Shown: in pieces, positions 1-64,000 of the stretch | How positions within the stretch are numbered: the stretch's first letter is position 1 | How the letters are laid out: every line of letters begins with the position of its first letter | DNA from: Candidatus Bathyarchaeota archaeon | Lineage (GTDB): Archaea; Thermoproteota; Bathyarchaeia; Bathyarchaeales; Bathycorpusculaceae | Length of the DNA stretch: 64,000 nucleotides | Assembly: GCA_963828195.1 (NCBI GenBank) | Contig: CAWHDT010000005.1 | Coordinates: 480,001 to 544,000, forward strand | Direction: 5' to 3' | Translations under genes and position numbers: made by a program | The notes under the pieces: model-generated | Database searches by the model: none | Told to the model about the DNA's origin: nothing | Seen by the model: only the letters and a program-made list of their open reading frames with translations

Positions 1-1422
1 GGTTTCTCGGTAGATGACGATTGGCTTGCTAAGTTTTACTTTTAAGCCTGCTTCCTGCATACGGTAAGCTGTGATTTCAAGGTGGAGCTCACCCATGCCT
101 GATAAGAGGAATTCGCCGCTTTCTTTATTCATGACGAAATGCAGGTTAGGGTCTTCCGTTGTAAGCTTATGCATGACTTTATCGAATAAAGGCAGGTCTT
201 TGACGTCTTCAGGCTCGACAGCTACGGTTACAACCGGGTCAGAAACGTATCTTAAGCCCTCAAACGAATGTACATCTGCACCTTCTTCAGCAACAGTTTC
301 GCCTACATGTATTGATGGTAAACCTGAGATTGCTCCAATGTTACCTGCTGGAACACGGTCAATAAGAACACGGTCAGTTGCCATACTCATGAAAACCTGT
401 TGAATAGTGCCTTTCTGGTTACTGCTTAACAGTTGGACAGTTTTTCCTCGCTCAACTGAGCCGCTGAAAATTCTGCCAATCGCAACAGTTCCGCTATGTG
501 GATCAACTTCAATGGTTGATATGCACATTAGCAAAGGAGCTTTAGGATCAACTTTTGCCATTCCTTGACCTGTCGGACTGTCAACGTCTCCTGGCCAAAT
601 CTGTGGCTGTCTATACGGTTGTGCTTCGTAGGGATTAGGTAAGTGTTTGCAGAACATATCCAAAATCGGTTCTGGCAGCGGCGCTTTTTTACTTAATTCA
701 TCAACTTTTCTTCCAACTTCTATTGGATCGCCAGTGTATGCGTCGATAATGTCTTGGAAAGTGACTTTCTTTAATTTCATATGATCAAGATTTAAACCCC
801 ATTTGTGCAGTGCAGAGCCGAACGCAACGCGGCTATCTTCTATTTTGACTTGCCAGTCTTGTTTGTGCTCTTTAGGCGCATACCGCTCAATTAAAGTGTT
901 TATTCTCAAGAGAATCTTAGCAAATTTCTTTTGGATCTCTTGAGGTGTAAGTTTGATTTCTTTTATTAACCGATCAACTTTATTGATGAATAGAATTGGT
1001 TTAACACGTTCTCGAAGGGCCTGCATCAAAACGGTTTCTGTTTGAGTCATGGGTCCTTCCACAGCATCTACAACCACAAGTGCACCGTCGACTGCTCTGA
1101 GACTTCTTGTTACAGCACCGGAAAAGTCAATGTGTCCGGGTGTGTCGATGAGGTTTATGAGGTAATCTTGATTATTGTATGTGTGGACTAAGCTGACGTT
1201 TGAGGCGAAAACGGTCATTTGACGTTTCTGCTCAAGATCCCATGAGTCGAGGAAAAGTTTTTGCCCAGCAGTTTGGGTGCTTATTATTCCTGCGGCTGCA
1301 AGTAAACTGTCGGCAAGTGTGGTTTTTCCGTGGTCCACATGTGCGATGATGCTGGTGTTCCTGATGAACATTGGAGTTTCCATCAACTTCACAATTTCGT
1401 CTGTTTGCCTATAACGCGCCAT
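1..1422 (-). CDS. fusA: Translation elongation factor EF-2 family GTPase (N-terminal part; runs off the window start)
   Basis: Manual reading of the minus strand from ATG at 1422: MARYRQTDEIVKLME..IIAHVDHGKTT (G1), EQKRQMT (G2), LIDTPGH (G3), FINKVDR (G4). Absent from the ORF track because the stop lies outside the window. Confidence 0.95.
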   Translation of the reverse strand, partial: MARYRQTDEIVKLMETPMFIRNTSIIAHVDHGKTTLADSLLAAAGIISTQTAGQKLFLDSWDLEQKRQMTVFASNVSLVHTYNNQDYLINLIDTPGHIDFSGAVTRSLRAVDGALVVVDAVEGPMTQTETVLMQALRERVKPILFINKVDRLIKEIKLTPQEIQKKFAKILLRINTLIERYAPKEHKQDWQVKIEDSRVAFGSALHKWGLNLDHMKLKKVTFQDIIDAYTGDPIEVGRKVDELSKKAPLPEPILDMFCKHLPNPYEAQPYRQPQIWPGDVDSPTGQGMAKVDPKAPLLMCISTIEVDPHSGTVAIGRIFSGSVERGKTVQLLSSNQKGTIQQVFMSMATDRVLIDRVPAGNIGAISGLPSIHVGETVAEEGADVHSFEGLRYVSDPVVTVAVEPEDVKDLPLFDKVMHKLTTEDPNLHFVMNKESGEFLLSGMGELHLEITAYRMQEAGLKVKLSKPIVIYRET

Positions 1423-1635
1423 ACTACTCAATCTCCATTTTCATGATGTTGGTAACTTTCAATGTATGTTTTTTAATTATATCTGGCATTTAGTGAACAC
1501 TCAAATGTGATAAACTACATGGAAAGCGAATTTGTAGCCTATTAACCTTATGGCAAACTTTCACAGAACCTTTCGGAAAAAAACAGGTGTGAATCGGGCT
1601 TTTTCGGGGTTTTTTCAAGGTTGATTTTTGCGCGA

Positions 1636-1812
1636 ATTTTTAAGTTGCGACTTTTGCCCTGTGAAAGTTGCGACTTTCCGCTCTGGGTCTTTGCGTTTTG
1701 GGTTGCTTTTTTGGTTTGGGGTTTGAAGGGCTTGGCGAGCTGCGACTTTGGGATGGGCGGAATGCGACTTTGAATGTTGACTCTATGTAGGCGACATTGT
1801 CGGATATGGGCG
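1636..1812. repeat. Dispersed ~180-bp element, copy 1 (four GTTGCGACTTT-like boxes)
   Basis: Boxes start at 1644, 1667, 1739 and 1761. Aligns by eye with 18819-18956 and 36321-36497. Confidence 0.9.
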
Positions 1813-1931
1813 AATTCTCAGCAGCAACCCAGAACCCAAACGTCACAGCTAAAACACCCAACAAACCTGCAGAGGCTTCATCGGAAAACTTGAGCACTCA
1901 GTGCGGATTTAGATTCACACTATAGAATGCA

Positions 1932-1979
1932 CAGCCTCCTAAGTTGGGGTCAAGGGTTCAAATCCCGCCTTGCCCGCCA
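1932..1979 (+). pseudogene. Degenerate 3' half of tRNA-Arg(CCT), att-like remnant
   Basis: cagcct-CCT-aagttgg...gggTTCAAATccc...gcccgCCA. No matching 5' acceptor strand upstream. Confidence 0.75.
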
Positions 1980-2152
1980 AGAGCCAATTTAGGCAATTTC
2001 AGCCAATTATGCGGCCTTCAAGTCCTCAACGAAATACTAAGAGCATCCATAATGTTTCCTGGCAACTATTTCTTCAACGTAATAATCCTTAACAAATCTA
2101 GGCTTAAATACCCGAAAATGACATTCCATAAACAACAGAAGATGAAGACCGG

Positions 2153-3019
2153 GTGCCTGCTTTAGAACTGAATAATATTTCTTCAGGTTATAATAAGCAG
2201 TTAGTGTTGCATGATATTAGCTTTAAACTGCAAGAGCCATCAATCTACGTTGTTTTAGGGCCAAACGGCGTGGGCAAGACAACTTTGTTTAGGACAATCG
2301 CGGGTATTCTGGAGCCATTTAGCGGCAATATTCTCCTTGACGGACAAAACCTAACTAGCTCACGTGAAGCCCGAAAAAAGCTGAGTTTCTTCTCCCAGAA
2401 CGCAATGCCTGAAGAGATGACAGTGTACCAGGCACTCAAGTTCTATTCCAACATGGAGGGCGGAGACCCAGACAAGGCAATTGAATTGCTCGACCTCGGC
2501 GAACTGAGGGATAAACGATTTTCAGATCTTTCTCAGGGACAAAAGAAGAGGGCGTCACTAGCGAAAGTGTTTTTGTGCGAAAGAGACCTCTACCTATTAG
2601 ATGAACCCACGGCAAATCTGGACCCCGTAGTTTCAAAAGAAATTCGTGATATTATATTAAAGCTAAGCAAGGACAAAATGATTCTGTACTCATCCCATAA
2701 TCTTTATGAAGCCACCGACATCGGCACTTACCTGATCCTAATCAAAAATGGCTCAGTTTCAACGTTTGATAAAATCTCAAACATCAAACCCAAGAATTAC
2801 CGTGTAGGCATCAAAACCCAAACGGACATAACAAAAATTGTCGATGCCAAACGCGAGGGCGACTACTACGTCTTAAGCGTATCCAGCCCTCAAGAAGCAG
2901 GACTTACCCTCAAAAAACTCGTTGAAAAAGGCGTCTTAGTTACCGAAATGCGCCAATTAGATAATCCATTGCAGGAACTATTTGAAACACCCAGCACTCA
3001 AAACACAGTGAGGGCATGA
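2153..3019 (+). CDS. ABC-2 type exporter ATP-binding subunit
   Basis: GPNGVGKT Walker A, LSQGQ signature, LLDEPT Walker B, SSH switch. Confidence 0.9.
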   Translation: MPALELNNISSGYNKQLVLHDISFKLQEPSIYVVLGPNGVGKTTLFRTIAGILEPFSGNILLDGQNLTSSREARKKLSFFSQNAMPEEMTVYQALKFYSNMEGGDPDKAIELLDLGELRDKRFSDLSQGQKKRASLAKVFLCERDLYLLDEPTANLDPVVSKEIRDIILKLSKDKMILYSSHNLYEATDIGTYLILIKNGSVSTFDKISNIKPKNYRVGIKTQTDITKIVDAKREGDYYVLSVSSPQEAGLTLKKLVEKGVLVTEMRQLDNPLQELFETPSTQNTVRA

Positions 3020-3022
3020 GAA

Positions 3023-3704
3023 ATGAACAATACGTTGGTTTTTGTAAAGCGTAGCCTCAACCTAAGTAAAATACTGGCGGGGGTGGGAGTGGGTCTTGCA
3101 GGCCTCGGGATCTTTGTGATATTTACCCTATCTCTTCTCGTGGGAAGTTCAAGTGCGGCGGTCTTTGTCCTTCCGGTCTCATTTATGTCTCTTGCGCTTC
3201 TAATTTTTGCAACCCCGGTTACACTTCTTTACGTTTATGATAAGAACAACGGTGTGTTGGAGTATTTGCTTTCTCTCGGGTGGAATCAAAGCGATATCTT
3301 CAAGCAATACCTGAAAGCCGCTCTCCTCCTTGCACTAATCCTCTTCACAGGCGAAGCCGCCGCGATTCTGATTGCAGGTGCCATTGCGGGGTTAATGGCG
3401 GTCTTTGCTTTGGATTTGTTGATGATGTTTCTAACGGCATTTATGGGTTTTTCAGTGGTTTCGTTGGTTACTGTGGCAATGATGGCTTTTAGCACGTTAC
3501 AGAAGCAACGAGTGGGCGCTAACACTCCTCTCGGCATGGCGATTGGCGTCCCGTTCATATTTCCCACCTTTTACCTTTCTTTCCCTCGGATTCAGCCCAG
3601 AACTGATAATTTACCTATTGCTTTGCACTTTAGCCGCTGCCCTGTCAGTTGCGTTGCTGCTTCTCTCAAGCAGGCTTATTAGAAGAGAAAAAATGCTACC
3701 CTGA
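3023..3704 (+). pseudogene. ABC-2 type permease, frameshifted near 3575-3582
   Basis: Multi-TM protein with a DKNNGVLEYLLS motif. The hydrophobic C-terminus (SLGFSPELIIYLLLCTLAAALSVALLLLSSRLIRREKMLP*) continues in another frame to TGA at 3704. Confidence 0.75.
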
Positions 3705-3789
3705 AAAGTTACTATTGAATTTCTTGCGCTTCACCAACTATGACGGTAAATATTCTGGCCACTTAGCGCATACCTACCCGAGGGTTAAG

Positions 3790-3818
3790 CGAGGGTTCAT
3801 AGCTATCCCCGCCCGCCA
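3790..3818 (+). repeat. Highly degenerate tRNA-Arg 3'-end remnant
   Basis: cgagggttca...ccccgcccgcca matches the T-arm and acceptor part of 4741-4789. Confidence 0.65.
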
Positions 3819-3860
3819 TTGCCTTTTCGGCTGCTTTCCTTTTGTAAAAGCGCTTAGAGT

Positions 3861-4352
3861 TCATTTAATGATGGAATTGAGGTAACTATGGTATTCTTTA
3901 ACGGCATCATCCGGAAAAGGGGTGACTACTACGATTTCTTTAACTTTGGCAAGTTCCCTGTCCAGCGAGTAGACAACGGTTGTACCTAGGCTTCTAGCAA
4001 GCGAAATCAGGTATCCGTCCCAAGATTCTACGTCATACGTCGAGGCGTAATCTAGAGCGTCTGTAGCCAGATGTGTCGAAATATGAGGATAAAGAGCGGC
4101 TGATCCAGATGTGAGGATTCCCTCCATTATCTTCTTGGCGGTTAATCTTGGAACTCTTAAGTATCGAGTAGTTATGTGGTAAGCTCCCAGAATGGAGGAA
4201 ACTGGAATTACCGCTCTCCTTTTTTCCTTTAATGCTTCTGAAAGAAAGGTTATGCTGTAATCTTTGAGAGGGTTCTCGAAACAGCAGGGAACCACAACGC
4301 CAATATCGACGACGCCTTCAGGACAAGCCAAGCTTTCTTCTCGCGTATTCAC
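3861..4352 (-). CDS. vapC: PIN-domain (VapC-like) toxin, copy 1; real start probably TTG at 4331
   Basis: N-terminal VVD, central SWDGY and C-terminal YSLDREL PIN motifs. Overlaps the upstream AbrB-type antitoxin. Confidence 0.85.
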   Translation of the reverse strand: MNTREESLACPEGVVDIGVVVPCCFENPLKDYSITFLSEALKEKRRAVIPVSSILGAYHITTRYLRVPRLTAKKIMEGILTSGSAALYPHISTHLATDALDYASTYDVESWDGYLISLARSLGTTVVYSLDRELAKVKEIVVVTPFPDDAVKEYHSYLNSIIK

Positions 4353-4611
4353 GGCTCATCCACTTCCAGCTTTCTGTAGACTGTTCAGTGAAAGCTTGTG
4401 CTTTAAAATTCCTTGAAAGGTTCTCCCAATCTTGCACTTTTTTTTCTACATCTTTTTTCAGTGGTTCAAGTATGACTCGTTGGCCATCGATTCGCAGTGT
4501 TATTTGTCCCCCTTGCTTAATTCCAAAAGTTTCTCTTACTCGGGCAGGCAACACCATCCTTCCCTGTTCAGCCACTTTTATGGCATTTTCCATCTTTACC
4601 ACCACAAACAA
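4318..4611 (-). CDS. vapB: AbrB/MazE-fold antitoxin, copy 1
   Basis: KVAEQGRMVLPARVRETFGIKQG swapped-hairpin signature. Confidence 0.88.
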   Translation of the reverse strand: MFVVVKMENAIKVAEQGRMVLPARVRETFGIKQGGQITLRIDGQRVILEPLKKDVEKKVQDWENLSRNFKAQAFTEQSTESWKWMSREYARRKLGLS

Positions 4612-4740
4612 TATCTTTCCTCAGGGCTATAAACTTTTTAACTCAGCAGTAACACCTTTTGGTTACTACATAGTCATTGCCGAATCGCTGTCATTTGATA
4701 TGGTAACGATATTGTTCGGCTTTTGAGATTAAATTGCATT

Positions 4741-4789
4741 CAGCCTTCTAAGTTGGGGGTCGAGGGTTCAAATCCCTCCCCGCCCGCCA
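4741..4789 (+). pseudogene. 3' half of tRNA-Arg(TCT) from anticodon arm to CCA, orphan att-like copy
   Basis: cagc-ctTCTaa-gttg anticodon arm, gaggg-TTCAAAT-ccctc T-arm, cccgccc-g-CCA. No D-arm or 5' acceptor strand. Confidence 0.85.
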
Positions 4790-4913
4790 CGAATACACCA
4801 CGCCCAGTGAGAGGGTTTTACATGCGTTTTCTGGAAGAGTAGATTTTTCTATGAAATGCCTCTGTTAATCCTTCATCTTTTTATAGTTATGTGTCGAGTA
4901 GAACGCGATACTC

Positions 4914-6938
4914 TTGTCTGTTAAGTTCAAAGCCAATAGCGAGGGTCAACAACCCGATTCATTAATTTTCAATTCTAATGATAATATTTGTGAAAAATGC
5001 ACTCCGAATAAAGCTGTCGAATCATTCACAAAAAAAAGTGACACACCCAAAACGCAGCCGCCCCCCGCAAAAAACGTTGAGAAGAAAATGCGGAAAAGGC
5101 GCTTGTCCGAATTATCAAATGCAGGTTCGACCCAAAGTTTTGAGCTTGAAGAGGATACAACAAATGGAAAAGTTACGCACAAGTATTTTTGCAGTTTTTC
5201 CGATCCTTACGACATAAAACGACTAATTGAAACTAAGTCATTTTCAAATTTTGAAAGTTTCAGGCTGCATTTGGAAGCCCGCGAAATGAAGCGCTCCGCC
5301 CAAATTGATAGATTAATTTCTGCGGACTCTCTGCGAGCGAAAATAGTGCCATACAGTTTTCAGATGCAAATTGCTCTTCAAGTGATAAACGAAATGAAGG
5401 GAAACGCTATACTTGCTGATGAAGTTGGCCTCGGCAAAACAATCGAGGCTGGCCTTATCATGAAAGAACTGATTTTAAGAGATGAAATAAACTCAATTCT
5501 AATTGTAGCTCCTAAAAGTCTGTTGTCGCAGTGGAAAACTGAAATGACTGAGAAATTTGGGGAAAACTTCTCTATAGCCAATAACCATAAAGTGGATCTG
5601 TGTACCGCCAAGAGAATAATTTGTTCACATAACCTTATTGCAAGGAAATATGATGAGTTTGCAAGTAGAACTTGGGATTTAATTGTAGTAGATGAAGCTC
5701 ACGCTTTTAGAAATCCTCACAGTAAGGGACGAAGCTGCTTGGCGGGGCTTAGCAAAAATCATTTCTTGCTTCTTACCGCCACACCCTTATGCAATAAACT
5801 AACCGACTTGTACAGCATTGTGGATTTAATTCAACCAGGCATCTTTGATAGTGAACGCTTGTTCGTTTCTCGATTTGCTGAAGACTCAAAGAGCCGGGTG
5901 GTAAAGCCGGAGGGAGCATTGCAGTTAAGGCAAATACTTCAAAATGTCATGTGCCGCACTCGAAGAGAACAAACCGGCATGTCGTTCACAAAACGATACG
6001 TTGACTCCAGAACACTCGAGGCCGACGAAAGAGAACGCGAATTCATTGACAAAGCCACCGAATACCTAAGAGACATTTACAAAAATAATTTCAAAACAAT
6101 TGAAACCTTAATGAGGGAAAATCCAACCAGAAAAATAACCGATTCCCAAAGCAAAGCAATCCTAGTCTTTCAGGCAATTGCTCTTCAGCAGTCATTTTCA
6201 AGTTCCCCCGAAGCCTCAATCGAATCATTACTAAGGAGACAGCAGCGCTTCCCTTCAGAAATCCAAGCTACAAATAAACTGATTGAAATTGCAAAACAGG
6301 CCAAAAGCTCAAAAATTAAACTCCTAAAACAGGTCCTCAATGAAATCCCAAATGAGCAAGCGCTAATATTTTGTCTAAGGAGAATTACAGCTCACAAGCT
6401 TAAAGAAATGCTATATCAGGAATTCGGCAGAGCCGCCGTCTTTTTAGGTGATATGAGCCAATGCGAAAGAGACAGCGTGATTTCATCATTCAAAAAAGGC
6501 GAAGTCAAATACCTCATCGCCACTGACTCTGCAGCAGAAGGATTGAACCTTCAGAATTGCTGTGTAATGTTCAATTATGATTTGCATTGGAACCCCATGA
6601 AAATCGAGCAGAGAATCGGGCGAATCCACAGATACAAACAGGACCGCGACGTCACTGTCTTCAACCTGAGCATAAAAGACACCATCGACGACTATGTCCT
6701 TCATATTCTATACCAAAAAATCGACTTATTCACCATGACTATCGGCAAAATGGAAACTGTTTTAGCTGAATTGAAAGAAGGGTCGCAGGACATTCAAAAA
6801 ACAATCATGGCCATTTTACTAAGAAGCAATTCCCACATTGACATTAGACGAGACCTCGAAAAACTTGCTGCCGACTTGAGCGTTTCGCGGAAAAATCAAG
6901 AGTTAGCAGAAAAATTTTCGCAAGGCGTTCTTGATTGA
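4914..6938 (+). CDS. SNF2/RapA-family SF2 helicase (YqhH-like)
   Basis: LADEVGLGKT, VVDEAH, LTATP, AEGLNLQ and WNPMKIEQRIGRIHR motifs. Confidence 0.92.
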   Translation: MSVKFKANSEGQQPDSLIFNSNDNICEKCTPNKAVESFTKKSDTPKTQPPPAKNVEKKMRKRRLSELSNAGSTQSFELEEDTTNGKVTHKYFCSFSDPYDIKRLIETKSFSNFESFRLHLEAREMKRSAQIDRLISADSLRAKIVPYSFQMQIALQVINEMKGNAILADEVGLGKTIEAGLIMKELILRDEINSILIVAPKSLLSQWKTEMTEKFGENFSIANNHKVDLCTAKRIICSHNLIARKYDEFASRTWDLIVVDEAHAFRNPHSKGRSCLAGLSKNHFLLLTATPLCNKLTDLYSIVDLIQPGIFDSERLFVSRFAEDSKSRVVKPEGALQLRQILQNVMCRTRREQTGMSFTKRYVDSRTLEADEREREFIDKATEYLRDIYKNNFKTIETLMRENPTRKITDSQSKAILVFQAIALQQSFSSSPEASIESLLRRQQRFPSEIQATNKLIEIAKQAKSSKIKLLKQVLNEIPNEQALIFCLRRITAHKLKEMLYQEFGRAAVFLGDMSQCERDSVISSFKKGEVKYLIATDSAAEGLNLQNCCVMFNYDLHWNPMKIEQRIGRIHRYKQDRDVTVFNLSIKDTIDDYVLHILYQKIDLFTMTIGKMETVLAELKEGSQDIQKTIMAILLRSNSHIDIRRDLEKLAADLSVSRKNQELAEKFSQGVLD

Positions 6939-8398
6939 GCACGGAATATTCGAACTCAAAGATTCGTACATTTATTGGATCGTTCGTTAAATCCAAAAAT
7001 GGAGAGTTAACTGAGCAGTCAAACGAAGTTTTTAGAGTAAAATACCCAAACCAAACAAGCAGCACAGAGTACACTTATGAGCCTTCAGTAGCACGAGAGA
7101 AAAAAATTCTTTTAATGGCGCCGGGAAGTCCAACGTTCCAGCACATTTTGGATGAATGTTTAGAAAACGGTGTTCTATGCCAAATTAAAGTAAACCCGAA
7201 AGGCGAATTGGAAACACTACTCAAAAACAACTTTAAAGATTCACCTTTTGATTGCCAAGATTGCCAAAAAGTGACAGCTGGCGATAAATCGTTTAGTGTT
7301 TGCGAGAAAACCCAACAGTGTTACCACCAAATAAACAATGGAAAAATCGTTTCAATAAAAGTTATTAAAAAAGAGCCAGCGAGATATTATCGACTTTATT
7401 TCTCCGCAGCATTCCGCAACAAATCGAGGCCAAGGAATGAAGAGTTGATTACATTTTTGATGGATGAAGCTGGAAATATTGTTGACGCTGAGGATTTTTA
7501 CGGAAAAAATATTTTGGATAATGAAGCGTTAGAGATTCAAGATTTTAAGGCGAAGCTTAACCCAGAGGTGTTTGATGAGTTAAAGTCTGTTGCAGACAAA
7601 AAAATGGCGGAAATTATAAAGGAAAAGTTGGTTCTCTTTGATTTACCTCTCAGTAAGGAGAAGGATGCTAAACTAAGAAGCTTCGATAAAAGACTTCGGC
7701 GGGAACGTCTTGAACAGGCAATTAATAGTAAATACGATTTTGACTCGCAGAAGTGGCAAGCTACCTACGAAGCGCTCATGAGAAAAGAAGAAGAATCACT
7801 AGCAACCTGCATAGACATAAAATTCATCAATCTGCTTGTAATCAACACAAATAAGGTTACCTTTGAAATAAGCCTTGATAACAACGCAACCGTACATTCA
7901 TCAATCATCTTAGGCATTAATCATACCGCGGAAGTTAACTGCCCAATCTGCCGAAATGATTTCTCTGAAGGTTATGCAACCGAAGATTCGTTCTACTGTT
8001 GCGGAAACTGCATTAGACAATCCATTGAGACAGGAAAAATTTATTCAAAAAAAGTGGCCCTAAAACTGGACGAAACATTGAATGAATATTTTGAGCAAGA
8101 CGAAGGTTTTGTCTGCTCAGTCTGCGGCAAGAGACACAGTCGCTTACTGGAATTCAAATGCAGCTATGACGATTCAAGCGTATGCATTTTTCATTATGAT
8201 TATTGCGATTTTTGTGGTGAAATTTTCTCAAAACTTAACTTAACTTCCACGCATGAATTCCAGCGAAAACTATGTCCAAAACACACCGTCAAATGTGAAA
8301 ACTGCAAAGCAGTTATTGGAGTTGACGAAGTCAAGGTTTGTCAAGTCACTGGCGAAAGACTTTGTGTCAACTGCATGGATAAGTCGAGGATGCATTAA
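6935..8398 (+). CDS. Helicase partner protein with coiled coil and Cys-rich multi-Zn-finger C-terminus (YqhG-like position)
   Basis: Overlaps the helicase stop. Many CxxC/CxxH pairs (CQDC, CPIC, CGNC, CSVC, CDFC, CPKH, CENC, CVNC). Confidence 0.8.
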   Translation: MSTEYSNSKIRTFIGSFVKSKNGELTEQSNEVFRVKYPNQTSSTEYTYEPSVAREKKILLMAPGSPTFQHILDECLENGVLCQIKVNPKGELETLLKNNFKDSPFDCQDCQKVTAGDKSFSVCEKTQQCYHQINNGKIVSIKVIKKEPARYYRLYFSAAFRNKSRPRNEELITFLMDEAGNIVDAEDFYGKNILDNEALEIQDFKAKLNPEVFDELKSVADKKMAEIIKEKLVLFDLPLSKEKDAKLRSFDKRLRRERLEQAINSKYDFDSQKWQATYEALMRKEEESLATCIDIKFINLLVINTNKVTFEISLDNNATVHSSIILGINHTAEVNCPICRNDFSEGYATEDSFYCCGNCIRQSIETGKIYSKKVALKLDETLNEYFEQDEGFVCSVCGKRHSRLLEFKCSYDDSSVCIFHYDYCDFCGEIFSKLNLTSTHEFQRKLCPKHTVKCENCKAVIGVDEVKVCQVTGERLCVNCMDKSRMH

Positions 8399-8399
8399 G

Positions 8400-9333
8400 A
8401 TGGGGACTTTGAGGTTTAACGGGGTTTTAGAAGAAATTAAAGAGCGATACCCAAACATCGATTTAATGCAGTTTCTACAACAGAAACTTCAGATTCCCGA
8501 CTACAAGGCAGAAAAATTGGCTGCCCGTATAGAAAAACAATTCTTCCAAAAAGAAACAAACAAAACTGAGCGAAAATATGTAAGAACAGTGTCGCAAAAA
8601 AACAGTAAATCCATGATTCCTTCAGAAACACGCGCTTATTCAGTTGATTGTCTTTCGGGGAAGGAATTTGAGTTTTTTATTGAGTGGCTGTTTGAAGAAC
8701 TAGGGTACGAGGTCCATTCGGAAAAGCATTCAACTTGTTTCGGGGTTGACTTTGTGGCTGCAAAGGATGGCGAGATTGTTGCCATTCATGCCCGAAGGTA
8801 TCCTAAAACTTACATGGTATCCGATTCTATTCTTTTAATGTCGCAGAACGCAAAGTGTACCTTTGGGTGTCAGAGGTCGATTGTATTAATCACCGCATAT
8901 TTTACGCCCCAAGCAATAGATGACGCTAAAAGGTTAAATGTCGAACTTTGGGACAAAGATAGCCTTACATGCAAAATTGATGAGGTAAGGAAAAAAGCTA
9001 CAGTGAAAGGGCAGTCTCGTTTTCCCCAGTTTACGGGGTCGCTTGCTCAAACTCTTTTAAAGTTTGAAGAAGCAGGAGATTTCATTATAGAACCCAAGGC
9101 AGCGGGAAAATTCGATTTGCATTTGACGGGAGTAAAATTTCCCTCTTTTAACCTTTCAAGTCCATGCTAATGAAGTCACTCGATGCGTCTACAGAATTAA
9201 AAACAACGGACCAGTTGGAGAACATGACGGCACAGTTTTGATTAACAGCGAGCGCGACAACAAAAGAATCGGCCCAAATGACACCAATGCATACGCATCA
9301 ATAATTCAGTATCTTGAGACATTTTTCACCTAA
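8400..9333 (+). CDS. Mrr-family (type IV restriction) endonuclease-like protein, frameshifted near 9140
   Basis: GKEFEFFIEWLFEELGY..GVDF..VAIHARRY..LITAYFTPQA..VELWD is the Mrr_cat pattern. The C-terminus continues in another frame to TAA at 9333. Likely start is ATG at 8400. Confidence 0.75.
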
Positions 9334-9461
9334 CCACCGATCACTGTAGCGGAGCTCAAATCTCTTCGTGCGCTTCCGTTTGCTCAATTTTGCCCATTGA
9401 AATTGTAAAATGCGGTGAAGGCTCTGCAAGGTTTTTATTTGCTCCTTGCAATGTAAAGTTG

Positions 9462-10349
9462 ATGTCAGCTAAACAGTTTTTCATAGACCGCTACGCGGAG
9501 CTCGGTTGGGCATTTCGGGAAGTTAACCTGAAGCAGTCAATCCGAATAAACCAAACCAACGTTAAAGGAAAAAATCTTCCCGACAGGCTCCGCGGCTTAG
9601 GCGTCGAACTTGAGAAAATCCCTTTTCTGGCGGCGGGGTGGTGGGTTGGAGAATCCAAAGTTTCCGTCGGCGCCACAGCCGAGTACCTACTGGGCATGTA
9701 CTCTGTTCAGGAGGCAGCAGCGCAGATTCCCGCCGCGCTCTTCACTGCTTTAAGAGGCAAAACGGTGCTTGACGCTTCAGCGGCGCCGGGCGGAAAAACC
9801 GTTCAGCTGGCGGACTTGATGGAGAACAGCGGAGCCATAATTGCTTTGGATGAAAACAAGCAGCGGTTGGTGGCAATGGCGAACCATTTGGAGCGCTGCC
9901 ACGTCAGCAACACAATCGTTTACAATCTGGATGCCAGGCAAGCTGCAACACTGAACCGCGTCTTTGACCGCATACTTTTGGATGTTCCCTGCTCGGGCAA
10001 CTTTGCCTCTGACAGCCAATGGCTTTACCGCAGAACCCTCGCGGACGTGGAGCGGAACGCGAAGGTGCAGCGGGAAATTCTCTCTGAAGCTACAAAATGT
10101 TTAGCGGCTGATGGCGAAATGGTTTATTCTACTTGTTCACTGGAGCCTGAGGAAGACGAGTTGAACATGGATTGGGCTGTCAAAAACTTGGGGCTACAAA
10201 TTCAACCCATTGACTGCATCGGGGTAGAAGGGTTAACTGAGGTTTTCGGCAGAAAACTTGACGCTCAAATTGCAAACTGCAGAAGAATCTGGCCACAAAA
10301 AACACAGGGCTTCTTCGCGTGCAAACTGAAAAAGGCGGCGGCGAAATGA
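9462..10349 (+). CDS. NOL1/Nop2/Sun RNA m5C methyltransferase
   Basis: AAPGGKT, LLDVPCSG and YSTCS catalytic motifs. Confidence 0.92.
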   Translation: MSAKQFFIDRYAELGWAFREVNLKQSIRINQTNVKGKNLPDRLRGLGVELEKIPFLAAGWWVGESKVSVGATAEYLLGMYSVQEAAAQIPAALFTALRGKTVLDASAAPGGKTVQLADLMENSGAIIALDENKQRLVAMANHLERCHVSNTIVYNLDARQAATLNRVFDRILLDVPCSGNFASDSQWLYRRTLADVERNAKVQREILSEATKCLAADGEMVYSTCSLEPEEDELNMDWAVKNLGLQIQPIDCIGVEGLTEVFGRKLDAQIANCRRIWPQKTQGFFACKLKKAAAK

Positions 10350-10822
10350 GACCTTACGAAGTTTTTGCTTCCCGTTTCGGCGGCAGAGTCCAGTTTAACC
10401 CAGAGTTTATTCTTGAAAAAAATCAACGCTTCTACCTTTTGAATCCGCGCCTGAAAAAGGTTGGGCAAGAAGACTTTTTTTACGCTGGCTTGTACCTTGG
10501 CAAAGTGGGCAAAAACGGGGGTTTCTTTCCGAGCTTCAACCTGCTGAACTTGCTTGTTGATGTTGCGGCGAACAAAATTGTCGTCGATCGGAAGGCAGCT
10601 TGGCTTTTCATCTGCGGAAGAGATGTTTTTAGGGAGGGGATTGTGAAGGTGATGGGTTCTAAGCGGAGAGGCGAGGCGGTTTTGGTTCTGAATGAGTTTG
10701 GTGAGTGTCTTGGATTTGGCTCTTTAATGGATGGCTTAAATGAAGGTGGTGGTAAGGTTGCTGTCAGGAATGTGCTGGATGTCGGCGATTTTCTGCGGAG
10801 AGAACGAAGAGGAAACTTCTAA
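10346..10822 (+). CDS. Nip7-like PUA-domain ribosome biogenesis protein
   Basis: Translationally coupled to the Nop2 homologue. WLFICGRDVF..LVLNE..CLGFG..DVGDFLRRE is a Nip7/PUA pattern. Confidence 0.75.
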   Translation: MRPYEVFASRFGGRVQFNPEFILEKNQRFYLLNPRLKKVGQEDFFYAGLYLGKVGKNGGFFPSFNLLNLLVDVAANKIVVDRKAAWLFICGRDVFREGIVKVMGSKRRGEAVLVLNEFGECLGFGSLMDGLNEGGGKVAVRNVLDVGDFLRRERRGNF

Positions 10823-10979
10823 CTCTATAAGCTGGTTCGGCTGAACGCAAAAAAAATTGGGTGACAGCTTGATTGCCCCAGAAATTTTTGTTTTGTGTAG
10901 TGAACGTTTATTCAAACAATTTAGGGATAAACTTATATATGTTTATGTTTTAAGTGGATTCTCAAACATATGATTTAAT

Positions 10980-12452
10980 ATGGTGAAAGTCATGGATGAA
11001 CAAGTAAAGAAAGCAATTGAAACCCTCAAATCAAACAATATTCGATGGGTGCACTCTGCATTCGTCGATGTAAGAGGAATACTTCAAGACATGGTTCTGC
11101 CCGCCCGAGAATACATAAGCGGCTCAGCATTCACCGACGGCATCGGCTTCGACGGATCTTCAGTACGCGGCTTCAAATCAATCGAAGAATCCGACATGAT
11201 CTTTATGCCTGACGCCAAAACCTTATCGATAATGCCCTGGGTAACTGATGAGGCGCAGAAAAGCGCAATCGTACTCGGCGACGCATTGGAAGCTTCAGGG
11301 GGAAAAGAACCCTCCGTTGCTTGCCCAAGAGGCTACGTTGCAAAAAGAGCAATTAAAGCGGCCAAGGACATGGGGTACACTGGAATTTTCGCTCCTGAAC
11401 TTGAACATTTCGTGTTTACGTCAATTGACCCCACCAAAATGACCTGGGACCTTTGGGCAGCTCCAAAAAGCGGAGAAGGAGATGCTTGGGGTGCGCCAAG
11501 GGTTGTGCCAAACTCGCCAGAAGTAACTCCCGGCGGCTTCATACTCAGACCTAAAGAAGCTTACTATCGAACTCCGCCCGAAGACACAACGGTTGAGTAC
11601 CGGAACGAGGTTTCACAGGTTTTGGAAGATAACTTTGGCTTAACAATCGAGAAGCATCACCACGAAGTAGCAACTGTCGGCCAAGTAGAAATCGACTACA
11701 AATACGGTGAACTGCTGGAAACCGCTGACCGAGCACTCTTCTTCAAGTTCGTCGCCAAAAACATCGCTAAGAAACGCGGCTTAATCGCCACTTTCATGCC
11801 GAAACCCATCTACCTTGACAACGCCAGCGGCATGCACGTTCACTCAAGCATATGGAAAGACGGGAAAAACGCAATGTATGACGCAGAAGATGACTACTGT
11901 GAACTCAGCCAAACTGGCAGATACTACGTCGGAGGCATACTTGCCCACGCTAAAGCTTTAACTGCAGTGTGTTGCCCAACTGTGAGCAGCTACAAACGCT
12001 TAGTGCCAGGCTTTGAAGCGCCAATTTACGTTATGTGGTCCAGAGCCAACCGATCTGCACTTGCCCGCATCCCTATGTACTATAAGGGTCCTTCTCATCA
12101 GGCGCAAAAAAGAGTTGAGTACCGAGGCGTTGACCCATCATGCAACCCATATCTGGCATTCGCATGCATTATGATGGCTGGTTTCGACGGAATCAAAAAG
12201 AAACTTGATCCAGGCGACCCAGTTGACGAAGACGTTTACAAACTAAGCAAAGCAAAACGCAAAGAACTAGGCATAAAAGAGCTCCCCACCACGCTCAAAG
12301 GCGCGCTAGATGAAATGGAAAACGACGACGTCATAAAAGAAACCTTAGGCACCCACGTGTTCGACGCATTCATTGAACTTAAAACAAACGACTGGAACCA
12401 ATACTGCCTCTACGTTTCGCCTTGGGAAATAATGAAGTACCTCGACTACTAA
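10980..12452 (+). CDS. glnA: Glutamine synthetase type I (with GSI-beta-like insertion)
   Basis: FDGSS, HHEV..GQVEI, FMPKP..NASGMH, RLVPGFEAP, NRSALARIP and EYRGVDP motifs. Confidence 0.95.
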   Translation: MVKVMDEQVKKAIETLKSNNIRWVHSAFVDVRGILQDMVLPAREYISGSAFTDGIGFDGSSVRGFKSIEESDMIFMPDAKTLSIMPWVTDEAQKSAIVLGDALEASGGKEPSVACPRGYVAKRAIKAAKDMGYTGIFAPELEHFVFTSIDPTKMTWDLWAAPKSGEGDAWGAPRVVPNSPEVTPGGFILRPKEAYYRTPPEDTTVEYRNEVSQVLEDNFGLTIEKHHHEVATVGQVEIDYKYGELLETADRALFFKFVAKNIAKKRGLIATFMPKPIYLDNASGMHVHSSIWKDGKNAMYDAEDDYCELSQTGRYYVGGILAHAKALTAVCCPTVSSYKRLVPGFEAPIYVMWSRANRSALARIPMYYKGPSHQAQKRVEYRGVDPSCNPYLAFACIMMAGFDGIKKKLDPGDPVDEDVYKLSKAKRKELGIKELPTTLKGALDEMENDDVIKETLGTHVFDAFIELKTNDWNQYCLYVSPWEIMKYLDY

Positions 12453-12642
12453 GTCAAGGTTTTCCATTCTTTTCTTTTTTAATTGCATCTATGAGATAAA
12501 ATAAAAGTTAGTATTTTTCGAAATGAAGTTGATTTTTCTCTAAAAAAAGTTTTACACTAAATGTTTAGTGCTGAGTGATACTTCGTATTTGACTCCGCAA
12601 AAGCTGTGAAGTTTTTTGGAAAAAGCAAAATAAGAAAAAATT

Positions 12643-12960
12643 TTAGGTTGCGGGCGTCTCTTTGAAGACTTCTTCTACGTCATGTTCCGGTTCTGTTTTC
12701 TCTTCAGGCATTTCAGGTTGTTTTTCTTCTTCTTTTTCTGCGTCTATGCTAAAAATATAGACGACAAACGAGACAACTGCGAGTACTAAGTACGGCAACA
12801 TTGCAACTATGATGGTGTAAGCAATGAAGGCTGCGGGGGCGGATGACGTATACTGCAGCTTATCTAACTCGTAGCTTATCACACCGGCTAAAGCTGTAAA
12901 AACAATGAATACTAAACCAAATATCAATGCAATTTTGTTAATTATTTTCCAGCTGTTCAT
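12643..12960 (-). CDS. Small two-TM membrane protein with acidic tail
   Basis: Two hydrophobic helices. Upstream purine-rich SD-like sequence. Confidence 0.7.
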   Translation of the reverse strand: MNSWKIINKIALIFGLVFIVFTALAGVISYELDKLQYTSSAPAAFIAYTIIVAMLPYLVLAVVSFVVYIFSIDAEKEEEKQPEMPEEKTEPEHDVEEVFKETPAT

Positions 12961-13252
12961 TTTTTTGCCTCAATATCTATTTGCCTTACGCTTGCTTACC
13001 TTTTAAAGCATTGCTTTTCGAAAAACAAAGCCAGATTCAGCATAATTTTAGGTTGCTATGAATTCAAGTTCAAACCAGCGGTTCAAGGCAGGGAGCGCAG
13101 CGAAGCAGGTTAAATTTTAGAATACCAGCCCATTGCCCGATTAAACAATCAGCCATTTCCAGCGGCACAATCGTTTAAACGTTAAATATATTTATGCTTA
13201 AACATCTATTAAATAAACAGTCAATCAAAAGCTGATTGACAGGTGAAATTAA

Positions 13253-14617
13253 ATGAGAAATTTCAAAGATGCTGTTTGGAAAGAGAGCGTAACAAAAGTA
13301 ATTCAGGAATTACGTGAACAAGAAATCAAGTTCATCAGACTTCAATTCACCGACATAAATGGCATGTTAAAGAATTTGGCTGTAAGCGCAAAAAATATTG
13401 AAGCAATATTTGAAAATGGCCAATCTTTTGATGGATCCTCCATAACAGGTTACAGGCCCATCGAGGAGTCAGACATGGTGCTGTACCCTGACCCCACTAC
13501 CTTCGCGGTTCTGCCTTGGAGACCGAAAGAAAAGTCTTCTGCTAGGCTGCTCTGCGACATTTACACTCCGCAAAACAAGCGTTTTGAAGGGGATCCAAGG
13601 TACGTTCTTGAACGAGCCATTGAAAAAGCGTCCAAAGCAGGCTTCACATTCATGTGCGCGCCTGAACTTGAGTTTTTCATAGTTGAAGAAAGCGAGACCG
13701 GCGGCTTGCCAACACCCATTGACATGGCTGGCTACTTTGACTTTCATCCTGGAGACTTAACAGACGACCTCAGACGGGAAATCGCTGACACGGCGGAGGC
13801 TTTCGGTATTGAAATCGAGATTTCGCATCATGAAGTTGCGTTGGGGCAAAATGAAATTGACTTCAAATACGATGAAGCCTTGAAGACGGCTGACAGAACC
13901 CTTACAATGAAAATGTGCGGGAAAGTGGTTGGTGCACGAAACGGCTACATAACCACGTATATGCCTAAACCGTTCTCAGGCATAAATGGTTCAGGAATGC
14001 ATACTCACCAAAGCCTCTGGAACAAAAACGTGTCGCAAAACCTCTTTTACGAAGACAACGAAAAGAACGGCTTCCTATCAGACCTAGCAAGAAACTTTAT
14101 AGGTGGACAATTAGCACACGGACGCAAAATGTGCGCAATACTTGATTCATGGCCAAACAGCTTCAAACGTTTAGTCCCAGGCTACGAAGCACCAGTTTAT
14201 CTTGCTTGGGCACACAAAAACCGTTCACCGCTTATCCGAGTGCCAAACTTCGGCGGAAGAAAAAACGCTGCCCGATGTGAAATCCGCTGCCCCGACGGAG
14301 CAGGAAACCCGTACCTGCAGTTTGCAGTGCTTTTAGCCGCGGGTTTGGATGGCATCAAGAACAGGATTGACCCAGGCGACCCAGTGGAGCTAAATGTTTA
14401 TCAGATGACCTATGAAGAACGAAAAGAACGAAACATCGTTTCACTACCAGAATCCCTGCAAGAGGCGCTCGATGAGCTTGAGACCAGTGATTTGATGCGT
14501 GAAACACTTGGCGAAACCGCATTTGACAATTTCCTGCGAGAAAAACGCAGAGAATGGGACCTCTACCGCACACAAGTCACAGAGTGGGAAGTCAACCGCT
14601 ACATAAAACGGCTTTAA
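13253..14617 (+). CDS. glnA: Second glutamine synthetase-family protein (GSI-alpha-like)
   Basis: FDGSSI, HHEVALGQNEI, YMPKP..NGSGMH, RLVPGYEAP and NRSPLIRVP motifs. GGTGA SD. Confidence 0.92.
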   Translation: MRNFKDAVWKESVTKVIQELREQEIKFIRLQFTDINGMLKNLAVSAKNIEAIFENGQSFDGSSITGYRPIEESDMVLYPDPTTFAVLPWRPKEKSSARLLCDIYTPQNKRFEGDPRYVLERAIEKASKAGFTFMCAPELEFFIVEESETGGLPTPIDMAGYFDFHPGDLTDDLRREIADTAEAFGIEIEISHHEVALGQNEIDFKYDEALKTADRTLTMKMCGKVVGARNGYITTYMPKPFSGINGSGMHTHQSLWNKNVSQNLFYEDNEKNGFLSDLARNFIGGQLAHGRKMCAILDSWPNSFKRLVPGYEAPVYLAWAHKNRSPLIRVPNFGGRKNAARCEIRCPDGAGNPYLQFAVLLAAGLDGIKNRIDPGDPVELNVYQMTYEERKERNIVSLPESLQEALDELETSDLMRETLGETAFDNFLREKRREWDLYRTQVTEWEVNRYIKRL

Positions 14618-14754
14618 GCCCTAGCGGCTGTTTGCCTTTTTTTATCTTTGATTTTTTTGTGCCTTAAAAGCATCTATGCTTTTTATGAACAAAGAAGTTT
14701 CTGTATTTCTAATTCATAAGAGCTATTATCGGGGTTGCAGATGCATGCATGTGA

Positions 14755-15057
14755 TTGATTATGCGACGGTCCAAGCTTGAACTTTATGTTGCCGTTCTGA
14801 ACGTTGTTGCCATCCGTGGACCTCTTAATATTACTGGGTTGCTGCTTAGAGCAAGGCTGAACCATGTGCAGCTAAAACCCATCTTAAACAATTTAATAAA
14901 TAAAGGGGTTATTCAAGAGCAACATCTGGAAAATGACTCTATTGTTTATGTATTAACCTCTTTGGGGCAGCGGCTGTCAAAGCAGTTTAAACAGGTAGAA
15001 GAATCCAAATGGTCTCTTGATGATCTGCCAGAACAAACCATCGCTGCCCTTATTTGA
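14755..15057 (+). CDS. Winged-helix transcriptional regulator (archaeal RRSKLE-type)
   Basis: MRRSKLELYVAVL..LNNLINKGVI..YVLTSLG wHTH pattern. Confidence 0.75.
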   Translation: MIMRRSKLELYVAVLNVVAIRGPLNITGLLLRARLNHVQLKPILNNLINKGVIQEQHLENDSIVYVLTSLGQRLSKQFKQVEESKWSLDDLPEQTIAALI

Positions 15058-15166
15058 CCTCCTAAAAGTCGGGTTAACGTGGATTTGACGCTGATTGTGA
15101 ATTCAGATTTTGGCGCAATAAATTAATTAAATTACTTTGTTCGTATCGTTTTTGAAGGAAAATTGC

Positions 15167-15382
15167 ATGAAGGAAAATTTAGATTCGAAAAGCAGGAAAG
15201 AACTTGCAAATAAAATCGTAGCTCTTCTTGGCAAAGAAATGCAGCCCTTACCCAAAGAAGTTCAGATCATACTGGCAGACGATTTAGTTACCGTTTTTGA
15301 AAGCAGACTTAAAGTTCTAAACCGTGCACAGTCTCCAGTTGACTTCTATGTTGAACTGCCTCAGAAAGTAAGCATCAACTAA
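15167..15382 (+). CDS. Hypothetical protein
   Basis: Clean ORF with ATG at 15167 and coding-like composition. Confidence 0.6.
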   Translation: MKENLDSKSRKELANKIVALLGKEMQPLPKEVQIILADDLVTVFESRLKVLNRAQSPVDFYVELPQKVSIN

Positions 15383-15433
15383 CAAGCCTAAAGTCCCCCA
15401 AGCATCAACCCATAATACAAAATGGCTAAACTG

Positions 15434-15844
15434 TCATGTCACGTGTAACCAACCGCGTCCGCCCTTCTTGGGCTGCTTAACAGACCGCTTCACAGGAACA
15501 TCCTGCAGGGTGCGCGTGTTCTTTTGAGACCTGGGACCGATGATTTCGGTTTTCACGAACTTACTCCAGCCGCCCACCTGGACATTGGGTTGAATGACGC
15601 GGTCAAGATTTTCAACCACATTTTGCTCAACAATCTCCTTAAAACTTAGTGCTTTGAAATCTTTTGTTGCGTGAATAACAGTGCCTCGTTCTACCTTCAA
15701 AGTTGCGTAGTCGCATACTGAAACGCCTTCGGCCAAAACCTTATCGTTAAACCGCTCGCTCCACAAAAGCTTCCATTGAGTCTTAAGCTTCTCAACCAGT
15801 TCCTTCTGAGCGTTAATTCTATCTTCAAAAGAATCTTTAGCCAT
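15434..15844 (-). CDS. Hypothetical protein
   Basis: ORF with likely ATG at 15844 after a GAGGT SD. Confidence 0.7.
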   Translation of the reverse strand: MAKDSFEDRINAQKELVEKLKTQWKLLWSERFNDKVLAEGVSVCDYATLKVERGTVIHATKDFKALSFKEIVEQNVVENLDRVIQPNVQVGGWSKFVKTEIIGPRSQKNTRTLQDVPVKRSVKQPKKGGRGWLHVT

Positions 15845-16009
15845 AACCTCTGGCGAATCATTAGGAACCTGCAATTTGCTCTCCCTACAGCACTGTATGC
15901 GCACACTTGAACCTCGAACTATTTAACAGTTATTCCCCATGAAAACAAATCAAACTTGCACTTAAAAATTCAAAACTCGACCTTACAAAAATAAAAAAAG
16001 TGGTTTAAA

Positions 16010-16279
16010 TTAAAGAGGAGTGATTTTCACTATGTTTCTTTTTTCAAGTCTTCGCAGCGCATCTAGACACTCATCTTTTTTCTCGCCGGTAATGTTTAGG
16101 TTGAGCATTATGTCCCTAACTGAAACTTCTGCTTTACCGAAATTTTCGTGTCGCTTGTACAGATGTTGAACAATGGATTTTTCAAGTTTCCCGCATCGCC
16201 AAGTAGTGTTGCGAATTAAAACGACGATGGTTCGGACAAGTATCTGCTCCTTTGATTTTCTTCCTCGCGGATCGCCCAT
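16010..16279 (-). CDS. Hypothetical basic protein, possible wHTH
   Basis: C-terminal ECLDALRRLEKRNIV resembles a wHTH recognition helix and wing. Confidence 0.6.
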   Translation of the reverse strand: MGDPRGRKSKEQILVRTIVVLIRNTTWRCGKLEKSIVQHLYKRHENFGKAEVSVRDIMLNLNITGEKKDECLDALRRLEKRNIVKITPL

Positions 16280-16359
16280 CTCTCCCCACCGCAATAATTA
16301 AGCTACATCATGGTTTTTAAACATTGTTACCTCTTGGGCTTAAAGTTGTAGACACGAAT

Positions 16360-16809
16360 TTACAGGGTTTTTTTAAGGTAAAAACCGTGCTTTTTGCCGT
16401 AGTATTTTTCTAGTTTACTTATTTTCTGGTACCCAGTGTTTTGATAGAGCTTCAACGCGGATGCATTGTCTTCGCGAACTTCCAAGTGGCATTCGCCAAT
16501 GCTTTTTTGTTTAAGAATTGTTTCTGTTTCTTTCAGCAACTTGCTAGCGATACCTTTTCGCCTATAGTTCGGCGCCACATTTATTGTTATTATATGCCCG
16601 TAAACTGTATTGTTTTCTATTTCTACCTGCGCTATTATAAATCCTGCTATGTCATTGTTTGTTTTGGCTGCCAACGCAATTGTGTTGTAATCCGTGAGCA
16701 AGTAGGCTATTTGCCGTTTCGTGAAGGCTTCCTCGTCAAAGCAAAGCGCTTCAATTTCACATAGCTTATCAAGTAGCTTAAGGGAAGCGGTTTCAATTTT
16801 TATTTCCAT
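16360..16809 (-). CDS. rimI: RimI/Ard1-type N-terminal acetyltransferase
   Basis: HIITINV..YRRKGIA, LEVREDN..ALKLY..GY..YY motifs. Confidence 0.9.
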   Translation of the reverse strand: MEIKIETASLKLLDKLCEIEALCFDEEAFTKRQIAYLLTDYNTIALAAKTNNDIAGFIIAQVEIENNTVYGHIITINVAPNYRRKGIASKLLKETETILKQKSIGECHLEVREDNASALKLYQNTGYQKISKLEKYYGKKHGFYLKKTL

Positions 16810-16829
16810 TTTTTATTATCTTAGAATAA

Positions 16830-17978
16830 TTACGGCAGAGGGTCAATTTTAATTTTTTCTGTGTTAATTGCTGAAGACACTGTTGGCTTCAGTTCGAGCC
16901 ACTGCTGTGCTCCAAGGCCTATGCCGAAGAATAACCATAATGTTATGATTCTTGTAAGTATAGTAGCAGTGGCAGCCAATGCTCCTGGGACACCCATTGA
17001 AATATACAAGGTAGTCATCACGGCCTCTGGAAGCCCAACTTCAAACGGTATGCCTACAGGTATTGATTTGACAGCTAAGAAAATGGCTGAAGTTACAATA
17101 ATTATGCTCCACGAAATCGTGTGACCAAGCGACATAAAGACGAGGTACGGTATGCTGAGACTAAAAACCCAAGATGCAAGCAAATAGAACAGGGAGTAAC
17201 TGATGGTTCGGGGGTTATGCCGGAACTCTTTCATCGCATCGTGAAAATGCGCTGTAATTTCAACCGCTTCTTCTTTTAATTTTTCCAGTTTCATTTTTCC
17301 AAAACTGATTTTTTGCGCAAACCTTGTTACCCAATTGATGACTTTTAACGTCCATTGCTGCTTGTAAGACAAAACAAACATTAAAACAAGTATAGCAATA
17401 ATCGCTGCTGCAACCAGTAAAATGAGGTTAAAGACCAGTGGGTCAACGTTCCCCCCAAAGGTAAGCAACACCAGTCCAATGATTAATGCGAAAGCGTTTA
17501 TTGCGGTTCCAATAAACCTATGAGTATAGAGTGAAGCCACCACTTTTCCAAATGACCCGCATCCATCTCTAGTAAGCAGATATGTTCGAGTTACTTCCCC
17601 GCTGATGGATTGTGCTGGAACAATAGTGTCAACGTACATTCCATACCACACGTAGAGGTACGCTCGAACCACGGTCATTTTGATGGCTAAGCGATTAGTT
17701 AACACGCGCCAAGAAACCGTAAAGAATAGCACTTGGAGTAAACCAAAGATTATAGCTATAGAATAAAGAAGCGGATTAGCGGTTTCCGCCGTGGCAAATA
17801 TACCTAAAATGTTTACATTAAACAAATAAATATACATAAAAAAACCGACTAAACCTAACAGTGGAAAAAGCACTGTCCTCCACGATAATTTCAATTTAGG
17901 CGGCTGCATTTCGGTTCTTTGCACCCAAGGCAAACGGTGAAATGTCATTTTGCCATTATATACTTTGCCTAAATCCAC
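16830..17978 (-). CDS. UPF0104/lysylphosphatidylglycerol-synthase TM (flippase-like) protein
   Basis: About 8 TM helices. VSWR, P..SGEV.R and P..VGLPEA motifs. True start probably slightly downstream. Confidence 0.8.
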   Translation of the reverse strand: MDLGKVYNGKMTFHRLPWVQRTEMQPPKLKLSWRTVLFPLLGLVGFFMYIYLFNVNILGIFATAETANPLLYSIAIIFGLLQVLFFTVSWRVLTNRLAIKMTVVRAYLYVWYGMYVDTIVPAQSISGEVTRTYLLTRDGCGSFGKVVASLYTHRFIGTAINAFALIIGLVLLTFGGNVDPLVFNLILLVAAAIIAILVLMFVLSYKQQWTLKVINWVTRFAQKISFGKMKLEKLKEEAVEITAHFHDAMKEFRHNPRTISYSLFYLLASWVFSLSIPYLVFMSLGHTISWSIIIVTSAIFLAVKSIPVGIPFEVGLPEAVMTTLYISMGVPGALAATATILTRIITLWLFFGIGLGAQQWLELKPTVSSAINTEKIKIDPLP

Positions 17979-18133
17979 GCTGAGGTTTCAAAAAAACACT
18001 CCCCGCTAAATTAGTCACATTAACAAAACACTGTCGAACTGTCAATGCGCAAACAAAAGTCTGCGCTCAATAAACATTAAGTAAGAATTATAAAAAGAAC
18101 AAAAAAGGATTAGATTTTTTTTAGACTTTAAGC

Positions 18134-18730
18134 TTAGTATCTTGGTCTGTAGCCGCCGCCGCTTCCGCCAGAACCTCTTCGGTCTCTGTCTCTGCCGCCG
18201 CCGTAACCGCCGCCACTGCCGCCGCTTCCGCCTCGTCTATCTCTTCCGCCGTAGCCGCCTCCACCGCCTCCGTATCCTCTGCCTCCGCCTCTTCCGCCGC
18301 CGCCTCTGTATGGTCGTCTTTCTTGTTCGTATGCTTTGCTGGATACGTTGTTTTCTGTGTTTACTTCTACGGTGAGTGGTTCTTTTGCGGGTTCGAGTTT
18401 GCCGTATTTGCCGATGTTTAAGCGTATGTTGCCTTTGAATAGTGTGACGTAGCCGTTTTCCACGCGGATTGTGTCGTTTTCGTTTACTTTTTCGATGTTG
18501 TCATCCCAAAGTGTAACGTATACTACGCCTGTTTCGTCGCCGACGAGTGCGTCGCTTACTTTGTGGGGTGAGCCATCTCTGCCCATGGGGATTTCGCGGA
18601 TTTCTGTTTTAGATACTACTTTGGCCGTAACGTTAACCGCTTTTGATTGTGGGGTTAAGTCTCCGACTTTTGCTTCTACTGGTGTCTTTTTGTTTTCGAA
18701 AAAACCTTCAACAGCCAATCTGTTCAACAT
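18134..18730 (-). CDS. ssb: Single-OB-fold ssDNA-binding protein with Gly/Arg/Tyr-rich tail
   Basis: VGDETG..VTLWD..ENGYV.LFKG..RLNIGKYG is the crenarchaeal-type SSB OB fold. Confidence 0.9.
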   Translation of the reverse strand: MLNRLAVEGFFENKKTPVEAKVGDLTPQSKAVNVTAKVVSKTEIREIPMGRDGSPHKVSDALVGDETGVVYVTLWDDNIEKVNENDTIRVENGYVTLFKGNIRLNIGKYGKLEPAKEPLTVEVNTENNVSSKAYEQERRPYRGGGGRGGGRGYGGGGGGYGGRDRRGGSGGSGGGYGGGRDRDRRGSGGSGGGYRPRY

Positions 18731-18818
18731 CCTAGATTTGTGGTTCTAAGGAAAGGTACATGTTCTCTGCACTTAAGTTTTTCGCTTTGCGGATTTTTTG
18801 AGTTGCGTTTTTTTGGGG

Positions 18819-18956
18819 ATTTTTAAGTTGCGACTTTTGGGCTGGCGTAAGTTGCGACTTTCCGCTCTGGGGCTTTGTGTTTTGGGTTGTTTTTTTGGTT
18901 TGGGGTTTTAGGGGCTTGGCGGGTTGCGACTTTGCTACGGGCGGTTGCGACTTTTT
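18819..18956. repeat. Dispersed element, copy 2
   Basis: GTTGCGACTTT boxes at 18827, 18851, 18923 and 18944 with the same T/G-rich spacer. Confidence 0.9.
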
Positions 18957-19096
18957 CGGGGTTTTCCGGCTAGTCCTGGCGGTCGGCACAAAGTGTCGGG
19001 GGTTGTTTGGGTTTGTTGGCAACGTTAACCATTTCTATTAAATGTGAGAAGTCTTATATCATAGTCGATTACAAACTAACATAACGGTGACTGACG

Positions 19097-19389
19097 CTGA
19101 AATCAGCTGCAGAAATAAAAACTCAACTAAACGCGCTTATGCCAATTCTTAAAGAAAAATATGGCGTAGACACAATAGAAATCTTTGGATCTTACGCACG
19201 CACAGAACAAAACAAAAAAAGCGACTTAGACATCCTAATCACCTTCTCAAAACCCTACAACCTTTGGGAATTCATAGATGTAAAAGAGTTCCTGACAAAA
19301 AATTGCGGATGAAAGTGGATTTAGTACCCAAAGACTCTATAAAACCCCTGATCAGAGACCAAATTCTGCAAGAAGCAACGTCGATATGA
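19097..19389 (+). pseudogene. mntA: MntA-type minimal nucleotidyltransferase antitoxin, 1-nt deletion in the A-run at ~19297-19302
   Basis: Manual translation gives IFGSYAR.EQ.KKSDLDILI (GSx10DxD). Restoring one A gives KVDLV..SIKPLIRDQILQEA. Confidence 0.85.
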
Positions 19390-19744
19390 GAGATACAGGC
19401 TGTATCTTAAAGAAATTTTTGACGCAATAGATGAAATTGAGGAATTCACAAAAGGGTTTTCTCTGAAAGATTTTGTGGGCAATAAAATGGCTGTTAGGGC
19501 TGTAATTACAGACCTGATAATTATCGGTGAAGCTGTAGATAAAATTCCTAAAAACATCAAATACAATTATCGGCAAATTCCATGGCGGACTTGGGAAAGA
19601 ATGAGGGAGACCCGAAACGAGCTTGCACATGAATACTATAACGTAAAACCCGACGTTCTCTGGTCAATAATAAAATATGAACTGCCGCCCATAAAACCGA
19701 TAATCAAAAAAATATTAGACGACGAAGCACCAAGCACTGAATAA
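19386..19744 (+). pseudogene. hepT: HepT/DUF86 HEPN RNase toxin, 1-nt deletion just after the start codon
   Basis: IIGEA..IPW..RNELAHEY (Rx4H). ATG at 19386 is out of frame with the body by one base. Confidence 0.85.
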
Positions 19745-19779
19745 AGTAATCAACAAAAATTTTGTTGGCAACCCACTGC

Positions 19780-20184
19780 TTAGAGCCATTTTGTTTTGGT
19801 TTCTTTTATTTGCCTGATGTGTCTGTCGTCAGTTAAGATGTAGTCGCTGGACGATGCGATTGCCGTTGCCGCTATGATGGCGTCGGCTGTGGGCAGCTCA
19901 GCGTATTTGCAGCGGAGTTTTGCAGCTTTAATTGCGATGGGCACATCAAGACAGGATAGTTTAAGGTCTAATTTGAGTAGAGAGCTGACTCTTGATTCGG
20001 CCACGGCTTTTCCAAGATTTTGAAGCTGGAACTTGTAAAATTCATGTATTACTATTGATGGAACAACACCTAAATTTTCTTTTCTTTGAAGAGTTTCAAA
20101 GGTTACTCTTAACCATTTTTTGAATTGCTCGTCAGGTGTTGCCAAACTTTCGATAAGAAGCCGCGTGTCAATAACAGCTTTCAT
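19780..20184 (-). CDS. vapC: PIN-domain VapC toxin
   Basis: VIDT..HE..ADAIIAATA..LTDDRH motifs. Confidence 0.9.
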   Translation of the reverse strand: MKAVIDTRLLIESLATPDEQFKKWLRVTFETLQRKENLGVVPSIVIHEFYKFQLQNLGKAVAESRVSSLLKLDLKLSCLDVPIAIKAAKLRCKYAELPTADAIIAATAIASSSDYILTDDRHIRQIKETKTKWL

Positions 20185-20411
20185 CAGTATCTGTCTTCTG
20201 AACGCATTTTATCAAGCTGTTCCATGGCTTTTTTTAAATCTATTTTTCCAGCATCTACACCGATAAGGTCTTCAAACCTGGGCACAACTGAGAACTTTGC
20301 CTTCGCCCGAGTACTGCACAGTCATTTTCACGCCCTGTTTTATGCCGTATTTGCGTCTGAGGGCGACGGGAATTGTGATTTGCCCTTTGCGGGTTACAAG
20401 CACTTATCCAT
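20184..20411 (-). pseudogene. vapB: AbrB/MazE antitoxin with two apparent frameshifts
   Basis: Manual translation gives VLVTRKGQITIPVALRRKYGIKQG, then VPRFEDLIG..LDKMRSEDRY* in another frame. Stop overlaps the vapC ATG. Confidence 0.75.
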
Positions 20412-20433
20412 GGTTCAACTTCAACCTTCAAGT

Positions 20434-20464
20434 AGAACAAAGTACAAGGGTACAACTTTGTTCT
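20434..20464. promoter_or_regulatory. Inverted repeat, probable TA autorepression operator
   Basis: AGAACAAAGT-N11-ACTTTGTTCT just upstream of the antitoxin start. Confidence 0.6.
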
Positions 20465-20503
20465 TTTGGCGGGAAAAAAAGGATGTGCCACGCGACCGCT
20501 TTG

Positions 20504-21880
20504 CTATTTGAGGAGCGTTTTTTCGTCTGGGGGCTGCTTGATTAAGCCGTGCTTCATAAGCAGCTCAGTTGATTGCCTCGCGTTTTGGATTATGGCTGTG
20601 GCTCGCTCAAAAAGTTCCTGTCTTGAAGGCTTTACCCTTGCGACGCCATCATCAATCGATTTAAGAGCGCATGCCACGGCTTCCCGCGGAAAAACTTCCC
20701 ACTCATCCATCCTCGGCAAAATATCCGTCTCACACATACCCCGCTCCTCAGCGTACCCCGCAAGCTCCAGCGCAGCAGCAATACACATGCCATCCGTCAC
20801 GCCTCGGGCTTTCACGTCCAGCACCCCCCTGAAAATCCCCGGGAACCCCAAGCTGTTGTTCACTTGGTTTGGGAAGTCGCTTCTGCCAGTAGCCACAATT
20901 TTAGCTCCTGCCTCTTCCGCATCCCACGGCCAAATCTCAGGAATAGGGTTGGCGCACGCAAAGATTATCGCGTCGTTAGCCATCGTTTTAATCCATTCTT
21001 TCTTGATAGTGCCTGGACCCGACTTGGAAGCAGCCACAACCGCATCCACCCCTTTGAATGCCTCGGCTATGTCGCCGGTTCTGCCTTCGCCGTTGGTTTT
21101 CTGTGTTACATCAAACTTCCATCGGTCATCTTCCTTGACGATGTCCACTCTGCCCCTGTGAACGACGCCTTTGCTGTCAGCAAGAATAATGTTGCCAGGC
21201 TTGACTCCCCACTGCATAAGCACATACGCCGTGCGGATGTTTGCCGCTCCCGAACCCACCAGCGTGATCAAGCTGTCTTGCGGTTTTTTCCCGACGATTT
21301 TAAAAGAGTTAATTAGCCCAGCCAAAATCACGGTGGCTGTTCCCTGCTGGTCATCATGCCAAACAGGAATTTTGAGTTGCGCACAAGATTTCTCCAGAAC
21401 CTCAAAGCACTTCGGCTTCTCAATATCCTCAAGATTAATGCCGCCAAACGACGGCTCCAAAGCGCTGCAAATACGAACTATTTCATCTGGGTCTTTGGTT
21501 CTTAAGCAAATTGGAAACGCATCCACCCCGCCTAAATACTTGAACAAAAGCGCTTTCCCCTCCATCACGGGCAAAGCCGCTTCAGGACCAATATCGCCGA
21601 GTCCCAAAACGCGGGTGCCATCCGAAACCACCGCCACCGAATTCCAGCGATTAGTGAGTTCGAAGGATTTGTCGGGGTCAGCTTGGATTTCCCTGCATGG
21701 CGCCGCAACGCCCGGAGTGTACCAGATGGCGAAGTCGTCAACGCTTCGAATCGCGCATTTGGGAATAACCTGCATTTTACCTTCATAGAACCTGTGCATC
21801 GGCGGGGATAGTTGCGCGGGTTTCTTGGCTTTTGCTAGCAGTTCATCCACGGTTGGTTTAGGCTTATCTGACGAATCCAA
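20504..21880 (-). CDS. mae: NAD(P)-dependent malic enzyme
   Basis: YTPGVA, DGTRVLGLGDIG, MEGK, INLEDI, HDDQQGT, ANP.PEI and TGRSDFPNQVNN motifs. Confidence 0.95.
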   Translation of the reverse strand: MDSSDKPKPTVDELLAKAKKPAQLSPPMHRFYEGKMQVIPKCAIRSVDDFAIWYTPGVAAPCREIQADPDKSFELTNRWNSVAVVSDGTRVLGLGDIGPEAALPVMEGKALLFKYLGGVDAFPICLRTKDPDEIVRICSALEPSFGGINLEDIEKPKCFEVLEKSCAQLKIPVWHDDQQGTATVILAGLINSFKIVGKKPQDSLITLVGSGAANIRTAYVLMQWGVKPGNIILADSKGVVHRGRVDIVKEDDRWKFDVTQKTNGEGRTGDIAEAFKGVDAVVAASKSGPGTIKKEWIKTMANDAIIFACANPIPEIWPWDAEEAGAKIVATGRSDFPNQVNNSLGFPGIFRGVLDVKARGVTDGMCIAAALELAGYAEERGMCETDILPRMDEWEVFPREAVACALKSIDDGVARVKPSRQELFERATAIIQNARQSTELLMKHGLIKQPPDEKTLLK

Positions 21881-21986
21881 AACATATTTCTCCTGTTCAA
21901 CCGCCTAAATACGAGCGGATGGTTTTAAGCGTTCCGCAGATCAAAATATCAGCACAAAATGAAGGTGGAATAAGCAGTAAGTATTT

Positions 21987-22012
21987 AAGTGTAATTTTCT
22001 ACTTTTACACTT
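21987..22012. promoter_or_regulatory. Inverted repeat in TA promoter (probable operator)
   Basis: AAGTGTAA-N10-TTACACTT between the TATA-like TATTTAAG and the antitoxin ATG at 22022. Confidence 0.6.
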
Positions 22013-22021
22013 TGATTCTAA

Positions 22022-22303
22022 ATGACTGTAAGCATAAAAATAGACGATTTAAAAAAACAAAAACTCGATCGTTTCCTAGCTCAGCTGCTACTAACGGAAG
22101 GCAAAAAAGTAACGCTTCAGGAAGCAGTAGGGCTTATGATTGACCATGCACTGGAAAACCAGGATGAATTCATTCAAAACCTAAAAGACTTACCACCACT
22201 TGAAGATGATCCAATCTGGAAAATGATGGAAAATGCAAAACATTTAGGTATTAAAGACTTATCGACAAATATTGATGAATATCTCTACGGAAGCCAAACT
22301 TGA
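22022..22303 (+). CDS. Putative antitoxin (RHH-like N-terminus)
   Basis: Coupled to the downstream PIN gene. C-terminal DLSTNIDEYLYG is typical of archaeal VapB. Confidence 0.75.
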   Translation: MTVSIKIDDLKKQKLDRFLAQLLLTEGKKVTLQEAVGLMIDHALENQDEFIQNLKDLPPLEDDPIWKMMENAKHLGIKDLSTNIDEYLYGSQT

Positions 22304-22710
22304 TGGCGATTTTTATCGATACAGGAGTCTTCCTTGCTCTTTATAATGTTGACGATCATTATCACCAAAAAAGCAAAGAATTGATCAAAAACGCCTTAAC
22401 GGGAAATCTCGGAAGATTGTATACCTCAGATTACATAATAGATGAGGCTATAACAACCCTATTGGCAAGAACGAGACAACACAAGATAGCGGTAGAGCTA
22501 GGAAAATACCTGATTGAATCACCAAGAATAACAAAGCTAACCGTAGACCAGGACGCATTTATCGTTGCATGGTCAAAATTCAAGAGTATGGAAGACAAAG
22601 GTCTAAGCTTCACAGATTGCACCTCCATAGCGCTAACAGAGAAACATGGGATAAAACAGATAATGAGCTTCGATTGCGGGTTCGACGGCTTAACCCAAAG
22701 AATATGCTAA
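22300..22710 (+). CDS. vapC: PIN-domain VapC toxin
   Basis: IFIDTG..DE..LSFTDC..SFD.GFD motifs. Confidence 0.92.
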   Translation: MMAIFIDTGVFLALYNVDDHYHQKSKELIKNALTGNLGRLYTSDYIIDEAITTLLARTRQHKIAVELGKYLIESPRITKLTVDQDAFIVAWSKFKSMEDKGLSFTDCTSIALTEKHGIKQIMSFDCGFDGLTQRIC

Positions 22711-22885
22711 CCCGACATCGCTCTCAAGCCTTACTTATGGAATTTCTTGGATAGAACTCAGTTTACTTAAGATGGTACCCGTGAACCTTCTGTGGGGTTC
22801 AAATTCTATCGGTGAAAAATTAAATCAGAATATTTAAGAACACTTGTACACACAGTTTTTTTAGAACTTGTTAGGATGTTTTGTG

Positions 22886-23479
22886 ATGCCTGAAAATAAG
22901 ACGGAAAAGAGTTTAAAAAACAAGGTTGACCTGGGAGCGAAGGGTGCCTCGTACCCGATGCCTGTGACTTTAGTCGGGGCGACTGTTAAGGGGAAACCGA
23001 ATTTCTTGGCGGCTGCGTGGTTTACGTTTGCTGGATTGAATCCGCCCAAAGTGGCTGTCGCACTCAACAAAGCACATTATACTAATCAAGGCATAAAAGA
23101 CAACAAAACCTTCAGCCTCTGCATACCCTCCGAGGACATGGTGAAAGCCACGGATTACTGCGGAATAACTTCGGGATTTAAAGCAGACAAGTCAAGTGTT
23201 TTCGACGTATTCTACGGCAAACTAAAAACCGCCCCAATGATAACAGAGTGCCCCGTCTGCCTTGAATGCAGCCTCGACAAAGTTGTCGATAACGGCTCAC
23301 ATGAACTGTTCATTGGAGAAGTCATATCCACTTTCACAGAGCAAAAATACTTGACAGATGGAACCCTCGACACCAAAAAAATGAAGCCAATCATTCTATC
23401 ATTGAGCGACAGGCTTTACTACGGATTGGGTGAGGCGAAGGGAAAGGCGTGGGAAGCGGGCAAAAACTACAAGCCGTAA
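22886..23479 (+). CDS. Flavin reductase family protein (flavoredoxin-like)
   Basis: YPMPVTLV, DYCGITSG..DK, ECPVCLEC and HELFIGEV motifs. Confidence 0.88.
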   Translation: MPENKTEKSLKNKVDLGAKGASYPMPVTLVGATVKGKPNFLAAAWFTFAGLNPPKVAVALNKAHYTNQGIKDNKTFSLCIPSEDMVKATDYCGITSGFKADKSSVFDVFYGKLKTAPMITECPVCLECSLDKVVDNGSHELFIGEVISTFTEQKYLTDGTLDTKKMKPIILSLSDRLYYGLGEAKGKAWEAGKNYKP

Positions 23480-23701
23480 ATTAAGTCCAATTGTGTGCAA
23501 GTATGTGCACTTTTTTTCTCCAGGGAGATAATTATGAATTGCCTGAAACTCTATAGGCCCTGAAATGATGGGTTGTAATATTTTGCTCAAAATTGTGAGT
23601 AAATCGTTTAACAAAACACTTAAAACCAAGCGGTAATAATAATTAATTTGTGTGGTGCGTCATGAAAGGCGCGAGCGCTTTTTTAGAAAAAATATTGAGG
23701 A

Positions 23702-24832
23702 ATGTTTATGAACGTTAAAGTTTGGAAGATTTTAGGTTTATTAGCCATTGTAATTTTTGTTTTGTCAGCAGCAAACACAGCACATGCCATTGGAGTAACT
23801 GCCTCGATAAGCGTAGGGTCCGGTCCTTGGGGCATAGCGTATGATTCTGGTACAGGCCAAGTATTCGTGGGTGTTTCTGGCGCCAACTCTGTTTCAGTCA
23901 TATCAGCCAGCAACAACGCCATTGTCACGTCAGTGGCGGTGGAGGAGTCACCTACTACATTAGCTTATGATTCGGGTAAAGGAGAGGTATTTGTTTCTAA
24001 CTCTGGATCGGACACCGTGTCAGTTATATCGGATAGCTCAGACGCCGTGGTTAAAACCGTGTCTGTGGGAAGCGCCCCAGGAGGATTAACATACGACTCA
24101 ACCAAAGGCGAGGTCTTCGTGGCCAATTCTGGAGGTCACACCGTCTCAGTCATATCAGACACAACCAACGCCGTTGTGGATACCGTTACTGTGGGAACAA
24201 ACCCTTTTGACTCAACTTATGATTCTGCCAAAGGAGAGATTTTCGTATCTAATTACGCATCGGGCACAGTCTCAGTGGTATCGGACAGCACTGACAACGT
24301 TGTTGCAACAGTTACAGTGGGGGCACACCCCTTGGAGTTAGCATATGACTCTTCAAAAGGAGAGGTCTTTGTGGTCAATTCTGCCAGCGACACAGTCTCA
24401 GTCATATCAGACAGCAGCAACAAAGTCGTCGCAACCATACCAGTGGGAGATAATCCTTCAGCCATAGCTTATGATTCTGGCAAAAGCGAATTATTTGTGA
24501 ATAGTAGAGACACAGCATCTGTCTCAGTCATATCAGCTAGCACTAACAAAGTAGTGTCAACCGTCACTGTGGGAAACGACCCCTACGGCGTAGCGTATGA
24601 CTCCAGCAAAGGCGAGCTCTTCGTAACCAATTTTGACGATAGCACAATCTCAGTCATATCAGACTCCACAAGCACCTCCACGTCGCCAAGCCCAACCACA
24701 TCTACAGCCCCCAGCCCAACAATACCAGAGTTCAGCAGTGCAGCACTCATTTTAGTGGTGGTAGCCGTTGTGTTAGTAACTTCGGTTGCATTGGCAGTGA
24801 AAAAACAGAAAAAATCGACGAATCAGCTCTAA
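23702..24832 (+). CDS. Cell-surface YVTN beta-propeller protein with PEF-CTERM-like anchor
   Basis: Signal peptide, seven ~42-aa repeats (VG..P..AYDS.KGE.FV.N..S.TVSVIS), a Ser/Thr/Pro linker, then IPEF, a TM helix and a basic tail. Confidence 0.9.
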   Translation: MFMNVKVWKILGLLAIVIFVLSAANTAHAIGVTASISVGSGPWGIAYDSGTGQVFVGVSGANSVSVISASNNAIVTSVAVEESPTTLAYDSGKGEVFVSNSGSDTVSVISDSSDAVVKTVSVGSAPGGLTYDSTKGEVFVANSGGHTVSVISDTTNAVVDTVTVGTNPFDSTYDSAKGEIFVSNYASGTVSVVSDSTDNVVATVTVGAHPLELAYDSSKGEVFVVNSASDTVSVISDSSNKVVATIPVGDNPSAIAYDSGKSELFVNSRDTASVSVISASTNKVVSTVTVGNDPYGVAYDSSKGELFVTNFDDSTISVISDSTSTSTSPSPTTSTAPSPTIPEFSSAALILVVVAVVLVTSVALAVKKQKKSTNQL

Positions 24833-24925
24833 TTGCGCTGGTGCGTCGCCAATTTAACTTTTTTTTTAATTTCTGCTCGTTTTTTTCAAGTAAAGCTGGC
24901 ATGCTGTAAAGTTTGTACTTTGTTT

Positions 24926-25276
24926 TTACCAATCAGATTTTCTCTTCCAAATGTTAAATGTACATTGACCCCAACAGTAAGAACCCGCCTTGTATTGACA
25001 GCCATTACAGCTGGCGCCAGTAAATTTAGGCACCGACACCTGCGTTGAATGAACACGAACAAAAACCTTCTTCGGCTCCACAGTTTGATTCACAGACACA
25101 CCCTCCTTTAGAAACTTCAAACGCAGCGGACATTTTTCATAGATTAACGGATCAGAAAAAATAGATGCAGGACAAGTCTGCCCCCCACATTCACGAACAC
25201 TCACCTCAAACTCCCCAAAACCGCCCTCAACCTTAGCATACTCACAACAAACCACTTTCACGTTTCTCCCAACCAC
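24926..25276 (-). CDS. Small Cys-rich hypothetical protein
   Basis: ORF with several Cys clusters (CC, CxxxxC, CNGC..YC..QC). Confidence 0.5.
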   Translation of the reverse strand: MVGRNVKVVCCEYAKVEGGFGEFEVSVRECGGQTCPASIFSDPLIYEKCPLRLKFLKEGVSVNQTVEPKKVFVRVHSTQVSVPKFTGASCNGCQYKAGSYCWGQCTFNIWKRKSDW

Positions 25277-25330
25277 ACACTACACAAACAAGTATAAAAC
25301 ATAAACAAACCTCGTTTAATTATTATTTTT

Positions 25331-25365
25331 GGAAATAATGAAGTACCTTGACCACTAAGTTAAGG
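25331..25365 (+). repeat. Duplicated 3' end of the first glnA
   Basis: 32/35 identity to 12425-12459, including the glnA stop codon. Confidence 0.8.
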
Positions 25366-25592
25366 AATTTCAAACCAAAGGCCCCGTCTGTAAAGTTTGG
25401 TATTACCTTATACTTTTCTTTTTCTATCTTAGTTCATCTAAAATAGAGGAACTTACGCTTCTATATATGTCCACACTCGGTCAGTTGATGTCTATTTAAA
25501 TTTGCTAGTAATAGAATGCAAAGTTGTCCAAGATTATTTATATTGAGATTTAACTATTAGTTAAGCGTGAGCAAATCAAGGTTTGATTAACG

Positions 25593-26648
25593 ATGCCAAT
25601 TCAAAATCTCACGATAAGAAATTTCAAATCAATAAAGAACATGGAGCTGAACTGCAAAAGAATCAACATATTTATTGGAGAACCAAACACAGGAAAATCA
25701 AACATCTTGGAAGCAATCGGTCTGCTATCACATGCAGAATACGGACATCTGAGCAGTTTTGTGCGATTTGAAAGTTTGTTAGACATATTTTACGACAGGA
25801 GCCTAAGTGACCCTATCAGTATAATATTTGACGAGAATGCTTTAACAATAGAATTTAAGGACGGATGTTTTGTAGGAAATTTTCTTAATTCGTTGCAAAC
25901 GCCAGGAGCTCATCCCGTTAAACAAAATATCCATATTTTTAATTATGATTATTCCGGAAACCCACGTCCAAATTTAAGTTCACCAGGGCAAATACAATGG
26001 CATATGCTTAATGGAGAACGCAAGAAAGTTCTGGCACAGTTCAAGTATTATCGTTTCAGCAGAAAAGAGTCTTTTGTCAACCAAAGTTCTGATTTTCTCT
26101 TGCCTCCTCAAGGAGACAACTTGTTGCATATTATCTTAACCAAAAAAGACCTGAGAGGCGTAATTTCAACATTATTTAAAAAATATGGATACCGAATTGT
26201 TTTCAAGCCCCCTGAAGGCAAAATTGAAGTTCAAAAAGAGCAAGAGGATGTAATTGTTTCAATTCCTTACGCTCTGTCCTCTGAAACTCTTCAAAGAATA
26301 ACCTTTTATCTTGCTGCCATTTACTCCAACAAGAATTCGATAATAAGCTTTGAAGAACCAGAAGCTCACGCTTTTCCATATTACATGAAGTATCTGGCAG
26401 AAAAAATTTCAATGGACAGAGTCAATAATCAATACTTTATTGCAACGCATAATCCCTATTTTCTGATGTCAATTATTGAGAAAACTCCAAAAGAGGACAT
26501 CGCAACTTTTGCAACCTATTTCGAAGAATACCAAACAAAAGTCAAACCACTCACTCAAGAAGAGACTGAAAATGCTTTGTCCATGGGAGCTGACTTGTTC
26601 TTTAACATTGACCAATTTCTAGGCAAGATTGAATGCGAAGGAAATTGA
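25593..26648 (+). CDS. ABC-type (AAA_15/AAA_21-like) ATPase of OLD/PARIS-type systems
   Basis: IRNFKSI, IGEPNTGKSNILEA, FEEPEAH and ATHNPY motifs. No TM partner. Confidence 0.85.
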   Translation: MPIQNLTIRNFKSIKNMELNCKRINIFIGEPNTGKSNILEAIGLLSHAEYGHLSSFVRFESLLDIFYDRSLSDPISIIFDENALTIEFKDGCFVGNFLNSLQTPGAHPVKQNIHIFNYDYSGNPRPNLSSPGQIQWHMLNGERKKVLAQFKYYRFSRKESFVNQSSDFLLPPQGDNLLHIILTKKDLRGVISTLFKKYGYRIVFKPPEGKIEVQKEQEDVIVSIPYALSSETLQRITFYLAAIYSNKNSIISFEEPEAHAFPYYMKYLAEKISMDRVNNQYFIATHNPYFLMSIIEKTPKEDIATFATYFEEYQTKVKPLTQEETENALSMGADLFFNIDQFLGKIECEGN

Positions 26649-26652
26649 TGCT

Positions 26653-27141
26653 ATGATATTTGTTGAATGCATACCAGACTACACGTTAGTATGCAAATTA
26701 AGGTCAAGCCCAACTAAGAAAGTTGAACATTCTTTCGGCAAAACATCGGTTCTCAACAAGCTCATTAGAAGAACGGGAGTTCCCAATTATGAAAACTCCA
26801 TCGGGATGATTGATGAAGACCCGCTTAGTAATCAGCCCAAAACAATCAGAAGTTTTGTTGAAAAAGCTCAGATTCCTGAATGTCAAATAAAAATACTCTA
26901 TTACGAATTTCTAAATAACCATATTTTGGTTTTAAGCCCCAGACTTGAAGAGTGGTTGATAGCTTCTGCGAATGAAGCGGGGATAAGCATGTCCGATTTT
27001 GAGTTACCCAACAATGCCGAGCAACTCCATCAAATAATAAACTTGAACGTTGACAAGTTAACTCTACTGATTGATGCTTTGCTGGAAAAGAGTAATAGAA
27101 TGAAGGAACTCAAGAAGTGTATCCTTGGACTGTATTTTTAA
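26653..27141 (+). CDS. Stand-alone TOPRIM-like protein (putative nuclease partner)
   Basis: IFVEC.PD..GK..GMIDED..LEEWL, a TOPRIM E...DxD arrangement. Starts just after the ATPase stop. Confidence 0.65.
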   Translation: MIFVECIPDYTLVCKLRSSPTKKVEHSFGKTSVLNKLIRRTGVPNYENSIGMIDEDPLSNQPKTIRSFVEKAQIPECQIKILYYEFLNNHILVLSPRLEEWLIASANEAGISMSDFELPNNAEQLHQIINLNVDKLTLLIDALLEKSNRMKELKKCILGLYF

Positions 27142-27259
27142 GTAATCTTAATTAAAAGATTCGAATACCAAGTTTTCCTTATCTACCGATTTAGCCCAAA
27201 GTTTTCTCGATAGAAACTAAAATTTTGGAAAACTTTAGCTTGAATAACAATGCTGATTT

Positions 27260-27376
27260 GTTAGTGACCTTTTAATCTGCTCGCTACCTGACCTAAAAAA
27301 GAGTAACGTGAATTTAACGAAGTCAAATGTTCAAAACCGCAGTGCGACAAGTTCAGGGCAATAAGTGGGTTAGCGC
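27260..27376 (+). repeat. Degenerate duplicate of the glyS promoter and first codons
   Basis: Aligns to 28001-28119 (ccttttaatctgctcgctac...acgaagtcaaatgttcaaaacc.cagtgcgacaagttca...gttagcgc). Confidence 0.85.
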
Positions 27377-27461
27377 TCTGGCTTATCTCGAAATAAAAAA
27401 AGTTTATTTTAAGATGGGTGCTCGTGTTTTTAAGTACGCTGGTGCTTAGGGTGCGTGTTGA

Positions 27462-27830
27462 TTAAGGTGTCTCTTCTTTCTTGCTTTCTTTCAGTTTGCT
27501 GATCTCCATATTTATGTGTTCTAGAACAGCCTCAAGTTTTTCTTTTTTGTGCTCCAGCATCTCCAGGACTTGTTCTTTGCTTGGTTGAATCATGGGTTTG
27601 CCGCATGCTGGGCACTGCATTCCGGGTCCAGAGCTCCAAGGCATGCTCATAGGCATTTGTCCGCCCATCATACCGTGGCCTCTCCATGGACTCATTCCGC
27701 CCCAGGGACCCATCCAGCCCATCCTGGGTCTCCACTCCTTTGCCGCAGTCATTAAATTTTCGTTCAGCTCAATTTCAATGGTTATCTTCGCTTTTCCACT
27801 TTTATCTTCACTCATCAAAATCACCTCCAT
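27462..27830 (-). CDS. Hypothetical protein: Gly/Met/Pro/Trp-rich segment, CPAC motif, C-terminal coiled coil
   Basis: ORF track. Probable start MSEDK after a GGAGGTGA SD. Confidence 0.7.
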   Translation of the reverse strand: MEVILMSEDKSGKAKITIEIELNENLMTAAKEWRPRMGWMGPWGGMSPWRGHGMMGGQMPMSMPWSSGPGMQCPACGKPMIQPSKEQVLEMLEHKKEKLEAVLEHINMEISKLKESKKEETP

Positions 27831-28052
27831 CTACGCGCGCTTTTCTGGAGTATTACCTATTTTTCAATCAAGTCAAGGTAATAATTAAATGTGATAGTGG
27901 GCTGTCCAGCAACATCGAAAGCAGACGGCGTTCTCGGCGTGTGCGCAATCACCAACCGACTTAAACACGCAAATTAGTCATAGACTTTGCAGCGTCATTG
28001 GTTAGTAACCTTTTAATCTGCTCGCTACAATAGGCTAAAAAGGTAACCTGAA

Positions 28053-29825
28053 TTGAGCGACGAAGTCAAATGTTCAAAACCACAGTGCGACAAGTTCACA
28101 GCCATTAACGAGTTAGCGCGCCGAAGAGGATTTTTCTGGCCGTCCTTTGAGATTTACGGTGGCAGCGGCGGCTTTGTAACTTATGGTCCCCTTGGGGCAA
28201 GGTTGAAGCAGAATATTGAGGCTAAGCTCCGCGAGCTTTTTGTTAAGAAAATCGGGATTTACGAGATGGAGTCATCGGTGATTGCGCCCGGCAAAGTTTT
28301 TGAGGCGTCGGGGCATGTGGATCATTTCAAGGAGCCGATGGTGGAGTGCCAAAACTGCCATACCCGTTTTCGGGCTGACCATTTGCTTGAGGAAAAAGGC
28401 ATCACTTCGGCGCAGGCGGAAAAGATGGATTTAGCTGAAATTAATCAGGAGATGGAACGCCACGAGGTTGTTTGTCCGGACTGCAAGGGCAAATTCGGGG
28501 AACCCCAGCGTTACTTGACCATGTTCCAAACCACCATTGGCCCGTACTCGGGCGCGGTCGGCTACGGGAGACCTGAGGCTGCACAGAACATTTTCGTTGA
28601 GTTCAACCGCCTCTACACCGTTGCGCGGGAGAAGCTTCCCTTCGGAGCCATCCAGATTGGGCACGCTTTGCGCAACGAGATTTCGCCGAGGCAAGGCTTG
28701 ATTCGGCTGAGGGAGTTCACGATTTCCGATTTAGAGTTTTTCTTTGATCCTGAAGAGCCCTGCTGCCATTTGCTGGGCGAGGTTGAAAATGAGGTTTTGC
28801 CCATTCTGCTTGGGGAAACAAGGCTCAAGGAAAGTGAGGAAACAGCAGATTTCACGGTTCGGGAAGCGCTTGACCAAAAAATAATCCGCTCGGAGTGGCA
28901 GGCGTTTTTCATGGCTATGGCGAAGAAGCTTCTGGTTGACTTGGGGGTTCCAGCGGAGAAACAGCGGTTTATAGAGAAACTCGCTTGGGAAAAAGCGCAT
29001 TACTCCAGCCAAAGCTTCGACCAAGAAGTACTTGTTGACCGCTGGGGCTGGGTAGAAGTCTCGGGGCACGCGTACCGTACAGATTACGATTTAACTTGCC
29101 ACATGAAGGCAAGCGGCGTGGACATGACGGTTTACAAGGAATACGCCAATCCAGTCGAAAAAGAGGAGCCCACGGTTAAGCCCCTTATGGCTAAGTTGGG
29201 TCCAGTTTACAAGAAAGAAGCTGAGAAAGTGGCGGCGCTGCTGGCTAAAATCCCCGCGCAGGAAGTTGCCGACGCCATGCAAAAACAGGGTTTCTTTATG
29301 GTGGAAAACTATAAAGTAACACCTGACCAACTGGACATCAGCAAGCAAAAAACGACTGTTCGAGGCACCCGCTTTGTTCCGCATGTTGTGGAGCCAAGTT
29401 TCGGCTCAGACCGCCTCTTTTACGTTGCATTGGAATACGCTTACGGCATCAAAGACGACCGCGTGGTCATGAGTTTTCCAAGAAGCATCGCGCCGATCCA
29501 AGTTGGCATTTACCCTTTAATGGGCAAAGACGGCTTAGACACCAAAGCAGCACAGGTGCAGAAGATGCTGGCGAACGAGGGTTTCATGGTTGAACTGGAC
29601 GAAGCAGGCTCCATTGGACGCCGCTACGCGAGGGCTGACGAGGCAGGCGTGCAGTTAGGGGTAACTATAGATTACGACACGTTAAAAGACGGCACAGTAA
29701 CCATACGAGACCGCGATAGCTGGCGGCAGGTGCGAACCCAAGTCAAAGCGCTCCCGGAACTTTTACGCAGTTACTTCCAAGGAAAAATAAACTTCGGGGA
29801 TTTAGGTGCACTAGTGGAGAACTAA
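28053..29825 (+). CDS. glyS: Glycine--tRNA ligase (archaeal/eukaryotic type)
   Basis: RRGF..SFEIYGG, RPEAAQ, RNEISPRQGLIRLREF, VVEPSFG.DR and SIGRRYARADE motifs. Confidence 0.97.
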   Translation: MSDEVKCSKPQCDKFTAINELARRRGFFWPSFEIYGGSGGFVTYGPLGARLKQNIEAKLRELFVKKIGIYEMESSVIAPGKVFEASGHVDHFKEPMVECQNCHTRFRADHLLEEKGITSAQAEKMDLAEINQEMERHEVVCPDCKGKFGEPQRYLTMFQTTIGPYSGAVGYGRPEAAQNIFVEFNRLYTVAREKLPFGAIQIGHALRNEISPRQGLIRLREFTISDLEFFFDPEEPCCHLLGEVENEVLPILLGETRLKESEETADFTVREALDQKIIRSEWQAFFMAMAKKLLVDLGVPAEKQRFIEKLAWEKAHYSSQSFDQEVLVDRWGWVEVSGHAYRTDYDLTCHMKASGVDMTVYKEYANPVEKEEPTVKPLMAKLGPVYKKEAEKVAALLAKIPAQEVADAMQKQGFFMVENYKVTPDQLDISKQKTTVRGTRFVPHVVEPSFGSDRLFYVALEYAYGIKDDRVVMSFPRSIAPIQVGIYPLMGKDGLDTKAAQVQKMLANEGFMVELDEAGSIGRRYARADEAGVQLGVTIDYDTLKDGTVTIRDRDSWRQVRTQVKALPELLRSYFQGKINFGDLGALVEN

Positions 29826-29895
29826 GCAGCTAACTTTTTTAATGAACGCTCAAATAATAACATAAGAAATTATCGATATTTAAGGCGGGGAACAA

Positions 29896-30555
29896 GTGGT
29901 ACTTCCATCAGAAACAGAAGAGCGTGTGAAGCGCAGAGCTCTCAACGCTTGCCAAGATAACTTACGTAAGGTTGTTGATGTGTCAAGAAAAATTCCTCAG
30001 GTGGCGGAGTGTTTTGCAAGCGGCGACAAAGAAGGCGTGAGGAAACTCTTCAGCGAAATCAGGATGGGCGAAGAAGAAGTTATTAAGGCTAGGCGCATGG
30101 TTTCGCAGGAGCTGGCGGAGATAGGCGCCATTTTGATTGCCCGCGAAGACTTCTTGAGATTTACGAATTTGTCAAGTGAAATAGCCGACTTCTCCGAGGG
30201 CATAGCGTATTACCTCGTTGAGATAATGGAGCACAACTGGACTATTTCGCCAGACGTCAAAAAAGACCTGCTTAAGCTGTCCTTAGCCGTCTTGGACACG
30301 GTGCTTAAGCTTCGGGAAACAATGATGGTGCTAAACTACGGGTCACTGAAAACCTTGGAGAGGGCCAAAGACGTGGAAATCGCCGAGCGCATAGTTGACG
30401 AACAATACCGAGCATTAACCATCAAAGTACTCAGCGGCAAACTCGAAGTTCCAGTGATGCTGCTTCTAAGAGATGTTCTGCAACTACTGGAAAACAGCGC
30501 TGACAAAGCCGAAGACGCCGCGGACGCCGCACGAATGCTATCCTTCATCATGTAA
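29896..30555 (+). CDS. DUF47/PhoU-like phosphate transport regulator
   Basis: Helical repeat with REDF..IAD and ENSADKAEDAAD. Confidence 0.8.
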   Translation: MVLPSETEERVKRRALNACQDNLRKVVDVSRKIPQVAECFASGDKEGVRKLFSEIRMGEEEVIKARRMVSQELAEIGAILIAREDFLRFTNLSSEIADFSEGIAYYLVEIMEHNWTISPDVKKDLLKLSLAVLDTVLKLRETMMVLNYGSLKTLERAKDVEIAERIVDEQYRALTIKVLSGKLEVPVMLLLRDVLQLLENSADKAEDAADAARMLSFIM

Positions 30556-30570
30556 AAGAGCCGAACTGCA

Positions 30571-31125
30571 ATGCCGAAAACAAAAGTTGAACTCATCGAT
30601 AACTTTTTAGTTGTTTGGGATTCTGCGGAAGGCTCACAGCTGTACAAAGCAGGGTACTATGGGAAACCCGTTGGGATCCCTAAACCCAAAATTCCCGAGT
30701 TTGATGCGCCCCTTATTTTGGATTTAATGGAAGGCTTGTACCTTTTTGAGAACAAGAAAATAGAGATTTACGAGGATCCCGACGAGGCCAAGGTTAGCCT
30801 AAAAAAGCTCAGGCAAAAAGCTAAGCAGTTGTACGATGAATTTGAAGAAAAATACGCTGTTTACCGCGACCTGCGAGAAAGCGGGTTAATTGTTACGCCA
30901 GGCATAAAGTTCGGCTGCGACTTCGCCGTCTACAAGTACGGTCCAGGCGTTGAACACGCACCCTACATGGTCTCGGTGAAGAAATCGGGCTCAGACATTT
31001 CCGCCACAGAAATCGTCAAGGCAGGACGCTTAGCCACGACTGTTAGGAAACGGTTTATTATTGCGGTTCCCGATTTGGCCGCGGAGAAAGTGAAGTACGT
31101 GATTTTCAAATGGTTTAAGGCTTGA
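30571..31125 (+). CDS. endA: tRNA-intron endonuclease, catalytic subunit
   Basis: VYRDLRESG..GIKFGCDFAVY..GP..HA..GRLATTVRK retains the Tyr/His/Lys triad. Confidence 0.95.
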   Translation: MPKTKVELIDNFLVVWDSAEGSQLYKAGYYGKPVGIPKPKIPEFDAPLILDLMEGLYLFENKKIEIYEDPDEAKVSLKKLRQKAKQLYDEFEEKYAVYRDLRESGLIVTPGIKFGCDFAVYKYGPGVEHAPYMVSVKKSGSDISATEIVKAGRLATTVRKRFIIAVPDLAAEKVKYVIFKWFKA

Positions 31126-31131
31126 ATTTAA

Positions 31132-31530
31132 TTATTCCCAAATTCGCCTAACCCAATCTACTCGTTCAAAGTCTTTATCGTGCGAATATATTTCGCTTAT
31201 GTTAGCTTCGTTCATTACTTGTAATGTTAATGAATCGACAAAATCAATCTGTTTTTCATACATTTCTGGAATTGAAGGAAGAAAATTTTCCCATATTGCG
31301 CTAATTTTTTCAAGTGAGGCATACGAGTTTACTGCCATCAGAAATCCCCCTATTTCTTTTCTCCGATTATTGTATTCTAACCAGTCAACAACTTCCTGAA
31401 TAACAGCTGAACTCGTTGCGGTCGCTTCACCATTTTCAATTCGTTTGAGAATTTTTTTTGAAATTTCATAATCCTCTTTAGGAGATTGCCTGATGGCATA
31501 TATGAAAACGTTTGCATCAACGAACCTCAT
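31132..31530 (-). CDS. vapC: PIN-domain VapC toxin
   Basis: FVDANVF..QEV..DFVD..YSHDKDF motifs. Confidence 0.9.
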   Translation of the reverse strand: MRFVDANVFIYAIRQSPKEDYEISKKILKRIENGEATATSSAVIQEVVDWLEYNNRRKEIGGFLMAVNSYASLEKISAIWENFLPSIPEMYEKQIDFVDSLTLQVMNEANISEIYSHDKDFERVDWVRRIWE

Positions 31531-31797
31531 CTATTTTGCCCTCGATAGCTTCTTTTCTATTCTTGCCGCGGACGCTTTTATTAGCTCTTGTTTTACTGTT
31601 CCCCTAATTTTCACTCCTTTGGCTAAACCGTCAAGCAGTTCTGTCGGGTTTGGAACGGTATTGGGAGGCAAAATAACTAGCCTATTATTCATTATTTCAA
31701 ATGTTACGCAATCCCCTTCATTAATCCCCAGTTTTTTTCTGAAGCTTGCCGGGATTGTAACTTTACCTTTTTGGAGCACCTTAGCTTGTTCACCCAT
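31531..31797 (-). CDS. vapB: AbrB/MazE-fold antitoxin
   Basis: KGKVTIPASFRKKLGINEGD signature. Confidence 0.9.
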   Translation of the reverse strand: MGEQAKVLQKGKVTIPASFRKKLGINEGDCVTFEIMNNRLVILPPNTVPNPTELLDGLAKGVKIRGTVKQELIKASAARIEKKLSRAK

Positions 31798-31886
31798 AAT
31801 GGTTACCCATATTAAGGTATGTTTAGATTACCTAATAAGATTACCTTATTTTTCAATCAAAACAAAAAGAAAAAAGCGCCAAGTTG

Positions 31887-33182
31887 TTAGTTCGCGATTA
31901 TTGTTTGGTTTTGGAATTCTCCTCGGATGGTCTGATGGGGATAAATTTTTGATGTTGCAAGGGAGCAGCCTTCGTCTAGTTTTACGTCGTCTGCTATGAC
32001 TGAGACAGCGCTTATTTTGGTCGGTTTCGCCTGGCTTGAGTTTACAACGACGTGTCTGCCGATTATGCTGTCGTACACTTCAGCGTTTTCCCCAATTATC
32101 ACTCGGTCCATTACCGCTGAGTTGGTTACAATGGCGTTTTTGCCGATTCGGGTGAAGTTGTCGATGCATGAATCCACGATTCTTGCGCCATCGTCAATTT
32201 GGCAGTGGCGTCCAATCAAAACGGCGCCTTCAATGGTGATTTTCTTCTGTTTTATTTTATGGATTATTTCTTGGCGGCGTTTTTGTGAATCGCTGCTTTC
32301 GCCCTGCACCCAAATCGGGTTCTCTTCATTTAATCTTCCGCCGAAGTCATGGAGGGTTGAAAAGCCCCCGTGAAGAAGGTTCTTCATGGCTTCAAGGTAG
32401 CTCTTAGGTGTGCCCACGTCAAACCAGTTGCCTTTCAAAGTGTAACCGTACACTGGACGCCCGCTTTGGATTACGTATGGGATAAAGTCGTAGCCGAAAT
32501 CTAACCTGTTTTTTTCTTTGACGATTTGCTGTACGCCTTTTTCCCTGAAAATTTTCTTCACTTCAGGCGATAAAACGTAAAGACCGGTGTTGGCAAGGTT
32601 GCTGGGGGCATCCTTCGGCAGCGGCTTTTCAACAAATTTTTGTATTCGCCCATTCTTGTCGATGTCGGCTATTCCTAGGCCTTCCACGTTGTTGACTTCA
32701 CGCAGCACAATGGTTAACGCAGCGCATTTTTCCTTGTGAAAATCAATTAAGCTCTTAACTTTTATGTCAAAAATGTTGTCGCCTTGCACAGCGAAAACCG
32801 GGTTGTTAAGTTCATAGTACTCCATGTTTATTCTTGCTGAATCAGCGCTTCCTAAATCGTCAACGTTTGGCTGATATTTTATGTGGATGCGCGGCTTTAT
32901 GTTATAACGGGCCGAGAAACCGTAGCCTGACTCAAAGTAGTCATAGAGGTCTCTATAGTTGGTGTAGCCTTTAACGCCGAATATGAAGTTGCGCAGGCCC
33001 TGGCTTGCCAGCGACAAAAGAGAAAACTCCACAAGCGGCCTATTCAAAAAGCGAAGGCAGGCTTTGCTTGTTTCAGCCGTCAACGGCAAAAGCCGCGTTG
33101 CTTTTCCGCCTACTGGAATAATTACCCTAATCTTTTCGGGCGCATAGGTATCTCCAACTAGAGGTGCATAATTGTTACTCAA
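31887..33182 (-). CDS. NDP-sugar pyrophosphorylase (mannose-1-P guanylyltransferase-like) with LbH domain
   Basis: GGKATRLLPLT, QGDN, FVEKP and WFDVGT motifs plus hexapeptide repeats. Confidence 0.9.
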   Translation of the reverse strand: MSNNYAPLVGDTYAPEKIRVIIPVGGKATRLLPLTAETSKACLRFLNRPLVEFSLLSLASQGLRNFIFGVKGYTNYRDLYDYFESGYGFSARYNIKPRIHIKYQPNVDDLGSADSARINMEYYELNNPVFAVQGDNIFDIKVKSLIDFHKEKCAALTIVLREVNNVEGLGIADIDKNGRIQKFVEKPLPKDAPSNLANTGLYVLSPEVKKIFREKGVQQIVKEKNRLDFGYDFIPYVIQSGRPVYGYTLKGNWFDVGTPKSYLEAMKNLLHGGFSTLHDFGGRLNEENPIWVQGESSDSQKRRQEIIHKIKQKKITIEGAVLIGRHCQIDDGARIVDSCIDNFTRIGKNAIVTNSAVMDRVIIGENAEVYDSIIGRHVVVNSSQAKPTKISAVSVIADDVKLDEGCSLATSKIYPHQTIRGEFQNQTIIAN

Positions 33183-33396
33183 GGCTTCACAACCACTTAC
33201 TGCAATAAAGATAGGTTGTACGCTAATCCTTTTATTGTTTCTTATAAGGAAGAAAGGCGGAATAAACAGCTTAAATTATCTGGGGTTACAACAAGGGATT
33301 TACCCAGTAAAATGTAGATTCAATGTAAAAAGTAAAAGGAACCCATCCGTAGGGTCTATTTTTAGAAACAAAAAGGTCATTGGAAAAGAGGAGATT

Positions 33397-34263
33397 TTAG
33401 GCTGCTTTAGGTTTAGCTTTCTCGACCGCACCGCTTAAGCTTGACATTTCCGCGTTTGCTTTTCTTATCAGGTCGCCAATTGTTTCTTTGGTAGGTATGG
33501 CGGCGCCGACAGCTAATGCAACGGCTTTTTGATGTGCCATCTGCAATAAGGGTTTAATTGTGTCTTTCGATGGATAAGATATGCCTAGTGCTAACGCAAA
33601 GGCTTCTTGGTTGCTTTGCTCGACGCTTCGTCTTGTTGCATCAACATCAACCCTCAGCTGGTCACCGGTAATCATTAAGCCATCATCAAAAACTGCGCGC
33701 ATCGAAATGCCGAGTTCAACAGCTTTGATGCCTAGTTTTGATAGGACCCCAGCGAGGCGCTCGTTGATTTCTTCGCCCCTGCGAACAACCAAAGTGTCTT
33801 TGCTGACCCAGACGCTTCCAGACTCGATTCGTGTAGGCAAACCAACAGCGTTTAATTGGCTGATGAATGGGCCTGGAGGTTGACCCGTGTTGCCAGATGG
33901 AACAACCACGTCGTTAGCGGCGATGTCGCCTGACTTGGCGGTTGTTCTTACTTTGCCCCTTTCCAGCAGCAAAGCCAGTTTGAACGGGTTTAAGTCTGTG
34001 AACAGGTAAACGTTTGAGCCGTCCAAGTATTCCTCAAGTTTCTTTAAATCTTCTTGATTCATCTCTTCAATAGCGAGCTTCATCAAAGTATTCTTTAAAA
34101 CGCGGAGGTACACTTTGCCAGCCATACTTTTCTTGATTTCTTGAAGTTGAGAAGCACGGACCTTCTGCAGGCTAGCGATGCCAATGGATTTGTACTCTTT
34201 CATTATGCTTTTTATCGAATCTACTTGGCTTGATTTTTCGTCTAATACTTGTTGGGACGGCAT
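33397..34263 (-). CDS. rpl10: 50S ribosomal protein L10/P0
   Basis: KNTL, FTDLNPFKL, AKSGDIA..V..GNTG.PPGP motifs. Confidence 0.96.
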   Translation of the reverse strand: MPSQQVLDEKSSQVDSIKSIMKEYKSIGIASLQKVRASQLQEIKKSMAGKVYLRVLKNTLMKLAIEEMNQEDLKKLEEYLDGSNVYLFTDLNPFKLALLLERGKVRTTAKSGDIAANDVVVPSGNTGQPPGPFISQLNAVGLPTRIESGSVWVSKDTLVVRRGEEINERLAGVLSKLGIKAVELGISMRAVFDDGLMITGDQLRVDVDATRRSVEQSNQEAFALALGISYPSKDTIKPLLQMAHQKAVALAVGAAIPTKETIGDLIRKANAEMSSLSGAVEKAKPKAA

Positions 34264-34278
34264 GATTTTTCTTCTCTG

Positions 34279-34929
34279 TCACGGTTTAATTTTTACTGGC
34301 TCACCCATAGATGTTTTGATAAAAGCGTACTTTACGTTTTTCAAGCCACGCTTAAGTTTTCCATCTAAAACACGAAGAACCGTCATGATGTTATCGACAA
34401 GTTCTTCATCCTTCATCTGTTGAGTGCCAACTGAAACTTGAATGATCGGTTGATTGCGCATTCTCACAACCACGGTTTTGCGGTGCTTACTTATTATAGC
34501 TGCAATGTCAGCGTTCGGCGGAACAGGAATAGGCATTTTTCCTCTAGGTCCCAAAACTGGACCAAGAATTCTGCCTACCAGCGGCATCAAGGGTGCTTCG
34601 GAGATGAAAACGTCATATTCGGTGGCAAGCTTGCGAAGTTCCTTCTTTTTACCGTTCAACGTATCTAAGTCAGCGCGTTCTATAACGTGGTCAGCTTGTG
34701 CGTTTTTTGCTTTAAATGCAAATTCTCCAGAAGCAATGACACATATCTTGTTGGGCTTTCCAGTTGCGTGAGGAAGCTCGACGACTTCTTGGATTTTGCC
34801 TTCTGGCGCCTTCATATCGATCTCTACAATATCTAAGATCATATCTACGGTCTGGTTGAATTTTTTTTCGCCAGACTTCGCCTTTGCCTGTTTAACTGCT
34901 TCTGAAATTGTTTTGTTGTCTAGGGGCAT
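34279..34929 (-). CDS. rpl1: 50S ribosomal protein L1
   Basis: KFNQTVD, LGPRGKMP and KTSMG motifs. Confidence 0.97.
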   Translation of the reverse strand: MPLDNKTISEAVKQAKAKSGEKKFNQTVDMILDIVEIDMKAPEGKIQEVVELPHATGKPNKICVIASGEFAFKAKNAQADHVIERADLDTLNGKKKELRKLATEYDVFISEAPLMPLVGRILGPVLGPRGKMPIPVPPNADIAAIISKHRKTVVVRMRNQPIIQVSVGTQQMKDEELVDNIMTVLRVLDGKLKRGLKNVKYAFIKTSMGEPVKIKP

Positions 34930-34987
34930 TTTTAAGCCTCGTGCCAATGAGGGATTAGAAACCCATTATAAAAATATTCGCTTATCA

Positions 34988-35476
34988 TTATTCGGTACCA
35001 AATAGCTGTTCGTAGTTGCCAGCATCAATGTCTTTTTGCACTTCACGGGGGTCTTTGCCTTCAACAGTAACGCCTAAACTAACGCAGGTTCCAAGCATCT
35101 CTTTGGTTGCCTTCTTCAGTGTTGGCGATAAAAGCTCAGGACGCTTAATTTTTGCGATGCGAACCATCTGCTCCATAGACAAATCCCCTACTTTAACAGT
35201 GTTGGGTGTTCCTGAACCCTTCTCTATTTTCAGTTCAGCGACGATTAGGGCTGAAGCGGTTGGGGTGCCTATGTTTACGTCAAAGGTTTTGTCTTCAGTG
35301 TTAACGCTAATTTTTACTGGAACTTTCATTCCAGCATAGTCTTTGGTTAGCTCGTTAATTTTGTTGACGATAGCCATAATGTTGACGCCTAATGGGCCAA
35401 GAGCAGGACCTAACGGTGGACCTGCATTGGCTTGTCCGCCACTTACGAGCAACTCTACAACTTTTTTCTCGCTCAT
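34988..35476 (-). CDS. rpl11: 50S ribosomal protein L11
   Basis: GGQA.AGPPLGPALGPLG and GTCVSLG motifs. Confidence 0.97.
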   Translation of the reverse strand: MSEKKVVELLVSGGQANAGPPLGPALGPLGVNIMAIVNKINELTKDYAGMKVPVKISVNTEDKTFDVNIGTPTASALIVAELKIEKGSGTPNTVKVGDLSMEQMVRIAKIKRPELLSPTLKKATKEMLGTCVSLGVTVEGKDPREVQKDIDAGNYEQLFGTE

Positions 35477-35492
35477 TTTTTTCACCAGTTTA

Positions 35493-35963
35493 TTACTTTG
35501 CTTTTTCTACTAGTTTTACATAGTCTGAATGTACCGTGATTGGTAAGGTGAATGTTGCCTCAAGCAATTCAAGGGTTACTTCGCCTTTTGCCTTGTCTAA
35601 TCTTGTGATTTTGGCTCTCATGCCTTTGAAAGGTCCACCAGTTATTTCGACGACGTCATCTTCGTTGAGGTCTTCCATGACTGGTTTTCGGACGATGTAG
35701 CGTTCTATCTCGCTGAAGCTTACTAGCCCAGGGATTCTTGAGCGTACATGCCTCAACCCCGTGATGGCTTCTTCCACCAAATGTGGACCGTCCGCTTCCA
35801 CGAACACGTACCCTTTTAACGTGTCTGGCACAAGAAGAGCTTTTATTGGAATATGATTCATTTCAACTTTTGATGCAATCAATCGGGCAACATTTCGTTC
35901 TTGTCCAGTAGTGGTTTTTACAACGAAAATTTTTGCTTGCGATTGCTCTTCTTTCTTGTCCAT
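35493..35963 (-). CDS. spt5: Transcription elongation factor Spt5/NusG
   Basis: TTGQE..KGYVFVEA NGN domain and GPFKG KOW motif. Confidence 0.97.
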   Translation of the reverse strand: MDKKEEQSQAKIFVVKTTTGQERNVARLIASKVEMNHIPIKALLVPDTLKGYVFVEADGPHLVEEAITGLRHVRSRIPGLVSFSEIERYIVRKPVMEDLNEDDVVEITGGPFKGMRAKITRLDKAKGEVTLELLEATFTLPITVHSDYVKLVEKAK

Positions 35964-35979
35964 GAATTCAGGTTTCCTT

Positions 35980-36177
35980 TTAAGATGATGTTCCTGCTAC
36001 GCCTGCGCCGCCTATTGCGTATGCTAAGAGTTTAATTACGAAACCGATTAAACCAATTGCGCCGATGCCTAAGAGGCTGATTTTTATGGATAGCATGAGT
36101 TCTTCTCTTCCTGGTTTTACAGCTAACTTTAAGGTTCTTCCCGCTTGACTTAACCAAGATTTTATTCCCATATGCAT
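35980..36177 (-). CDS. secE: Protein translocase SecE/Sec61-gamma
   Basis: RTLKLAVKP.REE..IG.IGFVI. Conserved position before spt5. Confidence 0.93.
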   Translation of the reverse strand: MHMGIKSWLSQAGRTLKLAVKPGREELMLSIKISLLGIGAIGLIGFVIKLLAYAIGGAGVAGTSS

Positions 36178-36320
36178 CGCACACTCAAGATTTCATTTAT
36201 GAATAATAAACGTTGCTGTAACTTAGTTTAAAAAATGGATTATCAGCACCTTTAAAGCTTCTCTACAAGGCTAACTATTTTGTGGTTAAACTTTCTTGAA
36301 AGCTTTTTTTCCGGGTTTAG

Positions 36321-36497
36321 ATTTTTAAGTTGCGACTTTGCCGGGACGTAAGTTGCGACTTTCAGGCTGGGTTCTTTGCGTTTCGGGTTGCTTTTTTGGT
36401 TCAGGCTTAGGTTCTGGTTGCCCGTTGCGACTTTGGGATGGGCGGGTTGCGACCTTCCATGTTGGCTCCATGTTGAAGCTATTGTCGGTTTTGGGCG
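36321..36497. repeat. Dispersed element, copy 3
   Basis: Boxes at 36329, 36352, 36424 and 36446. The tail (atgttg.ctc.atgt..attgtcgg.t.tgggcg) is shared with copy 1. Confidence 0.9.
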
Positions 36498-36512
36498 CGG
36501 CGCCTAATGCGC

Positions 36513-38114
36513 TTAGGGACCACCACTTATTATCTTTGAAATTCGCACGGCTAGGTCTGTAATTTGAAGAACTGATGGCAATGCCTTCTCTATCCCTTCC
36601 CATATACTTTTGAGCATACTCTTCTTCGGATTGGGCTTTTGAAGTTCTTCATTGAAACAATCGAATAACTCCGCAGCCTCTTTGTTGCCTGTCTTTTCAA
36701 TTTCTTTAGCTACTTGCAGAAGAGCCATCGCAGTATCTCTGTCGTATTTCTTTTGGATTTTGTTAAAAGATCGTTTTACTTTGGATCTATTGATTATCGT
36801 AGAGTTATTGATATTGCTAAAAATGTCTCCCGTATGCAATTCTCCTATGTTTATTGTTATTCCCGCATAGGATTTATAAGCATTAATGCGCTCGGTGTTT
36901 AAGCTGTTGTCAAACAATTCTTTGATTGTGAATTCTACAGGATTTTCAAAATGTTGGTAGCATTCATCAAAATCAGTAAGGATGGGCGGGTTATTCATTC
37001 CTGAATGCCTCGAGGCGTAATCCTTCAGCCAATCCACTGCCTCTCTCAAACTCTTTTTCGACCCCGGATTAAATGAGCAAAACGACCACATTTTTGCCAT
37101 ATTTGTTGTATACCCATCCAACTTGAGCTGCGTTTTGTCGGGATCCTCATAGTCAAAGTATGGGCTTGGGAACATTATTGCCACATTTGCGAGTAATCGG
37201 TTCTCAGGAGAGGATTCAATAATTTCGAAGTCTTCTGCGAATAGACAATACTTAGGTACATCTCGAGAGTATTGAAAGATGGATAAATTAGTTGGTAGCA
37301 GCTTAAGTGAACCTGTGAGGTTGGTAATGCAACCTCCCGTCTTCTTAATAGGCTCTATCAAAGCTCGATATTGTTCTTTATCCAATGCAACGGGGATTCC
37401 TTCATGAACAGCTCCCGTAGAAGTAGCACCCAAAAAATGAGTTTCTGCATCGTCCACCTTCTTTGAACCCAACCGCACGGAACCCACGCCTCCGAGCACC
37501 ATTTTAAGCTTTCCAAAGGGCTGGTACTCCGCCTTTTCGAAATCAAAAAATTTGTTAGCCGCAGCCCTTGACTGAATCGCCTCTTCTGTAAAATATCTTC
37601 CTGGCGAATAGGGCAACCATTCGGTTAAATGGAAGTTTTCTAGATGAACATTCATTTGCTCGAAGTGAGTGCCTTTTATTGCGTGCAACCAGAAAGTTTC
37701 GTTATTTTTATAGGTGAAGTTTTTCTTCGATGTTCTTGCTTTAAAAGGGTGCTTATAGAGAGCTAAATCAAAAAAATCAGCGAAAAGCCGGACGAAGTCA
37801 GTTTTGTTAATCTTGCTGACTGGGGCTCCTTTGAAGCCCAAGAAACTTTTTCTATCCACATCCATTTGCGGGCACTTGTTCCTTGGAGCCAATATTAGAT
37901 CTGCATATAAATTAGAGTTTCGAAAGTCGCGCGCGCTGAATAGGTTTTCCGCATGTGAAAAGTTTGTTACTTTCGATCCGCAGAAGGAAATCGCCACCGC
38001 TTCCGATTCCGTCCCAAGACCAGCAGGAATAATTAAATCACATTTGTGTCCTATAGTCTTTAGTCGGTTCAATGAAATACAAATACAGTCTAACTTATGA
38101 TTTCGTTCGGTCAC
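36513..38114 (-). CDS. Hypothetical protein of accessory island (real start probably near 37865)
   Basis: Long ORF with a globular domain (EWLP.SPGRY, GGVGSVRL, HEGIPVAL, TDFDE), an Asn/Ile-rich linker and a helical tail. Confidence 0.75.
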   Translation of the reverse strand: MTERNHKLDCICISLNRLKTIGHKCDLIIPAGLGTESEAVAISFCGSKVTNFSHAENLFSARDFRNSNLYADLILAPRNKCPQMDVDRKSFLGFKGAPVSKINKTDFVRLFADFFDLALYKHPFKARTSKKNFTYKNNETFWLHAIKGTHFEQMNVHLENFHLTEWLPYSPGRYFTEEAIQSRAAANKFFDFEKAEYQPFGKLKMVLGGVGSVRLGSKKVDDAETHFLGATSTGAVHEGIPVALDKEQYRALIEPIKKTGGCITNLTGSLKLLPTNLSIFQYSRDVPKYCLFAEDFEIIESSPENRLLANVAIMFPSPYFDYEDPDKTQLKLDGYTTNMAKMWSFCSFNPGSKKSLREAVDWLKDYASRHSGMNNPPILTDFDECYQHFENPVEFTIKELFDNSLNTERINAYKSYAGITINIGELHTGDIFSNINNSTIINRSKVKRSFNKIQKKYDRDTAMALLQVAKEIEKTGNKEAAELFDCFNEELQKPNPKKSMLKSIWEGIEKALPSVLQITDLAVRISKIISGGP

Positions 38115-38617
38115 GGCAATTAGACAATTCCTACGATCAAGGTCCTGAAGTTGGAGTCTGGCCCATAACTGCTTACCGGGTCGATTACGGCTGGGGTAAA
38201 GTTCCTGCAGAATACTGGCCTGACACTAAGGAAAACCGTGCTAAGTGGCCACCCACGGAGCCACCAGGGCTCGACTTAATAGCTAAAAAATATCGCGGAT
38301 CGAGTTACCAGCGGATCCGTTCGGTGGATGACGGTAGGTTAGCCATATTCTACAATTTAGGTTTTGGCGCGGCATTTATGATAACCAACCAGTGGCTTTG
38401 TGCTAAGCAAGGGATAATTTCAGACTTGGAACCAGTTCTTATAGGGGCTGCCCATTTTGTGGATATTGTAGGGTACAATGATCGTCTCAAGTCCCTTCGT
38501 TTTGCCAATTGTTGGGGGAAAGATTGGGGCGATAAAGGCTACGGCCAGCTCTCTTACGAATATTTCCAGAATCATTATGTCGAGGGTTGGACCAGTATTG
38601 GTTGGTTGGTTGGGTGA
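38072..38617 (+). CDS. Papain-like (C1) peptidase-fold domain lacking the catalytic-Cys segment; N-half of a probable fusion
   Basis: HFVDIVGYND..RFANCWGKDWGDKGYG is the C1A His/Asn region. No QxxCGSCW motif in the ORF. Confidence 0.7.
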   Translation: MKYKYSLTYDFVRSRQLDNSYDQGPEVGVWPITAYRVDYGWGKVPAEYWPDTKENRAKWPPTEPPGLDLIAKKYRGSSYQRIRSVDDGRLAIFYNLGFGAAFMITNQWLCAKQGIISDLEPVLIGAAHFVDIVGYNDRLKSLRFANCWGKDWGDKGYGQLSYEYFQNHYVEGWTSIGWLVG

Positions 38618-39137
38618 ACAAATACATTTAATGGAAACCAACAATCTCAAAGGGGTAGCAGTAAACAAATACTATATTGCTAGCCCTCTCAATTATCCAG
38701 TGACATTAATTGAAATAGCTGATCCCACTAAGGATGAAAGAATAGGTTGGGCTACAGCAATTCCACGTGAAGGATGGATTGATGTTGAAGAACTATTCGT
38801 TAGACCTTCATATCGAAATAATGGATATGGAAGAACCTTGTCAATTGAACTTCAGAAATTTTCCATTAAGAGAAAATTGCCTTTAAGATTATGGATACCT
38901 CACTCAGACATTGAAGGAGACCGCCGAATATTAAAAAAGGTAGTAGAAAACTTGGGATTAACTCTCAAACCATCCGGAGTTCGGTGGGCAAGTTTTAAAG
39001 CTGAACCTTATGTTTCGACAGGGACGGATACTGACCTTACGGTTCAACCCCCGCCGAGCGCCGTTAAGCCTTCTTTCCGTTGGCTATATGCATCCAATGA
39101 CCAGTTAAGAAGAACCGAGCGCAAGGACAAAAAATAA
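38478..39137 (+). CDS. GNAT acetyltransferase domain; C-half of a probable C1-GNAT fusion (coding from ~38614)
   Basis: DVEELFVRPSYRNNGYGRTL acetyl-CoA binding motif. Confidence 0.75.
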   Translation: MIVSSPFVLPIVGGKIGAIKATASSLTNISRIIMSRVGPVLVGWLGEQIHLMETNNLKGVAVNKYYIASPLNYPVTLIEIADPTKDERIGWATAIPREGWIDVEELFVRPSYRNNGYGRTLSIELQKFSIKRKLPLRLWIPHSDIEGDRRILKKVVENLGLTLKPSGVRWASFKAEPYVSTGTDTDLTVQPPPSAVKPSFRWLYASNDQLRRTERKDKK

Positions 39138-39208
39138 CTTATTCGCTTAAAGTCATAAAGACCACATTAACAAAAAAAATTGGGTGATATCTCTTGCAGG
39201 GCGTAGGA

Positions 39209-39230
39209 TCAAATCCCTCCCCGCCCGCCA
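39209..39230 (+). repeat. tRNA-Arg 3'-end remnant
   Basis: tcaaatccctccccgcccgcca is identical to 4768-4789. Confidence 0.8.
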
Positions 39231-39272
39231 ATTGCTTTTTCGGCTACTTTCCCTTTGTATAGCGCTTAGAGT

Positions 39273-39764
39273 TCATTTAATGATGGAATTGAGGTAACTA
39301 TGGTATTCTTTGACAGCGTCATCCGGAAAAGGGGTGACTACTACGATTTCTTTAACTTTGGCAAGTTCCCTGTCCAGCGAGTAGACAACGGTTGTACCTA
39401 GGCTTCTAGCAAGCGAAATCAGGTATCCGTCCCAAGATTCTACGTCATACGTCGAGGCGTAATCTAGAGCGTCTGTAGCCAGATGTGTCGAAATATGAGG
39501 ATAAAGAGCGGCTGATCCAGATGTGAGGATTCCCTCCATTATCTTCTTGGCGGTTAATCTTGGAACTCTTAAGTATCGAGTAGTTATGTGGTAAGCTCCC
39601 AGAATGGAGGAAACTGGAATTACCGCTCTCCTTTTTTCCTTTAATGCTTCTGAAAGAAAGGTTATGCTGTAATCTTTGAGAGGGTTCTCGAAACAGCAGG
39701 GAACCACAACGCCAATATCGACGACGCCTTCAGGACAAGCCAAGCTTTCTTCTCGCGTATTCAC
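39273..39764 (-). CDS. vapC: PIN-domain toxin, copy 2
   Basis: Protein identical to 3861-4352. Confidence 0.85.
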   Translation of the reverse strand: MNTREESLACPEGVVDIGVVVPCCFENPLKDYSITFLSEALKEKRRAVIPVSSILGAYHITTRYLRVPRLTAKKIMEGILTSGSAALYPHISTHLATDALDYASTYDVESWDGYLISLARSLGTTVVYSLDRELAKVKEIVVVTPFPDDAVKEYHSYLNSIIK

Positions 39765-40023
39765 GGCTCATCCACTTCCAGCTTTCTGTAGACTGTTCAG
39801 TGAAAGCTTGTGCTTTAAAATTCCTTGAAAGGTTCTCCCAATCTTGCACTTTTTTTTCTACATCTTTTTTCAGTGGTTCAAGTATGACTCGTTGGCCATC
39901 GATTCGCAGTGTTATTTGTCCCCCTTGCTTAATTCCAAAAGTTTCTCTTACTCGGGCAGGCAACACCATCCTTCCCTGTTCATCCACTTTTATGGCATTT
40001 TCCATCTTTACCACCACAAACAA
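39730..40023 (-). CDS. vapB: AbrB/MazE antitoxin, copy 2
   Basis: Identical to 4318-4611 except one residue (VDEQG vs VAEQG). Confidence 0.88.
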   Translation of the reverse strand: MFVVVKMENAIKVDEQGRMVLPARVRETFGIKQGGQITLRIDGQRVILEPLKKDVEKKVQDWENLSRNFKAQAFTEQSTESWKWMSREYARRKLGLS

Positions 40024-40156
40024 TATCTTTCCTCAGGGCTATAAACTTTTTAACTCAGCAGTAACCAATCTTGGTCTACTGCCCTATTCGTTATTCGGCT
40101 CTTAAGATTAAATTGCATTTACTTTCAAAATCATAGCCAATCAGCCTTCCAAGTGG

Positions 40157-40579
40157 CTAGAGCAGTTCGATAGGGTAGTTTTTTGCTTGGAGTTTCCTGT
40201 ACTGGGTCGCTTCGTCCGCTGTTATGCAGACGGCTTTTCTGTGTTCCGCAATGGAGACTGGCAAGGCGTCATAGAAAGTAACTTTTCCTTCATAGGCTAT
40301 TTCAGCCGTTCTTGTCAGGATAGTTTCGCTCAAATGTACAATGTTGAGGTGGAGACCTAACAAGCTGGTGAGTGCTTTTCTTAATTTTTCGGTGTCGTAA
40401 TCTGGTTTGTACCTTAAAGCGTTGGCAACTTCGGCGATCAGTATTTCTGAGCCCGTTAGTTTCAGTGAACCCTGTGTAAATGAATCCCTGAGTCTTAAGG
40501 CCTCGTCCGTCTTGATTTCTGTGCTAAACCACTTAACCACAACCGAAGAGTCAAGAACTACTTCTCGGCATCTCTCCAT
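40157..40579 (-). CDS. vapC: PIN-domain VapC toxin
   Basis: VLDSSVVVKWF..EVANAL..FYDA..ITAD motifs. Confidence 0.9.
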   Translation of the reverse strand: MERCREVVLDSSVVVKWFSTEIKTDEALRLRDSFTQGSLKLTGSEILIAEVANALRYKPDYDTEKLRKALTSLLGLHLNIVHLSETILTRTAEIAYEGKVTFYDALPVSIAEHRKAVCITADEATQYRKLQAKNYPIELL

Positions 40580-40785
40580 TTGCGTATCTCCTTAGTGCCG
40601 TCCCATTTTATCTTGCTTTCAACCCTTAGTTTGTCTATTGCTGCTGCAGCACACTGTATCTCTTCTCTACGCGCGGCTTCTTCGAAGGCTTTTCTTGCAA
40701 CTTCGCTCCAGTTGATGTTTTTGCAGTGCTGCATGCGGTCCTTCAATTCTTCAGGAATCCTTACTGTAATGTTACTCATGTACAT
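40558..40785 (-). CDS. vapB: Ribbon-helix-helix antitoxin
   Basis: ITVRIPEELK..INWSEVAR..IRKWRD pattern. Overlaps vapC. Confidence 0.88.
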   Translation of the reverse strand: MYMSNITVRIPEELKDRMQHCKNINWSEVARKAFEEAARREEIQCAAAAIDKLRVESKIKWDGTKEIRKWRDAEK

Positions 40786-40892
40786 TCACTTGAGCACATA
40801 TTTTTTGCACATACAAGAACGTACTTCTTGCCATAAATATCTTCCTCTTGTTTGCGGTAGTTTTTGTGGGCGATAGGACGGTGAAGGTTTCT

Positions 40893-41717
40893 TTAGAGTT
40901 TCTTGTAGGACAAATTAACCTCTTGCAGGGCAGAGAGCAACTTTGGTTTGTCTTGGCTTCTGATTCCCTTCCAGTCAAGAACCGCCGACGAAACCTTCTC
41001 AAAAGTTCTCTGGACGCACTGTGCTAACATTTCAGCGTCAACTAGCGAAACAGCGTATTTGGGTATCATGTGGCCGAAAACGGCTTCGCCAGCTAAAGCC
41101 ATAGACGTGAACTTCTGGTTGTAGTGGGTTCCGCCTACGCCAAGGACCGCTTCGCTGCTATAAGCTGAGAAGTTAGCGACCGCGGTCATTGCGGCGTGAG
41201 CAACGGCTTCTGCAGCTTTAGAATCACTCCACTGCGCTGGGGAGCTGCCTAACTCAACAAACATCGTTGGCAAATTCAAACTTGGACCATGATGAGTGCC
41301 CTCATATGTAACTTCATAGTTGAGGCTGAAATCTTCTTTGTAGCGTAAAAGCGCCTTTAAAGCGTCACGCATGGCTGTTGCGGGAGAAACGGAGATTGCC
41401 CGCGGCAACCCGCCCAGACCAGCATCGCCAAAGTTACCGGGGGTATGCACGGATAACGTGGGGGTTCCGCTTTGGCTGCTGTGGCGAGAAATAAAAACGA
41501 TAAGCTCAGCGTTCGGAAAATCATCTTGCAGGTACTGGGCGTTGACTGCTTCTTGGTTAAGCGTGATGAAGCTGATTTGTTTTCGGTTGATTTCTGCGGC
41601 ATAAACTGGGTTTTCTTGGTAGCTCTGCTTTGTCTTTGTGAACGGGTAGAGTTTAAGCATGTTCTCGGCTATGTTTACTCCCGCAATGTCACGGGTTGAA
41701 TGGACGAGCAGAATCAC
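40893..41717 (-). CDS. dtdA: Archaeal D-aminoacyl-tRNA deacylase
   Basis: SRH.S..LSVHTPGN, YEGTHHGP, FVELGS, GGTHY and GHMIPKY motifs. Confidence 0.93.
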   Translation of the reverse strand: MILLVHSTRDIAGVNIAENMLKLYPFTKTKQSYQENPVYAAEINRKQISFITLNQEAVNAQYLQDDFPNAELIVFISRHSSQSGTPTLSVHTPGNFGDAGLGGLPRAISVSPATAMRDALKALLRYKEDFSLNYEVTYEGTHHGPSLNLPTMFVELGSSPAQWSDSKAAEAVAHAAMTAVANFSAYSSEAVLGVGGTHYNQKFTSMALAGEAVFGHMIPKYAVSLVDAEMLAQCVQRTFEKVSSAVLDWKGIRSQDKPKLLSALQEVNLSYKKL

Positions 41718-41845
41718 TATCGCATCTCCAAGTAACCCTTGTTAGTTAACTCTAAAAACATTGTCAAACGGCTTACTGTTTTGAATGGGTTTAACGCACT
41801 CAGAAGCAGTAAAGTTAAATCGCATAATCGCTTATTAGATAAATC

Positions 41846-42004
41846 ATGACCAAAGAGAAAAAACGCCGAGTTTGCGCTAGAGTTGACAAATCAATTGTTG
41901 AAGAAATGGAGCAAATGCGTGATAAAACAGGCGTTCCAGTTAGCAAGCAAGTAGAGTTACGATTGAAGGGATTTACATTAACAAAAGCCCCAAAAAGTGA
42001 GTAA
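41846..42004 (+). CDS. 52-aa putative ribbon-helix-helix DNA-binding microprotein
   Basis: Manual translation MTKEKKRRVCARVDKSIVEEMEQMRDKTGVPVSKQVELRLKG; below the ORF-track cutoff. Confidence 0.65.
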   Translation: MTKEKKRRVCARVDKSIVEEMEQMRDKTGVPVSKQVELRLKGFTLTKAPKSE

Positions 42005-42077
42005 AATTCCCGCATAAGATTTTCCATAAAGCTTATAATTATTGGCTCGGTTCAGCCTACTTGAAGGCAAAGTAAAG

Positions 42078-42989
42078 ATGCATCTGATTAATTTCAAAGA
42101 GCTATCCAGTCAAGAGCTTACTGGTATTGTTGACTTAGGCATTGAAGTTAAGCATAACCCTAAAAAATACCACAGCGCCTTTGAGGATAAGTTGGCTGCG
42201 TTGATTTTCCAGAAAACCTCCACGCGCACAAGGGTTGCTTTTGAGGTTGCGGCTACACAGCTTGGCGGCCACGGCTTGTTTATTGATTGGCGAACCACGA
42301 ACTTCACGTTGGCGGACATTTCGGATGAGATCCGCTATTTGTCACGTAATGTTGACTGCATAATGGCGAGACTGCTGTACAACTCGGATCTAATGAAGAT
42401 GGCTAATGCCTCGCGTGTTCCAGTCATCAACGGCTGCGACGAAAAATACCATCCAAGCCAAGCCCTAGCCGATTTAATCACCGTAAAAGAGAAAAAGGGG
42501 ACGCTAAAGGGCGCTAAACTGGTCTATATCGGCGTCCACAACAACGTTTGCAACTCGCTAATAGAAGGCTGCACAAAAACGGGGGTAAACCTAACAACGG
42601 TCACGCCGATTTTCAATGAGGCGGCACGCGACGACGAGTTGCTGGCTGAAGCGAAGAAAACGGGGCTTTGGCAATCCACCTTGGACGCAAAAAAAGCCGT
42701 CAAAGACACCGACTTCGTCTATACGGACACTTGGATTGACATGGAGTTCTTCACGGACCCGAAGTTTGAATCTGAGAAGGAGAAGCGGATTAAACTTATG
42801 ATGCCTTACCAAATCAACGCTGAACTGCTCAAAGGCAGCAACGCATACATCATGCATGACATGCCCATCCACCGCGGATACGAAATAAGCGCAGAAGCGA
42901 TTGAGAACCCCAAGGCAGTGATTTACGAGCAGGCAGAAAACAGGCTTTATGCGGCTAAGGCAATTTTGTTAAAGTTGATGAGCACTTAA
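42078..42989 (+). CDS. argF: Ornithine carbamoyltransferase family
   Basis: STRTR, HPSQ and EQAENR motifs. DTWIDM and HDMP variants. Confidence 0.88.
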   Translation: MHLINFKELSSQELTGIVDLGIEVKHNPKKYHSAFEDKLAALIFQKTSTRTRVAFEVAATQLGGHGLFIDWRTTNFTLADISDEIRYLSRNVDCIMARLLYNSDLMKMANASRVPVINGCDEKYHPSQALADLITVKEKKGTLKGAKLVYIGVHNNVCNSLIEGCTKTGVNLTTVTPIFNEAARDDELLAEAKKTGLWQSTLDAKKAVKDTDFVYTDTWIDMEFFTDPKFESEKEKRIKLMMPYQINAELLKGSNAYIMHDMPIHRGYEISAEAIENPKAVIYEQAENRLYAAKAILLKLMST

Positions 42990-43325
42990 GCACTTTCTTT
43001 TCACATTTTTGTAGTAGTTTTTGCACAAATTTCCGTGTTGGCTGTACCTCATGATGGGCAACCGAGGCTGGAAAAAAAGAAGCAAAAGAAGTTAGGCACC
43101 CAAGATAAACTGTACAGTTGCCCCGAGATTACCCAATCCAAAGAGTCTCAGCAAGCCCCTTGAAATGCTGGTCGCCTGTTCAAACCTTCGAATCCATCCC
43201 TAAAACTGCCTTAATCAATTAAAGCAAGGGCAAAAAGTCAGAAGGCTCATAAGTATCTTGTAATCAAATAGCAAATTGAATCCAAGCTAAGAAAGGCTAT
43301 AGCTAATGACAGAGGAGGAAAAGGA

Positions 43326-43778
43326 TTGACTAAAGCAAGCTACAAAGATAGACTTCTTGCTAATTTAGGCTTAATAGGCGTTATCGCCTTTTTTTTCGGT
43401 GCAGAACTCATTTACACCGCCCTAAGCAACATTATTGTCTTTAATATCAACCTCAGCGATGAAGCAAGAAATCTTTACTTTTTGTCAGGTTCATTTTTCT
43501 TGTTTTTCGGTATTTATATTATTAATCATTTTAGAAGACCTAAAGAGTCAACCAGAGAGTTGACTATCATAGCTAAAATAGGTGGATTGTTGCTTTTAAC
43601 AATCAGTTTGTTTTGGCTTCTAAACTGTGTTAACGCTTTGTGGTATTTCTCATTCAAAACTGACCATTCACAAGCATCTATAATGTTGTATTCTTATCAA
43701 GACTTTTTTGGCGATGGATTTCTTCTTTTTGGACTTGGAATTTGGTTACTAATCAAAAGAAAAGAAGATTTAGCCTAA
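43326..43778 (+). CDS. Four-TM hypothetical membrane protein
   Basis: Hydrophobic helices and a GAGGAGG SD. AT-rich. Confidence 0.65.
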   Translation: MTKASYKDRLLANLGLIGVIAFFFGAELIYTALSNIIVFNINLSDEARNLYFLSGSFFLFFGIYIINHFRRPKESTRELTIIAKIGGLLLLTISLFWLLNCVNALWYFSFKTDHSQASIMLYSYQDFFGDGFLLFGLGIWLLIKRKEDLA

Positions 43779-43975
43779 GAAGAAAAACAAGCGACGGCAA
43801 AAAACTTAACCACGCTGCACATAGGCGATTTCGTTGGGGATGGTAATGTTTCTTTTTACTGTTAAGCTGTGGATACAGAGCTTTTTCTGGATTCAAACAG
43901 ATCGGTTGTTTTCCCAAAAAGCAGAATTCTTAATTACCTCGTCTTCTATGGGTTCTGGTTTGAGGTTACAATGAT

Positions 43976-45043
43976 ATGGTTAAGATTGATTTCGGTGGCG
44001 TCAAGGAAGATGTCATCACACGTAAAGAGTTCACGGTGGAGCAAGCCCAAAAAATCCTAAAAGACGAAGTTGTTGTTTCCCTTGGCTACGGCATTCAAGG
44101 CCAAGCGCAGTCGCTCAACATGCGGGACAACGGCGTGAAAGTAATCATTGGACAGGAAAAAGAAGGCGTCTTCAAAAAAGAATGGGACAAGGCAATTGCA
44201 GACGGATGGAAACCAGGCGAAAACCTCTTTCCAATGGAGGAGGCAGCCAAAAAAGGCACCATCAAAATGTACCTACTTACCGACTCAGCACAAAAAGCAG
44301 TATGGCCAAAAGTCAAAGCAACCCTCAAAAAAGGCGACGCACTCTACTTCAGCCACGGCTTTAGCATCGTTTACAAAGAACAAACAGGCGTCATCCCACC
44401 CGCAGACATCGACGTCATCCTTGTTGCACCAAAAGGCTCAGGTACATCCGTGCGCAGAAACTTTGTTGACGGCAGCGGCATAAACTGCAGCTTCGCGGTC
44501 CACCAAGATGCAACGGGCAAAGCAATGGATCGGGCAAAAGCGCTGGGCATAGCTATCGGCGCAGGGTATCTATTTCCAACTACTTTTGAAAAAGAAGTTT
44601 ACAGCGACCTTACAGGCGAACGCGGCACACTGATGGGCGCACTCGCAGGAATCCTTGAGGCACAGTACAACACTCTTCGGGCTCACGGTCACAGCCCAAG
44701 CGAAGCATTCAACGAATCAGTCGAAGAACTCACGCAGAGCCTAATCCGCTTAGTTGACGAGAACGGCATGGACTGGATGTACTGCAACTGCAGCGAAACC
44801 GCACGCATCGGCGCACTACGCTGGAGACCCCGATTCCGCGAAGCCACACAGCCAGTGTTTGATTCACTCTACGAGCTTGTCGCCGCCGGCGAAGAAACAC
44901 GCATCGTACTGGAAAAGAGCAAAGCACCCGACTACCGCCAGAAACTTGCCGACGAACTCAAAGAGATGGGCAACAGCGAAATGTGGCGTGCAGGCGCAAC
45001 CGTGCGTTCACTACGCCCCAGTAAACCAAAGAAGCCAGAATAA
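43976..45043 (+). CDS. ilvC: Ketol-acid reductoisomerase
   Basis: GYGIQG, FSHGF, VAPKGSG, SDLTGERG.LMG and EAFNE motifs. Confidence 0.96.
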   Translation: MVKIDFGGVKEDVITRKEFTVEQAQKILKDEVVVSLGYGIQGQAQSLNMRDNGVKVIIGQEKEGVFKKEWDKAIADGWKPGENLFPMEEAAKKGTIKMYLLTDSAQKAVWPKVKATLKKGDALYFSHGFSIVYKEQTGVIPPADIDVILVAPKGSGTSVRRNFVDGSGINCSFAVHQDATGKAMDRAKALGIAIGAGYLFPTTFEKEVYSDLTGERGTLMGALAGILEAQYNTLRAHGHSPSEAFNESVEELTQSLIRLVDENGMDWMYCNCSETARIGALRWRPRFREATQPVFDSLYELVAAGEETRIVLEKSKAPDYRQKLADELKEMGNSEMWRAGATVRSLRPSKPKKPE

Positions 45044-45189
45044 GCTTCTCTCTATTTCTATATTTTTGTCTCTGATTTTTAGCAGAAGCTTAGCAAACAG
45101 ACTCGGGTCTAAAAAACTAAAATAAAAAGAACCCCAAAAGTTTAGGGGCTAAAATGTAGAACCTAAGATTCTAAGGTGACAAGATTAGT

Positions 45190-45318
45190 TTAGAGCCATA
45201 ACTTAGAACGTACGCTTTTGCATGAGCAACAAACTGTGTAAATCTCTTGCTCATTTTTTATGACCAGTTCGGTCTCTGCCGTCGACTTACAATTCGGGCA
45301 GACATCATTATTCATCAT
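45190..45318 (-). CDS. 42-aa zinc-finger microprotein (CPxC...CxxC)
   Basis: Manual translation MMNNDVCPNCKSTAETELVIKNEQEIYTVCCSCKSVRSKLWL with GGAGA SD. Confidence 0.6.
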   Translation of the reverse strand: MMNNDVCPNCKSTAETELVIKNEQEIYTVCCSCKSVRSKLWL

Positions 45319-45615
45319 ATATTCATCTCCAATTTACTTTGAGGCAGGCTTACATGAACCAAAAATTTGAGTTTCAGCGTGGCTTATTGCGTTAACAGTA
45401 AGGGCACAAAACCAGTTTTTTGGGTATCTTGTTTATGCTGTCGATTACTAGTTATAACTTGCTTTGCTAAAATATATCTGTTTCCCAACTGCCTACTCTA
45501 ATTAACTTGAAATCAATGTATTTTTCAAAATATGTTTTCGGTTTCCTATACAGGGCGTAGGCTAATTTTTTATATCTGAAGCCAACGCTTTGCTAAACAA
45601 TACGGGGTCTAATCA

Positions 45616-46962
45616 TTGGAGTACATAATCATCGCTGCAGTTGCTGTCTTTGCGGTGACGCTGTTTTTGATGATTAAGCGCCCGTTTGGTTTGCGACTGG
45701 GTTACGCGGCTGGAATCGGGGCGGCGGCTTCGCTTTTGCTTGGCACGGTTAGTTTGGGGCAGGCGGCGCAGTCTTTCCTCAATATTTGGGATGCAGCTTT
45801 GGCGTTTTTGGGCATTGTGGCGTTGTCGGTTACGTTGGATGCTATGGGTTTCTTCAGGTGGGCAGCCTTGCGAGTTGTGAAGTTGGCGGGTGGCAGTGGG
45901 CTGCGTCTTTTCTTTTATGTTTCTTTGTTGACTGCGGCGGTAAGTATTCTTTTTGCGAATGACAGCGCAGTTTTGATTTTGACGCCTATAGTTTTGGAGA
46001 TTGTAACTTGTTTAGGCATGGATTATAAGGGGAAGCTTGCATACCTGTTCAGCGCAGGCTTAATGGCTGACACCGCAGCTATGCCGCTAATCACAAGCAA
46101 CCCTATCAACATTTTAAGCGCTGATTTTTTCAAGTACACTTTCGTTGACCACCTGATTTTCATGGGTCCAGTGGCGGTTGCCGTTACCCTCGTCAGTTTA
46201 TTGTTGTTTTACTTGTTTTTTAGAAAACAAATCCCCAAAGCTTACGACATGGAAGCTGCAGACGCGTTAACTGCGGGTAAACCCGTGATTTCGCCGTTTT
46301 TGCTCAGGGTAAGTCTGGCTGCGCTTGTAGCTATTGATGTAGGCTATGTATTGACGTCTTTGAACCGGTTCCCCGTTTCAATTGTGATTTGCAGCGGTGC
46401 AGCGTTTCTGGTGGTGGTTTACTGGTTTTCGCTGAAGTGGAATGGGTCGGTTAACGGCCAAAAGAAAGGACTCATTGGCTTGGCAAAAGACATCAACTGG
46501 GACATTGTACTGTTTATGTTTAGCATCTTCCTTGTCGTTCAAGGATTAGAAACAGCCGGAGTCACAAACCTATTAGCTTCTGTCCTCTTGGCCACTAGCA
46601 AGTTTCCATCTGTGCTGGGAATTTTTGCTCCAAGCATGGTTATAACCGTTGGAGCAAGCTTCATGAATAATTGGCCCATGACAATTCTCGGATTGCTTAG
46701 CATCCAGCACATTGGAGCGACTGGAACAGCCCTGACAGGACTGATTTTCAGCAACATCATCGGAAACAACCTGGGACCCCACTTTTTCCCACTGGGCTCA
46801 CTCGCGATTGTGATATGGCTGGAAACGATGAAGCGCAAAGGCGTAACCATTAGCCTTAAAGAGTACCTAAAAATTGGCGCAGTCTTGTCGATAGCGCAAG
46901 TTGCAATCGCATCGACTGTACTGTGGGCTGAATTAAGTATGGGCTTACACTTGATTGTTTAA
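45616..46962 (+). CDS. ArsB/NhaD-family (ion transporter superfamily) permease
   Basis: FANDSAVLILTPIV, PLITSNPINI, MNNWP and LGP..P.GSLA motifs. Confidence 0.88.
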   Translation: MEYIIIAAVAVFAVTLFLMIKRPFGLRLGYAAGIGAAASLLLGTVSLGQAAQSFLNIWDAALAFLGIVALSVTLDAMGFFRWAALRVVKLAGGSGLRLFFYVSLLTAAVSILFANDSAVLILTPIVLEIVTCLGMDYKGKLAYLFSAGLMADTAAMPLITSNPINILSADFFKYTFVDHLIFMGPVAVAVTLVSLLLFYLFFRKQIPKAYDMEAADALTAGKPVISPFLLRVSLAALVAIDVGYVLTSLNRFPVSIVICSGAAFLVVVYWFSLKWNGSVNGQKKGLIGLAKDINWDIVLFMFSIFLVVQGLETAGVTNLLASVLLATSKFPSVLGIFAPSMVITVGASFMNNWPMTILGLLSIQHIGATGTALTGLIFSNIIGNNLGPHFFPLGSLAIVIWLETMKRKGVTISLKEYLKIGAVLSIAQVAIASTVLWAELSMGLHLIV

Positions 46963-47988
46963 TGTGCTAAGTATTTCCCTGTAGGCCTTTAATGCTTCAT
47001 CTTCGCTTTGAACGTTTTTTATCAGCATGCGTCCGCCGTTAAACAAGCTGACTTTATAGGTTTTGTAGTTGAACATGAGGGCTAAACGTGACTTCAAACG
47101 AACCTTAAACTGCTTGTTTACCGTGGGGTAAACTTCCTCAAGGTTTAGTTTGAGCGGTTTTTCTGGGTTGATGTTTGCTGTGTCTTTGCCGCAGAGCCAA
47201 ACCAGCCGTTCCCCGCCAGCAACCGAAGATAAGCCGCCGTGGCAGACTGGGCAGCGCGTGCTTTTCGAGATATCTATGCTTGTGAAATCCATGTCGCTGA
47301 AGTCACAGACAAGCAGTTTGCCCTTCAATGTTGAGCCGATTCCCGCTAAGAGTTTTATTGTTTCCATGGCTTGCAGAGACCCGATTATTCCAGTTGTTGC
47401 GCCGAGGACTCCGCGGGTGTTGCATGTTAGTAAATCTGCGTCGGAGAGGTTAGGCATCAGACATTCCAGGCAGCCGGTTTCGGGCGGAGCAAACACGGAG
47501 AGGTTGCCTTCGATGCCGATCGCTGCGCCGAAAACATATGGAATTTTCAGTTTCACGCAGGCACGATTAACGAGGTAACGAGTCACCATATTATCTAAAC
47601 CGTCAACAACGCAATCCACGCCGTCTAAAAGCCCCATGACGTTGCTTGCGTTCACATTTTCTGGAATCGCCTCAGCTTTCACGAGCGGGTTAAGTTTTTC
47701 CAGTTTTTTTGCGGCAACCTCTGTTTTGGGATAATGCAAGTCTTCAGCGTTGTAGAGGATTTGCCTGTGCAGGTTGTGGGTTTCTATGGTGTCTTGGTCG
47801 ATTAAGCGTATGTGGCCTACGCCCGCCAACGCAAGGTAGAGTGAAGAAACCGTTCCTAAGCCGCCTGCGCCGACGACTGCAACTTTTGATTTGGCTAGTT
47901 GCTGTTGACCCTTTTCGCCGAGTTCTTTTAGTATTGTTTGGCGACTGTAGAATTCTTTAGCGAAAGCTCTCTTTTGCGCCGCATCCAC
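46945..47988 (-). CDS. moeB: ThiF/MoeB/UbaA E1-like adenylyltransferase with C-terminal domain
   Basis: YSRQ, GAGGLG, NLHRQ, CLEC, TC...GV and CPVC motifs. Confidence 0.9.
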   Translation of the reverse strand: MDAAQKRAFAKEFYSRQTILKELGEKGQQQLAKSKVAVVGAGGLGTVSSLYLALAGVGHIRLIDQDTIETHNLHRQILYNAEDLHYPKTEVAAKKLEKLNPLVKAEAIPENVNASNVMGLLDGVDCVVDGLDNMVTRYLVNRACVKLKIPYVFGAAIGIEGNLSVFAPPETGCLECLMPNLSDADLLTCNTRGVLGATTGIIGSLQAMETIKLLAGIGSTLKGKLLVCDFSDMDFTSIDISKSTRCPVCHGGLSSVAGGERLVWLCGKDTANINPEKPLKLNLEEVYPTVNKQFKVRLKSRLALMFNYKTYKVSLFNGGRMLIKNVQSEDEALKAYREILSTLNNQV

Positions 47989-48183
47989 TTTAACCAGTCC
48001 TCAGAGTGAAGTGTTGTTATTCTATCTTATATTTTGCCTTTATTTCAAAATGAATCAAGAGTTTTGAGTGGGGTTTGTGGTTGTTCGCTTTGTTAAGTTG
48101 GAAGGAAATGCGGTGTTTTTTGGGAAAATGTTTATAGGCAAAGCTACTACCTTTGATAGTAGCTGACAAAGAAAGAAAAAAAT

Positions 48184-48365
48184 AGCTGCAACCAAGGCAA
48201 AAGCCGCCTCCACAAACGGAACAAACAAGCCGATGAATCAATTCTCCTTTCCACCGGCTTGAAAAACCGCTAGCCCCTTCTCAGTGGAGGCGGCGAAGCT
48301 CCCAGCCCCGAAAAGAACCGAGTTTTCAATGGCGAAAACAGTTGACGTCTGGGGCATTATTGGGG
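48184..48365. ncRNA. Candidate structured non-coding RNA (unassigned family)
   Basis: Nested stems GCCGCCTCCAC/GTGGAGGCGGC (48203-48213/48284-48294) and CAAGCCG/CGGCTTG, followed by GCCCC/GGGGC. TATA-like TTTATA at ~48131. Confidence 0.5.
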
Positions 48366-48377
48366 TTTGAGGAATGG

Positions 48378-50072
48378 CTATGTTTCTTGGAATTTACCTT
48401 TAATCTTGAACTGCCTTTCATATATGCCTCTGACTTTGTCGATTGTATCTGCTTCCCGGGGCGTTTTGTCGTCCCTTATCCTACTTATGCGGGCAAACCG
48501 CAGTGCCATTTGGCTTTTGTATTTGGGACTTCTCTGAATCTCGTTATAAAGTACCTCGACAACGATTTTGGGGATAACTATCACTCGGTGTCCGCTTTGC
48601 CCGACGGCATACTGCTTTAACTGCTTGGTCATTTCGATGATTTCTGCGTCGGTTAAGCCCTTGAAGGTTTTGCCAACATTCAAAAACTCGTCTGTCTGGG
48701 GGTCTCTTGCCCCAAGATAGTAGTCGGAAAGCCAACCTTTCCGTCTGCCATAACCGTATTCTGCAGCGGTTATAACAAGGTCTAAGGGTTCAAGAACCAT
48801 TTTTATTTTGAGCCACTTTTTGCCCCGTCTTCCAGGGGTGTACGGGCTGTCGATTTTTTTCGCCATCAGCCCTTCGTGCCCAGCATCTATTGCTTCCTTA
48901 AGAAAAGCCTCTGCTTCCCCGATTTCTTCAGTGACCATTTGTTTTGACAGGGGAATTTCCTCTGCAGTCTGTGCCAGGATTTGCCTGCGCTGCATGTAGG
49001 GCTTCGCGATGAGGCTTTCACCGTTAAGGTAGAGAACATCAAAAAGGTAAAGCGTTAAAGGGATTCTCTGCGCCGTGCTCTTGACGTCGCGGGTTCGTTT
49101 GAATCGGCGCATTAAATGTTGAAATGCGATGGGGTAGCCGGCGCTGTCGAGTGCAACGACTTCGCCTTCAATGATAGCTGACTGAGCGTCGAGGTTCCGT
49201 TTTACAGCTTCAACGATTTCTGGCAAACTCATCGTCACGTTAGTTAGTCTTCGGCTGAAAATCTCCACGTGACCGTTCTGCAAATGAATTTGAACCCTTG
49301 CCCCGTCGTACTTGTATTCGAAGGCGGTTTTGCATCTTTGCTCGGTCAATGCTTCTTTTACTGTTTGAGCTGTTTGGGCGAGCATAAGTTTTACTGGTCT
49401 AAAAACGCTGAAGCCTGCTTTTTCCAAGCCGACTACGCCATGGGTTTTCAGCATTTTGGATACTTCACCTATATCGCCAAGAACCATGCTTGCGTGCTGA
49501 ACCTTCTGGACAGGAACGTCGAAGGCGCTTGCAACTGCTTGCTCCATTAAGCCTTCCTGCAGACCCGTCCGCATCTCCCCAGTGAAGATTTTGACGAGGT
49601 ACTTCGCTTCAGCTGGGGTTGCTTGGCTGAGCAGAGCGGTGATTAGGCGTTCTTTTTTGGTTCGGGAACGGGCGCCTGAGGTTTGGGCGATGGCTTCGAA
49701 TGCTCGCCTGACTTCAGTTATGGTTAACGACCGTTCTGTGAGCTGGGTTTGCTTTTTCGCTTTTGCTTGCTCCAGAACTGCTCTGGTGGCTGAGCCTATG
49801 TCGCCTGTACCTGCCATGGCTTCTTGGAAACGGTTCCAGTCAAACTCGCTTATGCGTTCAAAAACTCGGGTTAGAGTTGACCAGTTTACATCCAGCGATT
49901 TTTGGCCGTATTTTGGGAATGCTCTACCAACCATCATGTTTGTGGCGGGCTCAATCTCTTCCGGGCTGAGCGTTTTCAGGTAGTTCGCCGTTAAATCTAT
50001 GATTTCAAGCCGTTTCTTCGTAGCTTCGACCTTTTCAAGCAATTCGGAGAGGGATTTGAAAGATGCAGGCAT
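48378..50072 (-). CDS. lig: ATP-dependent DNA ligase
   Basis: EYKYDGAR, EGLMAK, YTPGRR.K.WLK.K and LRFARI.R.RDDK motifs. Confidence 0.96.
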   Translation of the reverse strand: MPASFKSLSELLEKVEATKKRLEIIDLTANYLKTLSPEEIEPATNMMVGRAFPKYGQKSLDVNWSTLTRVFERISEFDWNRFQEAMAGTGDIGSATRAVLEQAKAKKQTQLTERSLTITEVRRAFEAIAQTSGARSRTKKERLITALLSQATPAEAKYLVKIFTGEMRTGLQEGLMEQAVASAFDVPVQKVQHASMVLGDIGEVSKMLKTHGVVGLEKAGFSVFRPVKLMLAQTAQTVKEALTEQRCKTAFEYKYDGARVQIHLQNGHVEIFSRRLTNVTMSLPEIVEAVKRNLDAQSAIIEGEVVALDSAGYPIAFQHLMRRFKRTRDVKSTAQRIPLTLYLFDVLYLNGESLIAKPYMQRRQILAQTAEEIPLSKQMVTEEIGEAEAFLKEAIDAGHEGLMAKKIDSPYTPGRRGKKWLKIKMVLEPLDLVITAAEYGYGRRKGWLSDYYLGARDPQTDEFLNVGKTFKGLTDAEIIEMTKQLKQYAVGQSGHRVIVIPKIVVEVLYNEIQRSPKYKSQMALRFARISRIRDDKTPREADTIDKVRGIYERQFKIKGKFQET

Positions 50073-50193
50073 AGTTTGAACCGAAAAACGTGGCTAATAA
50101 AATATGCATCTAGGCTGCTTATTAATGCATTTTTGCAAAATAAGAAAGAGGTTTTGCAAGGAAAAAAGGTAATCTAGCAGATAGCTGAGGCGA

Positions 50194-50598
50194 TTAGGAA
50201 AATACTGAAAACGTTGATTCACCTTCGGGTTCCTTTTGTTTATCGTTGAATTCCTTAATTTTCTTGTCGAGTTCTTCTACTTCTTTGGTGTTGCCCAGCG
50301 TTTTTTGGCAGTCCCTTGCCTGCTCAAGTGCACTAACCCCATATCTGTCAAATGCCTTGCTAAACGAGATATCCGCCGATTTCATGAAAAACTCAGCGCC
50401 TTTTTTGCAGTCTTTGAGAGCAACAGCAGCTTCACCAGCTTTATAATTCATTTCCGCGGAGCCAAAATAGTTCTGTCCTTTATAGTAGAGCTCAGCAGTT
50501 TTGGCAAAGAGGTCTCTTGCTTCCTCAAACTTGCCATTTTCCATCAATGAAATGGCTTCTTTATGCATTTTGATTGGGTCTTCTCTTACGCTCATCAA
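50194..50598 (-). CDS. TPR/SNAP-like helical repeat protein
   Basis: Repeated A..Y.KA.E helical pattern. Confidence 0.7.
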   Translation of the reverse strand: MMSVREDPIKMHKEAISLMENGKFEEARDLFAKTAELYYKGQNYFGSAEMNYKAGEAAVALKDCKKGAEFFMKSADISFSKAFDRYGVSALEQARDCQKTLGNTKEVEELDKKIKEFNDKQKEPEGESTFSVFS

Positions 50599-50881
50599 CT
50601 ATTCACCTATCGTCATTATTTTGCGATGAACTCCCATTTAGATTTTCCCCTTTGGAAAGTTACTCTTAAAAAGCGAATGGAAAATTTTATGGCGAGCACC
50701 CCTGATTGGGTACTCTTAAGGCACTCTTAACTACAGAAGTTAAAAAAAATAATGTCTGATGTCGTTACTTTCTGAAAGGTTCGGCGCGCATTGATCAATA
50801 AGTTTCTTCACAGAAATGCGTTAGTTCAAGAGAAACGGTTTTTATCTATCCTTGGGCACTATTAATATGGAAATTAATTGA

Positions 50882-51688
50882 GTGGTTGACATAATGCATT
50901 CTCTAAAAATTGTTGTTACAACTTTTTTGGTATTAACGATTTTAGCTGGGGTCGGAACCAGTTTTGCGCTCACATCTGGGCCTTCTAGCGGTTATGTACA
51001 ATACCAGGTTGTTGCAAGCGGCAACAATAGCTACTTCCAGCCTGTCAGCGGCATCATAAACGAGACCGTCCAACCCACTGGACAAACGGGATTTGTAAAC
51101 CTCATACTAGGCATATCCTCAACAGCGGCAAATCTTACCTACGCTAAAGATGTGAACACTACTTCTCTGCCAGAAATCTTCCCGTACTTGCCTATCACAA
51201 CAAACGAGTCGATATCATATCAAACTCAAGGATTCTCCATCAGCGCAAACCTAATTAATGCAGGCCAGACGTCAGTCACCTTTAACGGCGCCGCGTACCA
51301 AGCGACAGAGTCTTTAATCGCCTTCTCAGCGGTAAACTCCTCCAATGCCCTGTCTTTTTCAGGAAATGGCACCATAATCACTATGCCGTCGGGTTTAATT
51401 GACACGGCTCAACTATCGCTGAACCAAACAGCCTCGATTAATGTGACCCTCTTATCGACAAATCTTTCCCTTAGCGCCCCAGCTAGTAAAATAAACCCTG
51501 TTGGAGCCTCTGTGCTTGGCATAGCTTTGGCAGCGGCTGTTGCAATTGCAGCCCCAACGATATACACGAGAGAGAAAAAGAAAAAACACGAAGAGCAAAC
51601 TCGGGAAAATAAAAATGAAAAAAGCCAAGAAAGCGATGCAAAACAAGAAAACGAGGACGAGAATAAGCCGTCTTACTGGGTTGACTAA
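50882..51688 (+). CDS. Secreted, membrane-anchored glycoprotein-like protein
   Basis: Signal peptide, many NxS/T sequons, C-terminal TM and charged tail ending PSYWVD. Confidence 0.75.
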   Translation: MVDIMHSLKIVVTTFLVLTILAGVGTSFALTSGPSSGYVQYQVVASGNNSYFQPVSGIINETVQPTGQTGFVNLILGISSTAANLTYAKDVNTTSLPEIFPYLPITTNESISYQTQGFSISANLINAGQTSVTFNGAAYQATESLIAFSAVNSSNALSFSGNGTIITMPSGLIDTAQLSLNQTASINVTLLSTNLSLSAPASKINPVGASVLGIALAAAVAIAAPTIYTREKKKKHEEQTRENKNEKSQESDAKQENEDENKPSYWVD

Positions 51689-51787
51689 CGTTGAGTAATG
51701 CGAAAAACGGTTATTTAGCAACAAACATGAAGGCTTAGGTGAGCTGGCACGGCTAACTCTTCAGCGGTAATTGAGCTCAATGAAGCG

Positions 51788-52723
51788 GTGAAAGATTATG
51801 GCGGCAACAGACGGATTGGCCCAGTAAATCTCACGATTGGAAAAGGGGAGATCGTGGGGTTTCTCGGTCCTAACGGGTCAGGTAAAACAACTTGCATTAG
51901 GCTGATCTTAGGTTTAATGAGGTCGAGCTCGGGCACAGTGAAAGTCAACGGATTTGACCCAATCGCCAATCATGTTGAGGCTTTAAGGCATGTGGCGTAT
52001 TCTCCTGAGTTGCCTAATATTCAGACTTTTCTGAGCCCAAGAGAGCTTCTAAACTTGATTTCTCACGAACTCTATTTCCCAGATAACGCAAACAGGAAGA
52101 GCGAGATAGATAAAGTGATTGAACTAGTCGGGTTACATGACTACGCAGATACGAAGGTTGGCAAACTAAGTAAAGGTATGATTCAAAGGCTGAGCGTCGC
52201 CCAAGCATTGGTTGGCTCCCCTGAAACTTTGATTCTGGATGAACCGATGATCGGTTTAGATCCTGCGGGGGTAGCTCATTTTAGGGATGTTTTCCGAGAC
52301 TTCGCATCCAACGGGAAAGGTACAGTCTTCATGTCCTCGCATATTATGAGCGAAGTAGAGTCGCTTTGTACTTCTGTCGCGATGATTCACCATGGGAAAA
52401 TACTGTTCAAAGGGTCAGCAGACGAAGTGGTGGGAAAAGTTTTGGATTACTCTCTTGTTGAATTAGAGACTAGCCCCTTAACGCCTCTAACGGTTCAACA
52501 ATTAAAAGAAATTCCTGGGATAACCCAAATTAACATAGCCGATAAAAAAGATAAAGTCGCTATTGAAATTACAGTTTCTGAGCATCACCAAGACATCAGA
52601 CCAGAAGTCGCCGATATTGTGGTCAAGTCAGGCGCTAAACTCTACACTATCAAGCAGGGCGAAAACATGCTGGAGAGAGCTTACATAGAAGCGCTCAAAC
52701 AGACAAAAGGTGGCAAACCTTGA
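51788..52723 (+). CDS. ABC-2 exporter ATP-binding subunit
   Basis: GPNGSGKTT, LSKGM, ILDEP and SSH motifs. Confidence 0.92.
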   Translation: MKDYGGNRRIGPVNLTIGKGEIVGFLGPNGSGKTTCIRLILGLMRSSSGTVKVNGFDPIANHVEALRHVAYSPELPNIQTFLSPRELLNLISHELYFPDNANRKSEIDKVIELVGLHDYADTKVGKLSKGMIQRLSVAQALVGSPETLILDEPMIGLDPAGVAHFRDVFRDFASNGKGTVFMSSHIMSEVESLCTSVAMIHHGKILFKGSADEVVGKVLDYSLVELETSPLTPLTVQQLKEIPGITQINIADKKDKVAIEITVSEHHQDIRPEVADIVVKSGAKLYTIKQGENMLERAYIEALKQTKGGKP

Positions 52724-53580
52724 AACGCCCCGAAGTCATTTTCACTTTCGCTCGGTACGAAATCAAGCGTGCCATAGCGCGAAAAAAAGTTTTGGCTCTT
52801 GTTGCGTTCACGATACTTTTGACTGTGCTTCCATATTACGCGTTGTCGCAAGCAGGAACCAGCCTGATCCCCGCTTCCATCGCCTCATCGGTTGATCCGT
52901 ACCTTTGGGTTTTTGCGGTGATCTTGGTGGGTCCTCTCTTCTTGAACTTTACCGCAATCTTGATAGCTGCAGGTTCAATGTCGGAGGAATACGAGCAGGG
53001 CACTGCCGAACTTCTTTTGTCAAAGCCAGTTAGACGAAGTGACTACATCACAGGTAAATTCCTAGGTGGATATCTTCTGTTTCTTTTTATTCTTACTTTA
53101 ACCATTGTCCTGTCTATTGCTTCGGCGTTCACTTTTTTCGGCGTCCAAAAAGACCTCTACTTAATTCCAGGATTATTCATAGCTCAAGCCTTTAGTTCAC
53201 TACTATTTTTTTCTTTAGCGTTCATGCTTGGAGAACTAATCAGGCGCTCTTCCCTTGCTTACATTTTCTCGTCAGCGATTTTCTTTTCAAGTTACATTAT
53301 AAGCGTTTTTTTGGATGCAATCTTTAGGGCTACAGGCAAAGTAGTTTATAAAACCGTTCAGATGTATCTTCCATCTTCAGCCGCAGGTTCGCTTCCCTCT
53401 CAATATGCTTTGCCGAGGCTTCCCACGGCTCTGTCAACAGCCCTTACCTTCATCAACACTTCAACCATCCGGCCCACAATTAGCTTCTCAATCGAAATCC
53501 TGCTTGTCTACACAATCATAGCATTAACTATTTCAGTAGTCTACTTCTTGCGTGCAGATATTTCAAGAAAACTAAGTTAA
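52720..53580 (+). CDS. ABC-2 exporter permease
   Basis: EYEQGTAELLLSKPVRR...GKF motif and 6 TM helices. Confidence 0.9.
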   Translation: MKRPEVIFTFARYEIKRAIARKKVLALVAFTILLTVLPYYALSQAGTSLIPASIASSVDPYLWVFAVILVGPLFLNFTAILIAAGSMSEEYEQGTAELLLSKPVRRSDYITGKFLGGYLLFLFILTLTIVLSIASAFTFFGVQKDLYLIPGLFIAQAFSSLLFFSLAFMLGELIRRSSLAYIFSSAIFFSSYIISVFLDAIFRATGKVVYKTVQMYLPSSAAGSLPSQYALPRLPTALSTALTFINTSTIRPTISFSIEILLVYTIIALTISVVYFLRADISRKLS

Positions 53581-53686
53581 TTTTTCTTAAAAGCTTATCC
53601 CAATTTAGCACGCTATTTTTTCTCTTCTCACTTCGGCCTTTACCTATGGTATAACATAAAAGCCTGTTTAGGCAACATACCCAAAG

Positions 53687-55084
53687 ATGACCTCAACTCT
53701 CAAATGCATTCACTGCGGCAGTGAATTCCCAGTTTATCCTCTCAGGAGTAACTGTGAAAAATGCGGCGGCACATTGGAGTTTGCAGTTGATTTGCCCGAA
53801 GCTGGAAAATTCAAGTTTTCAGGAGTACAAGGGTTCTGGCGGTACAAAGAGATGATGCCGCCAGTTAAGCACATGGTCAGTTTAGGGGAGGGCGGAACGC
53901 CGTTGCATAGGGCAGAGAGGCTGGCTAAAGCATTTGGGTTAAAAAATCTTTATTTGAAGGATGAAACCCGCAACCCCACAAGCTCGTACAGAGACCGCGC
54001 GGCAGCCCTCTTGACATCAAACGCGATTGACCAGGGTTTTGAGGCGCTGGTCTGCGCAAGTAACGGGAACATGGGCGCTTCTTTAGCTGCTTACGGTGCA
54101 AAAGCAGGATTGATTTGCCACGTCTTGGTTCCCAAAGTTGTGGATGTCGGAAAACTCGCGCAGATGATTGCATACGACGCCGTCATCGAAGAATCAGGCA
54201 CCATTGTGGATGACTCTATTCGCAAAGCGGCGGACTTAGCCAAAGAAACAGGTTGGTACCAAGCTACTGCCGAACTTAACCCGCTCGTGGTTGAAGCCCA
54301 AAAAACCATTGCCTATGAAATAAACGAGCAAGCCCCGATCCCAAACTGGATTGTCGTACCGATGGGAAGTGGCGGAACAATCTATTCGCTTTGGAAAGGC
54401 TTCAAGGAACTCAAGCATCTAGGGCTCGCCGACTCGCTGCCTCGAATGGTTGGGGTTCAAACGGAGGGCTGTGCACCAATAATCAATCAACTTAAAGAAA
54501 ACTCGCCGCTGAAATCGTGTAGCCCGTCCACCCGTGCATTGGCAATACTTGTGGGCGAACCGTTGCAAAGCGACTTAGCCGTGAAAGCAATTCATGAGTC
54601 AAATGGGGTTGCTTTAACCGTTTCAGACAGCGAAATTTTGGCCGCCGAGCTTTTGGTCGCAAAGCTGGAAGGGGTCTTCGCAGAGCCAGCAAGTTCAGCC
54701 GCCGTGGCAGCATTGGAGAAACTGAAAGAAAAAAAGATTTCCAGTGACGACATCGTGGTATCCCTCATTACCGGAAGCGGATTAAAAGCGACTGATGTTT
54801 TGCAAGCGCTGAACAAAAAGCAGAAGACAGCAGGGTTGGGGCTGGCGGTCAGCACTAAGCAGAAGATTCTCAAAATTCTTAGCGAGAAGGACTCTTATGG
54901 CTATGACTTGTGGAAGCAGCTTGGTCAGATTATGACTCGCGCCGCTGTTTATCAGCATCTTAATGAGCTGGCTGAAAGGGGTTTGGTGGTTGGCTATGAG
55001 GAAGGTGGCAAAAGATTTTTCCGGATTACGGAGCGGGGAAGGAAGGTTTTGGCGGCTTTTGACGATATACAGTTGCTTTTGTGA
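53687..55084 (+). CDS. Threonine-synthase-like fold-type II PLP domain (Schiff-base Lys replaced by Arg) fused to a C-terminal PadR-like wHTH
   Basis: N-terminal Zn ribbon, SLGEGGTPL, NPTSSYRDR (canonical NPTGSFKDR), PMGSGG and EPASS. C-terminal ILKILSEKDSYGYDLW..AVYQHLNELAERGLV..FRITERG. Confidence 0.88.
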   Translation: MTSTLKCIHCGSEFPVYPLRSNCEKCGGTLEFAVDLPEAGKFKFSGVQGFWRYKEMMPPVKHMVSLGEGGTPLHRAERLAKAFGLKNLYLKDETRNPTSSYRDRAAALLTSNAIDQGFEALVCASNGNMGASLAAYGAKAGLICHVLVPKVVDVGKLAQMIAYDAVIEESGTIVDDSIRKAADLAKETGWYQATAELNPLVVEAQKTIAYEINEQAPIPNWIVVPMGSGGTIYSLWKGFKELKHLGLADSLPRMVGVQTEGCAPIINQLKENSPLKSCSPSTRALAILVGEPLQSDLAVKAIHESNGVALTVSDSEILAAELLVAKLEGVFAEPASSAAVAALEKLKEKKISSDDIVVSLITGSGLKATDVLQALNKKQKTAGLGLAVSTKQKILKILSEKDSYGYDLWKQLGQIMTRAAVYQHLNELAERGLVVGYEEGGKRFFRITERGRKVLAAFDDIQLLL

Positions 55085-55107
55085 TTGCTGTTCCGTAACG
55101 CTTATTT

Positions 55108-55133
55108 TATAGTATAGCTGCAACTATACTATA
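55108..55133. promoter_or_regulatory. 26-bp palindromic operator candidate over the pdxS promoter
   Basis: TATAGTATAG-ctgcaa-CTATACTATA with perfect 10-bp arms. Overlaps a TATA-like TTTTATA and ends 13 bp before the pdxS ATG. Confidence 0.75.
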
Positions 55134-55146
55134 GACGGGGTTCTGT

Positions 55147-56055
55147 ATGAGCGAAACCAAAAAAATAGTTGAACAAAAAGGAACGGACAGATTAAAAAGA
55201 GGATTCGCCAAAATGGTCAAAGGAGGCGTCGTAATGGACGTTACGAACGCAGAGCAAGCAAAAGTCGCCGAGGCTGCCGGCGCTGTTTCAGTTATGGCTC
55301 TGGAAGCTGTTCCCGCCGACATACGCGCAAGAGGCGGCGTGGCAAGGATGGCTGAGCCAAAAAGAGTGAGAGAAATCATTGCAGCAGTAACCATTCCGGT
55401 TATGGCTAAATGCAGAATAGGTCATATTGCAGAAGCGCAAGTTCTCGAAGCCTTAGGGGCTGACATGGTTGATGAAAGCGAGGTTTTAACTCCAGCAGAT
55501 GAAGATGACCACATCGAAAAAAGAAAGTTCACTCTCCCGTTTGTCTGCGGCGCCAGAAACCTTGGGGAAGCTTTAAGAAGAATAAATGAGGGAGCCGCCA
55601 TGATAAGAACTAAAGGTGAACCAGGAACAGGAAACGTCGTTGAGGCGGTAAGGCACCTTAAACTTATGAACAGAGAAATAGCGGCCTTAAAACGAATGTC
55701 AGACGACCAGTTGACAGAAAAAGCCAAAGAATACTTTGTCCCAATAGAATTAGTTAAAGAGACAAGAGACCTGGGAAGATTACCTGTTGTGAATTTTGCT
55801 GCAGGAGGAATTTCCACGCCGTCTGATGCAGCATTAATGATGCAGTTGGGTGCCGACGGATTATTTGTCGGTTCAGGAGTGTTCAAATCCAAAAATCCGC
55901 AAGCTTACGCAAAAGCAATCGTGGAAGCGGCATTGCATTATGATGACCCAAAGGTTCTCGCCAAAATCTCTGAAGGCTTAGGCGAGCCGATGGATGGGAT
56001 AGATACGTCTAAGATGGAAGAAAAACAAAAAATGCAAACACGGGGAACCAATTGA
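55147..56055 (+). CDS. pdxS: PLP synthase subunit PdxS
   Basis: [30 protein letters not shown] and FAAGG..TP.DAA motifs. Confidence 0.97.
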
Positions 56056-56678
56056 AAGTAGGCGTCATAGCAGTTCAAGGCGCCGTAACTGAACACATCG
56101 ATATTTTAAAGAAAGCAATGAAAGAGCTAAAAATCGACGGCGACGCCCTGCCTATAAGGAAAACTAAAGACTTAGACCACGTTTCTGGGCTGGTCATACC
56201 CGGCGGCGAATCGACAACAATAAGTCGATTAATTCTTGATGCTGGAATGCAACAGAAAATAATTGATCTCGCGGAAAAGGGACTGCCAATTCTCGGAACC
56301 TGTGCAGGCGCAATTCTTCTGGCAAAAGAGGGCGATGAACAGGTAAAGCAGACAAAAACAAGCCTACTAGGCCTCATGGAAATAAGGGTCAACAGAAACT
56401 CTTACGGTCGGCAAGTTGATTCTTTCGAAGTCAATTTGCAAATTGAAGAAATCGGAAAAGAACCTTTCAAAGGAATATTTATCCGTGCACCGACCATAGA
56501 AAAAGTTTGGAGCCCCACTAAAATTTGGGCTAAGCACCAAGCTACAATTGTAGGCGCAAAAAAAGGAAATATTATAGCCCTAACTTTCCATCCAGAATTA
56601 GGCGATGACCTAAGGATACATGAGTATTTCTTAAAAATGGTTTTAAATCAAGAAACTCCTAAGACAAATCAACAGTGA
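56052..56678 (+). CDS. pdxT: PLP synthase glutaminase subunit PdxT
   Basis: PGGESTT, GTCAG, RN.YGRQ.DSF, FIRAP and FHPEL motifs. Confidence 0.97.
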
Positions 56679-57005
56679 TCAGGCACACTAGCCCTCCTGT
56701 GGAGACATTGCTAGTTTTCAGTAGACCAAGAAGTTTTTGGAACCCTCCTTCTGCTCAGCCTCATACTCATCAAATGCGGCTTTAAGTTTCTCGAAACCTT
56801 CACTATCAAATTTTTCTTCACTCATCAAATCACCTCATAAATAATTGTTAAGTAAGTATACGATTAGTATTGACACTAATTCAGCACATAAAATATTTGC
56901 ATATTGCATTCACTTTCTAACCATTGTCTATATAATTTATTTACGGAAAACTTAAAATAAAATCGCATAGATAGCCATCTAAAAGCATTATATCAGCTCA
57001 GTTAA

Positions 57006-57623
57006 TTGGATGTGAATAAAGAAGTGGCTGTGAATGAAGCAAGAGCTTCCAGATGGAAAAAAAGCTATAACATTAGCCTTAAGCAAATAATTATTATCTT
57101 ACTTGTCGTTTCATTATTTTTGGTTTTTTTCGCCAATATTGAAGCCCATGCGAACTGGGATTTAATGCGCGAACAAGCTTATGAGTATGGATACTGGATG
57201 AGTTCTGTTTATGGTTTTTTCCCTTCTTATGTTCAAAATAACACCTTCACGGGAAATCTTGCCACAGAAGAGCTGGTTACTGAGCACCTGTTACAGGCAG
57301 GAAGTTGTGTAGGCGCATTAGCAACGACAGACCCCCAACACTTCAGACAGCTAAGCGTTATCCAAAATTTCCTAATGGACTTGCCCTATTCGGATACTGT
57401 TAGGTTGAATGACACATCAAAAGCCATTTTGCTTGATGATTTAGATGGATTAGTATATGCTATACCAAACGCGTATAATGTTTACTCAATTCCTACGTCT
57501 TCTGCTAATACTGACTGGGGTGCGCCGCCATTTTGGTACTTCAGCACAGACCCATGCAACGAAACTACACTACAGAACGCAGTTGCTCTTGCCACCCAAG
57601 GAAGCCAAATAATGTATACGTAA
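57006..57623 (+). CDS. Hypothetical membrane-anchored protein
   Basis: N-terminal TM helix followed by a probable extracellular domain. Confidence 0.6.
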   Translation: MDVNKEVAVNEARASRWKKSYNISLKQIIIILLVVSLFLVFFANIEAHANWDLMREQAYEYGYWMSSVYGFFPSYVQNNTFTGNLATEELVTEHLLQAGSCVGALATTDPQHFRQLSVIQNFLMDLPYSDTVRLNDTSKAILLDDLDGLVYAIPNAYNVYSIPTSSANTDWGAPPFWYFSTDPCNETTLQNAVALATQGSQIMYT

Positions 57624-58026
57624 TCGCTCAAAAACTATCTAAGTATCAATACTAATGTTATGGTTACTGTTAATTTCGGCTAAGAAATTTGGAAAAACAA
57701 AGAGAAGAATGGAAAAAGCACTAGAAAGTGCTTGTGGCAACACTTTGCGCTTCACCGCTGACGTCGTTTGCAATTGTGCCTTTCTGGCCGTTTTTCACGC
57801 CGTAAGCGGTTAAGACAACATTGCTCAAAGTGATTTTTGGGGTTCCCATCCCATAGCGGTGCTTTGTGGACCCAGAACTAACGTAGTTATTAAACTCATA
57901 TTTTTTTCTCCTGATTACAATGTTACTTTGAAAACGGTTAACATTTGCAGTATATTTTAGATTAACTGCTCAAGGCTGCAAAAAGTTAGTCACTGCTTAA
58001 AAGCTAGATTTCACTGATGATAAGCT

Positions 58027-59034
58027 ATGAAATTGCCGCCTGGAAAAATCCCCGTAGATATTCTAAAAGAAGTAGTTTTCAAAAATCTCGGCGTTGAACG
58101 TAACGAAGTAGTTTTGGGTCCTGCTGCCGGTGTGGATGGTGCAGTTTTAGATGTTGGAAACAAAAACGCCATCGTTTCTATGGATCCAATCACGGGCGCG
58201 GTTGGACGCATCGGGTGGGAAGCCATCAACATTAATGCTAATGATGTTGCAACGTTTGGGGTTGAACCCGCCTTTTTCTTCTCGTGCCTGCTTTTGCCAG
58301 AGAACGCTGACAGCAAAATCGTTGAGACAATTTGTGATCAAATGAACGCTGCCGCCAAAGAGTTGGGCATCGCTATTGTTGGTGGACACTGCGAATCAAC
58401 ACCGGGGCTGGCTAATCCCATTGTGGTTGGCTGCATCGTGGGCTTAACAGAAAAAGGCAAATACGTAACCGCCGCGGGAGCCAAAGCAGGCGACAAACTG
58501 ATTTTAACAAAAAGCGCGGGAATTGAGGGTACAGCAATTTTAGCCTCTGACCGCGAAGAACAACTAAAAAAAGTTTTTGCCCCGACTTTTCTTGAAAGCG
58601 CCAAGCAATTCTATGGCCAGATAAGCGTTGTAAAGGACGCTTTGACCGCTTACCGAGCAGGCGGAGTACACGCGATGCATGACCCAACCGAAGGCGGAGT
58701 ACTAAACGGCATCCACGAAATGGCAGACGCTGCAGGCTTAGGCATACGTGTTTTCGAAGAAAAAATAACGGTTGAACCAGAAACCGCCAAAATCTGCAGG
58801 TACTATGAAATTGACCCTTTGCAACTGATGGGTTCAGGCGCTTTGCTTATTGCTGCTCAGCCAGAAACCGCAAGCAAAATAATTGATGCTTTAAGTGTAG
58901 AGCACATTTACGCTGACGTCATAGGCGAATTCAACCCTAACCTCAACAAACGAATACTGATGCATAAAGACGACACGGCAGAGATGCTGCCAAAACCAAT
59001 CTCAGACCATTTATGGATTGCTTTGACACGTTAA
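58027..59034 (+). CDS. AIR-synthase-related (HypE-like) protein
   Basis: DPITG, NDVAT.G, GGH.E and MHDPTEGG motifs. Confidence 0.85.
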   Translation: MKLPPGKIPVDILKEVVFKNLGVERNEVVLGPAAGVDGAVLDVGNKNAIVSMDPITGAVGRIGWEAININANDVATFGVEPAFFFSCLLLPENADSKIVETICDQMNAAAKELGIAIVGGHCESTPGLANPIVVGCIVGLTEKGKYVTAAGAKAGDKLILTKSAGIEGTAILASDREEQLKKVFAPTFLESAKQFYGQISVVKDALTAYRAGGVHAMHDPTEGGVLNGIHEMADAAGLGIRVFEEKITVEPETAKICRYYEIDPLQLMGSGALLIAAQPETASKIIDALSVEHIYADVIGEFNPNLNKRILMHKDDTAEMLPKPISDHLWIALTR

Positions 59035-59068
59035 GCTGTTTTCCAAAGGGTTTGCTTGAAGAAAAAAA

Positions 59069-62000
59069 TTAGTGTTGCCTTGGCGCCAAAATGTCTTGGA
59101 AGTCAGGGTTGGCGTTGCCGTACTTTTCTTTTATAGCCCGGTTTATTCGAAGCCAATCATCAAATACTAACGGCCACGTTTGGCTGGTTGAAATCCGTTT
59201 TTTGATGTATTCTTTGATCGAATCTGATCTTTTGATTATTTTTTTCTGCCAATCAACCTCGATCAAGCCGCCGCGACGCAGGTACTGCAGGCTCTGATAT
59301 ACTCTGTCCGAATCAATAGGGTAGCTTAAGCTTCCTGACAAGTCTGCGATAAGTGAATCAAAAGAAATCTCAGCCTCTTCACGCAAACATACCACCGCGG
59401 CTACATCCTGCACCAGCCGTGCACTCTTGCTTAAATAGAAGGTTTTTCTCTTCGGAACCAAAGATTGCTCAATTCTGAAGGCATGCCGCTTGTAGAACCA
59501 TTTCTTCACTGCCTCAGCTAGAAACAGGTAGGCAACGATAAAGAACACCAGGAAAGCGTAGAATAGTGGTGGAGGAGGTACAAAATGGAACAGCTTCCCC
59601 ACTGCTGTATAGGGGATTATGAGTGCTACGGCAACTATTGAGAGACTACTTATTACCAAGTACTTGCCAGGTCTGCTTTTCCAGAAGGGCGATTGCCTAG
59701 TCCTAATGACAAATACCACTAATGTCTGAGTGATAAGCGATTCTACGAACCAGGCAGTTTCGAACATGTGTTGCTGAAAAACTGATGCCAACGGGATGCC
59801 CGATGCTGCTGCAGTCACTGGAATACCAAAAACTAAGTACATTGTAAAGAACGTGGCGTAATCAAAGATTGAACTGAGTGGGCCTTCCACTATCATGAAG
59901 TTTCTGATGAAGGAAATGTCCCATCTTTTGGGGCGCTCAATGTATTCTTCATCGACATTGTCTGTAGCTATCGTAGTTTGAGAGAGAGTGTACAAAAGAT
60001 TGTTTAACAAAATCATGATGGCCAGCATTGGCAGGAAGGGCAAAAATAATGCTGCACCCGCAACGCTGAACATGTTGCCGAAGTTTGAGCTAATACCCAT
60101 CATAACGTATTTCATTGTGTTACCGAATGTTTTTCTTCCCTCGATAACACCTTCAGCCAACACCGTCAAGTCACTCTCTAAAAGTATGATGTCGGCTGAC
60201 TCTTTAGCGACGTCCACAGCATTGTTAACAGAGATTCCAACATCAGACGTTTTAAGGGAAGGAGCATCATTGATGCCATCGCCCATGAAGCCGACAACAT
60301 GGCCGTTGCTTTTCAACAAGTTAATTATTCGGTCTTTCTGCGCCGGAGTTACGCGTGCGAATACATTCGCATCTTCCACAACTCGGGCTAACGCGTCATC
60401 GGTCATTTGGAGCATGTCGTTTCCGAGAACAACACCCTTTATCTCGAACCCAAGTTGTTCACAAACTTTTCTTGTAACGAGCTCATTGTCGCCTGTTAGG
60501 ATCTTTAGTTCTACTCCTTCTTTGGCGAGCAGACGAAGGGACTCTTTTGTCGATTCTTTTGGAGGATCAAGAAAGGCGACGAAGCCCAGAAATATCATGT
60601 CGCTTTCATCATTAACGGTGTAAGCTGCTTTGTCTTCTCTGAGCTTTTTGTATGCCACGCCCAACGCCCTTAATCCTTCAGCGCTTAGATCAAAGAATTT
60701 TTGTTCAATCTTTTTCCGTACGTCCTCAGTAATGTCCTGTATAATGCCGCCTATTTCGCAGTAATTGGAGATTTTTAAAATATCTTCCGGGGCACCTTTT
60801 GCTATGAAGAATCTTTCTCTTTCCTTTTCAACCACAACAGAAACTCGTCTTCGGATGAAATCAAATGGGACTTCATCGATTTTTTGGAACCCTTGGACGT
60901 TAATTTCTTTATGAGATAAAATTGCGTCGTCAAGTGGACTTTTCAATCCAGTTTCAAAATAACTGTTTAAGTAGGAATACAAAAACACTTTATCATCATC
61001 GTTGCCTTCTGAATCAATATGCAAAACAAGCGATATTTTATTCTCAGTTAAAGTTCCAGTTTTATCTGTGCACAAAATGTTCATGCTGCCGAAGTTTTCA
61101 ATTGAAGGCAGATGCTTCACGATAACGCCTTTTTTCGACATGTTTACGGCGCCCTTGGAAAGGTTCATCGTGATGATCATCGGCAAAAGCTCAGGAGTCA
61201 ACCCTACCGCCAAAGCAGCTGCAAAAAGAAGCGATTCAACCAGCGGTCGATGGAAAAGAGTCAGCACAATAAAAACGAAAATAACCAAAACGAACGTCAC
61301 CTGCATGATGAGGTAACTGAATCCTTTGACGCCTCGCTCAAATTCGGTTTCAGGGGGCTTTGCAACAAGTTTCTTGGCAATCTTTCCATATTCTGTGGAG
61401 CCGCCAGTTTTCACAACCACAGCCGTCGAGCTGCCGCTGACAACTGAAGTACCCATGAAAAGATAATTATTCCAGTCAGTAATCGAACCAGAGGATAAAT
61501 TTACTGTTTCGAGCTTGTTGGCGGTCTTTTCCACAGGGAATGATTCCCCGGTGAGAGAACTTTGATTAATAAAAAGATCTTTACCGCTGATTATTCTTGA
61601 GTCCGCAGGGGCGATATCTCCAGCGGACAGGTAAATTATGTCCCCGGGAACTATCTGAGAAAGCTTAAGCTCTTTTTTTAGACCATCACGGAGCACAGTA
61701 GCTGTCGTAGTGACCTTTTCTTTGAGGAGTTCAGCGGCATTTTCCGCTTTAGATTCTTGGTAATGATCTATGATGACACTGATTAACACGATAACAACTA
61801 TTATGGTAAAATCTGGTACATCACCGGTGTAGCCGGCGAAAGCAGCTGCAAACAGAAGTATTAAGATTAAGGGACTTTTAAAATGGAGAAGAAAACTGAC
61901 TATGCCAGAACGTTTCTGCTTTCGCGCTAACTCGTTAGTGCCATAAATATTTAGGTTTTGTTCCGCTTGCTGGGAACTTAGACCCTGGGTTGAGGTTCCA

Positions 62001-62125
62001 AGTCGCAACAATAACTCGTCGGTTGGCAGAGTTAGAATTTCCTCGGATGTTACGGGAGGCTGCGCTAAAGGGATGTTTTCCTTTACGGTGAATATTTCTG
62101 GATTAATCGGTGCGCCGTCTGCCAC
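59069..62125 (-). CDS. mgtA: Mg2+-translocating P-type ATPase (P3B) with C-terminal extension
   Basis: TGES, PELLP, DKTGTLT, GDGINDAP and SSNFGN motifs. Confidence 0.93.
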   Translation of the reverse strand: MADGAPINPEIFTVKENIPLAQPPVTSEEILTLPTDELLLRLGTSTQGLSSQQAEQNLNIYGTNELARKQKRSGIVSFLLHFKSPLILILLFAAAFAGYTGDVPDFTIIVVIVLISVIIDHYQESKAENAAELLKEKVTTTATVLRDGLKKELKLSQIVPGDIIYLSAGDIAPADSRIISGKDLFINQSSLTGESFPVEKTANKLETVNLSSGSITDWNNYLFMGTSVVSGSSTAVVVKTGGSTEYGKIAKKLVAKPPETEFERGVKGFSYLIMQVTFVLVIFVFIVLTLFHRPLVESLLFAAALAVGLTPELLPMIITMNLSKGAVNMSKKGVIVKHLPSIENFGSMNILCTDKTGTLTENKISLVLHIDSEGNDDDKVFLYSYLNSYFETGLKSPLDDAILSHKEINVQGFQKIDEVPFDFIRRRVSVVVEKERERFFIAKGAPEDILKISNYCEIGGIIQDITEDVRKKIEQKFFDLSAEGLRALGVAYKKLREDKAAYTVNDESDMIFLGFVAFLDPPKESTKESLRLLAKEGVELKILTGDNELVTRKVCEQLGFEIKGVVLGNDMLQMTDDALARVVEDANVFARVTPAQKDRIINLLKSNGHVVGFMGDGINDAPSLKTSDVGISVNNAVDVAKESADIILLESDLTVLAEGVIEGRKTFGNTMKYVMMGISSNFGNMFSVAGAALFLPFLPMLAIMILLNNLLYTLSQTTIATDNVDEEYIERPKRWDISFIRNFMIVEGPLSSIFDYATFFTMYLVFGIPVTAAASGIPLASVFQQHMFETAWFVESLITQTLVVFVIRTRQSPFWKSRPGKYLVISSLSIVAVALIIPYTAVGKLFHFVPPPPLFYAFLVFFIVAYLFLAEAVKKWFYKRHAFRIEQSLVPKRKTFYLSKSARLVQDVAAVVCLREEAEISFDSLIADLSGSLSYPIDSDRVYQSLQYLRRGGLIEVDWQKKIIKRSDSIKEYIKKRISTSQTWPLVFDDWLRINRAIKEKYGNANPDFQDILAPRQH

Positions 62126-62504
62126 GATGTTCCCCGCCAGTGCTCACTCTGCCAAAGCGAGACAGTTCTAGCATCACCAGATACATCATCGTTAAAAAAC
62201 TGTTCCATAAAAAAGAAGACAAAGCAGCAGCTGGACTTTTCAAATTTTGCGAAAGGCAGATGACGTTCACTATTGGCTATTGACGATACAAGCACTTTTT
62301 TGGCAATTCAGAGACAAGCAAAAGACGATGTTGAAAGCTCTTTCTTACTGCATCGTGGCAAGGGGGCAACTTTCTAAATTGCCGCAATACGTAGGGCACG
62401 TCACCGACGCAAATCAAAAAAAGTGTGATGATAGTTCAGATAATTGTTTTTATAGTTCCAATGTTTAAAGTATTAAAATTAACCAATCGGCAAGTGACAC
62501 TTGT

Positions 62505-63551
62505 TTGACGACAGACATCATAAAAGTAGCATCAATTGCGAGACGCTCACTTGCTCCGAATAAACCTCATCATGCTCAATGGTTAGTAACAAGAAAATGC
62601 AACTACCGCTGTGCAGGTTGCAACGTCTGGAAAGAACAAGATCAGGGAGAACTTGCAACAGCTGACATAAAAAAGGGAATGGATATTCTAAAAAATCTCG
62701 GTGTAGTGGAGCTTGTAATTTCAGGAGGCAACCCGCTGCTTAGGGATGACATAGGGGAGATAATTGATTACGCCTCAAAACGTTTCGTCACAACTGTATA
62801 CGATAACGGAAGTATGGCAGCTGAAAAAATCGATTTGCTTCGACATGTAGATTTCGTGGCAATTTCAATAGATAGTTTGGATGAAGCAAAAAACGATGAA
62901 ATAAAGAATGTGCCTGGCGCGTGGAAAAGGGCAATGGAAACGGTGGAAAAGCTTCATAATAATGGAGTAAACGTCAGTGTCACGCCTACAATTTCACAAA
63001 AAAACCTTTACGAAATAAGAGATATTACGGATTATTTCACAAAAAAAGGCATCCCCGTCTGGTATTGCCTTTACTCGTACGACGTTTCAGCGGGTGAAAA
63101 CCAACTATTTAAGCTCGGCAAAGAAAACGATGAGTTCGTGATAACAGATAAACAAGCTATGGTTAAGCTTTGCACATCATTAATTGAAATGAGAAAGAAA
63201 AATAGGCAAATACTGATGACCAATAAGCTTCTGAAAACTTTACGAAGCTTCTATGAGGAAGACAAGAGAACATGGAGATGCCAAGCACTACGGAACTTCA
63301 TAGTTCTTGATCCTCTAGGGAGAGTTGCTGGGTGCCACAGCCACAATTTTGCAAGCTCCGTATTTGATTTACCTAAATTGTGGAAAAGCCAAGAATTCAA
63401 AGAACTCCGCCAAAATTACTATGAATGCACACAGTGCAACTATCTATGTTATATTTTCTATTCCCTTCAGGGAAGCCCATCTGGCTATTTATCGTTGGCT
63501 ATGGACCAGTGGAAAAACGCGGATTTAATATTCAAAAAGATTGAAAAATAG
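62505..63551 (+). CDS. Radical SAM protein with C-terminal SPASM/twitch-like Cys cluster
   Basis: CNYRCAGC motif, ISIDSL, C-terminal C..C...CTQC..C. Confidence 0.88.
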   Translation: MTTDIIKVASIARRSLAPNKPHHAQWLVTRKCNYRCAGCNVWKEQDQGELATADIKKGMDILKNLGVVELVISGGNPLLRDDIGEIIDYASKRFVTTVYDNGSMAAEKIDLLRHVDFVAISIDSLDEAKNDEIKNVPGAWKRAMETVEKLHNNGVNVSVTPTISQKNLYEIRDITDYFTKKGIPVWYCLYSYDVSAGENQLFKLGKENDEFVITDKQAMVKLCTSLIEMRKKNRQILMTNKLLKTLRSFYEEDKRTWRCQALRNFIVLDPLGRVAGCHSHNFASSVFDLPKLWKSQEFKELRQNYYECTQCNYLCYIFYSLQGSPSGYLSLAMDQWKNADLIFKKIEK

Positions 63552-63664
63552 CCTTCCAAATCCAGAAGGGTATGATGGGAATCGGCAGTTTTCAGTTATT
63601 GATTGACAAGTAAATTTCTGACCCGCTTCGATATTTGTTATAGGAACTATTAGGCTGCTGACTC

Positions 63665-63817
63665 TTATTTTGGGATGTCGTCGTTTATTTTTCTTGGTCC
63701 TGCATCTTTTGGTTTTTTTAATTCTATTATGGCGGGCAGAAAAAAAAGCACAATTATTATGGCGATCGTAATTATCAATGTAGCGATTAATGAATCAGGA
63801 TTCTGATTTTGGATCAT
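63665..63817 (-). CDS. 50-aa single-TM microprotein (possibly frameshift-truncated)
   Basis: Manual translation MIQNQNPDSLIATLIITIAIIIVLFFLPAIIELKKPKDAGPRKINDDIPK. Confidence 0.5.
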   Translation of the reverse strand: MIQNQNPDSLIATLIITIAIIIVLFFLPAIIELKKPKDAGPRKINDDIPK

Positions 63818-64000
63818 TTAACGTCTTACTTTAATCTTTAATTCTCAATATAACAGTTTCCAATACCTGAGTGTGATGTTTTAACCCACACGTTTTTGTC
63901 TCGCCTGATAATCTTCGAAGCTAATACATCGAAAAAAGCCTTCAAACAAATGGGCATGTTGTAAAAAAAGGTAAATATCAAAATAGGAATAAGCCATTGA

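Follow-up and report, generated by a model that had tools for sequence, protein, structure and literature searches.

The window analysed here, a 64,000-nt stretch of a Candidatus Bathyarchaeota archaeon contig to whose positions all coordinates refer, contains three copies of an element of about 180 bp, all on the plus strand (Table 1). Each copy faces a core gene or gene row that is transcribed away from it. The original prediction had named these neighbours as EF-2, SSB and a secE-spt5-r-protein operon; Pfam upheld EF-2, SSB and the Spt5-L11-L1-L10 row, and returned no match for the 62-aa secE candidate.

The element is built around four occurrences of one short motif, which we call boxes. 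Their core is TGCGACTTT, and the sites, 9–13 bp long, are arranged as direct repeats. Boxes 1 and 2 are a near-palindrome, AAGTTGCGACTT, and an A/T-rich octamer always precedes box 1. Copy 2 has no tail, the similarity stopping past box 4, and a degenerate fifth box lies between this copy and the SSB promoter region. The predicted places, shared orientation and box spacings of all three copies were confirmed. The helical phasing that had been proposed for the boxes is only approximate; strict phasing is not supported, since 23–24 bp correspond to 2.2–2.3 turns and TT dinucleotides in the element show no 10–10.5 bp periodicity (peaks at 7.25, 8 and 12).

Table 1. Features of the three element copies and of their surroundings in the 64,000-nt window.
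Feature	Position	Strand	Basis or remark
EF-2 gene, N-terminal 477 codons in window	1-1431	-	Pfam GTP_EFTU, EFG_III; transcribed away from copy 1
EF-2 conserved own promoter region	about 1440-1540		promoter-proximal block kept in congeners
Element copy 1	1635-1812	+	TGCGAC cores 1646, 1669, 1741, 1763; core-to-core spacing 23/72/22
Copy 1 A/T-rich octamer	1635-1644	+
Copy 1 box 1	1642-1654	+	AAGTTGCGACTTT
Copy 1 box 2	1665-1677	+
Copy 1 T-rich central module	1688-1727	+
Copy 1 box 3	1739-1749	+
Copy 1 box 4	1761-1771	+
Copy 1 tail	1772-1812	+	two ATGT-type half repeats, terminal GGGCG
tRNA-Arg(CCU)-like 3' fragment, just past copy 1	1932-1970	+	blastn to tRNA-like locus on contig C1
Second tRNA-Arg fragment	4741-4789		blastn
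Ssb-like OB-fold ssDNA-binding protein gene	18134-18730	-	Pfam; transcribed away from copy 2
Degenerate fifth box	18800-18812	+	GAGTTGCGTTTTT; direct reading
Element copy 2	18818-18955	+	TGCGAC cores 18829, 18853, 18925, 18946; core-to-core spacing 24/72/21
Copy 2 box 1	18825-18837	+
Copy 2 box 2	18849-18861	+
Copy 2 central module	about 18873-18909	+
Copy 2 box 3	18923-18933	+
Copy 2 box 4	18944-18954	+
Spt5 (35493-35963), L11, L1, L10 row	33397-35963	-	Pfam; transcribed away from copy 3
62-aa ORF between Spt5 and copy 3	35989-36174		Pfam: no match
Element copy 3	36320-36502	+	TGCGAC cores 36331, 36354, 36426, 36448; core-to-core spacing 23/72/22
Copy 3 box 1	36327-36339	+
Copy 3 box 2	36350-36362	+
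Copy 3 box 3	36424-36434	+
Copy 3 box 4	36446-36456	+	GTTGCGACCTT
Copy 3 tail	ends 36502	+	extends to GGGCGCGGCG

The family is larger than the three copies first described. BLAST with the element against its own 2.83-Mb Bathyarchaeia genome recovered 23 near full-length copies and, besides these, just short partial modules. Distances between neighbouring copies on the same contig range from 5.4 to 64 kb, and the apparent regularity of 17.2 and 17.5 kb in the window is thus a coincidence. The copies are 77–88% identical to copy 1; across all 23, the boxes are 96–100% conserved, and the spacers drift and carry 1-nt indels. The first spacing is 23 in 10 copies and 24 in 13, the middle one is 72 in 22 of the 23, and the last is 21 in four copies and 22 in 19. 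Loss of the fixed spacing in further copies had been named beforehand as grounds for discarding the proposed platform; as the spacing held in the 23 genome copies, the element withstood it. Genome-wide, TGCGACTTT occurs 57 + 52 times, against a mean of 12.4 for 9-mers of the same composition (rank 2 of 3763), and the pattern of the box pair has 24 matches against 0 for its reversed control. A small protein-coding ORF on the minus strand (85–96 aa over the copies) was considered and set aside, its frame not being kept among the copies: with spacers of 23 versus 24 and 21 versus 22, the boxes fall in different frames.

Upon inspection of the neighbourhoods, we found that the nearest supported gene on the box 1 side lies on the opposite strand in 19 of the 23 copies, its start 50–350 bp from box 1. 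Four copies are without a supported divergent gene, and on the far (tail) side genes run in either orientation. The divergent neighbours comprise EF-2, EF-1alpha, the L3 operon, L44e, an Hsp20/L15 row, RpoB, Spt5-L11-L1-L10, TFE and SSB, and genes for proteasome alpha, PAC2, a thioredoxin-like protein, GcvH (named by eye), CBS, GT2, a wHTH protein, DUF5615, an RNase-H-like protein and a 348-aa secreted-looking ORF. GT2, CBS and the secreted ORF are not obviously core machinery; as a whole, the set coheres around translation, transcription, replication and proteostasis, as expected of a regulon. No boxes were found in the region upstream of the 16S rRNA. Box 1 may be anywhere between about 50 and 350 bp from the gene start, and orthologous SSB loci have linkers of unequal length (about 35 versus 85 nt), which speaks against a strictly stereospecific activator.

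The association with particular genes extends to relatives. Of 81 genomes in the genus, 10 contain the box pair and none its reversed control. At 19 of 45 sites in nine relatives, the box 1 side carries an orthologue (80–98% amino acid identity) of a gene so placed here, and SSB orthologues in three other genomes also have the box pair upstream. Pfam searches with 13 of the left ORFs at sites in the other relatives added RpoB, RpoH, TFE, L22 and the thermosome, as well as aIF1, aIF2alpha, Hsp20 and EgsA; the remainder had no match. As an independent check, we examined six further Bathyarchaeia MAGs that a pattern scan had turned up; 26 of their 45 sites are upstream of the same genes, 25 of them divergent. 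TFE bears the element most widely, with a maximum of 11 genomes. At the SSB locus of genome G019 the box pair alone is conserved and the remainder differs; the motif is thus kept upstream of orthologues while its surroundings diverge, as in a regulon, with the proviso that the relatives' sites were picked by their exact box pattern, so that conservation of the boxes between genomes is partly built in. A canonical TTATATAT box, 30–36 nt ahead of the ATG, lies immediately downstream of the box pair at five aIF1 loci. Relative to the inferred start site, the pair thus covers about -87 to -52, where archaeal activator sites usually lie. The element is present at EF-2 in G000 and G062 and not in G019. 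The EF-2 upstream regions retrieved from 26 congeners, read by eye, contained none, and the promoter block of EF-2 itself is kept genus-wide; the element is therefore dispensable for these genes.

The two flanks of the element behave very differently. On the gene side, synteny is retained in 25 of 25 comparisons (coverage 0.57–1.0), whereas coverage of the far flank is zero in 20 of 24, which bears out strongly the earlier claim that the copies stand at island borders. Far flanks match far flanks at other element loci (42 pairs), gene-side flanks only twice; cas6, for instance, adjoins the element of the DUF5615 locus in G062 and G019, but that of the CBS locus here. The DNA on this side includes accessory material, for example toxin-antitoxin (TA) modules, a SNF2/Mrr island and cas genes. 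In two relatives, three sites have terminase gene fragments after the element, and past the C6 copy there is a complete terminase gene at a distance of 1.3 kb. In a contig from one soil run, position 4788 is linked to 9448 through 39 letters of other sequence, so that the SNF2/Mrr segment is missing. Beside copy 1, where ARAGORN and Rfam found no whole tRNA, the tRNA-Arg fragments suggest integration at an adjacent tRNA gene and not at the element. The elements themselves are more alike within this genome (mean identity 0.776 over 253 pairs) than between genomes, be it at the same locus (0.67; 50 pairs) or at different loci (0.657; 1838 pairs), a pattern that would also fit repeated re-insertion of a mobile sequence. 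Their build is modular, and copies have exchanged modules.

We consider that this module of about 180 bp most likely serves a group of soil archaea as a common landing pad for regulation, and that it most likely also marks the points where conserved and variable parts of their genomes meet. More specifically, we propose, at a probability of about one half, that it is a clade-specific upstream module bound by a transcription factor, and that recombination among the copies homogenises and reshuffles it. The multi-site protein platform of the original prediction is supported as a reading. Among the roles it had listed, an upstream activating or regulatory element best fits the invariance of the boxes amid drifting spacers, the constant direction of the element relative to a divergent core gene and its conservation before the same genes in 15 other species; a role in chromosome organisation is conceivable. 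The module would stand upstream of the promoters of highly expressed core genes, namely those for translation factors, r-proteins, RNA polymerase with its factors, SSB and the proteasome/chaperone system. A sequence-specific DNA-binding protein may occupy the four sites at their fixed distances, probably as pairs of dimers or as a higher oligomer, and would act on the recruitment of TBP, TFB and RNA polymerase at the adjoining promoter on the box 1 side. The conserved minimal unit would be boxes 1 and 2 together with the A/T-rich octamer, to which the T-rich central module, boxes 3 and 4 and the tail (two CATGTTGA repeats) may have been added as parts swapped between elements. Recombination and gene conversion among the roughly two dozen similar copies could maintain their likeness within the genome. 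The same recombination may exchange the DNA on the tail side, which would explain why the elements lie at borders between conserved operons and accessory DNA. Two candidates for the binding protein, compared by phyletic pattern, do not follow the box-bearing genomes: the wHTH gene beside one copy is present in 45 of the 81 genomes and a TFB paralogue in 81 of 81, and neither co-occurs with the boxes.

A bolder and more tentative proposal, which we think rather doubtful in its entirety, makes the element the landing pad of a general regulatory factor particular to a lineage of soil Bathyarchaeia and, at the same time, a directional boundary. Such a factor would co-ordinate RNA polymerase and its factors, translation factors, r-proteins, SSB and proteasome/chaperone genes. 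The essential promoters would be shielded from transcription out of the fast-changing accessory DNA on the tail side, and the T-rich module would stop transcription in the other direction. Gene conversion would keep the copies alike, and the copies could act as hinges of genome rearrangement.

Several observations would also suit a non-autonomous mobile sequence or 'mobile promoter', a cassette copied in trans upstream of active promoters, with the same loci repeatedly hit or overwritten in each lineage. Besides the greater likeness of copies within a genome than at orthologous loci and their exchange of modules, these include the patchy presence of the box pair among congeners and of the element at EF-2. 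Box 1 and the A/T octamer, read towards the gene, resemble a BRE/TATA pair, and CTTAAA is among the hexamers most enriched 30–45 nt before start codons in this genome; that unrelated genes may be preceded by reused, similar promoter regions has been described (PMC3575422). However, the element lacks terminal inverted repeats, the longest inverted match between its first and last 30 nt being 2–7 nt in 23 of 23 copies; the original prediction was right that it is no classic MITE. Target-site duplications are absent as well: the longest string shared by the flanks averages 5.9 nt against 5.1 in shuffles, these strings being T-rich and inconsistent and the element boundaries approximate. The copies have no transposase or recombinase associated with them. 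On the gene strand of copy 1, the putative start of a box 1 promoter is followed some 30 nt further downstream by a T7 run, ahead of the EF-2 promoter. The element recurs at the same genes in as many as 11 genomes (TFE), its orientation is fixed and its boxes stay invariant as the spacers drift, which argues for selective retention rather than recent insertions. We therefore regard mobility as an unlikely account.

The flank asymmetry and the accessory cargo could alternatively mean that the boxes are arm-type sites of a site-specific recombinase, or that the element provides homology for integrating elements, with accessory DNA moving at its tail end. The loss of synteny at the tail, the reassortment of far flanks among element loci and the soil-run junction without the SNF2/Mrr segment all agree with this, as do the tRNA-Arg 3' fragments, TA modules, cas genes and terminase found there. 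Yet none of the five tyrosine-recombinase (PF00589) matches in the genome is closer than 18 kb to a copy, and the usual box pair of 34–35 nt was not found in viral contigs, where the two matches both span 30 nt. Neither the recombinase-arm nor the transposon-end identity that had been considered is supported by these results, and the adjacent recombinase and bounding direct repeats typical of an integrase attachment site were not found at the element. Such a platform would leave the fixed orientation towards core-machinery genes and their functional coherence unexplained, and homologous exchange among dispersed repeats accounts for the flank pattern without a dedicated enzyme; we judge it improbable. 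A multi-copy small-RNA gene on the plus strand, starting at the A/T octamer before box 1 and ending at the T6 run of the central module, is very improbable. The octamer precedes box 1 throughout, T runs follow, and multi-copy RNA genes often evolve in concert. Boxes 1 and 2 could form a hairpin (GUUGCGAC is self-complementary with G-U pairs), and RNAalifold on the 23 copies gives one helix on the plus strand, pairing box 1 with box 2, at -12.5 kcal/mol. But it predicts no structure besides that helix (minus strand -2.9), the plus strand is 72% G+T and so offers few pairing partners, and boxes 3 and 4 have no extended complementarity. The paired boxes are invariant and hence yield no covariation for or against, and Rfam returned no match to a known family (window at gathering thresholds; 1450-2150 at E<=1), so that neither mark of a structured non-coding RNA was seen. 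Nor would an RNA gene explain why the element keeps its place in front of the same protein genes.

In archaea, upstream activating sites such as those of Ptr2/Lrp-type activators consist of two sites upstream of BRE/TATA. The element resembles them in its short repeated sites at fixed spacing, just upstream of BRE/TATA (about -87 to -52 at aIF1), but has four sites and other modules in a unit of about 180 bp, occurs in about 23 copies per genome with about 80% identity over its whole length and not in the sites alone, and fronts a proposed regulon of core information-processing genes. Bacterial BOX, Correia/ERIC and REP/REPIN sequences are dispersed modular intergenic repeats with regulatory effects and, like the element, short multi-copy units that form intragenomic populations and may be substrates for recombination. 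They contain inverted repeats or hairpins, lie mostly downstream of or between genes and have no consistent orientation to a gene class, whereas the element has direct repeats only, no terminal inverted repeats and a strict orientation. The arm regions of lambda-type attP, which are platforms for intasomes, share with it a length of about 200 bp and several spaced protein-binding sites (presumed ones in our case) beside foreign DNA; by contrast, the element has no nearby integrase and no identified core-type crossover site, exists in dozens of copies and is tied to promoters. Rap1, Abf1 and Reb1 are general regulatory factors of eukaryotic ribosomal-protein and ribosome-biogenesis regulons. 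There, too, a common upstream motif array precedes translation-apparatus and housekeeping genes, and a boundary or insulator role may be shared, although the likeness is one of analogy and not of homology, and the rRNA operon is not included. The element can also be compared with the reused, putatively mobile promoters of prokaryotes, highly similar upstream regions before unrelated genes of one genome (PMC3575422). The element is like them in this; it differs from what is described there in lying upstream of the genes' own promoters (EF-2, aIF1), in fronting the same genes across 16 genomes and in marking synteny borders.

How archaea co-ordinate the expression of their transcription and translation machinery is, to our knowledge, largely unknown. 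We know of no cis-element shared by these genes, and a limited literature search found none reported. Here, at least 16 genomes of uncultivated Bathyarchaeia have one site in front of EF-1alpha, EF-2, RpoB, Spt5, TFE, aIF1, r-protein operons, SSB and proteasome genes. If the element were just a selfish repeat that tolerates positions upstream of promoters, its interest would be modest. If instead the bolder proposal above holds, the element would parallel, in archaea, the RP/RiBi promoter architecture of eukaryotes with its insulator-type factors. The invariant 13-bp site and the fixed four-site geometry offer a testable handle that could lead to a master regulator. As a regulatory repeat that doubles as the junction between conserved operon blocks and variable DNA, the element may also bear on how genome plasticity is steered away from essential genes.

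All three copies of the element that had been proposed for the window are present, co-oriented and furnished with boxes as described. Each opens with an A/T-rich octamer (GATTTTTAAG-like) leading into box 1 (AAGTTGCGACTTT), and the same 13-mer returns 23-24 bp further on as box 2. A G/T-rich central module (TCTTTGCGTTTTGGGTTGCTTTTTTGGTTTGGGG) follows; box 3 lies 72 bp beyond box 2, and box 4 another 21-22 bp on. The tail of copies 1 and 3 consists of two CATGTTGA-type repeats and terminates in ATTGTCGG..GGGCG. On its plus strand, the element is 72% G+T.

Positions of the element copies and of neighbouring or related features in G000, the genome holding the window (C1 to C9, its contigs; C5 carries the window)
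Feature	Located on	Position	Strand	Remark
Element copy 1	window	1635-1812	+	ends with tail
Element copy 2	window	18818-18955	+	similarity stops after box 4
Element copy 3	window	36320-36502	+	ends with tail
Central module of copy 1	window	1688-1727
CTACA...TGTAG hairpin block (aaactacatggaaagtgagtttgtagcctattaactttatggca)	window	~1505-1550		~45 nt; loci L032-L057
849-bp segment	window	3806-4653 and 39218-40065		98.8% identity
tRNA-Arg(CCU)-like 3' fragments	window	1932-1970 and 4741-4789		direct orientation
Fuller tRNA-Arg(CCU)-like copy	C1	near 424,900		no ARAGORN call
Two glutamine synthetase genes	window	10980-12452 and 13253-14617		same strand, 0.8 kb apart
Provirus/mobile remnant	C6	L126:11153-16204
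tRNA-Ser with intron	C1	159724-159853	that of the element	ARAGORN, introns allowed
Further central modules	C4, C5, C8	C4:79001, C5:17848, C5:949536, C5:698038, C8:178773
Two further dispersed repeats, examples	C3, C5	C5:419961, C3:381363, C3:67362

A BLAST search with copy 1 across the whole 2.83-Mb, nine-contig genome returned 23 near full-length copies, spread over eight of the nine contigs and both strands and 77-88% identical to copy 1, together with short matches to the central module alone. The sequence TGCGACTTT occurs 109 times in G000, both strands together; 9-mers of the same composition average 12.4 per strand. When the 23 copies are aligned, similarity begins abruptly at the A/T octamer and extends as far as GGGCGG. 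The boxes are 96-100% conserved (conservation line of the alignment), and drift is seen in the later half of the central part and in the spacers that separate box 1 from box 2 and box 3 from box 4. Measured core to core, boxes 1 and 2 are 23 bp apart in 10 copies and 24 bp in 13, boxes 2 and 3 are 72 bp apart in 22 of 23, and boxes 3 and 4 are 22 bp apart in 19 copies and 21 bp in four. The original prediction had staked itself on this fixed spacing, which is retained across the whole family. Two of its other ideas fell: TT dinucleotides lack the 10-10.5-bp periodicity of helically phased or curved DNA, and the regular ~17-kb interval between the window copies is meaningless, as neighbouring copies on C5 lie 5.4 to 64 kb apart.

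Every copy was oriented as in the window before its neighbours were read, and these were identified from Pfam matches or as orthologues of Pfam-typed genes. On the box-1 side (hereafter gene side), 19 of 23 copies have a nearest supported gene that is encoded on the opposite strand, its start codon about 50-350 bp away; two of the remaining four have only small unsupported ORFs on that side and two have none. The genes encode translation and ribosomal proteins (EF-2, EF-1alpha, L3 at the head of a large r-protein row, L44e), transcription and replication proteins (RpoB, Spt5 in the row Spt5-L11-L1-L10, TFE, SSB) and proteostasis factors (proteasome alpha, PAC2, an Hsp20-like gene followed by L15/SecY), besides a thioredoxin-like protein, a CBS protein, a GT2 glycosyltransferase, a wHTH protein, a DUF5615 protein, an RNase-H-like protein, GcvH (called by eye from the sequence) and a 348-aa secreted-looking ORF. 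No boxes occur in the 800 nt upstream of the 16S rRNA gene. Tail-side genes, beyond box 4 or the tail, stand in both orientations and include an ABC transporter, toxin-antitoxin (TA) modules, cas6, cas4-cas1, a DNA methylase and, by eye, an Argonaute-like ORF.

Within the genus, boxes 1 and 2 (the box pair, defined as two boxes separated by 8-18 nt) occur in 10 of 81 genomes, nearly always with a span of 34-35 nt, and the reversed control pattern occurs in 0 of 81. G000 holds 24 pairs; the others hold 10, 10, 9, 7, 5, 2, 2, 2 and 1. Two proteins considered as binders do not track these 10 genomes: the wHTH protein beside the C6 copy is found in 45 of the 81 and a 346-aa TFB paralogue in all 81. 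We retrieved all 45 box-pair sites from the nine relatives, and at 19 of them the box-1-side ORF is the orthologue (80-98% amino acid identity) of the G000 gene in that place: SSB and the TFE locus three times each, EF-1alpha, the L15 row, the GcvH locus and DUF5615 twice each, and EF-2, Spt5, L3, proteasome alpha and wHTH once each. Pfam typing of 13 left ORFs from the remaining sites gave RpoB (4 sites), TFE itself, L22, RpoH, thermosome, aIF1, aIF2alpha, Hsp20 and EgsA, with four of the 13 lacking a match. RpoB has an element copy in G000 as well, and the L22 locus there has a two-box form whose box 1 is degenerate. As an independent check, we turned to six further metagenome-assembled genomes (MAGs) outside the set-defining genomes, in which 26 of 45 sites lie upstream of the same gene list (aIF1 and TFE four times each, Spt5 and EgsA three times each, proteasome alpha and RpoB twice each, and others), 25 of these 26 genes being divergent.

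These six came from a collection-wide box-pair scan, in which 67 of the 80 listed stretches are labelled as Bathyarchaeota/Bathyarchaeia MAGs. Ten of the 80 are single bacterial matches, nine of which span less, 30-32 nt. Loci L181, L193 and L206 carry a bacterial label (Limnocylindrales), yet their contigs seem to correspond to G093, a genome of this archaeal genus; content and label seem at odds. The usual box-pair spacing was not found in viral contigs, whose two matches both have other spacing. A limited literature search turned up no description of this element.

The relation to promoters is clearest upstream of EF-2, where we compared by eye 26 congener regions and that of G062, a relative in the same genus. 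These regions have two blocks in common, one proximal and A/T-rich, the other containing a hairpin; beyond them the element is present in G000 and G062. It was not seen by eye in the 26 others, among them that of G019, a relative with box pairs at other loci and none at EF-2. Because the promoter blocks are kept with and without it, the element is an addition upstream of an existing promoter. The aaactacatggaaagtgagtttgtagcctattaactttatggca hairpin block, likewise kept (by eye) in the retrieved congener regions with or without the element, may serve EF-2 as a promoter or leader element. Five aIF1 loci have the box pair immediately next to a canonical TTATATAT box, the latter 30-36 nt ahead of the ATG, which places the pair at about -87 to -52 relative to the inferred start. 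At the SSB locus, G019 and G000 share the proximal promoter block and the box pair, and differ in linker length and in everything beyond box 2.

The relatives contain several forms: the box pair alone, the box pair with central module and box 3, the full four-box unit with tail, and longer ones; in some, box pair and central module are followed by quite other short tandem repeats. Soil and peat contigs over window positions 1-20000 are short and break at the element, and many match the central module only, with different flanks. A fuzzy pattern located the central module, often with TTTGCAGGTTGCGT, at 21 further places in G000 (shuffled patterns, 1-3), outperforming an nhmmer profile of the 23 copies, which proved too specific for diverged modules (8 additional matches). 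Next after these modules come other repeats with a period of ~10 bp (AAAGATA, CCGTT, AAAGTCGA and TTGTGT types), and a hairpin-containing repeat sometimes precedes them. Small genes starting MPLT..., AbrB-like by eye, come after two of the modules, and the module at C5:949536 adjoins a tyrosine-recombinase gene. The thermosome gene has a TTGTGT-type unit upstream in G000 and a four-box unit in G093. Viewed together, these variants make the four-box element one of a broader series of modular upstream units in the genus. Two further dispersed repeats were observed in G000: a TTTGTGGC...GCCACAAA-type hairpin followed by TAGTAGGTAGGTCTATAGG, which often immediately precedes the central module, and a GAAAGAACAACAACACC...GTTGTTCTTC hairpin unit. 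No consistent ORF adjoins the TTTGTGGC...GCCACAAA unit, nor did a search for gene starts in the 'catatttgtg...' repeats adjoining the central module yield one.

The proposal that copies stand at island borders is borne out by their flanks. Genomes were compared 25 times at loci they share (tblastx over 1.8 kb). The gene side is syntenic in all 25 comparisons, with coverage of 0.57-1.0; on the tail side, 20 of the 24 evaluable ones gave a coverage of 0 and the remaining four 0.05-0.6. All-versus-all matching of flanks gave 89 gene-side/gene-side pairs, 42 tail-side/tail-side pairs and two mixed ones. Many tail-side pairs link different loci, although some such matches are multi-copy TA or provirus genes and not all are true exchanges. 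The cas6 gene lies beyond the DUF5615-locus element in G062 and G019 but beyond the CBS-locus element in G000; a tRNA-Arg(CCU)-like sequence lies beyond the Spt5-locus element in G062, with remnants beyond the EF-2 element in G000. Mean element identity is 0.776 within G000, 0.67 across genomes at the same locus and 0.657 across genomes at different loci. Judged from these sequence comparisons, the flank asymmetry, tail-side reassortment and within-genome likeness fit exchange or gene conversion among copies.

The accessory DNA has features of its own. The duplicated 849-bp segment, found 2-3 kb beyond the tails of copies 1 and 3, contains a PIN-domain gene and a MazE/AbrB-type antitoxin gene and looks like a TA cassette, recently duplicated or mobile. 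An ABC-ATPase gene, a 219-aa ORF and the PIN-MazE pair sit between the two tRNA-Arg(CCU)-like fragments of the window, and in one soil-run contig 4788 is joined to 9448 across 39 other letters, the SNF2-helicase/Mrr segment being absent; the region has the look of repeated integration at a tRNA gene. The provirus or mobile remnant that adjoins the C6 copy on its tail side encodes a large terminase subunit, an RNase H/RVT_3 protein, a DDE transposase and small ORFs, and C-terminal pieces of a related terminase gene come after truncated elements at the G062 SSB locus (two, inverted) and the G019 proteasome locus. Past the L3-locus copy, ~200 nt from the end of its tail, lies the predicted tRNA-Ser gene, and tRNA genes or fragments also lie beyond elements in three relatives (G084, G047 and G062).

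How else might the copies be read? A portable promoter-upstream cassette that re-inserts itself would agree with the addition at EF-2 and with the traffic in modules, and we regard it as unlikely: the gene set recurs at orthologous sites among relatives, and neither terminal inverted repeats nor target-site duplications were found, in line with the earlier judgement that this is not a classic MITE. That the copies are in the first place a recombination or integration platform is more doubtful still; they do coincide with synteny borders, the gene on their box-1 side is mostly divergent, and no integrase gene adjoins them. Least credible is a small-RNA gene. RNAalifold gives one helix, whose paired columns never vary, and no convincing RNA structure emerged. 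Rfam returned no known family, whether the whole window was searched at gathering thresholds or 1450-2150 at E<=1, and ARAGORN called no tRNA anywhere in the window. On the minus strand, ORFs of 85-96 aa run over the copies, their frame disrupted by 1-nt indels, and a coding role was rejected.

An upstream regulatory module is the simplest account of all the data. It explains the invariant boxes and their fixed spacing, the fixed orientation to a functionally coherent and evolutionarily stable gene set, and the place just upstream of BRE/TATA, where these are visible. Recombination among many similar copies would in turn explain their likeness within a genome and their coincidence with synteny borders. 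We give a probability of roughly one half to this combined reading, in which one Bathyarchaeia clade keeps a putative protein-bound regulatory module before its core-machinery genes: a putative protein would occupy the module upstream of these genes, and the numerous similar copies would secondarily act as recombination substrates.

Follow-up and report, generated by a model that had tools for sequence, protein, structure and literature searches.

How did pieces of a tRNA-Arg gene come to lie between blocks of other genes, and did those blocks arrive as units? The window analyzed here, a stretch of 64,000 nucleotides from the genome of a Candidatus Bathyarchaeota archaeon (G000 below), raises this question because such pieces separate an ABC transporter, a toxin-antitoxin pair and a helicase operon. 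An earlier note on this DNA proposed an integron-like accretion of integrase-less cassettes that recombine through a tRNA-derived attachment (att) core and are mobilized in trans. We consider it quite probable that serial insertions by tyrosine integrases into a copy of tRNA-Arg(CCT) left the fragments behind as att scars, that the integrases were lost and that the cargo was captured. We favor this reading because members of the same genus have arrays of the same repeats at an intact tRNA gene, with integrases or integrase remnants at the att sites.

The three fragments that started the discussion are all present on the plus strand, at 1932-1979 (frag1), 3790-3818 (frag2) and 4741-4789 (frag3). 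We aligned them to the tRNA-Arg(CCT) gene of the relative G012, in which this gene is uninterrupted, and found 51 of 55 positions identical for frag1 (gene positions 21-77), 24 of 28 for frag2 (50-77) and 47 of 48 for frag3 (30-77). The parent had been named as tRNA-Arg(TCT), which was wrong: the fragments are the 3' part of the tRNA-Arg(CCT) of the genus. The anticodon of frag1 is CCT, and that of frag3 reads TCT through a single C-to-T change. A search for more orphan copies, as the note had suggested, turned up frag4 (39182-39230; 30/36, gene positions 42-77), frag5 (40142-40154) and, elsewhere in G000, an 18-nt minus-strand copy at C1:4851-4868. Frag5 is a 13-nt plus-strand remnant of an att anticodon arm (CAGCCTTCCAAGT) that matches the tRNA gene at 11 of 13 positions and the start of frag3 at 12 of 13; the remainder of this att was probably removed in a single deletion.

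These tRNA-derived repeats make up families D6 and D7 of the window; they are direct repeats, nearly identical to the 3' end of a tRNA gene, and they bound inserted DNA. Frag3 covers tRNA positions 27/30 to 76, its anticodon and T arms are intact and it ends in CCA; it is 97.9% identical to the resident tRNA gene of this genome at C1:424906-424952. Frag2 belongs to a junction that we call type C (3776-3818, plus strand), in which a left arm, ACCCGAGGGTT..., is followed by the tRNA acceptor end and CCA. Frag4 is a type-B junction on the same strand, with the left arm GGGTGATATCTC..., then the T arm, the acceptor end and CCA. All five acceptor-bearing fragments in G000 terminate in CCA, and the resident gene ends ...CCCGCCCGCGT.

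Upstream of frag1 there is a trace of the rest of a tRNA gene. The D-arm word CTCAGTACGGAT, with at most one mismatch, has a single site in the 64 kb, at 1897, which is 35 nt upstream of frag1. We annotate 1897-1979 (plus strand) as a decayed pseudo-tRNA-Arg(CCT), made up of the D-arm-like word (1897-1908), about 20 unrelated nucleotides and frag1, in which the T stem and acceptor are broken and the CCA end is kept. Neither ARAGORN nor Rfam calls a tRNA at 1897-1979. In agreement with the note, there is no intact tRNA in the whole window either: ARAGORN reports none, Rfam reports none at gathering score, and the best score of the tRNA model is 17.8 bits at 4730-4778, where the cut-off is 29. 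The end of the array in the window therefore has a pseudo-tRNA only and no intact target tRNA. The intact tRNA-Arg(TCT) is at C5:745681-745758, and C1 carries a tRNA-Arg(CCT) that has an intron at position 9/10. The copy in the window appears to be a target that decayed because a working, intron-bearing gene sits on another contig.

The fragments fall into two islands. Island 1, of about 7.9 kb (1560-9427), lies between the EF-2 and RsmB genes. Its conserved left anchor is the 5' part of the aEF-2 gene (1-1431, minus strand; Pfam GTP_EFTU and EFG_III), which has 77-92% DNA identity in relatives. The island is missing in G016, where homology ends near 1558 and restarts at 9428 and the corresponding gap is 228 bp. 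The EF-2/RsmB gap measures 3.4-8.5 kb, with different content, in G019, G021 and G077-G081. Island 2, of 4.6 kb (36303-40892), lies between the upstream region of the SecE-NusG-L11 operon and a D-aminoacyl-tRNA deacylase gene. It is missing in all five relatives examined, in which the flanks abut or are at most about 65 bp apart. Both islands are insertions relative to kin, and the fragments are not confined to this place. Each island has at its left edge a plus-strand copy of a 177-nt dispersed repeat, D3, with four GTTGCGACTTT boxes in the copy of island 1 (1636-1812; 36321-36497 in island 2). Neither island has a terminal att with native flank at its right end.

A Pfam scan bore out the cargo of the three blocks of island 1 as it had been described. 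Cassette 1 (1980-3775, plus strand) holds an ABC ATPase (2153-3019; ABC_tran) and a 219-aa protein (3023-3682) with no family match that looks membrane-like by eye. Cassette 2 (3819-4740, minus strand) is a vapBC pair, with a PIN toxin at 3861-4352 and a MazE/AbrB-type antitoxin at 4318-4611. The third segment (4914-9170, plus strand) has an SNF2 helicase (4914-6938), a 487-aa protein of no assigned family (6935-8398) and an Mrr-like nuclease (8253-9170). PADLOC matches this segment to DrmD, BrxH and ZorD, plus the Mrr end of ZorD, and we take the three genes to be candidate defence cargo.

Island 2 is built in a similar way. Its first cassette (36513-39137) has a 533-aa ORF of no assigned family (36513-38114, minus strand) and an ORF that is GNAT-like by Pfam (38478-39137, plus strand). 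It is followed by a second vapBC copy (39231-40119, minus strand; PIN 39273-39764, antitoxin 39730-40023) and by a last cassette (40157-40800, minus strand) with a 140-aa PIN toxin (PIN-140, 40157-40579; Pfam PIN) and a small ORF upstream of it. By eye, this small ORF resembles an RHH-type antitoxin. PIN ORFs of 140 aa with the same Pfam footprint adjoin att sites in G002 and G051, and the cassette of G051 aligns to that of the window in DNA. The sequence after frag5 appears homologous to the flanks of the PIN-140 cassettes in G002 and G051, an assignment that is less certain than the others. The type-B arm of frag4 is also found in G047, G075, G060, G062 and G051.

The same repeats occur in congeneric Bathyarchaeia downstream of an intact tRNA-Arg(CCT) (for example G077:C4, G012:C11 and G075:C3), where they bound arrays with varying cargo. 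Arrays of two to five repeats, spaced 0.7-7 kb apart, are present in many congeners, among them G012, G047, G060, G062, G075 and G051. In these relatives the final repeat of an array has a native, non-CCA flank (GCAT, GCTT or GCCT), and the inner repeats have the CCA of the element. Together with the identities of the fragments, these arrays uphold the core of the earlier proposal, that tRNA-derived att repeats bound separately acquired packets of DNA. Some packets recur between genomes: the third cassette of G012 is the first cassette of G045, with 97.5% identity over 3572 nt, which could be due to common descent.

Cassette 1 has a counterpart of the same layout at G077:C4, where tRNA-Arg(CCT), the ABC cassette (80.5% identity) and a type-C att follow one another; in G020:C84 the tail of the ABC cassette is again followed by a type-C att. 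Homologues of the ABC pair are also found in six relatives (G009, G023, G003, G004, G019:C5 and G016:C8; 70-79% identity) without att flanks, so these copies are uninformative on mobility. Allowing up to three mismatches, the type-C att 28-mer matches ten sites, spread over 8 of 61 congeneric genomes. Around unrelated cargo, type-C cassettes have a conserved left arm and a right arm that is short and likewise uniform (AnAGCCnATTTnGGCAATT-like in 7 of 11), and we saw no integrase stump in them.

At G077:C4 the resemblance extends further to the left, with a D3 copy, a live tRNA-Arg(CCT), the ABC cassette and the type-C att in the layout of island 1. D3 has 24 matches in the genome, the copy at 1636-1812 included. 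Among 80 relatives, 5 have it upstream of EF-2, and in G077:C4 and other relatives it precedes an intact tRNA-Arg(CCT). We considered D3 as a structured RNA and rejected it: alifold of 23 copies gave -12.8 and -2.9 with no convincing fold, and Rfam gave no match.

If integrases made these insertions, where are they? The note had seen no integrase in the window, and none of the 70 ORFs matches PF00589. Comparing the 11 ORFs of no assigned family in or beside the cassettes with Pfam at E up to 1 did not reveal a hidden integrase. Elsewhere in the genome, where the note had proposed to look for a tyrosine recombinase, there are five six-frame PF00589 matches, none of them in or next to the window. 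With the integrases of G016 and G007 as tblastn queries, G000, whose assembly is 96% complete, yielded no cognate integrase; the only hits were a relative of 27-29% identity on C3 and, on C9, a fragment of 80 residues.

In the relatives, integrases do stand at the att sites. PF00589 is found in 2 of the 98 ORFs in or beside their arrays (42 and 56 scanned), and these are the tRNA-adjoining integrases of G016 and G007. In G016, a frame of 370 codons spans the att core when the circular junction is made in silico, and in G014 an Int(C)-like and an int(N)-like half are about 10 kb apart. This arrangement is that of a split, SSV-type integrase acting at tRNA-Arg(CCT) in G016, with the same split layout in G014. 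An unsplit, pNOB8-type integrase sits intact at the att copy in G007 and G089 (430-433 aa), and remnants of it are left in G135 (119 codons), G022 (45) and G060 (21). Since intact and remnant integrases occur at flanks of the frag3 type, loss by decay is documented for that family.

Frag3 itself carries such a flank. We take its right arm (4790-4830, plus strand) to be what is left of the flank on the integrase side of a pNOB8-type element: frag3 and the arm together (4741-4830) are 86-94% identical to att-plus-flank stretches in G047, G135, G137 and G089, and in G089 an intact integrase comes after this flank. We did not detect a remnant of the integrase protein beside frag3, where the C-terminus of the G007 integrase scores 21 against the three adjoining frames (control 98). 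Integrase loss by decay would explain the SNF2 segment, as the flank of its att matches the integrase-side flank in relatives. The segment lacks a right-hand repeat, and homologues of the SNF2-Mrr operon in G001, G020 and G012 are without att flanks, so it may not be a cassette.

The vapBC cassette (0.9 kb) is a different case. Its two copies are 98.9% identical over 835 nt (copy 2 at 39232-40065), and among the 120 genomes of the genus that we searched no other has it. Both copies begin immediately past the CCA of an att (frag2 and frag4), and their left arms are unrelated. Copy 1 is flanked by frag2 and frag3, and copy 2 by frag4 and the 13-nt frag5. The cassette contains the PIN toxin and the antitoxin only; it is free of an integrase and has att on both sides, although at the right end of copy 2 an unrelated stretch of 22 nt precedes an att remnant of 13 nt, and the two-sided att there depends on this short match. 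In G051 the type-B arm, core and PIN-140 cassette run on uninterrupted, which is an empty site for vapBC copy 2. Copy 2 occupies a site that this other species has in uninterrupted form, so it is plausible that vapBC moved between the two arrays as an integrase-less unit, served by an integrase in trans. The earlier suggestion that the cassettes as a class were mobilized in trans is not borne out for the whole array and stays plausible for vapBC, the one cassette with this signature of near-identical copies at att cores and an empty site. Four public sequencing runs compared with window positions 1-12000, following the suggestion to look for circular junctions in reads, gave only short, low-depth contigs, none of which bridged an empty site or a circle. 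The sole joint in a read contig, 4653/4715, is the vapBC copy of island 2.

These observations can be read in another way, in which no cassette ever moved without its own integrase. Each block would be the stump of a separate integrase-bearing element that had its integrase module deleted afterwards, and vapBC copy 2 would have arisen by homologous recombination or gene conversion between the two arrays on att repeats of 22-50 nt. The graded series of integrases by the att in relatives, from 430-433 aa down to 119, 45 and 21 codons, favors this, as do the match of frag3 and its flank to integrase-side flanks and the lack of a cognate integrase in G000. A review, in the part available to us, likewise presumes that integrated elements without an integrase have lost it, and states that elements in tandem undergo homologous recombination (PMC8371274). 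However, the type-C cassettes have uniform arms around unrelated cargo and no integrase stumps, and random deletions are not expected to stop at one same place. In addition, vapBC copy 2 starts exactly at the att CCA with a left arm unrelated to that of copy 1. We therefore think it rather unlikely that decay is the whole explanation.

Two other readings would do without serial integration, and we give both very little credence. The note had offered frag3 as the 3' half of a split tRNA, and a working, trans-spliced tRNA-Arg(TCT) would fit its perfect anticodon and T arms, its encoded CCA, an AT-rich box immediately upstream of it and the presence of a tRNA-splicing endonuclease gene in the window (30571-31125). 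We consider this extremely improbable, as 5'-half and D-arm words with up to five mismatches hit nothing in the genome beyond complete tRNA genes and the resident gene on C1, and intact genes for both tRNA-Arg(TCT) and tRNA-Arg(CCT) exist at the sites given above. The leader of frag3 also belongs to the vapBC cassette and is repeated at 40091-40119, where it lacks a full tRNA part, and equivalent fragments bound cassettes in relatives. A split or permuted tRNA likewise gained no support from the genome search with 5'-half and D-arm words or from folding of the flanks. The CCA ends, which the resident gene does not encode, could instead suggest random retro-copies of mature, CCA-tailed tRNA, or the resemblance could be due to chance. 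Yet in relatives the CCA belongs to the element-borne att, even beside intact integrases, and the fragments begin at differing tRNA positions and have family-specific left arms that are common across genomes. Chance similarity is excluded by shuffling: the T-arm word GGGTTCAAATCCC, with up to two mismatches, occurs 8 times in the window (exactly at 1954 and 4764), where 1.57 are expected, and none of 100 shuffles reached 8. Retro-copying or chance can hardly be the source of these fragments.

Returning to serial insertion at a tRNA-Arg(CCT) copy, we picture the following course. Small integrative elements would have a copy of the tRNA-Arg(CCT) 3' part for an attachment site, and tyrosine integrases would insert them one after another into a copy of the gene, each insertion adding a partial tRNA repeat between the blocks of cargo. 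The target copy here would then have decayed to a pseudogene. With the integrase genes gone, the cargo (the ABC transporter, vapBC and the SNF2-Mrr defence-like operon) would be captured chromosomal DNA. Recombination between D3 copies may have brought both arrays to their present sites, which are not at a tRNA gene.

A wider reading, which we put forward tentatively and think possible but somewhat doubtful, is that the genus runs a tRNA-anchored, integron-like cassette system. Its families of integrase-less cassettes would keep a tRNA-Arg(CCT) core of 12-50 nt between conserved arms (types A, B and C) that are roughly 20-45 nt long, and their cargo would vary freely among toxin-antitoxin pairs, ABC transporters, histidine kinases, enzymes and genes for defence. 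Integrases of passing elements of the SSV and pNOB8 types would capture them serially beside the tRNA and shuffle them within and between species, and D3 would relocate whole arrays to new places in the chromosome.

For these uncultured and abundant soil archaea, one tRNA gene would serve as the landing pad from which variable gene islands are built, and toxin-antitoxin, defence and transport genes would accumulate behind it in small packets. If it is true that cassettes move without an integrase of their own, this would be an archaeal counterpart of shuffling of the integron or CIME type. Orphan tRNA pieces, which tRNA finders miss, can serve in annotation as markers of the seams of islands.

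Gene capture by tRNA-targeting elements with SSV-type (suicidal, split) and pNOB8-type integrases was reportedly described in archaea by She et al. 2001. The islands agree with it in that foreign DNA lies between direct repeats derived from the 3' end of a tRNA gene and that elements which lose their integrase remain in the chromosome; in the relatives, integration splits the integrase gene (G016, G014) or the gene sits beside the att (G007, G089). They differ in their host, a soil member of the Bathyarchaeia, in their blocks of 0.9-4.6 kb with one to three genes, in the dead copy of the target tRNA and in the position of the arrays away from the working gene. Suicidal integrases are described, in the portion of the source that we drew on, as met in geothermal habitats (PMC7253208). 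The split integrases of G016 and G014 place this suicidal type in mesophilic soil archaea.

In bacteria, CIMEs are att-flanked elements that have no integrase and can be mobilized by that of a relative, and they accrete at the tRNA-linked att of ICEs. The cassettes described here are in another domain of life and have no conjugation context, and their mobilization is deduced from a pair of copies and a single uninterrupted site. Krupovic et al. 2010, 2019 are said to have covered elements integrated in tandem at a shared att, and as in those cases reuse of the site leads to arrays of elements separated by att repeats. The tandem arrays described in the accessible part of one account consist of whole elements with integrases or casposases (PMC6563490), and set against that description the arrays here are runs of integrase-less cassettes of one to four genes.

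Integrons, including archaeal ones (10.1101/2022.02.06.479319), capture small cassettes serially at one recombination hot spot. Serial capture of small gene cassettes is found here too, with cargo that is likewise rich in toxin-antitoxin and defence genes. The array is nevertheless not an integron, as it has no IntI and no attI, its boundaries are direct tRNA-derived repeats where integrons have folded attC, and its cassettes, of one to four genes that may lie on either strand, have spacers of their own. Gene capture at a tRNA is a known route, and what we see in these archaea looks like an unusually cassette-like form of it.

Three tRNA-Arg 3' fragments lie where the earlier note had placed them, all on the + strand. 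In alignments with the tRNA-Arg(CCT) gene of G012, a relative in which this gene is uninterrupted, the first (1932-1979) matches at 51/55 positions (gene positions 21-77), the second (3790-3818) at 24/28 (50-77) and the third (4741-4789) at 47/48 (30-77). A repeat search for more orphan copies did find them, namely a fourth + strand fragment at 39182-39230 (30/36 to the same gene) and a 13-nt att remnant, also +, at 40142-40154. The T-arm word has 8 sites in the window against 1.57 expected, and 8 was reached in 0 of 100 shuffles. The D-arm word CTCAGTACGGAT, allowing up to one mismatch, has a single site in the window, at 1897, 35 nt upstream of the first fragment, and this fragment is the tail end of a whole tRNA gene that has decayed. 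No intact tRNA is present in the window, as the earlier note said: ARAGORN calls none, and Rfam gives no match at gathering score across the 64 kb (the tRNA model scores 17.8 bits on the third fragment, with a cut-off of 29). The parent had been taken to be tRNA-Arg(TCT). However, the anticodon is CCT in the first fragment, and the TCT of the third differs from it by one C-to-T substitution, which makes tRNA-Arg(CCT) the parent.

The source genome (G000) is 2.83 Mb in 9 contigs with 44% G+C, the window being C5:480001-544000, and its nearest public relatives by EF-2 are MAGs from soil, peat and bog labelled Bathyarchaeota or Bathyarchaeia. ARAGORN reports 46 tRNA genes in it, including the intact tRNA-Arg(TCT) gene to be located (C5:745681-745758, with a different acceptor stem), and tRNA-Arg(CCT) is not among them. 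We found that gene at C1:424848-424953, where 424906-424952 is a 97.9% match to the third fragment. It has a ~29-nt hairpin between the 5' acceptor strand and the D arm, its leader pairs with its trailer, CCA is not encoded, and one compensatory acceptor-stem change (in G008) backs the fold. Its upstream flank is common to G003, G016, G002 and G024, so this is the syntenic gene, and presumably the working tRNA-Arg(CCT). The split-tRNA 3' half that had been offered as an alternative is not supported, because the genome contains no orphan tRNA 5' half.

Among 16 tRNA-Arg(CCT) genes of the genus, six lack an intron, four (including that of the source genome) carry it at position 9/10 and six in the D loop. 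On visual inspection, the 9/10 intron has a covarying stem (AAGAG/CTCTT vs AAAAAG/CTTTTT), and the D-loop intron of G013 contains a ~15-nt copy of the variable-loop and T-stem part of its own tRNA. Since ARAGORN gave only 46 tRNAs, missed the tRNA-Arg(CCT) gene and proposed some implausible introns (951 nt in one tRNA-Leu call, for example), many tRNA genes of the source genome probably carry non-canonical introns.

The fragments sit in two islands. For the first we compared the window with G016, which has the top EF-2 DNA identity (92%) among the relatives compared. From EF-2 to RsmB there are 228 bp in G016 and ~7.9 kb in the window, where homology breaks off near 1558 and returns at 9428. 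For the second, the SecE-NusG-L11 upstream region abuts the D-aminoacyl-tRNA deacylase gene, or lies no more than ~65 bp from it, in 5/5 relatives, and therefore 36303-40892 is a second insertion. A terminal repeat with native flank is missing from both islands.

Each island opens with a copy of D3, a 177-nt dispersed repeat with 24 matches in the genome (including the query copy, 1636-1812); further copies in the window are at 18820-18995 and 36321-36497. D3 has four GTTGCGACTTT boxes arranged as two pairs. Because it has no conserved RNA fold and no Rfam match, it looks like a DNA-level element for protein binding or recombination. It precedes EF-2 in 5/80 relatives and the tRNA-Arg(CCT) gene in several others, and one copy marks an inversion junction within the window, which makes recombination between D3 copies a reasonable route by which the arrays may have arrived beside EF-2 and SecE. 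The relative G077 (contig C4) has D3, an intact tRNA-Arg(CCT), the ABC cassette (80.5% identity) and a type-C repeat, which is the layout of the first island with a live tRNA. At the same chromosomal site as that island, G080 (contig C5) has, in this order, EF-2, D3, a HicAB pair and a tRNA fragment (positions 10-76).

The inverted segment, 15985-18811, holds a GNAT gene, an LPG-synthase-like gene and an SSB gene, and is inverted relative to G016, G019, G021 and G013; its junction has a 1.5-kb PIN-containing insert besides the D3 copy. Another segment, 21964-27997, has no counterpart in G016 at the syntenic position. It contains a further vapBC pair (22022-22710), a flavin reductase, an NHL-repeat protein with six 126-nt tandem repeats (23834-24624) and an AAA_15 ATPase. 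Two glutamine synthetase genes (10980-12452 and 13253-14617) lie 0.8 kb apart, and at 38130-38617 a frame ahead of a GNAT-like ORF resembles, by eye, the C-terminal part of a papain-like peptidase with its start missing.

Many congeners have 2-5 extra copies of the tRNA-Arg(CCT) 3' part downstream of the intact gene at a spacing of 0.7-7 kb (examples are G012, G047, G060, G062, G075, G051, G008, G067, G002 and G019). Their cargo varies: PAS and other histidine kinases, ABC transporters, Fic, AbiV, vapBC, HicAB, AbiE, an Eco57I-like enzyme, glycosyl transferases, oxidoreductases, and TetR and Rrf2 regulators. Only 2 of 98 scanned ORFs in or beside these arrays match the integrase family, both beside the tRNA, in G016 and G007. 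We distinguish three left arms. Type A is the tRNA sequence from about position 27 on (first and third fragments), type B has the arm GCGGGTGAAATCTCC (fourth fragment) and type C the arm ACCCGAGGGTTCAAACGAGGGCTCATAGCTATC (second fragment). Eight of 61 genomes contain type C, with 10 sites in all, and a similar ~20-nt right arm opens 7 of 11 type-C cassettes.

The vapBC cassette, which consists of a PIN toxin and antitoxin only, is present in both islands at 98.9% identity over 835 nt and is absent at the DNA level from all others among 120 genomes of the genus. Both copies start right after the att CCA, with different left arms (type C at 3776-3818, type B at 39182-39230), and both finish with a common left arm ...GATTAAATTGCATT followed by att sequence. 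This right att is complete at 4741-4789; at 40142 only 13 nt are left, behind 22 unrelated nt. In G051 the type-B arm, the core and the cassette for a 140-aa PIN toxin are contiguous with nothing between, which is the uninterrupted form of the site filled by the second copy. The pattern fits a cassette that would leave as a circle and be re-inserted at a different att by an integrase acting in trans. Alternatively, the second copy could have come from recombination between arrays through their repeats. Public read sets gave short contigs only, none of them bridging. In relatives, the third cassette of G012 and the first of G045 are 97.5% identical over 3572 nt, with the flank upstream of the tRNA at 90%. 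This is consistent with step-by-step addition of cassettes at the tRNA-proximal end, and sharing by descent might also account for it.

In the window the SNF2-Mrr operon lacks a repeat on its right, and att flanks are absent around its homologues in G001, G020 and G012 and around the ABC pair in six other relatives. The operon (4914-9170) looks like a candidate defence operon of a split, ZorD-like kind: the best PADLOC families of its SNF2 helicase are DrmD, BrxH and ZorD, the nuclease end of ZorD is matched by an Mrr-like nuclease encoded separately, and a 487-aa protein without a known family lies between the two.

A 295-aa integrase C-part follows the tRNA of G016, and another repeat, 5.4 kb downstream, ends in the native flank GCAT and not CCA. 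Joined in silico as a circle, the ends give one 370-codon frame across the att core, the hallmark of the SSV type, and the predicted G016 integrase is of this split kind. G014 has int(C)- and int(N)-like halves ~10 kb apart. An unsplit integrase of 430-433 aa is found in G007 and G089 with its 3' end abutting att, and remnants of it lie beside att copies in G135 (119 codons), G022 (45) and G060 (21). The third fragment with its 41-nt right flank (4741-4830) is 86-94% identical to att-plus-flank stretches of G047, G135, G137 and G089, so the segment to its right is best read as a decayed element of the unsplit-integrase family. No protein-level remnant survives in the window. All five PF00589 matches of the source genome are outside it, which bears out the earlier note on the missing integrase, and none is a close relative of the G016 and G007 integrases (best 27-29% identity, plus an 80-residue fragment on contig C9).

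The window preserves a fossil array of scars that integrative elements left on a tRNA-Arg(CCT) copy which is itself dead. What the earlier note observed is borne out and added to, and its interpretation is supported in part: the tRNA-derived scars stand, the TCT parent does not, the split-tRNA alternative finds no support, and mobilisation of vapBC in trans is consistent with the pattern. In a narrow literature search, we did not find runs of 1-4-gene integrase-less cassettes at a tRNA in Bathyarchaeia; the portions consulted of one Bathyarchaeota paper mention only genomic islands and a provirus (PMC11697101). According to the passages cited here, it is established that archaea have both split and unsplit integrases, att repeats derived from tRNAs, and integrated elements that become trapped (PMC7253208; PMC8371274, which cites She et al. 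2001); integrated elements without an integrase presumably lost the gene (PMC8371274), and elements are also described as integrating in tandem at a single site (PMC6563490, PMC8371274). The array is thus of a known type, with a cassette-like flavour. The introduction of PMC7253208 describes suicidal integrases as found in geothermal habitats. The SSV-type split integrases here are from soil Bathyarchaeia (G016:C6, loci L015/L046, and G014:C1, locus L050).

Follow-up and report, generated by a model that had tools for sequence, protein, structure and literature searches.

What does a threonine-synthase-like protein, with an arginine in place of its Schiff-base lysine and a DNA-binding domain at its C terminus, do directly in front of the genes for vitamin B6 synthesis? 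The question is raised by a gene in the window, i.e., the whole 64,000-nucleotide stretch of DNA from a Candidatus Bathyarchaeota archaeon that was analyzed. An earlier note had proposed that this gene encodes a B6 regulator of pdxS-pdxT, analogous to the bacterial regulator PdxR. Our computational checks support a B6 regulator, but its conserved partner turned out to be an ECF S component rather than pdxS-pdxT.

A threonine-synthase fold without the Schiff-base lysine

The gene (53687-55084, + strand) is an ORF of 465 codons that encodes a lysine-less, threonine-synthase-fold domain, the putative sensor, followed by a PadR-type winged helix (wHTH). At the N terminus is a four-cysteine segment (53687-53785, +), in which C7, C10, C23 and C26 are invariant across a family alignment of 32 sequences (A1); the AF2 model has short strands at residues 4-33, and the segment is probably a zinc ribbon. 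The PALP domain, of the fold-type II PLP-enzyme class, occupies residues 64-363 (53876-54775, +; Pfam PF00291, 255.5 bits). It is joined by a flexible linker (residues 367-388; 54785-54850, +; pLDDT below 50 in the AF2 model) to the wHTH and its C-terminal helix (residues 389-464; 54851-55078, +), which were delimited with Pfam PF03551 and the AF2 model. The PF03551 (PadR) match covers residues 394-456 and, at 39.5 bits, exceeds the cut-off of 27, in agreement with the PadR-like wHTH described in the earlier note, and three distant family members were also PadR-positive (L145, 47.1 bits; L137, 36.4 bits; L132, 35.5 bits). The model as a whole has a mean pLDDT of 87.1, and its wHTH comprises three helices, a wing made of two strands (434-447) and, at the end, a further helix (449-464). 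With Pfam, PALP and PadR domains were detected in the protein, and GntR and aminotransferase class I/II domains were absent.

The larger domain resembles threonine synthase. In a Foldseek search with the model, threonine synthases were the top matches (TMt 0.82-0.86), the closest solved relative of the PALP domain was 2zsj (218 bits), and the protein scored 200.5 bits with TIGR00260 (thrC), exceeding the cut-off of 167.1. With NF004170 it scored 414.2 bits against a cut-off of 421, residues 5-458 aligning with positions 2-441 of the 442 in the model. The segments PMGSGGT, ASNGN and EPASS are all present in the translation, as had been noted previously. However, the codons at 53969-53998, cgc aac ccc aca agc tcg tac AGA gac cgc, translate as RNPTSSYRDR, and the AGA codon at 53990-53992 (+), encoding Arg102, falls in the column of the Schiff-base lysine of NPTGSFKDR when the protein is aligned with HMMER to the solved threonine synthases 2zsj and 2d1f. 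The reading NPTSSYRDR with AGA at 53990, from which the earlier note had started, was thus correct.

Arginine also occupied the lysine column in all 120 of the closest database homologues (at least 74% identity), 118 of which were matched by a regular expression while the remaining two read SPTNSYRDR, and this rules out a sequencing error, which the note had listed among possible refutations, as its source. The same was true of all 29 fusions in a phylum-wide sample. When the family was divided, arginine was found in 90 of 90 subfamily-A sequences, Leu, Met, Ile, Val or Thr in 16 of 16 sequences of a second fused subfamily (subfamily B), and lysine in four of four canonical ThrC proteins. For a global view, sequences clustered at 50% identity were considered through their best 150 representatives, 75 of them with a wHTH and 75 without. 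Among those with a wHTH, the column held lysine in 2, arginine in 16 and another non-lysine residue in 53, with 4 not matched by the pattern; among those without, it held lysine in 62, arginine in 4 (three of them fragments) and valine in 1, with 8 unmatched. The lysine was therefore missing in 69 of 71 readable representatives bearing a wHTH, whereas it was present in 62 of 67 lacking one, although a few fusions do retain it (L132, P0121 and P0125).

Enzymes of fold-type II require the Schiff-base lysine, and it was not the only residue affected. When the 90 subfamily-A and 16 subfamily-B sequences were compared with canonical ThrC, for which only four sequences were used, the ThrC-invariant residues T126, T129, S130, N194, S195, R201, N228 and N231 (window numbering) were found to be replaced in fusions, while N128, G227 and G229 of the glycine-rich loop, E333 and T362-G363 were kept. 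Five of the replaced residues, T126, T129, N194, S195 and R201, lie around the substrate site and were replaced in both subfamilies (90 and 16 sequences, respectively); in ThrC these residues take part in binding the substrate phosphate. A separate, lysine-intact thrC, for which the note had suggested a search, does occur in the genome (G000:C5:685219-686205, - strand; TIGR00260, 370.5 bits) and carries NPTGSFKDR.

Database sources label homologues of the regulator as threonine synthases. The NF004170 cut-off was exceeded in only 9 of 401 genomes in the phylum sample, and the best scorers (L005 and L006, 700-703 bits) have the architecture of the window protein and likewise carry arginine for lysine (NPTGSFRDR). 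Since even these best-scoring members have the arginine, the name "threonine synthase" is probably wrong for the whole family. A fusion-level match was obtained in only 2 of 10 genomes of the same genus, so that the regulator is dispensable, and a single cluster of the ESM Atlas contained 1978 members with PALP and PadR domains. A quick, unrooted family tree that included only four canonical ThrC proteins would allow the fusion to have arisen once, without demonstrating it. The supposition that such proteins had not been characterized held within the literature covered, which did not extend to subscription journals or supplements: there we found no paper on a ThrC-like or PALP+PadR regulator, and none on an archaeal B6 regulator.

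Genes behind the putative regulator

The regulator gene ends at 55084 and pdxS begins at 55147 on the same strand, the 62-bp gap being that given in the earlier note. The predicted regulated gene is this pdxS, encoding the lyase subunit of PLP synthase (55147-56055, +; NF003215, 495.2 bits, cut-off 395) and the sole pdxS of the genome. It overlaps by 4 bp with pdxT, encoding the glutaminase subunit (56052-56678, +; TIGR03800, 215.8 bits, cut-off 105.55). Further downstream is a gene related to AIR synthase, of the PurM superfamily (58027-59034, +; Pfam AIRS and AIRS_C).

Synteny with pdxS-pdxT is not what is conserved in relatives. In the 79 loci with downstream sequence, the next gene was pdxS in just three, which rules out this linkage as a conserved feature; in 74 it was an ECF S component on the same strand, and in two an S component in another orientation, counts that are partly circular because the ECF-S profile was made from the same loci, with independent Pfam checks on four proteins. 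Thus, of the expectation that loss of lysine would accompany pdxS-pdxT synteny, the first half was sustained, in that the loss tracks the wHTH, while linkage to pdxS-pdxT proved rare. In the family f16, the S component was adjacent in nine of nine loci and was followed by a double ABC ATPase, while of the 16 subfamily-B loci ten had it adjacent or close by and the other six had none within the stretch examined. In the phylum sample it was present in 22 of 29 loci, and in seven there was none within 1.5 kb. The S component of Bathyarchaeia occurs without adjacent genes for the ECF ATPase and T component.

The S component next to the regulator scored 127 bits with PF07155, a family whose Pfam name derives from riboflavin. 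Its only solved relative was 4hzu_S (HmpT/PdxU2; E = 6e-16). The PLP pathway survey assigns PdxU and PdxU2/HmpT to PF07155/COG4720 (PMC9997740). According to the HmpT study, HmpT was at first predicted to be a hydroxymethylpyrimidine carrier, and its bound substrate was then identified as pyridoxamine (PMC4860826). From its moderate similarity to HmpT, we infer that the archaeal S component may be specific for B6.

The AIRS-like gene was found in 65 of 81 loci, and in 52 loci the ECF-S gene immediately preceded it, at distances of -56 to +188 bp. Its identification as ThiL was ruled out, as it scored 94.9 bits against 252 bits for a true ThiL elsewhere in the genome; the nearest solved relatives were HypE proteins, at only 85 bits. 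In four loci (L016, L026, L031 and L034), a canonical thrC is divergently oriented beside the fusion, which could hint at a link with threonine; these loci also have the S component downstream.

The B6 genes of the genomes are distributed in a complementary manner. Of 40 fusion-bearing genomes, 3 had PdxS and none had PdxJ; across the taxonomic family, PdxS occurred in 4 of 61. The genome of the window has pdxS-pdxT and yielded no S component of the PF07155 type, while most relatives lack PdxS and PdxJ and have the transporter instead.

A conserved palindrome before the downstream gene

Within the 62-bp gap, a motif scan identified a perfect inverted repeat, TATAGTATAG-ctgcaa-CTATACTATA (55108-55133, no strand assigned), which we predict to be the operator. 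Its 22-bp core, TAGTATAG-N6-CTATACTA, lies at 55110-55131, before pdxS. Directly 5' of the palindrome is a T/A-rich, TATA-box-like element (cttatttta, 55101-55109, +) that may be a promoter element, and T/A enrichment at positions -4 to 0 was also observed across 74 distinct relatives. The palindrome had one match in the window, compared with a mean of 0.01 in shuffled sequence, and this copy was the only perfect match in the 2.83-Mb genome, where no other site with one mismatch or fewer was found and the next best had two.

The core was present before the next gene in 75 of 79 loci and, within the loci, was confined to that intergenic region. It precedes pdxS in the window and in L039/L156, and the gene for the PF07155 S component in other relatives, where it likewise abuts a TATA-like box. 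The gene behind the shared operator is thus pdxS or a PF07155 gene; the link to B6 genes that had been sought in other genomes does exist, in the form of a PdxU/HmpT-type S component behind a conserved palindrome. The arms are near-invariant, while the flanks and spacer vary, and 28 arm changes were one-sided with none compensatory, which is more consistent with a site in DNA than with an RNA hairpin. In other lineages the S-component gene is preceded by palindromes particular to the lineage: f16 has TTAAAG-N6-CTTTAA, and subfamily B has TATAAG-N6-CTTATA.

No palindrome that might serve for autoregulation was seen upstream of the regulator gene (53581-53686), and none, with up to three mismatches, within the 1.5-kb flanks of the remote pdxS genes in G413 and G428. 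In G344 the fusion adjoins neither pdxS-pdxT nor the operon of the ECF-S and AIRS-like genes, and the promoters of both share GTATACAAGT, four of whose eight occurrences in that genome are at these two promoters.

A proposed B6-responsive repressor and its relation to known systems

Taken together, these results make it probable that the gene encodes a B6-responsive, one-component DNA-binding repressor, in which a ThrC-fold pseudoenzyme is the sensor and which controls B6 synthesis in this organism and B6 uptake in its relatives. In the proposed mechanism, the pseudoenzyme would retain the cofactor-binding scaffold, no Schiff base between lysine and PLP being possible, and would bind a B6 vitamer, with PLP the likeliest, without a covalent bond. 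The flexible linker would connect this sensor to the PadR-type winged helix, and our prediction is that a dimer of the regulator binds to the 22-bp palindrome bordering the TATA-like box in front of the next gene. Because a protein bound at this position would block use of the promoter, the regulator would repress transcription while the supply of B6 suffices. In most relatives, the controlled operon would comprise the PdxU/HmpT-type S component, for B6 uptake, and the PurM-superfamily enzyme; the presence of pdxS-pdxT in place of the transporter behind the same operator suggests that, in the genome of the window, de novo synthesis is placed under feedback by B6.

It is also conceivable, although unlikely, that the protein is a transcription factor with a ligand other than B6, either hydroxymethylpyrimidine or a metabolite of the threonine pathway, e.g., O-phosphohomoserine, and that the operon serves another salvage pathway. 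This would suit a sensor that descended from ThrC, the divergent thrC beside four of the fusions, the compound for which HmpT was originally named (PMC4860826) and the ThiL/HypE-like gene after the S component. However, in three genomes pdxS-pdxT occupies the exact place of the transporter behind the same operator, the shared motif of G344 links the promoters of pdxS-pdxT and the ECF-S gene, and transporter-bearing genomes mostly lack PdxS and PdxJ. In addition, the replacement of N194, S195 and R201, the S component downstream at the thrC-adjacent loci and the true ThiL elsewhere in the genome all argue against such a ligand.

That the protein is a working enzyme, whether a threonine synthase or a PLP enzyme using another lysine or a non-covalently held cofactor, with the wHTH as an accessory or moonlighting domain, seems very improbable to us. 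The ThrC-like fold, the score above the TIGR00260 cut-off, the full-length match to NF004170, the names given to homologues in the sources and the few fusions that keep the lysine would all be explained by it. Against this are the lack of the required lysine in nearly all wHTH-bearing representatives, the replacement of several further ThrC-invariant residues, the canonical thrC in the same genome, and conserved genomic partners that are a transporter and a predicted operator, not genes of the threonine pathway. We give least credence of all to the suggestion that the inverted repeat is an RNA hairpin, one that either terminates the upstream gene or acts as a cis-regulatory RNA, in a gene order conserved by coincidence. 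The repeat does lie just past the upstream stop codon and could form a 10-bp stem with a 6-nt loop, and because the loci share ancestry their conservation alone is weak evidence. However, it is the sequence of the arms, not their pairing, that is conserved; the repeat abuts a TATA-like box and is not followed by a T-run; divergent subfamily-B loci, in which no gene ends ahead of the S-component gene, have palindromes there too; and the lineage-specific palindromes follow the subfamilies of the regulator.

If the protein is indeed a B6-responsive repressor, it would be the first B6 regulator from Archaea and a clear example of an enzyme that became a sensor, and PLP-fold sensors would have been invented a second time, out of another PLP fold. 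A directly testable operator and regulon would be provided by the palindrome and the genes behind it, thousands of "threonine synthase" genes, including the NCBIfam family PRK05638, would have to be renamed, and most Bathyarchaeia of the taxonomic family would be unable to make B6 de novo and would take up vitamers instead. The PurM-superfamily gene would also be a candidate for the "uncharacterized B6 kinase" left open in the PLP pathway survey (PMC9997740). More tentatively, and with doubts outweighing confidence, one may envisage a pan-archaeal B6 regulon, from Thermoproteota to Asgard, under a ThrC-derived pseudoenzyme repressor whose sensing of PLP involves no Schiff base; the regulon would comprise the PdxU-type importer, pdxS-pdxT and a PurM-superfamily salvage enzyme, e.g., a vitamer kinase replacing PdxK, and most Bathyarchaeia would be B6 auxotrophs living on vitamers supplied by their community.

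PdxR combines an N-terminal GntR-type wHTH with a fold-type I aminotransferase domain that carries PLP on a lysine. Like this bacterial member of the MocR/GabR subfamily of GntR regulators, the window protein is a one-component regulator made up of a PLP-enzyme fold and a winged helix. In the window protein, however, the sensor is of fold-type II (ThrC-like), N-terminal and lysine-less, and the wHTH is PadR-type and C-terminal, so that the two are best read as functional analogues and not homologues. In Bacteria, B6 regulation is known to involve PdxR, a MocR-family protein whose regulons consist of pdxST, pdxK and pdxU; Archaea are stated to lack MocR regulators (PMC5320631). A PdxR-PdxKU locus of regulator, kinase and transporter has been reported for Streptococcus pyogenes (PMC11619246).

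The regulator has the fold of ThrC itself (TIGR00260; solved structures 2zsj, 2d1f, 6cgq and 1uim), to which it is 36-41% identical across some 330 residues, and it has kept a Cys-rich segment at the N terminus as well as the glycine-rich loop for the cofactor, but it differs in the arginine at the Schiff-base position, the replaced invariant residues, and the additional linker and wHTH. The NF004170 model (PRK05638, "threonine synthase", equivalog) matches it over its full length, including the wHTH region, although at 7 bits below the curated cut-off. PdxU2/HmpT (4hzu chain S) is in the same Pfam family, PF07155, as the S component regulated in relatives, whereas the window has pdxS-pdxT in place of such a gene. 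An archaeal parallel is offered by vitamin regulators built on enzyme domains such as RbkR, described as bifunctional, in which an active riboflavin kinase is joined to a DNA-binding domain, and which likewise places genes for synthesis and transport of a vitamin under a sensor derived from an enzyme of that same vitamin (PMC5397151). Unlike RbkR, the window protein is apparently catalytically dead, and the vitamin, the fold and the wHTH family all differ.

The putative regulator protein and its relatives

The putative regulator gene (53687-55084, + strand) is a 465-aa ORF in which Pfam recognized a PALP (PLP-enzyme) domain (residues 64-363, 255.5 bits) and, at residues 394-456, a PadR winged helix (39.5 bits; cut-off 27). 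Translation of 53969-53998 gave RNPTSSYRDR, with the Arg codon AGA at 53990, and HMMER aligned this Arg with the Lys of NPTGSFKDR in two threonine synthases of solved structure, 2zsj and 2d1f. The earlier note had described a Lys-less ThrC-like ORF with a wHTH, this Arg codon and pdxST 62 bp downstream, and Pfam, the DNA and the HMMER alignments proved it right in every detail. The best NCBIfam match, NF004170 (PRK05638, "threonine synthase"), scored 414.2 bits (cut-off 421) and extended over the full protein, wHTH included. In an AlphaFold2 model (mean pLDDT 87.1) the ThrC-like body was confident, the linker (367-388) was disordered, and residues 389-464 formed a wHTH with a wing and terminal helix; the top Foldseek matches were threonine synthases (TMt 0.82-0.86).

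The residue comparison, made column by column, covered fusions of the Arg type (90) and of the hydrophobic type (16) as well as four canonical ThrC sequences. N128, the glycine-rich loop (G227, G229), T362-G363 and E333, which from ThrC structures we take to hold the cofactor, were retained in the fusions. Substituted were T126, T129, S130, N194, S195, R201, N228 and N231, all invariant in the four canonical ThrC; the Thr, Asn-Ser and Arg among them presumably hold the phosphate of O-phosphohomoserine. Because the cofactor-holding residues are kept and the phosphate-holding ones replaced, the pattern fits a protein able to lodge a B6 vitamer and unable to bind or turn over substrate.

The Arg is real and not a sequencing error, since it occupied the Lys column in all 120 of the closest database homologues (at least 74% identity, mostly labelled Bathyarchaeia). 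As the earlier note had proposed checking, the genome (2.83 Mb, 96% complete) contains a separate, Lys-intact thrC at C5:685219-686205 (NPTGSFKDR; TIGR00260, 370.5 bits); the window fusion is very probably not the cell's threonine synthase. When the NF004170 model was searched in 401 genomes of the phylum, all 29 of the best loci from other genomes carried Arg at the Lys position (27 recognized by pattern, three irregular motifs by eye), and canonical ThrC paralogues within those loci retained Lys. These loci include the 700-bit members on which NF004170 evidently rests, i.e., L005 and L006 (genomes G198 and G046; 700-703 bits; NPTGSFRDR). Because these best-scoring members lack the Schiff-base Lys and carry the wHTH, the name "threonine synthase" is probably a systematic misannotation. 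A second fused subfamily, scoring about 300-330 bits and assigned PALP plus PadR by Pfam, had L, I, M, V or T at the Lys position (16/16 sequences).

Loss of Lys also accompanied the wHTH when taxonomy was disregarded, in the best 150 cluster representatives (50% identity) drawn from 1.84 billion proteins. Among 75 representatives with a wHTH, the column held K in two, R in 16 and other non-K residues in 53 (four unmatched by pattern); among 75 without it, K in 62, R in four (three of them fragments) and V in one (eight unmatched by pattern). PALP plus PadR clusters in the ESM Atlas were archaeal (Bathyarchaeota, 1978 members; Nitrososphaerota, 53; Thorarchaeota, 50), and one of the 80 related loci examined came from a record labelled Promethearchaeia. 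The fusions form an ancient, widely distributed family lacking the Lys.

Genes adjoining the putative regulator gene

In the window, pdxS (55147-56055, + strand; NF003215, 495.2 bits) follows the regulator gene after 62 bp, and pdxT (56052-56678, + strand; TIGR03800, 215.8 bits) follows pdxS. Synteny was examined in the window and in 80 related loci, taken with flanks of at most 10 kb; two loci end at the fusion gene, leaving 79. The next gene on the same strand was an ECF-transporter S component in 74 of the 79, by a profile built from the same loci, with Pfam confirming four proteins from different lineages. It was pdxS in only three (the window, L039 and L113), and in two loci the S component was present in another orientation. 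The link to pdxST proposed earlier therefore stands for the window but not as conserved synteny; in most other genomes, linkage to probable B6 genes takes the form of the S component. This protein matches PF07155 (127 bits), and the one solved structure related to it, 4hzu chain S (E 6e-16), is reported as HmpT, alias PdxU2, with pyridoxamine as the bound substrate by mass spectrometry (PMC4860826). The B6 transporters PdxU and PdxU2/HmpT are described as belonging to PF07155/COG4720 (PMC9997740).

The S component was linked to the fusion in 9/9 loci of the distant family f16, followed there by a double ABC ATPase and a 226-248-aa ORF without a Pfam match, in 10/16 loci of the hydrophobic subfamily, mostly divergently, and at 22/29 loci of the phylum sample. 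In four loci of one family within the same taxonomic order (L016, L026, L031, L034), a canonical, Lys-bearing thrC lies divergently beside the Lys-less fusion, and all four also have the S component downstream. This adjacency may be a trace of the duplication that gave rise to the regulator.

In 52 loci the S component is directly followed by a co-directional PurM-superfamily (AIR-synthase-related) gene (gap range, -56 to +188 bp), which the window has at 58027-59034 and relatives have at, for example, L064:12028-13035 and L205:1-755. HypE proteins are the nearest solved relatives of its product (85 bits); identity as ThiL was rejected, a true ThiL being encoded elsewhere in the genome. Only 10 of 41 of the genomes concerned carried a strong ThiD/PdxK-family kinase (PF08543, scoring from roughly 300 bits upward), and we regard the AIRS-like gene as a candidate B6 salvage enzyme of a new kind.

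Between pdxT and this gene is a 205-aa ORF (57006-57623) with a single hydrophobic stretch near its N-terminus. Neither Pfam nor NCBIfam matched this ORF, none of the genes neighboring the 80 related loci was related to it, and it may have come in with pdxST. On the regulator's own strand and upstream of it (51788-53580), an ABC ATPase-like ORF (311 aa, GPNGSGKT P-loop) overlaps a membrane ORF (286 aa), a pair that also precedes the regulator in its closest relative, L035. A 1018-aa ORF (59069-62125, - strand) contains DKTGTLT, which we take to be the motif typical of P-type ATPases; a homologue of equal length (neighbor cluster 16) occurs near the locus in 13 relatives.

The predicted operator and B6 supply

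The short gap separating the fusion gene from its downstream neighbor contains a palindrome, TAGTATAG-N6-CTATACTA, immediately preceded by a T/A-rich, TATA-like element. Allowing up to two mismatches, 75/79 loci had the palindrome, always in this gap, with no further copy in their roughly 20 kb of sequence. Among 74 distinct instances, selected by motif similarity, the consensus was TAGTATAGyT-NN-AACTATACTA, with almost invariant arms and variable flanks and center. In the same 74, 28 arm changes were one-sided and none compensatory, which argues against an RNA hairpin and for a DNA site bound by a protein. The predicted core in the window, by palindrome match, is 55110-55131, 15 nt before the pdxS ATG and within a perfect 10+6+10 repeat (55108-55133); it is the sole perfect copy in the 2.83-Mb genome, the runner-up having two mismatches. 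The window promoter region can be aligned with those of relatives such as L037 up to the operator end, beyond which pdxS replaces the transporter gene, indicating that pdxST was placed under a pre-existing operator in the window lineage. Other palindromes precede the S-component gene in f16 (TTAAAG-N6-CTTTAA) and in the hydrophobic subfamily (TATAAG-N6-CTTATA), a pattern that joint divergence of operator and regulator would produce.

The window's genome has a single pdxST, behind the operator, and contained no S component of the fusion-linked type (loci-built profile, E≤1e-3), the only PF07155 match elsewhere being of 34 bits. Among 40 fusion-bearing genomes (G401-G440), several of them labelled as complete chromosomes, true PdxS was found in three and PdxJ in none; in taxonomic family f1, PdxS was present in 4/61 genomes, the window's own included (4/37 of those at least 90% complete). 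As the PdxST route is described as the only one reported for Archaea (PMC9997740), most relatives appear unable to make PLP and keep a B6-type importer behind the operator, predicting widespread vitamin B6 auxotrophy in these Bathyarchaeia.

In genome G344 the fusion adjoins neither pdxST nor the ECF-S operon, being located on another contig. GTATACAAGT occurs twice in the pdxS-pdxT promoter there and, as a 14-bp palindrome, in that of the ECF-S plus AIRS-like operon (sites G344:C19:26974-27001 and G344:C19:48868-48881, loci L203 and L205; operons 22 kb apart). This 10-mer has eight copies in 2.8 Mb, no more than its reversed control, and since four of the eight lie in these two promoters, the motif supports co-regulation of B6 synthesis and the transporter operon in G344.

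A proposed B6-responsive regulator

Several observations weaken the B6 reading. The substrate of HmpT was for long a matter of debate, and the Pfam name of PF07155 refers to riboflavin. In four loci from two families (L126, L128, L129, L130; genomes G017, G025, G057, G065), with no S component nearby, the fusion gene is directly behind gatD-gatE (identified by Pfam) on the same strand; these encode the archaeal Glu-tRNA(Gln) amidotransferase subunits. Genomes with this context had PF07155 genes elsewhere in 5/5 tested, and PdxS was missing from 4/5; in the four genomes named, TTAAAG-like palindromes precede these PF07155 genes. The window-type palindrome was not found (up to three mismatches) in the 1.5-kb flanks of the remote pdxS genes of G413 and G428, and a fusion-level match occurred in only 2/10 same-genus genomes. 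A few wHTH fusions, i.e., L132 (L132:4662-6074, genome G360), P0121 and P0125, keep Lys (NPTNSFKDR, NPTSSFKDR) and could hold PLP by a covalent bond in the manner of MocR proteins. Their remaining substitutions are those of the Arg subfamily, and the nesting of L132 among Arg-type members in a quick, unrooted tree suggests reversion.

On balance, the proposal of a B6-sensing regulator was supported and sharpened by the loss of Lys with the wHTH, the B6-gene linkage and the shared operator. The protein very probably acts, via the palindrome, as a transcription factor for the downstream gene. That its signal is a B6 vitamer is likely, and the narrower reading, a repressor dependent on PLP itself, is slightly favored. 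Gene order and promoter alignments support a B6 importer operon as its conserved target, with pdxST captured behind the same operator in the window lineage. A dimer, suggested by the palindromic site and the known behavior of ThrC and PadR proteins, would bind next to the TATA-like box and hinder promoter use, its DNA affinity being set by a B6 vitamer, non-covalently bound PLP being the likeliest. Repression would be favored over activation because the operator is at or downstream of the TATA element, by inference from known archaeal repressors, and feedback repression under sufficient B6 would be the simplest logic for importer and synthase alike.

In the openly searchable literature, the fusion family was nowhere described as a regulator, and we found no archaeal B6 regulator. 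The window protein is a homologue of ThrC, yet fails its defining catalytic features, and lies inside or just under NF004170. It resembles RbkR, described as an archaeal vitamin regulator built on an enzyme domain (PMC5397151). Bacterial PdxR, whose reported regulon includes pdxST, pdxK and pdxU (PMC5320631), likewise joins a PLP-fold sensor to a wHTH and has a B6-gene regulon. However, fold type, wHTH family, domain order and cofactor attachment all differ, so that the window protein is no member of the PdxR family; the comparison supports an independently evolved, non-homologous analogue.
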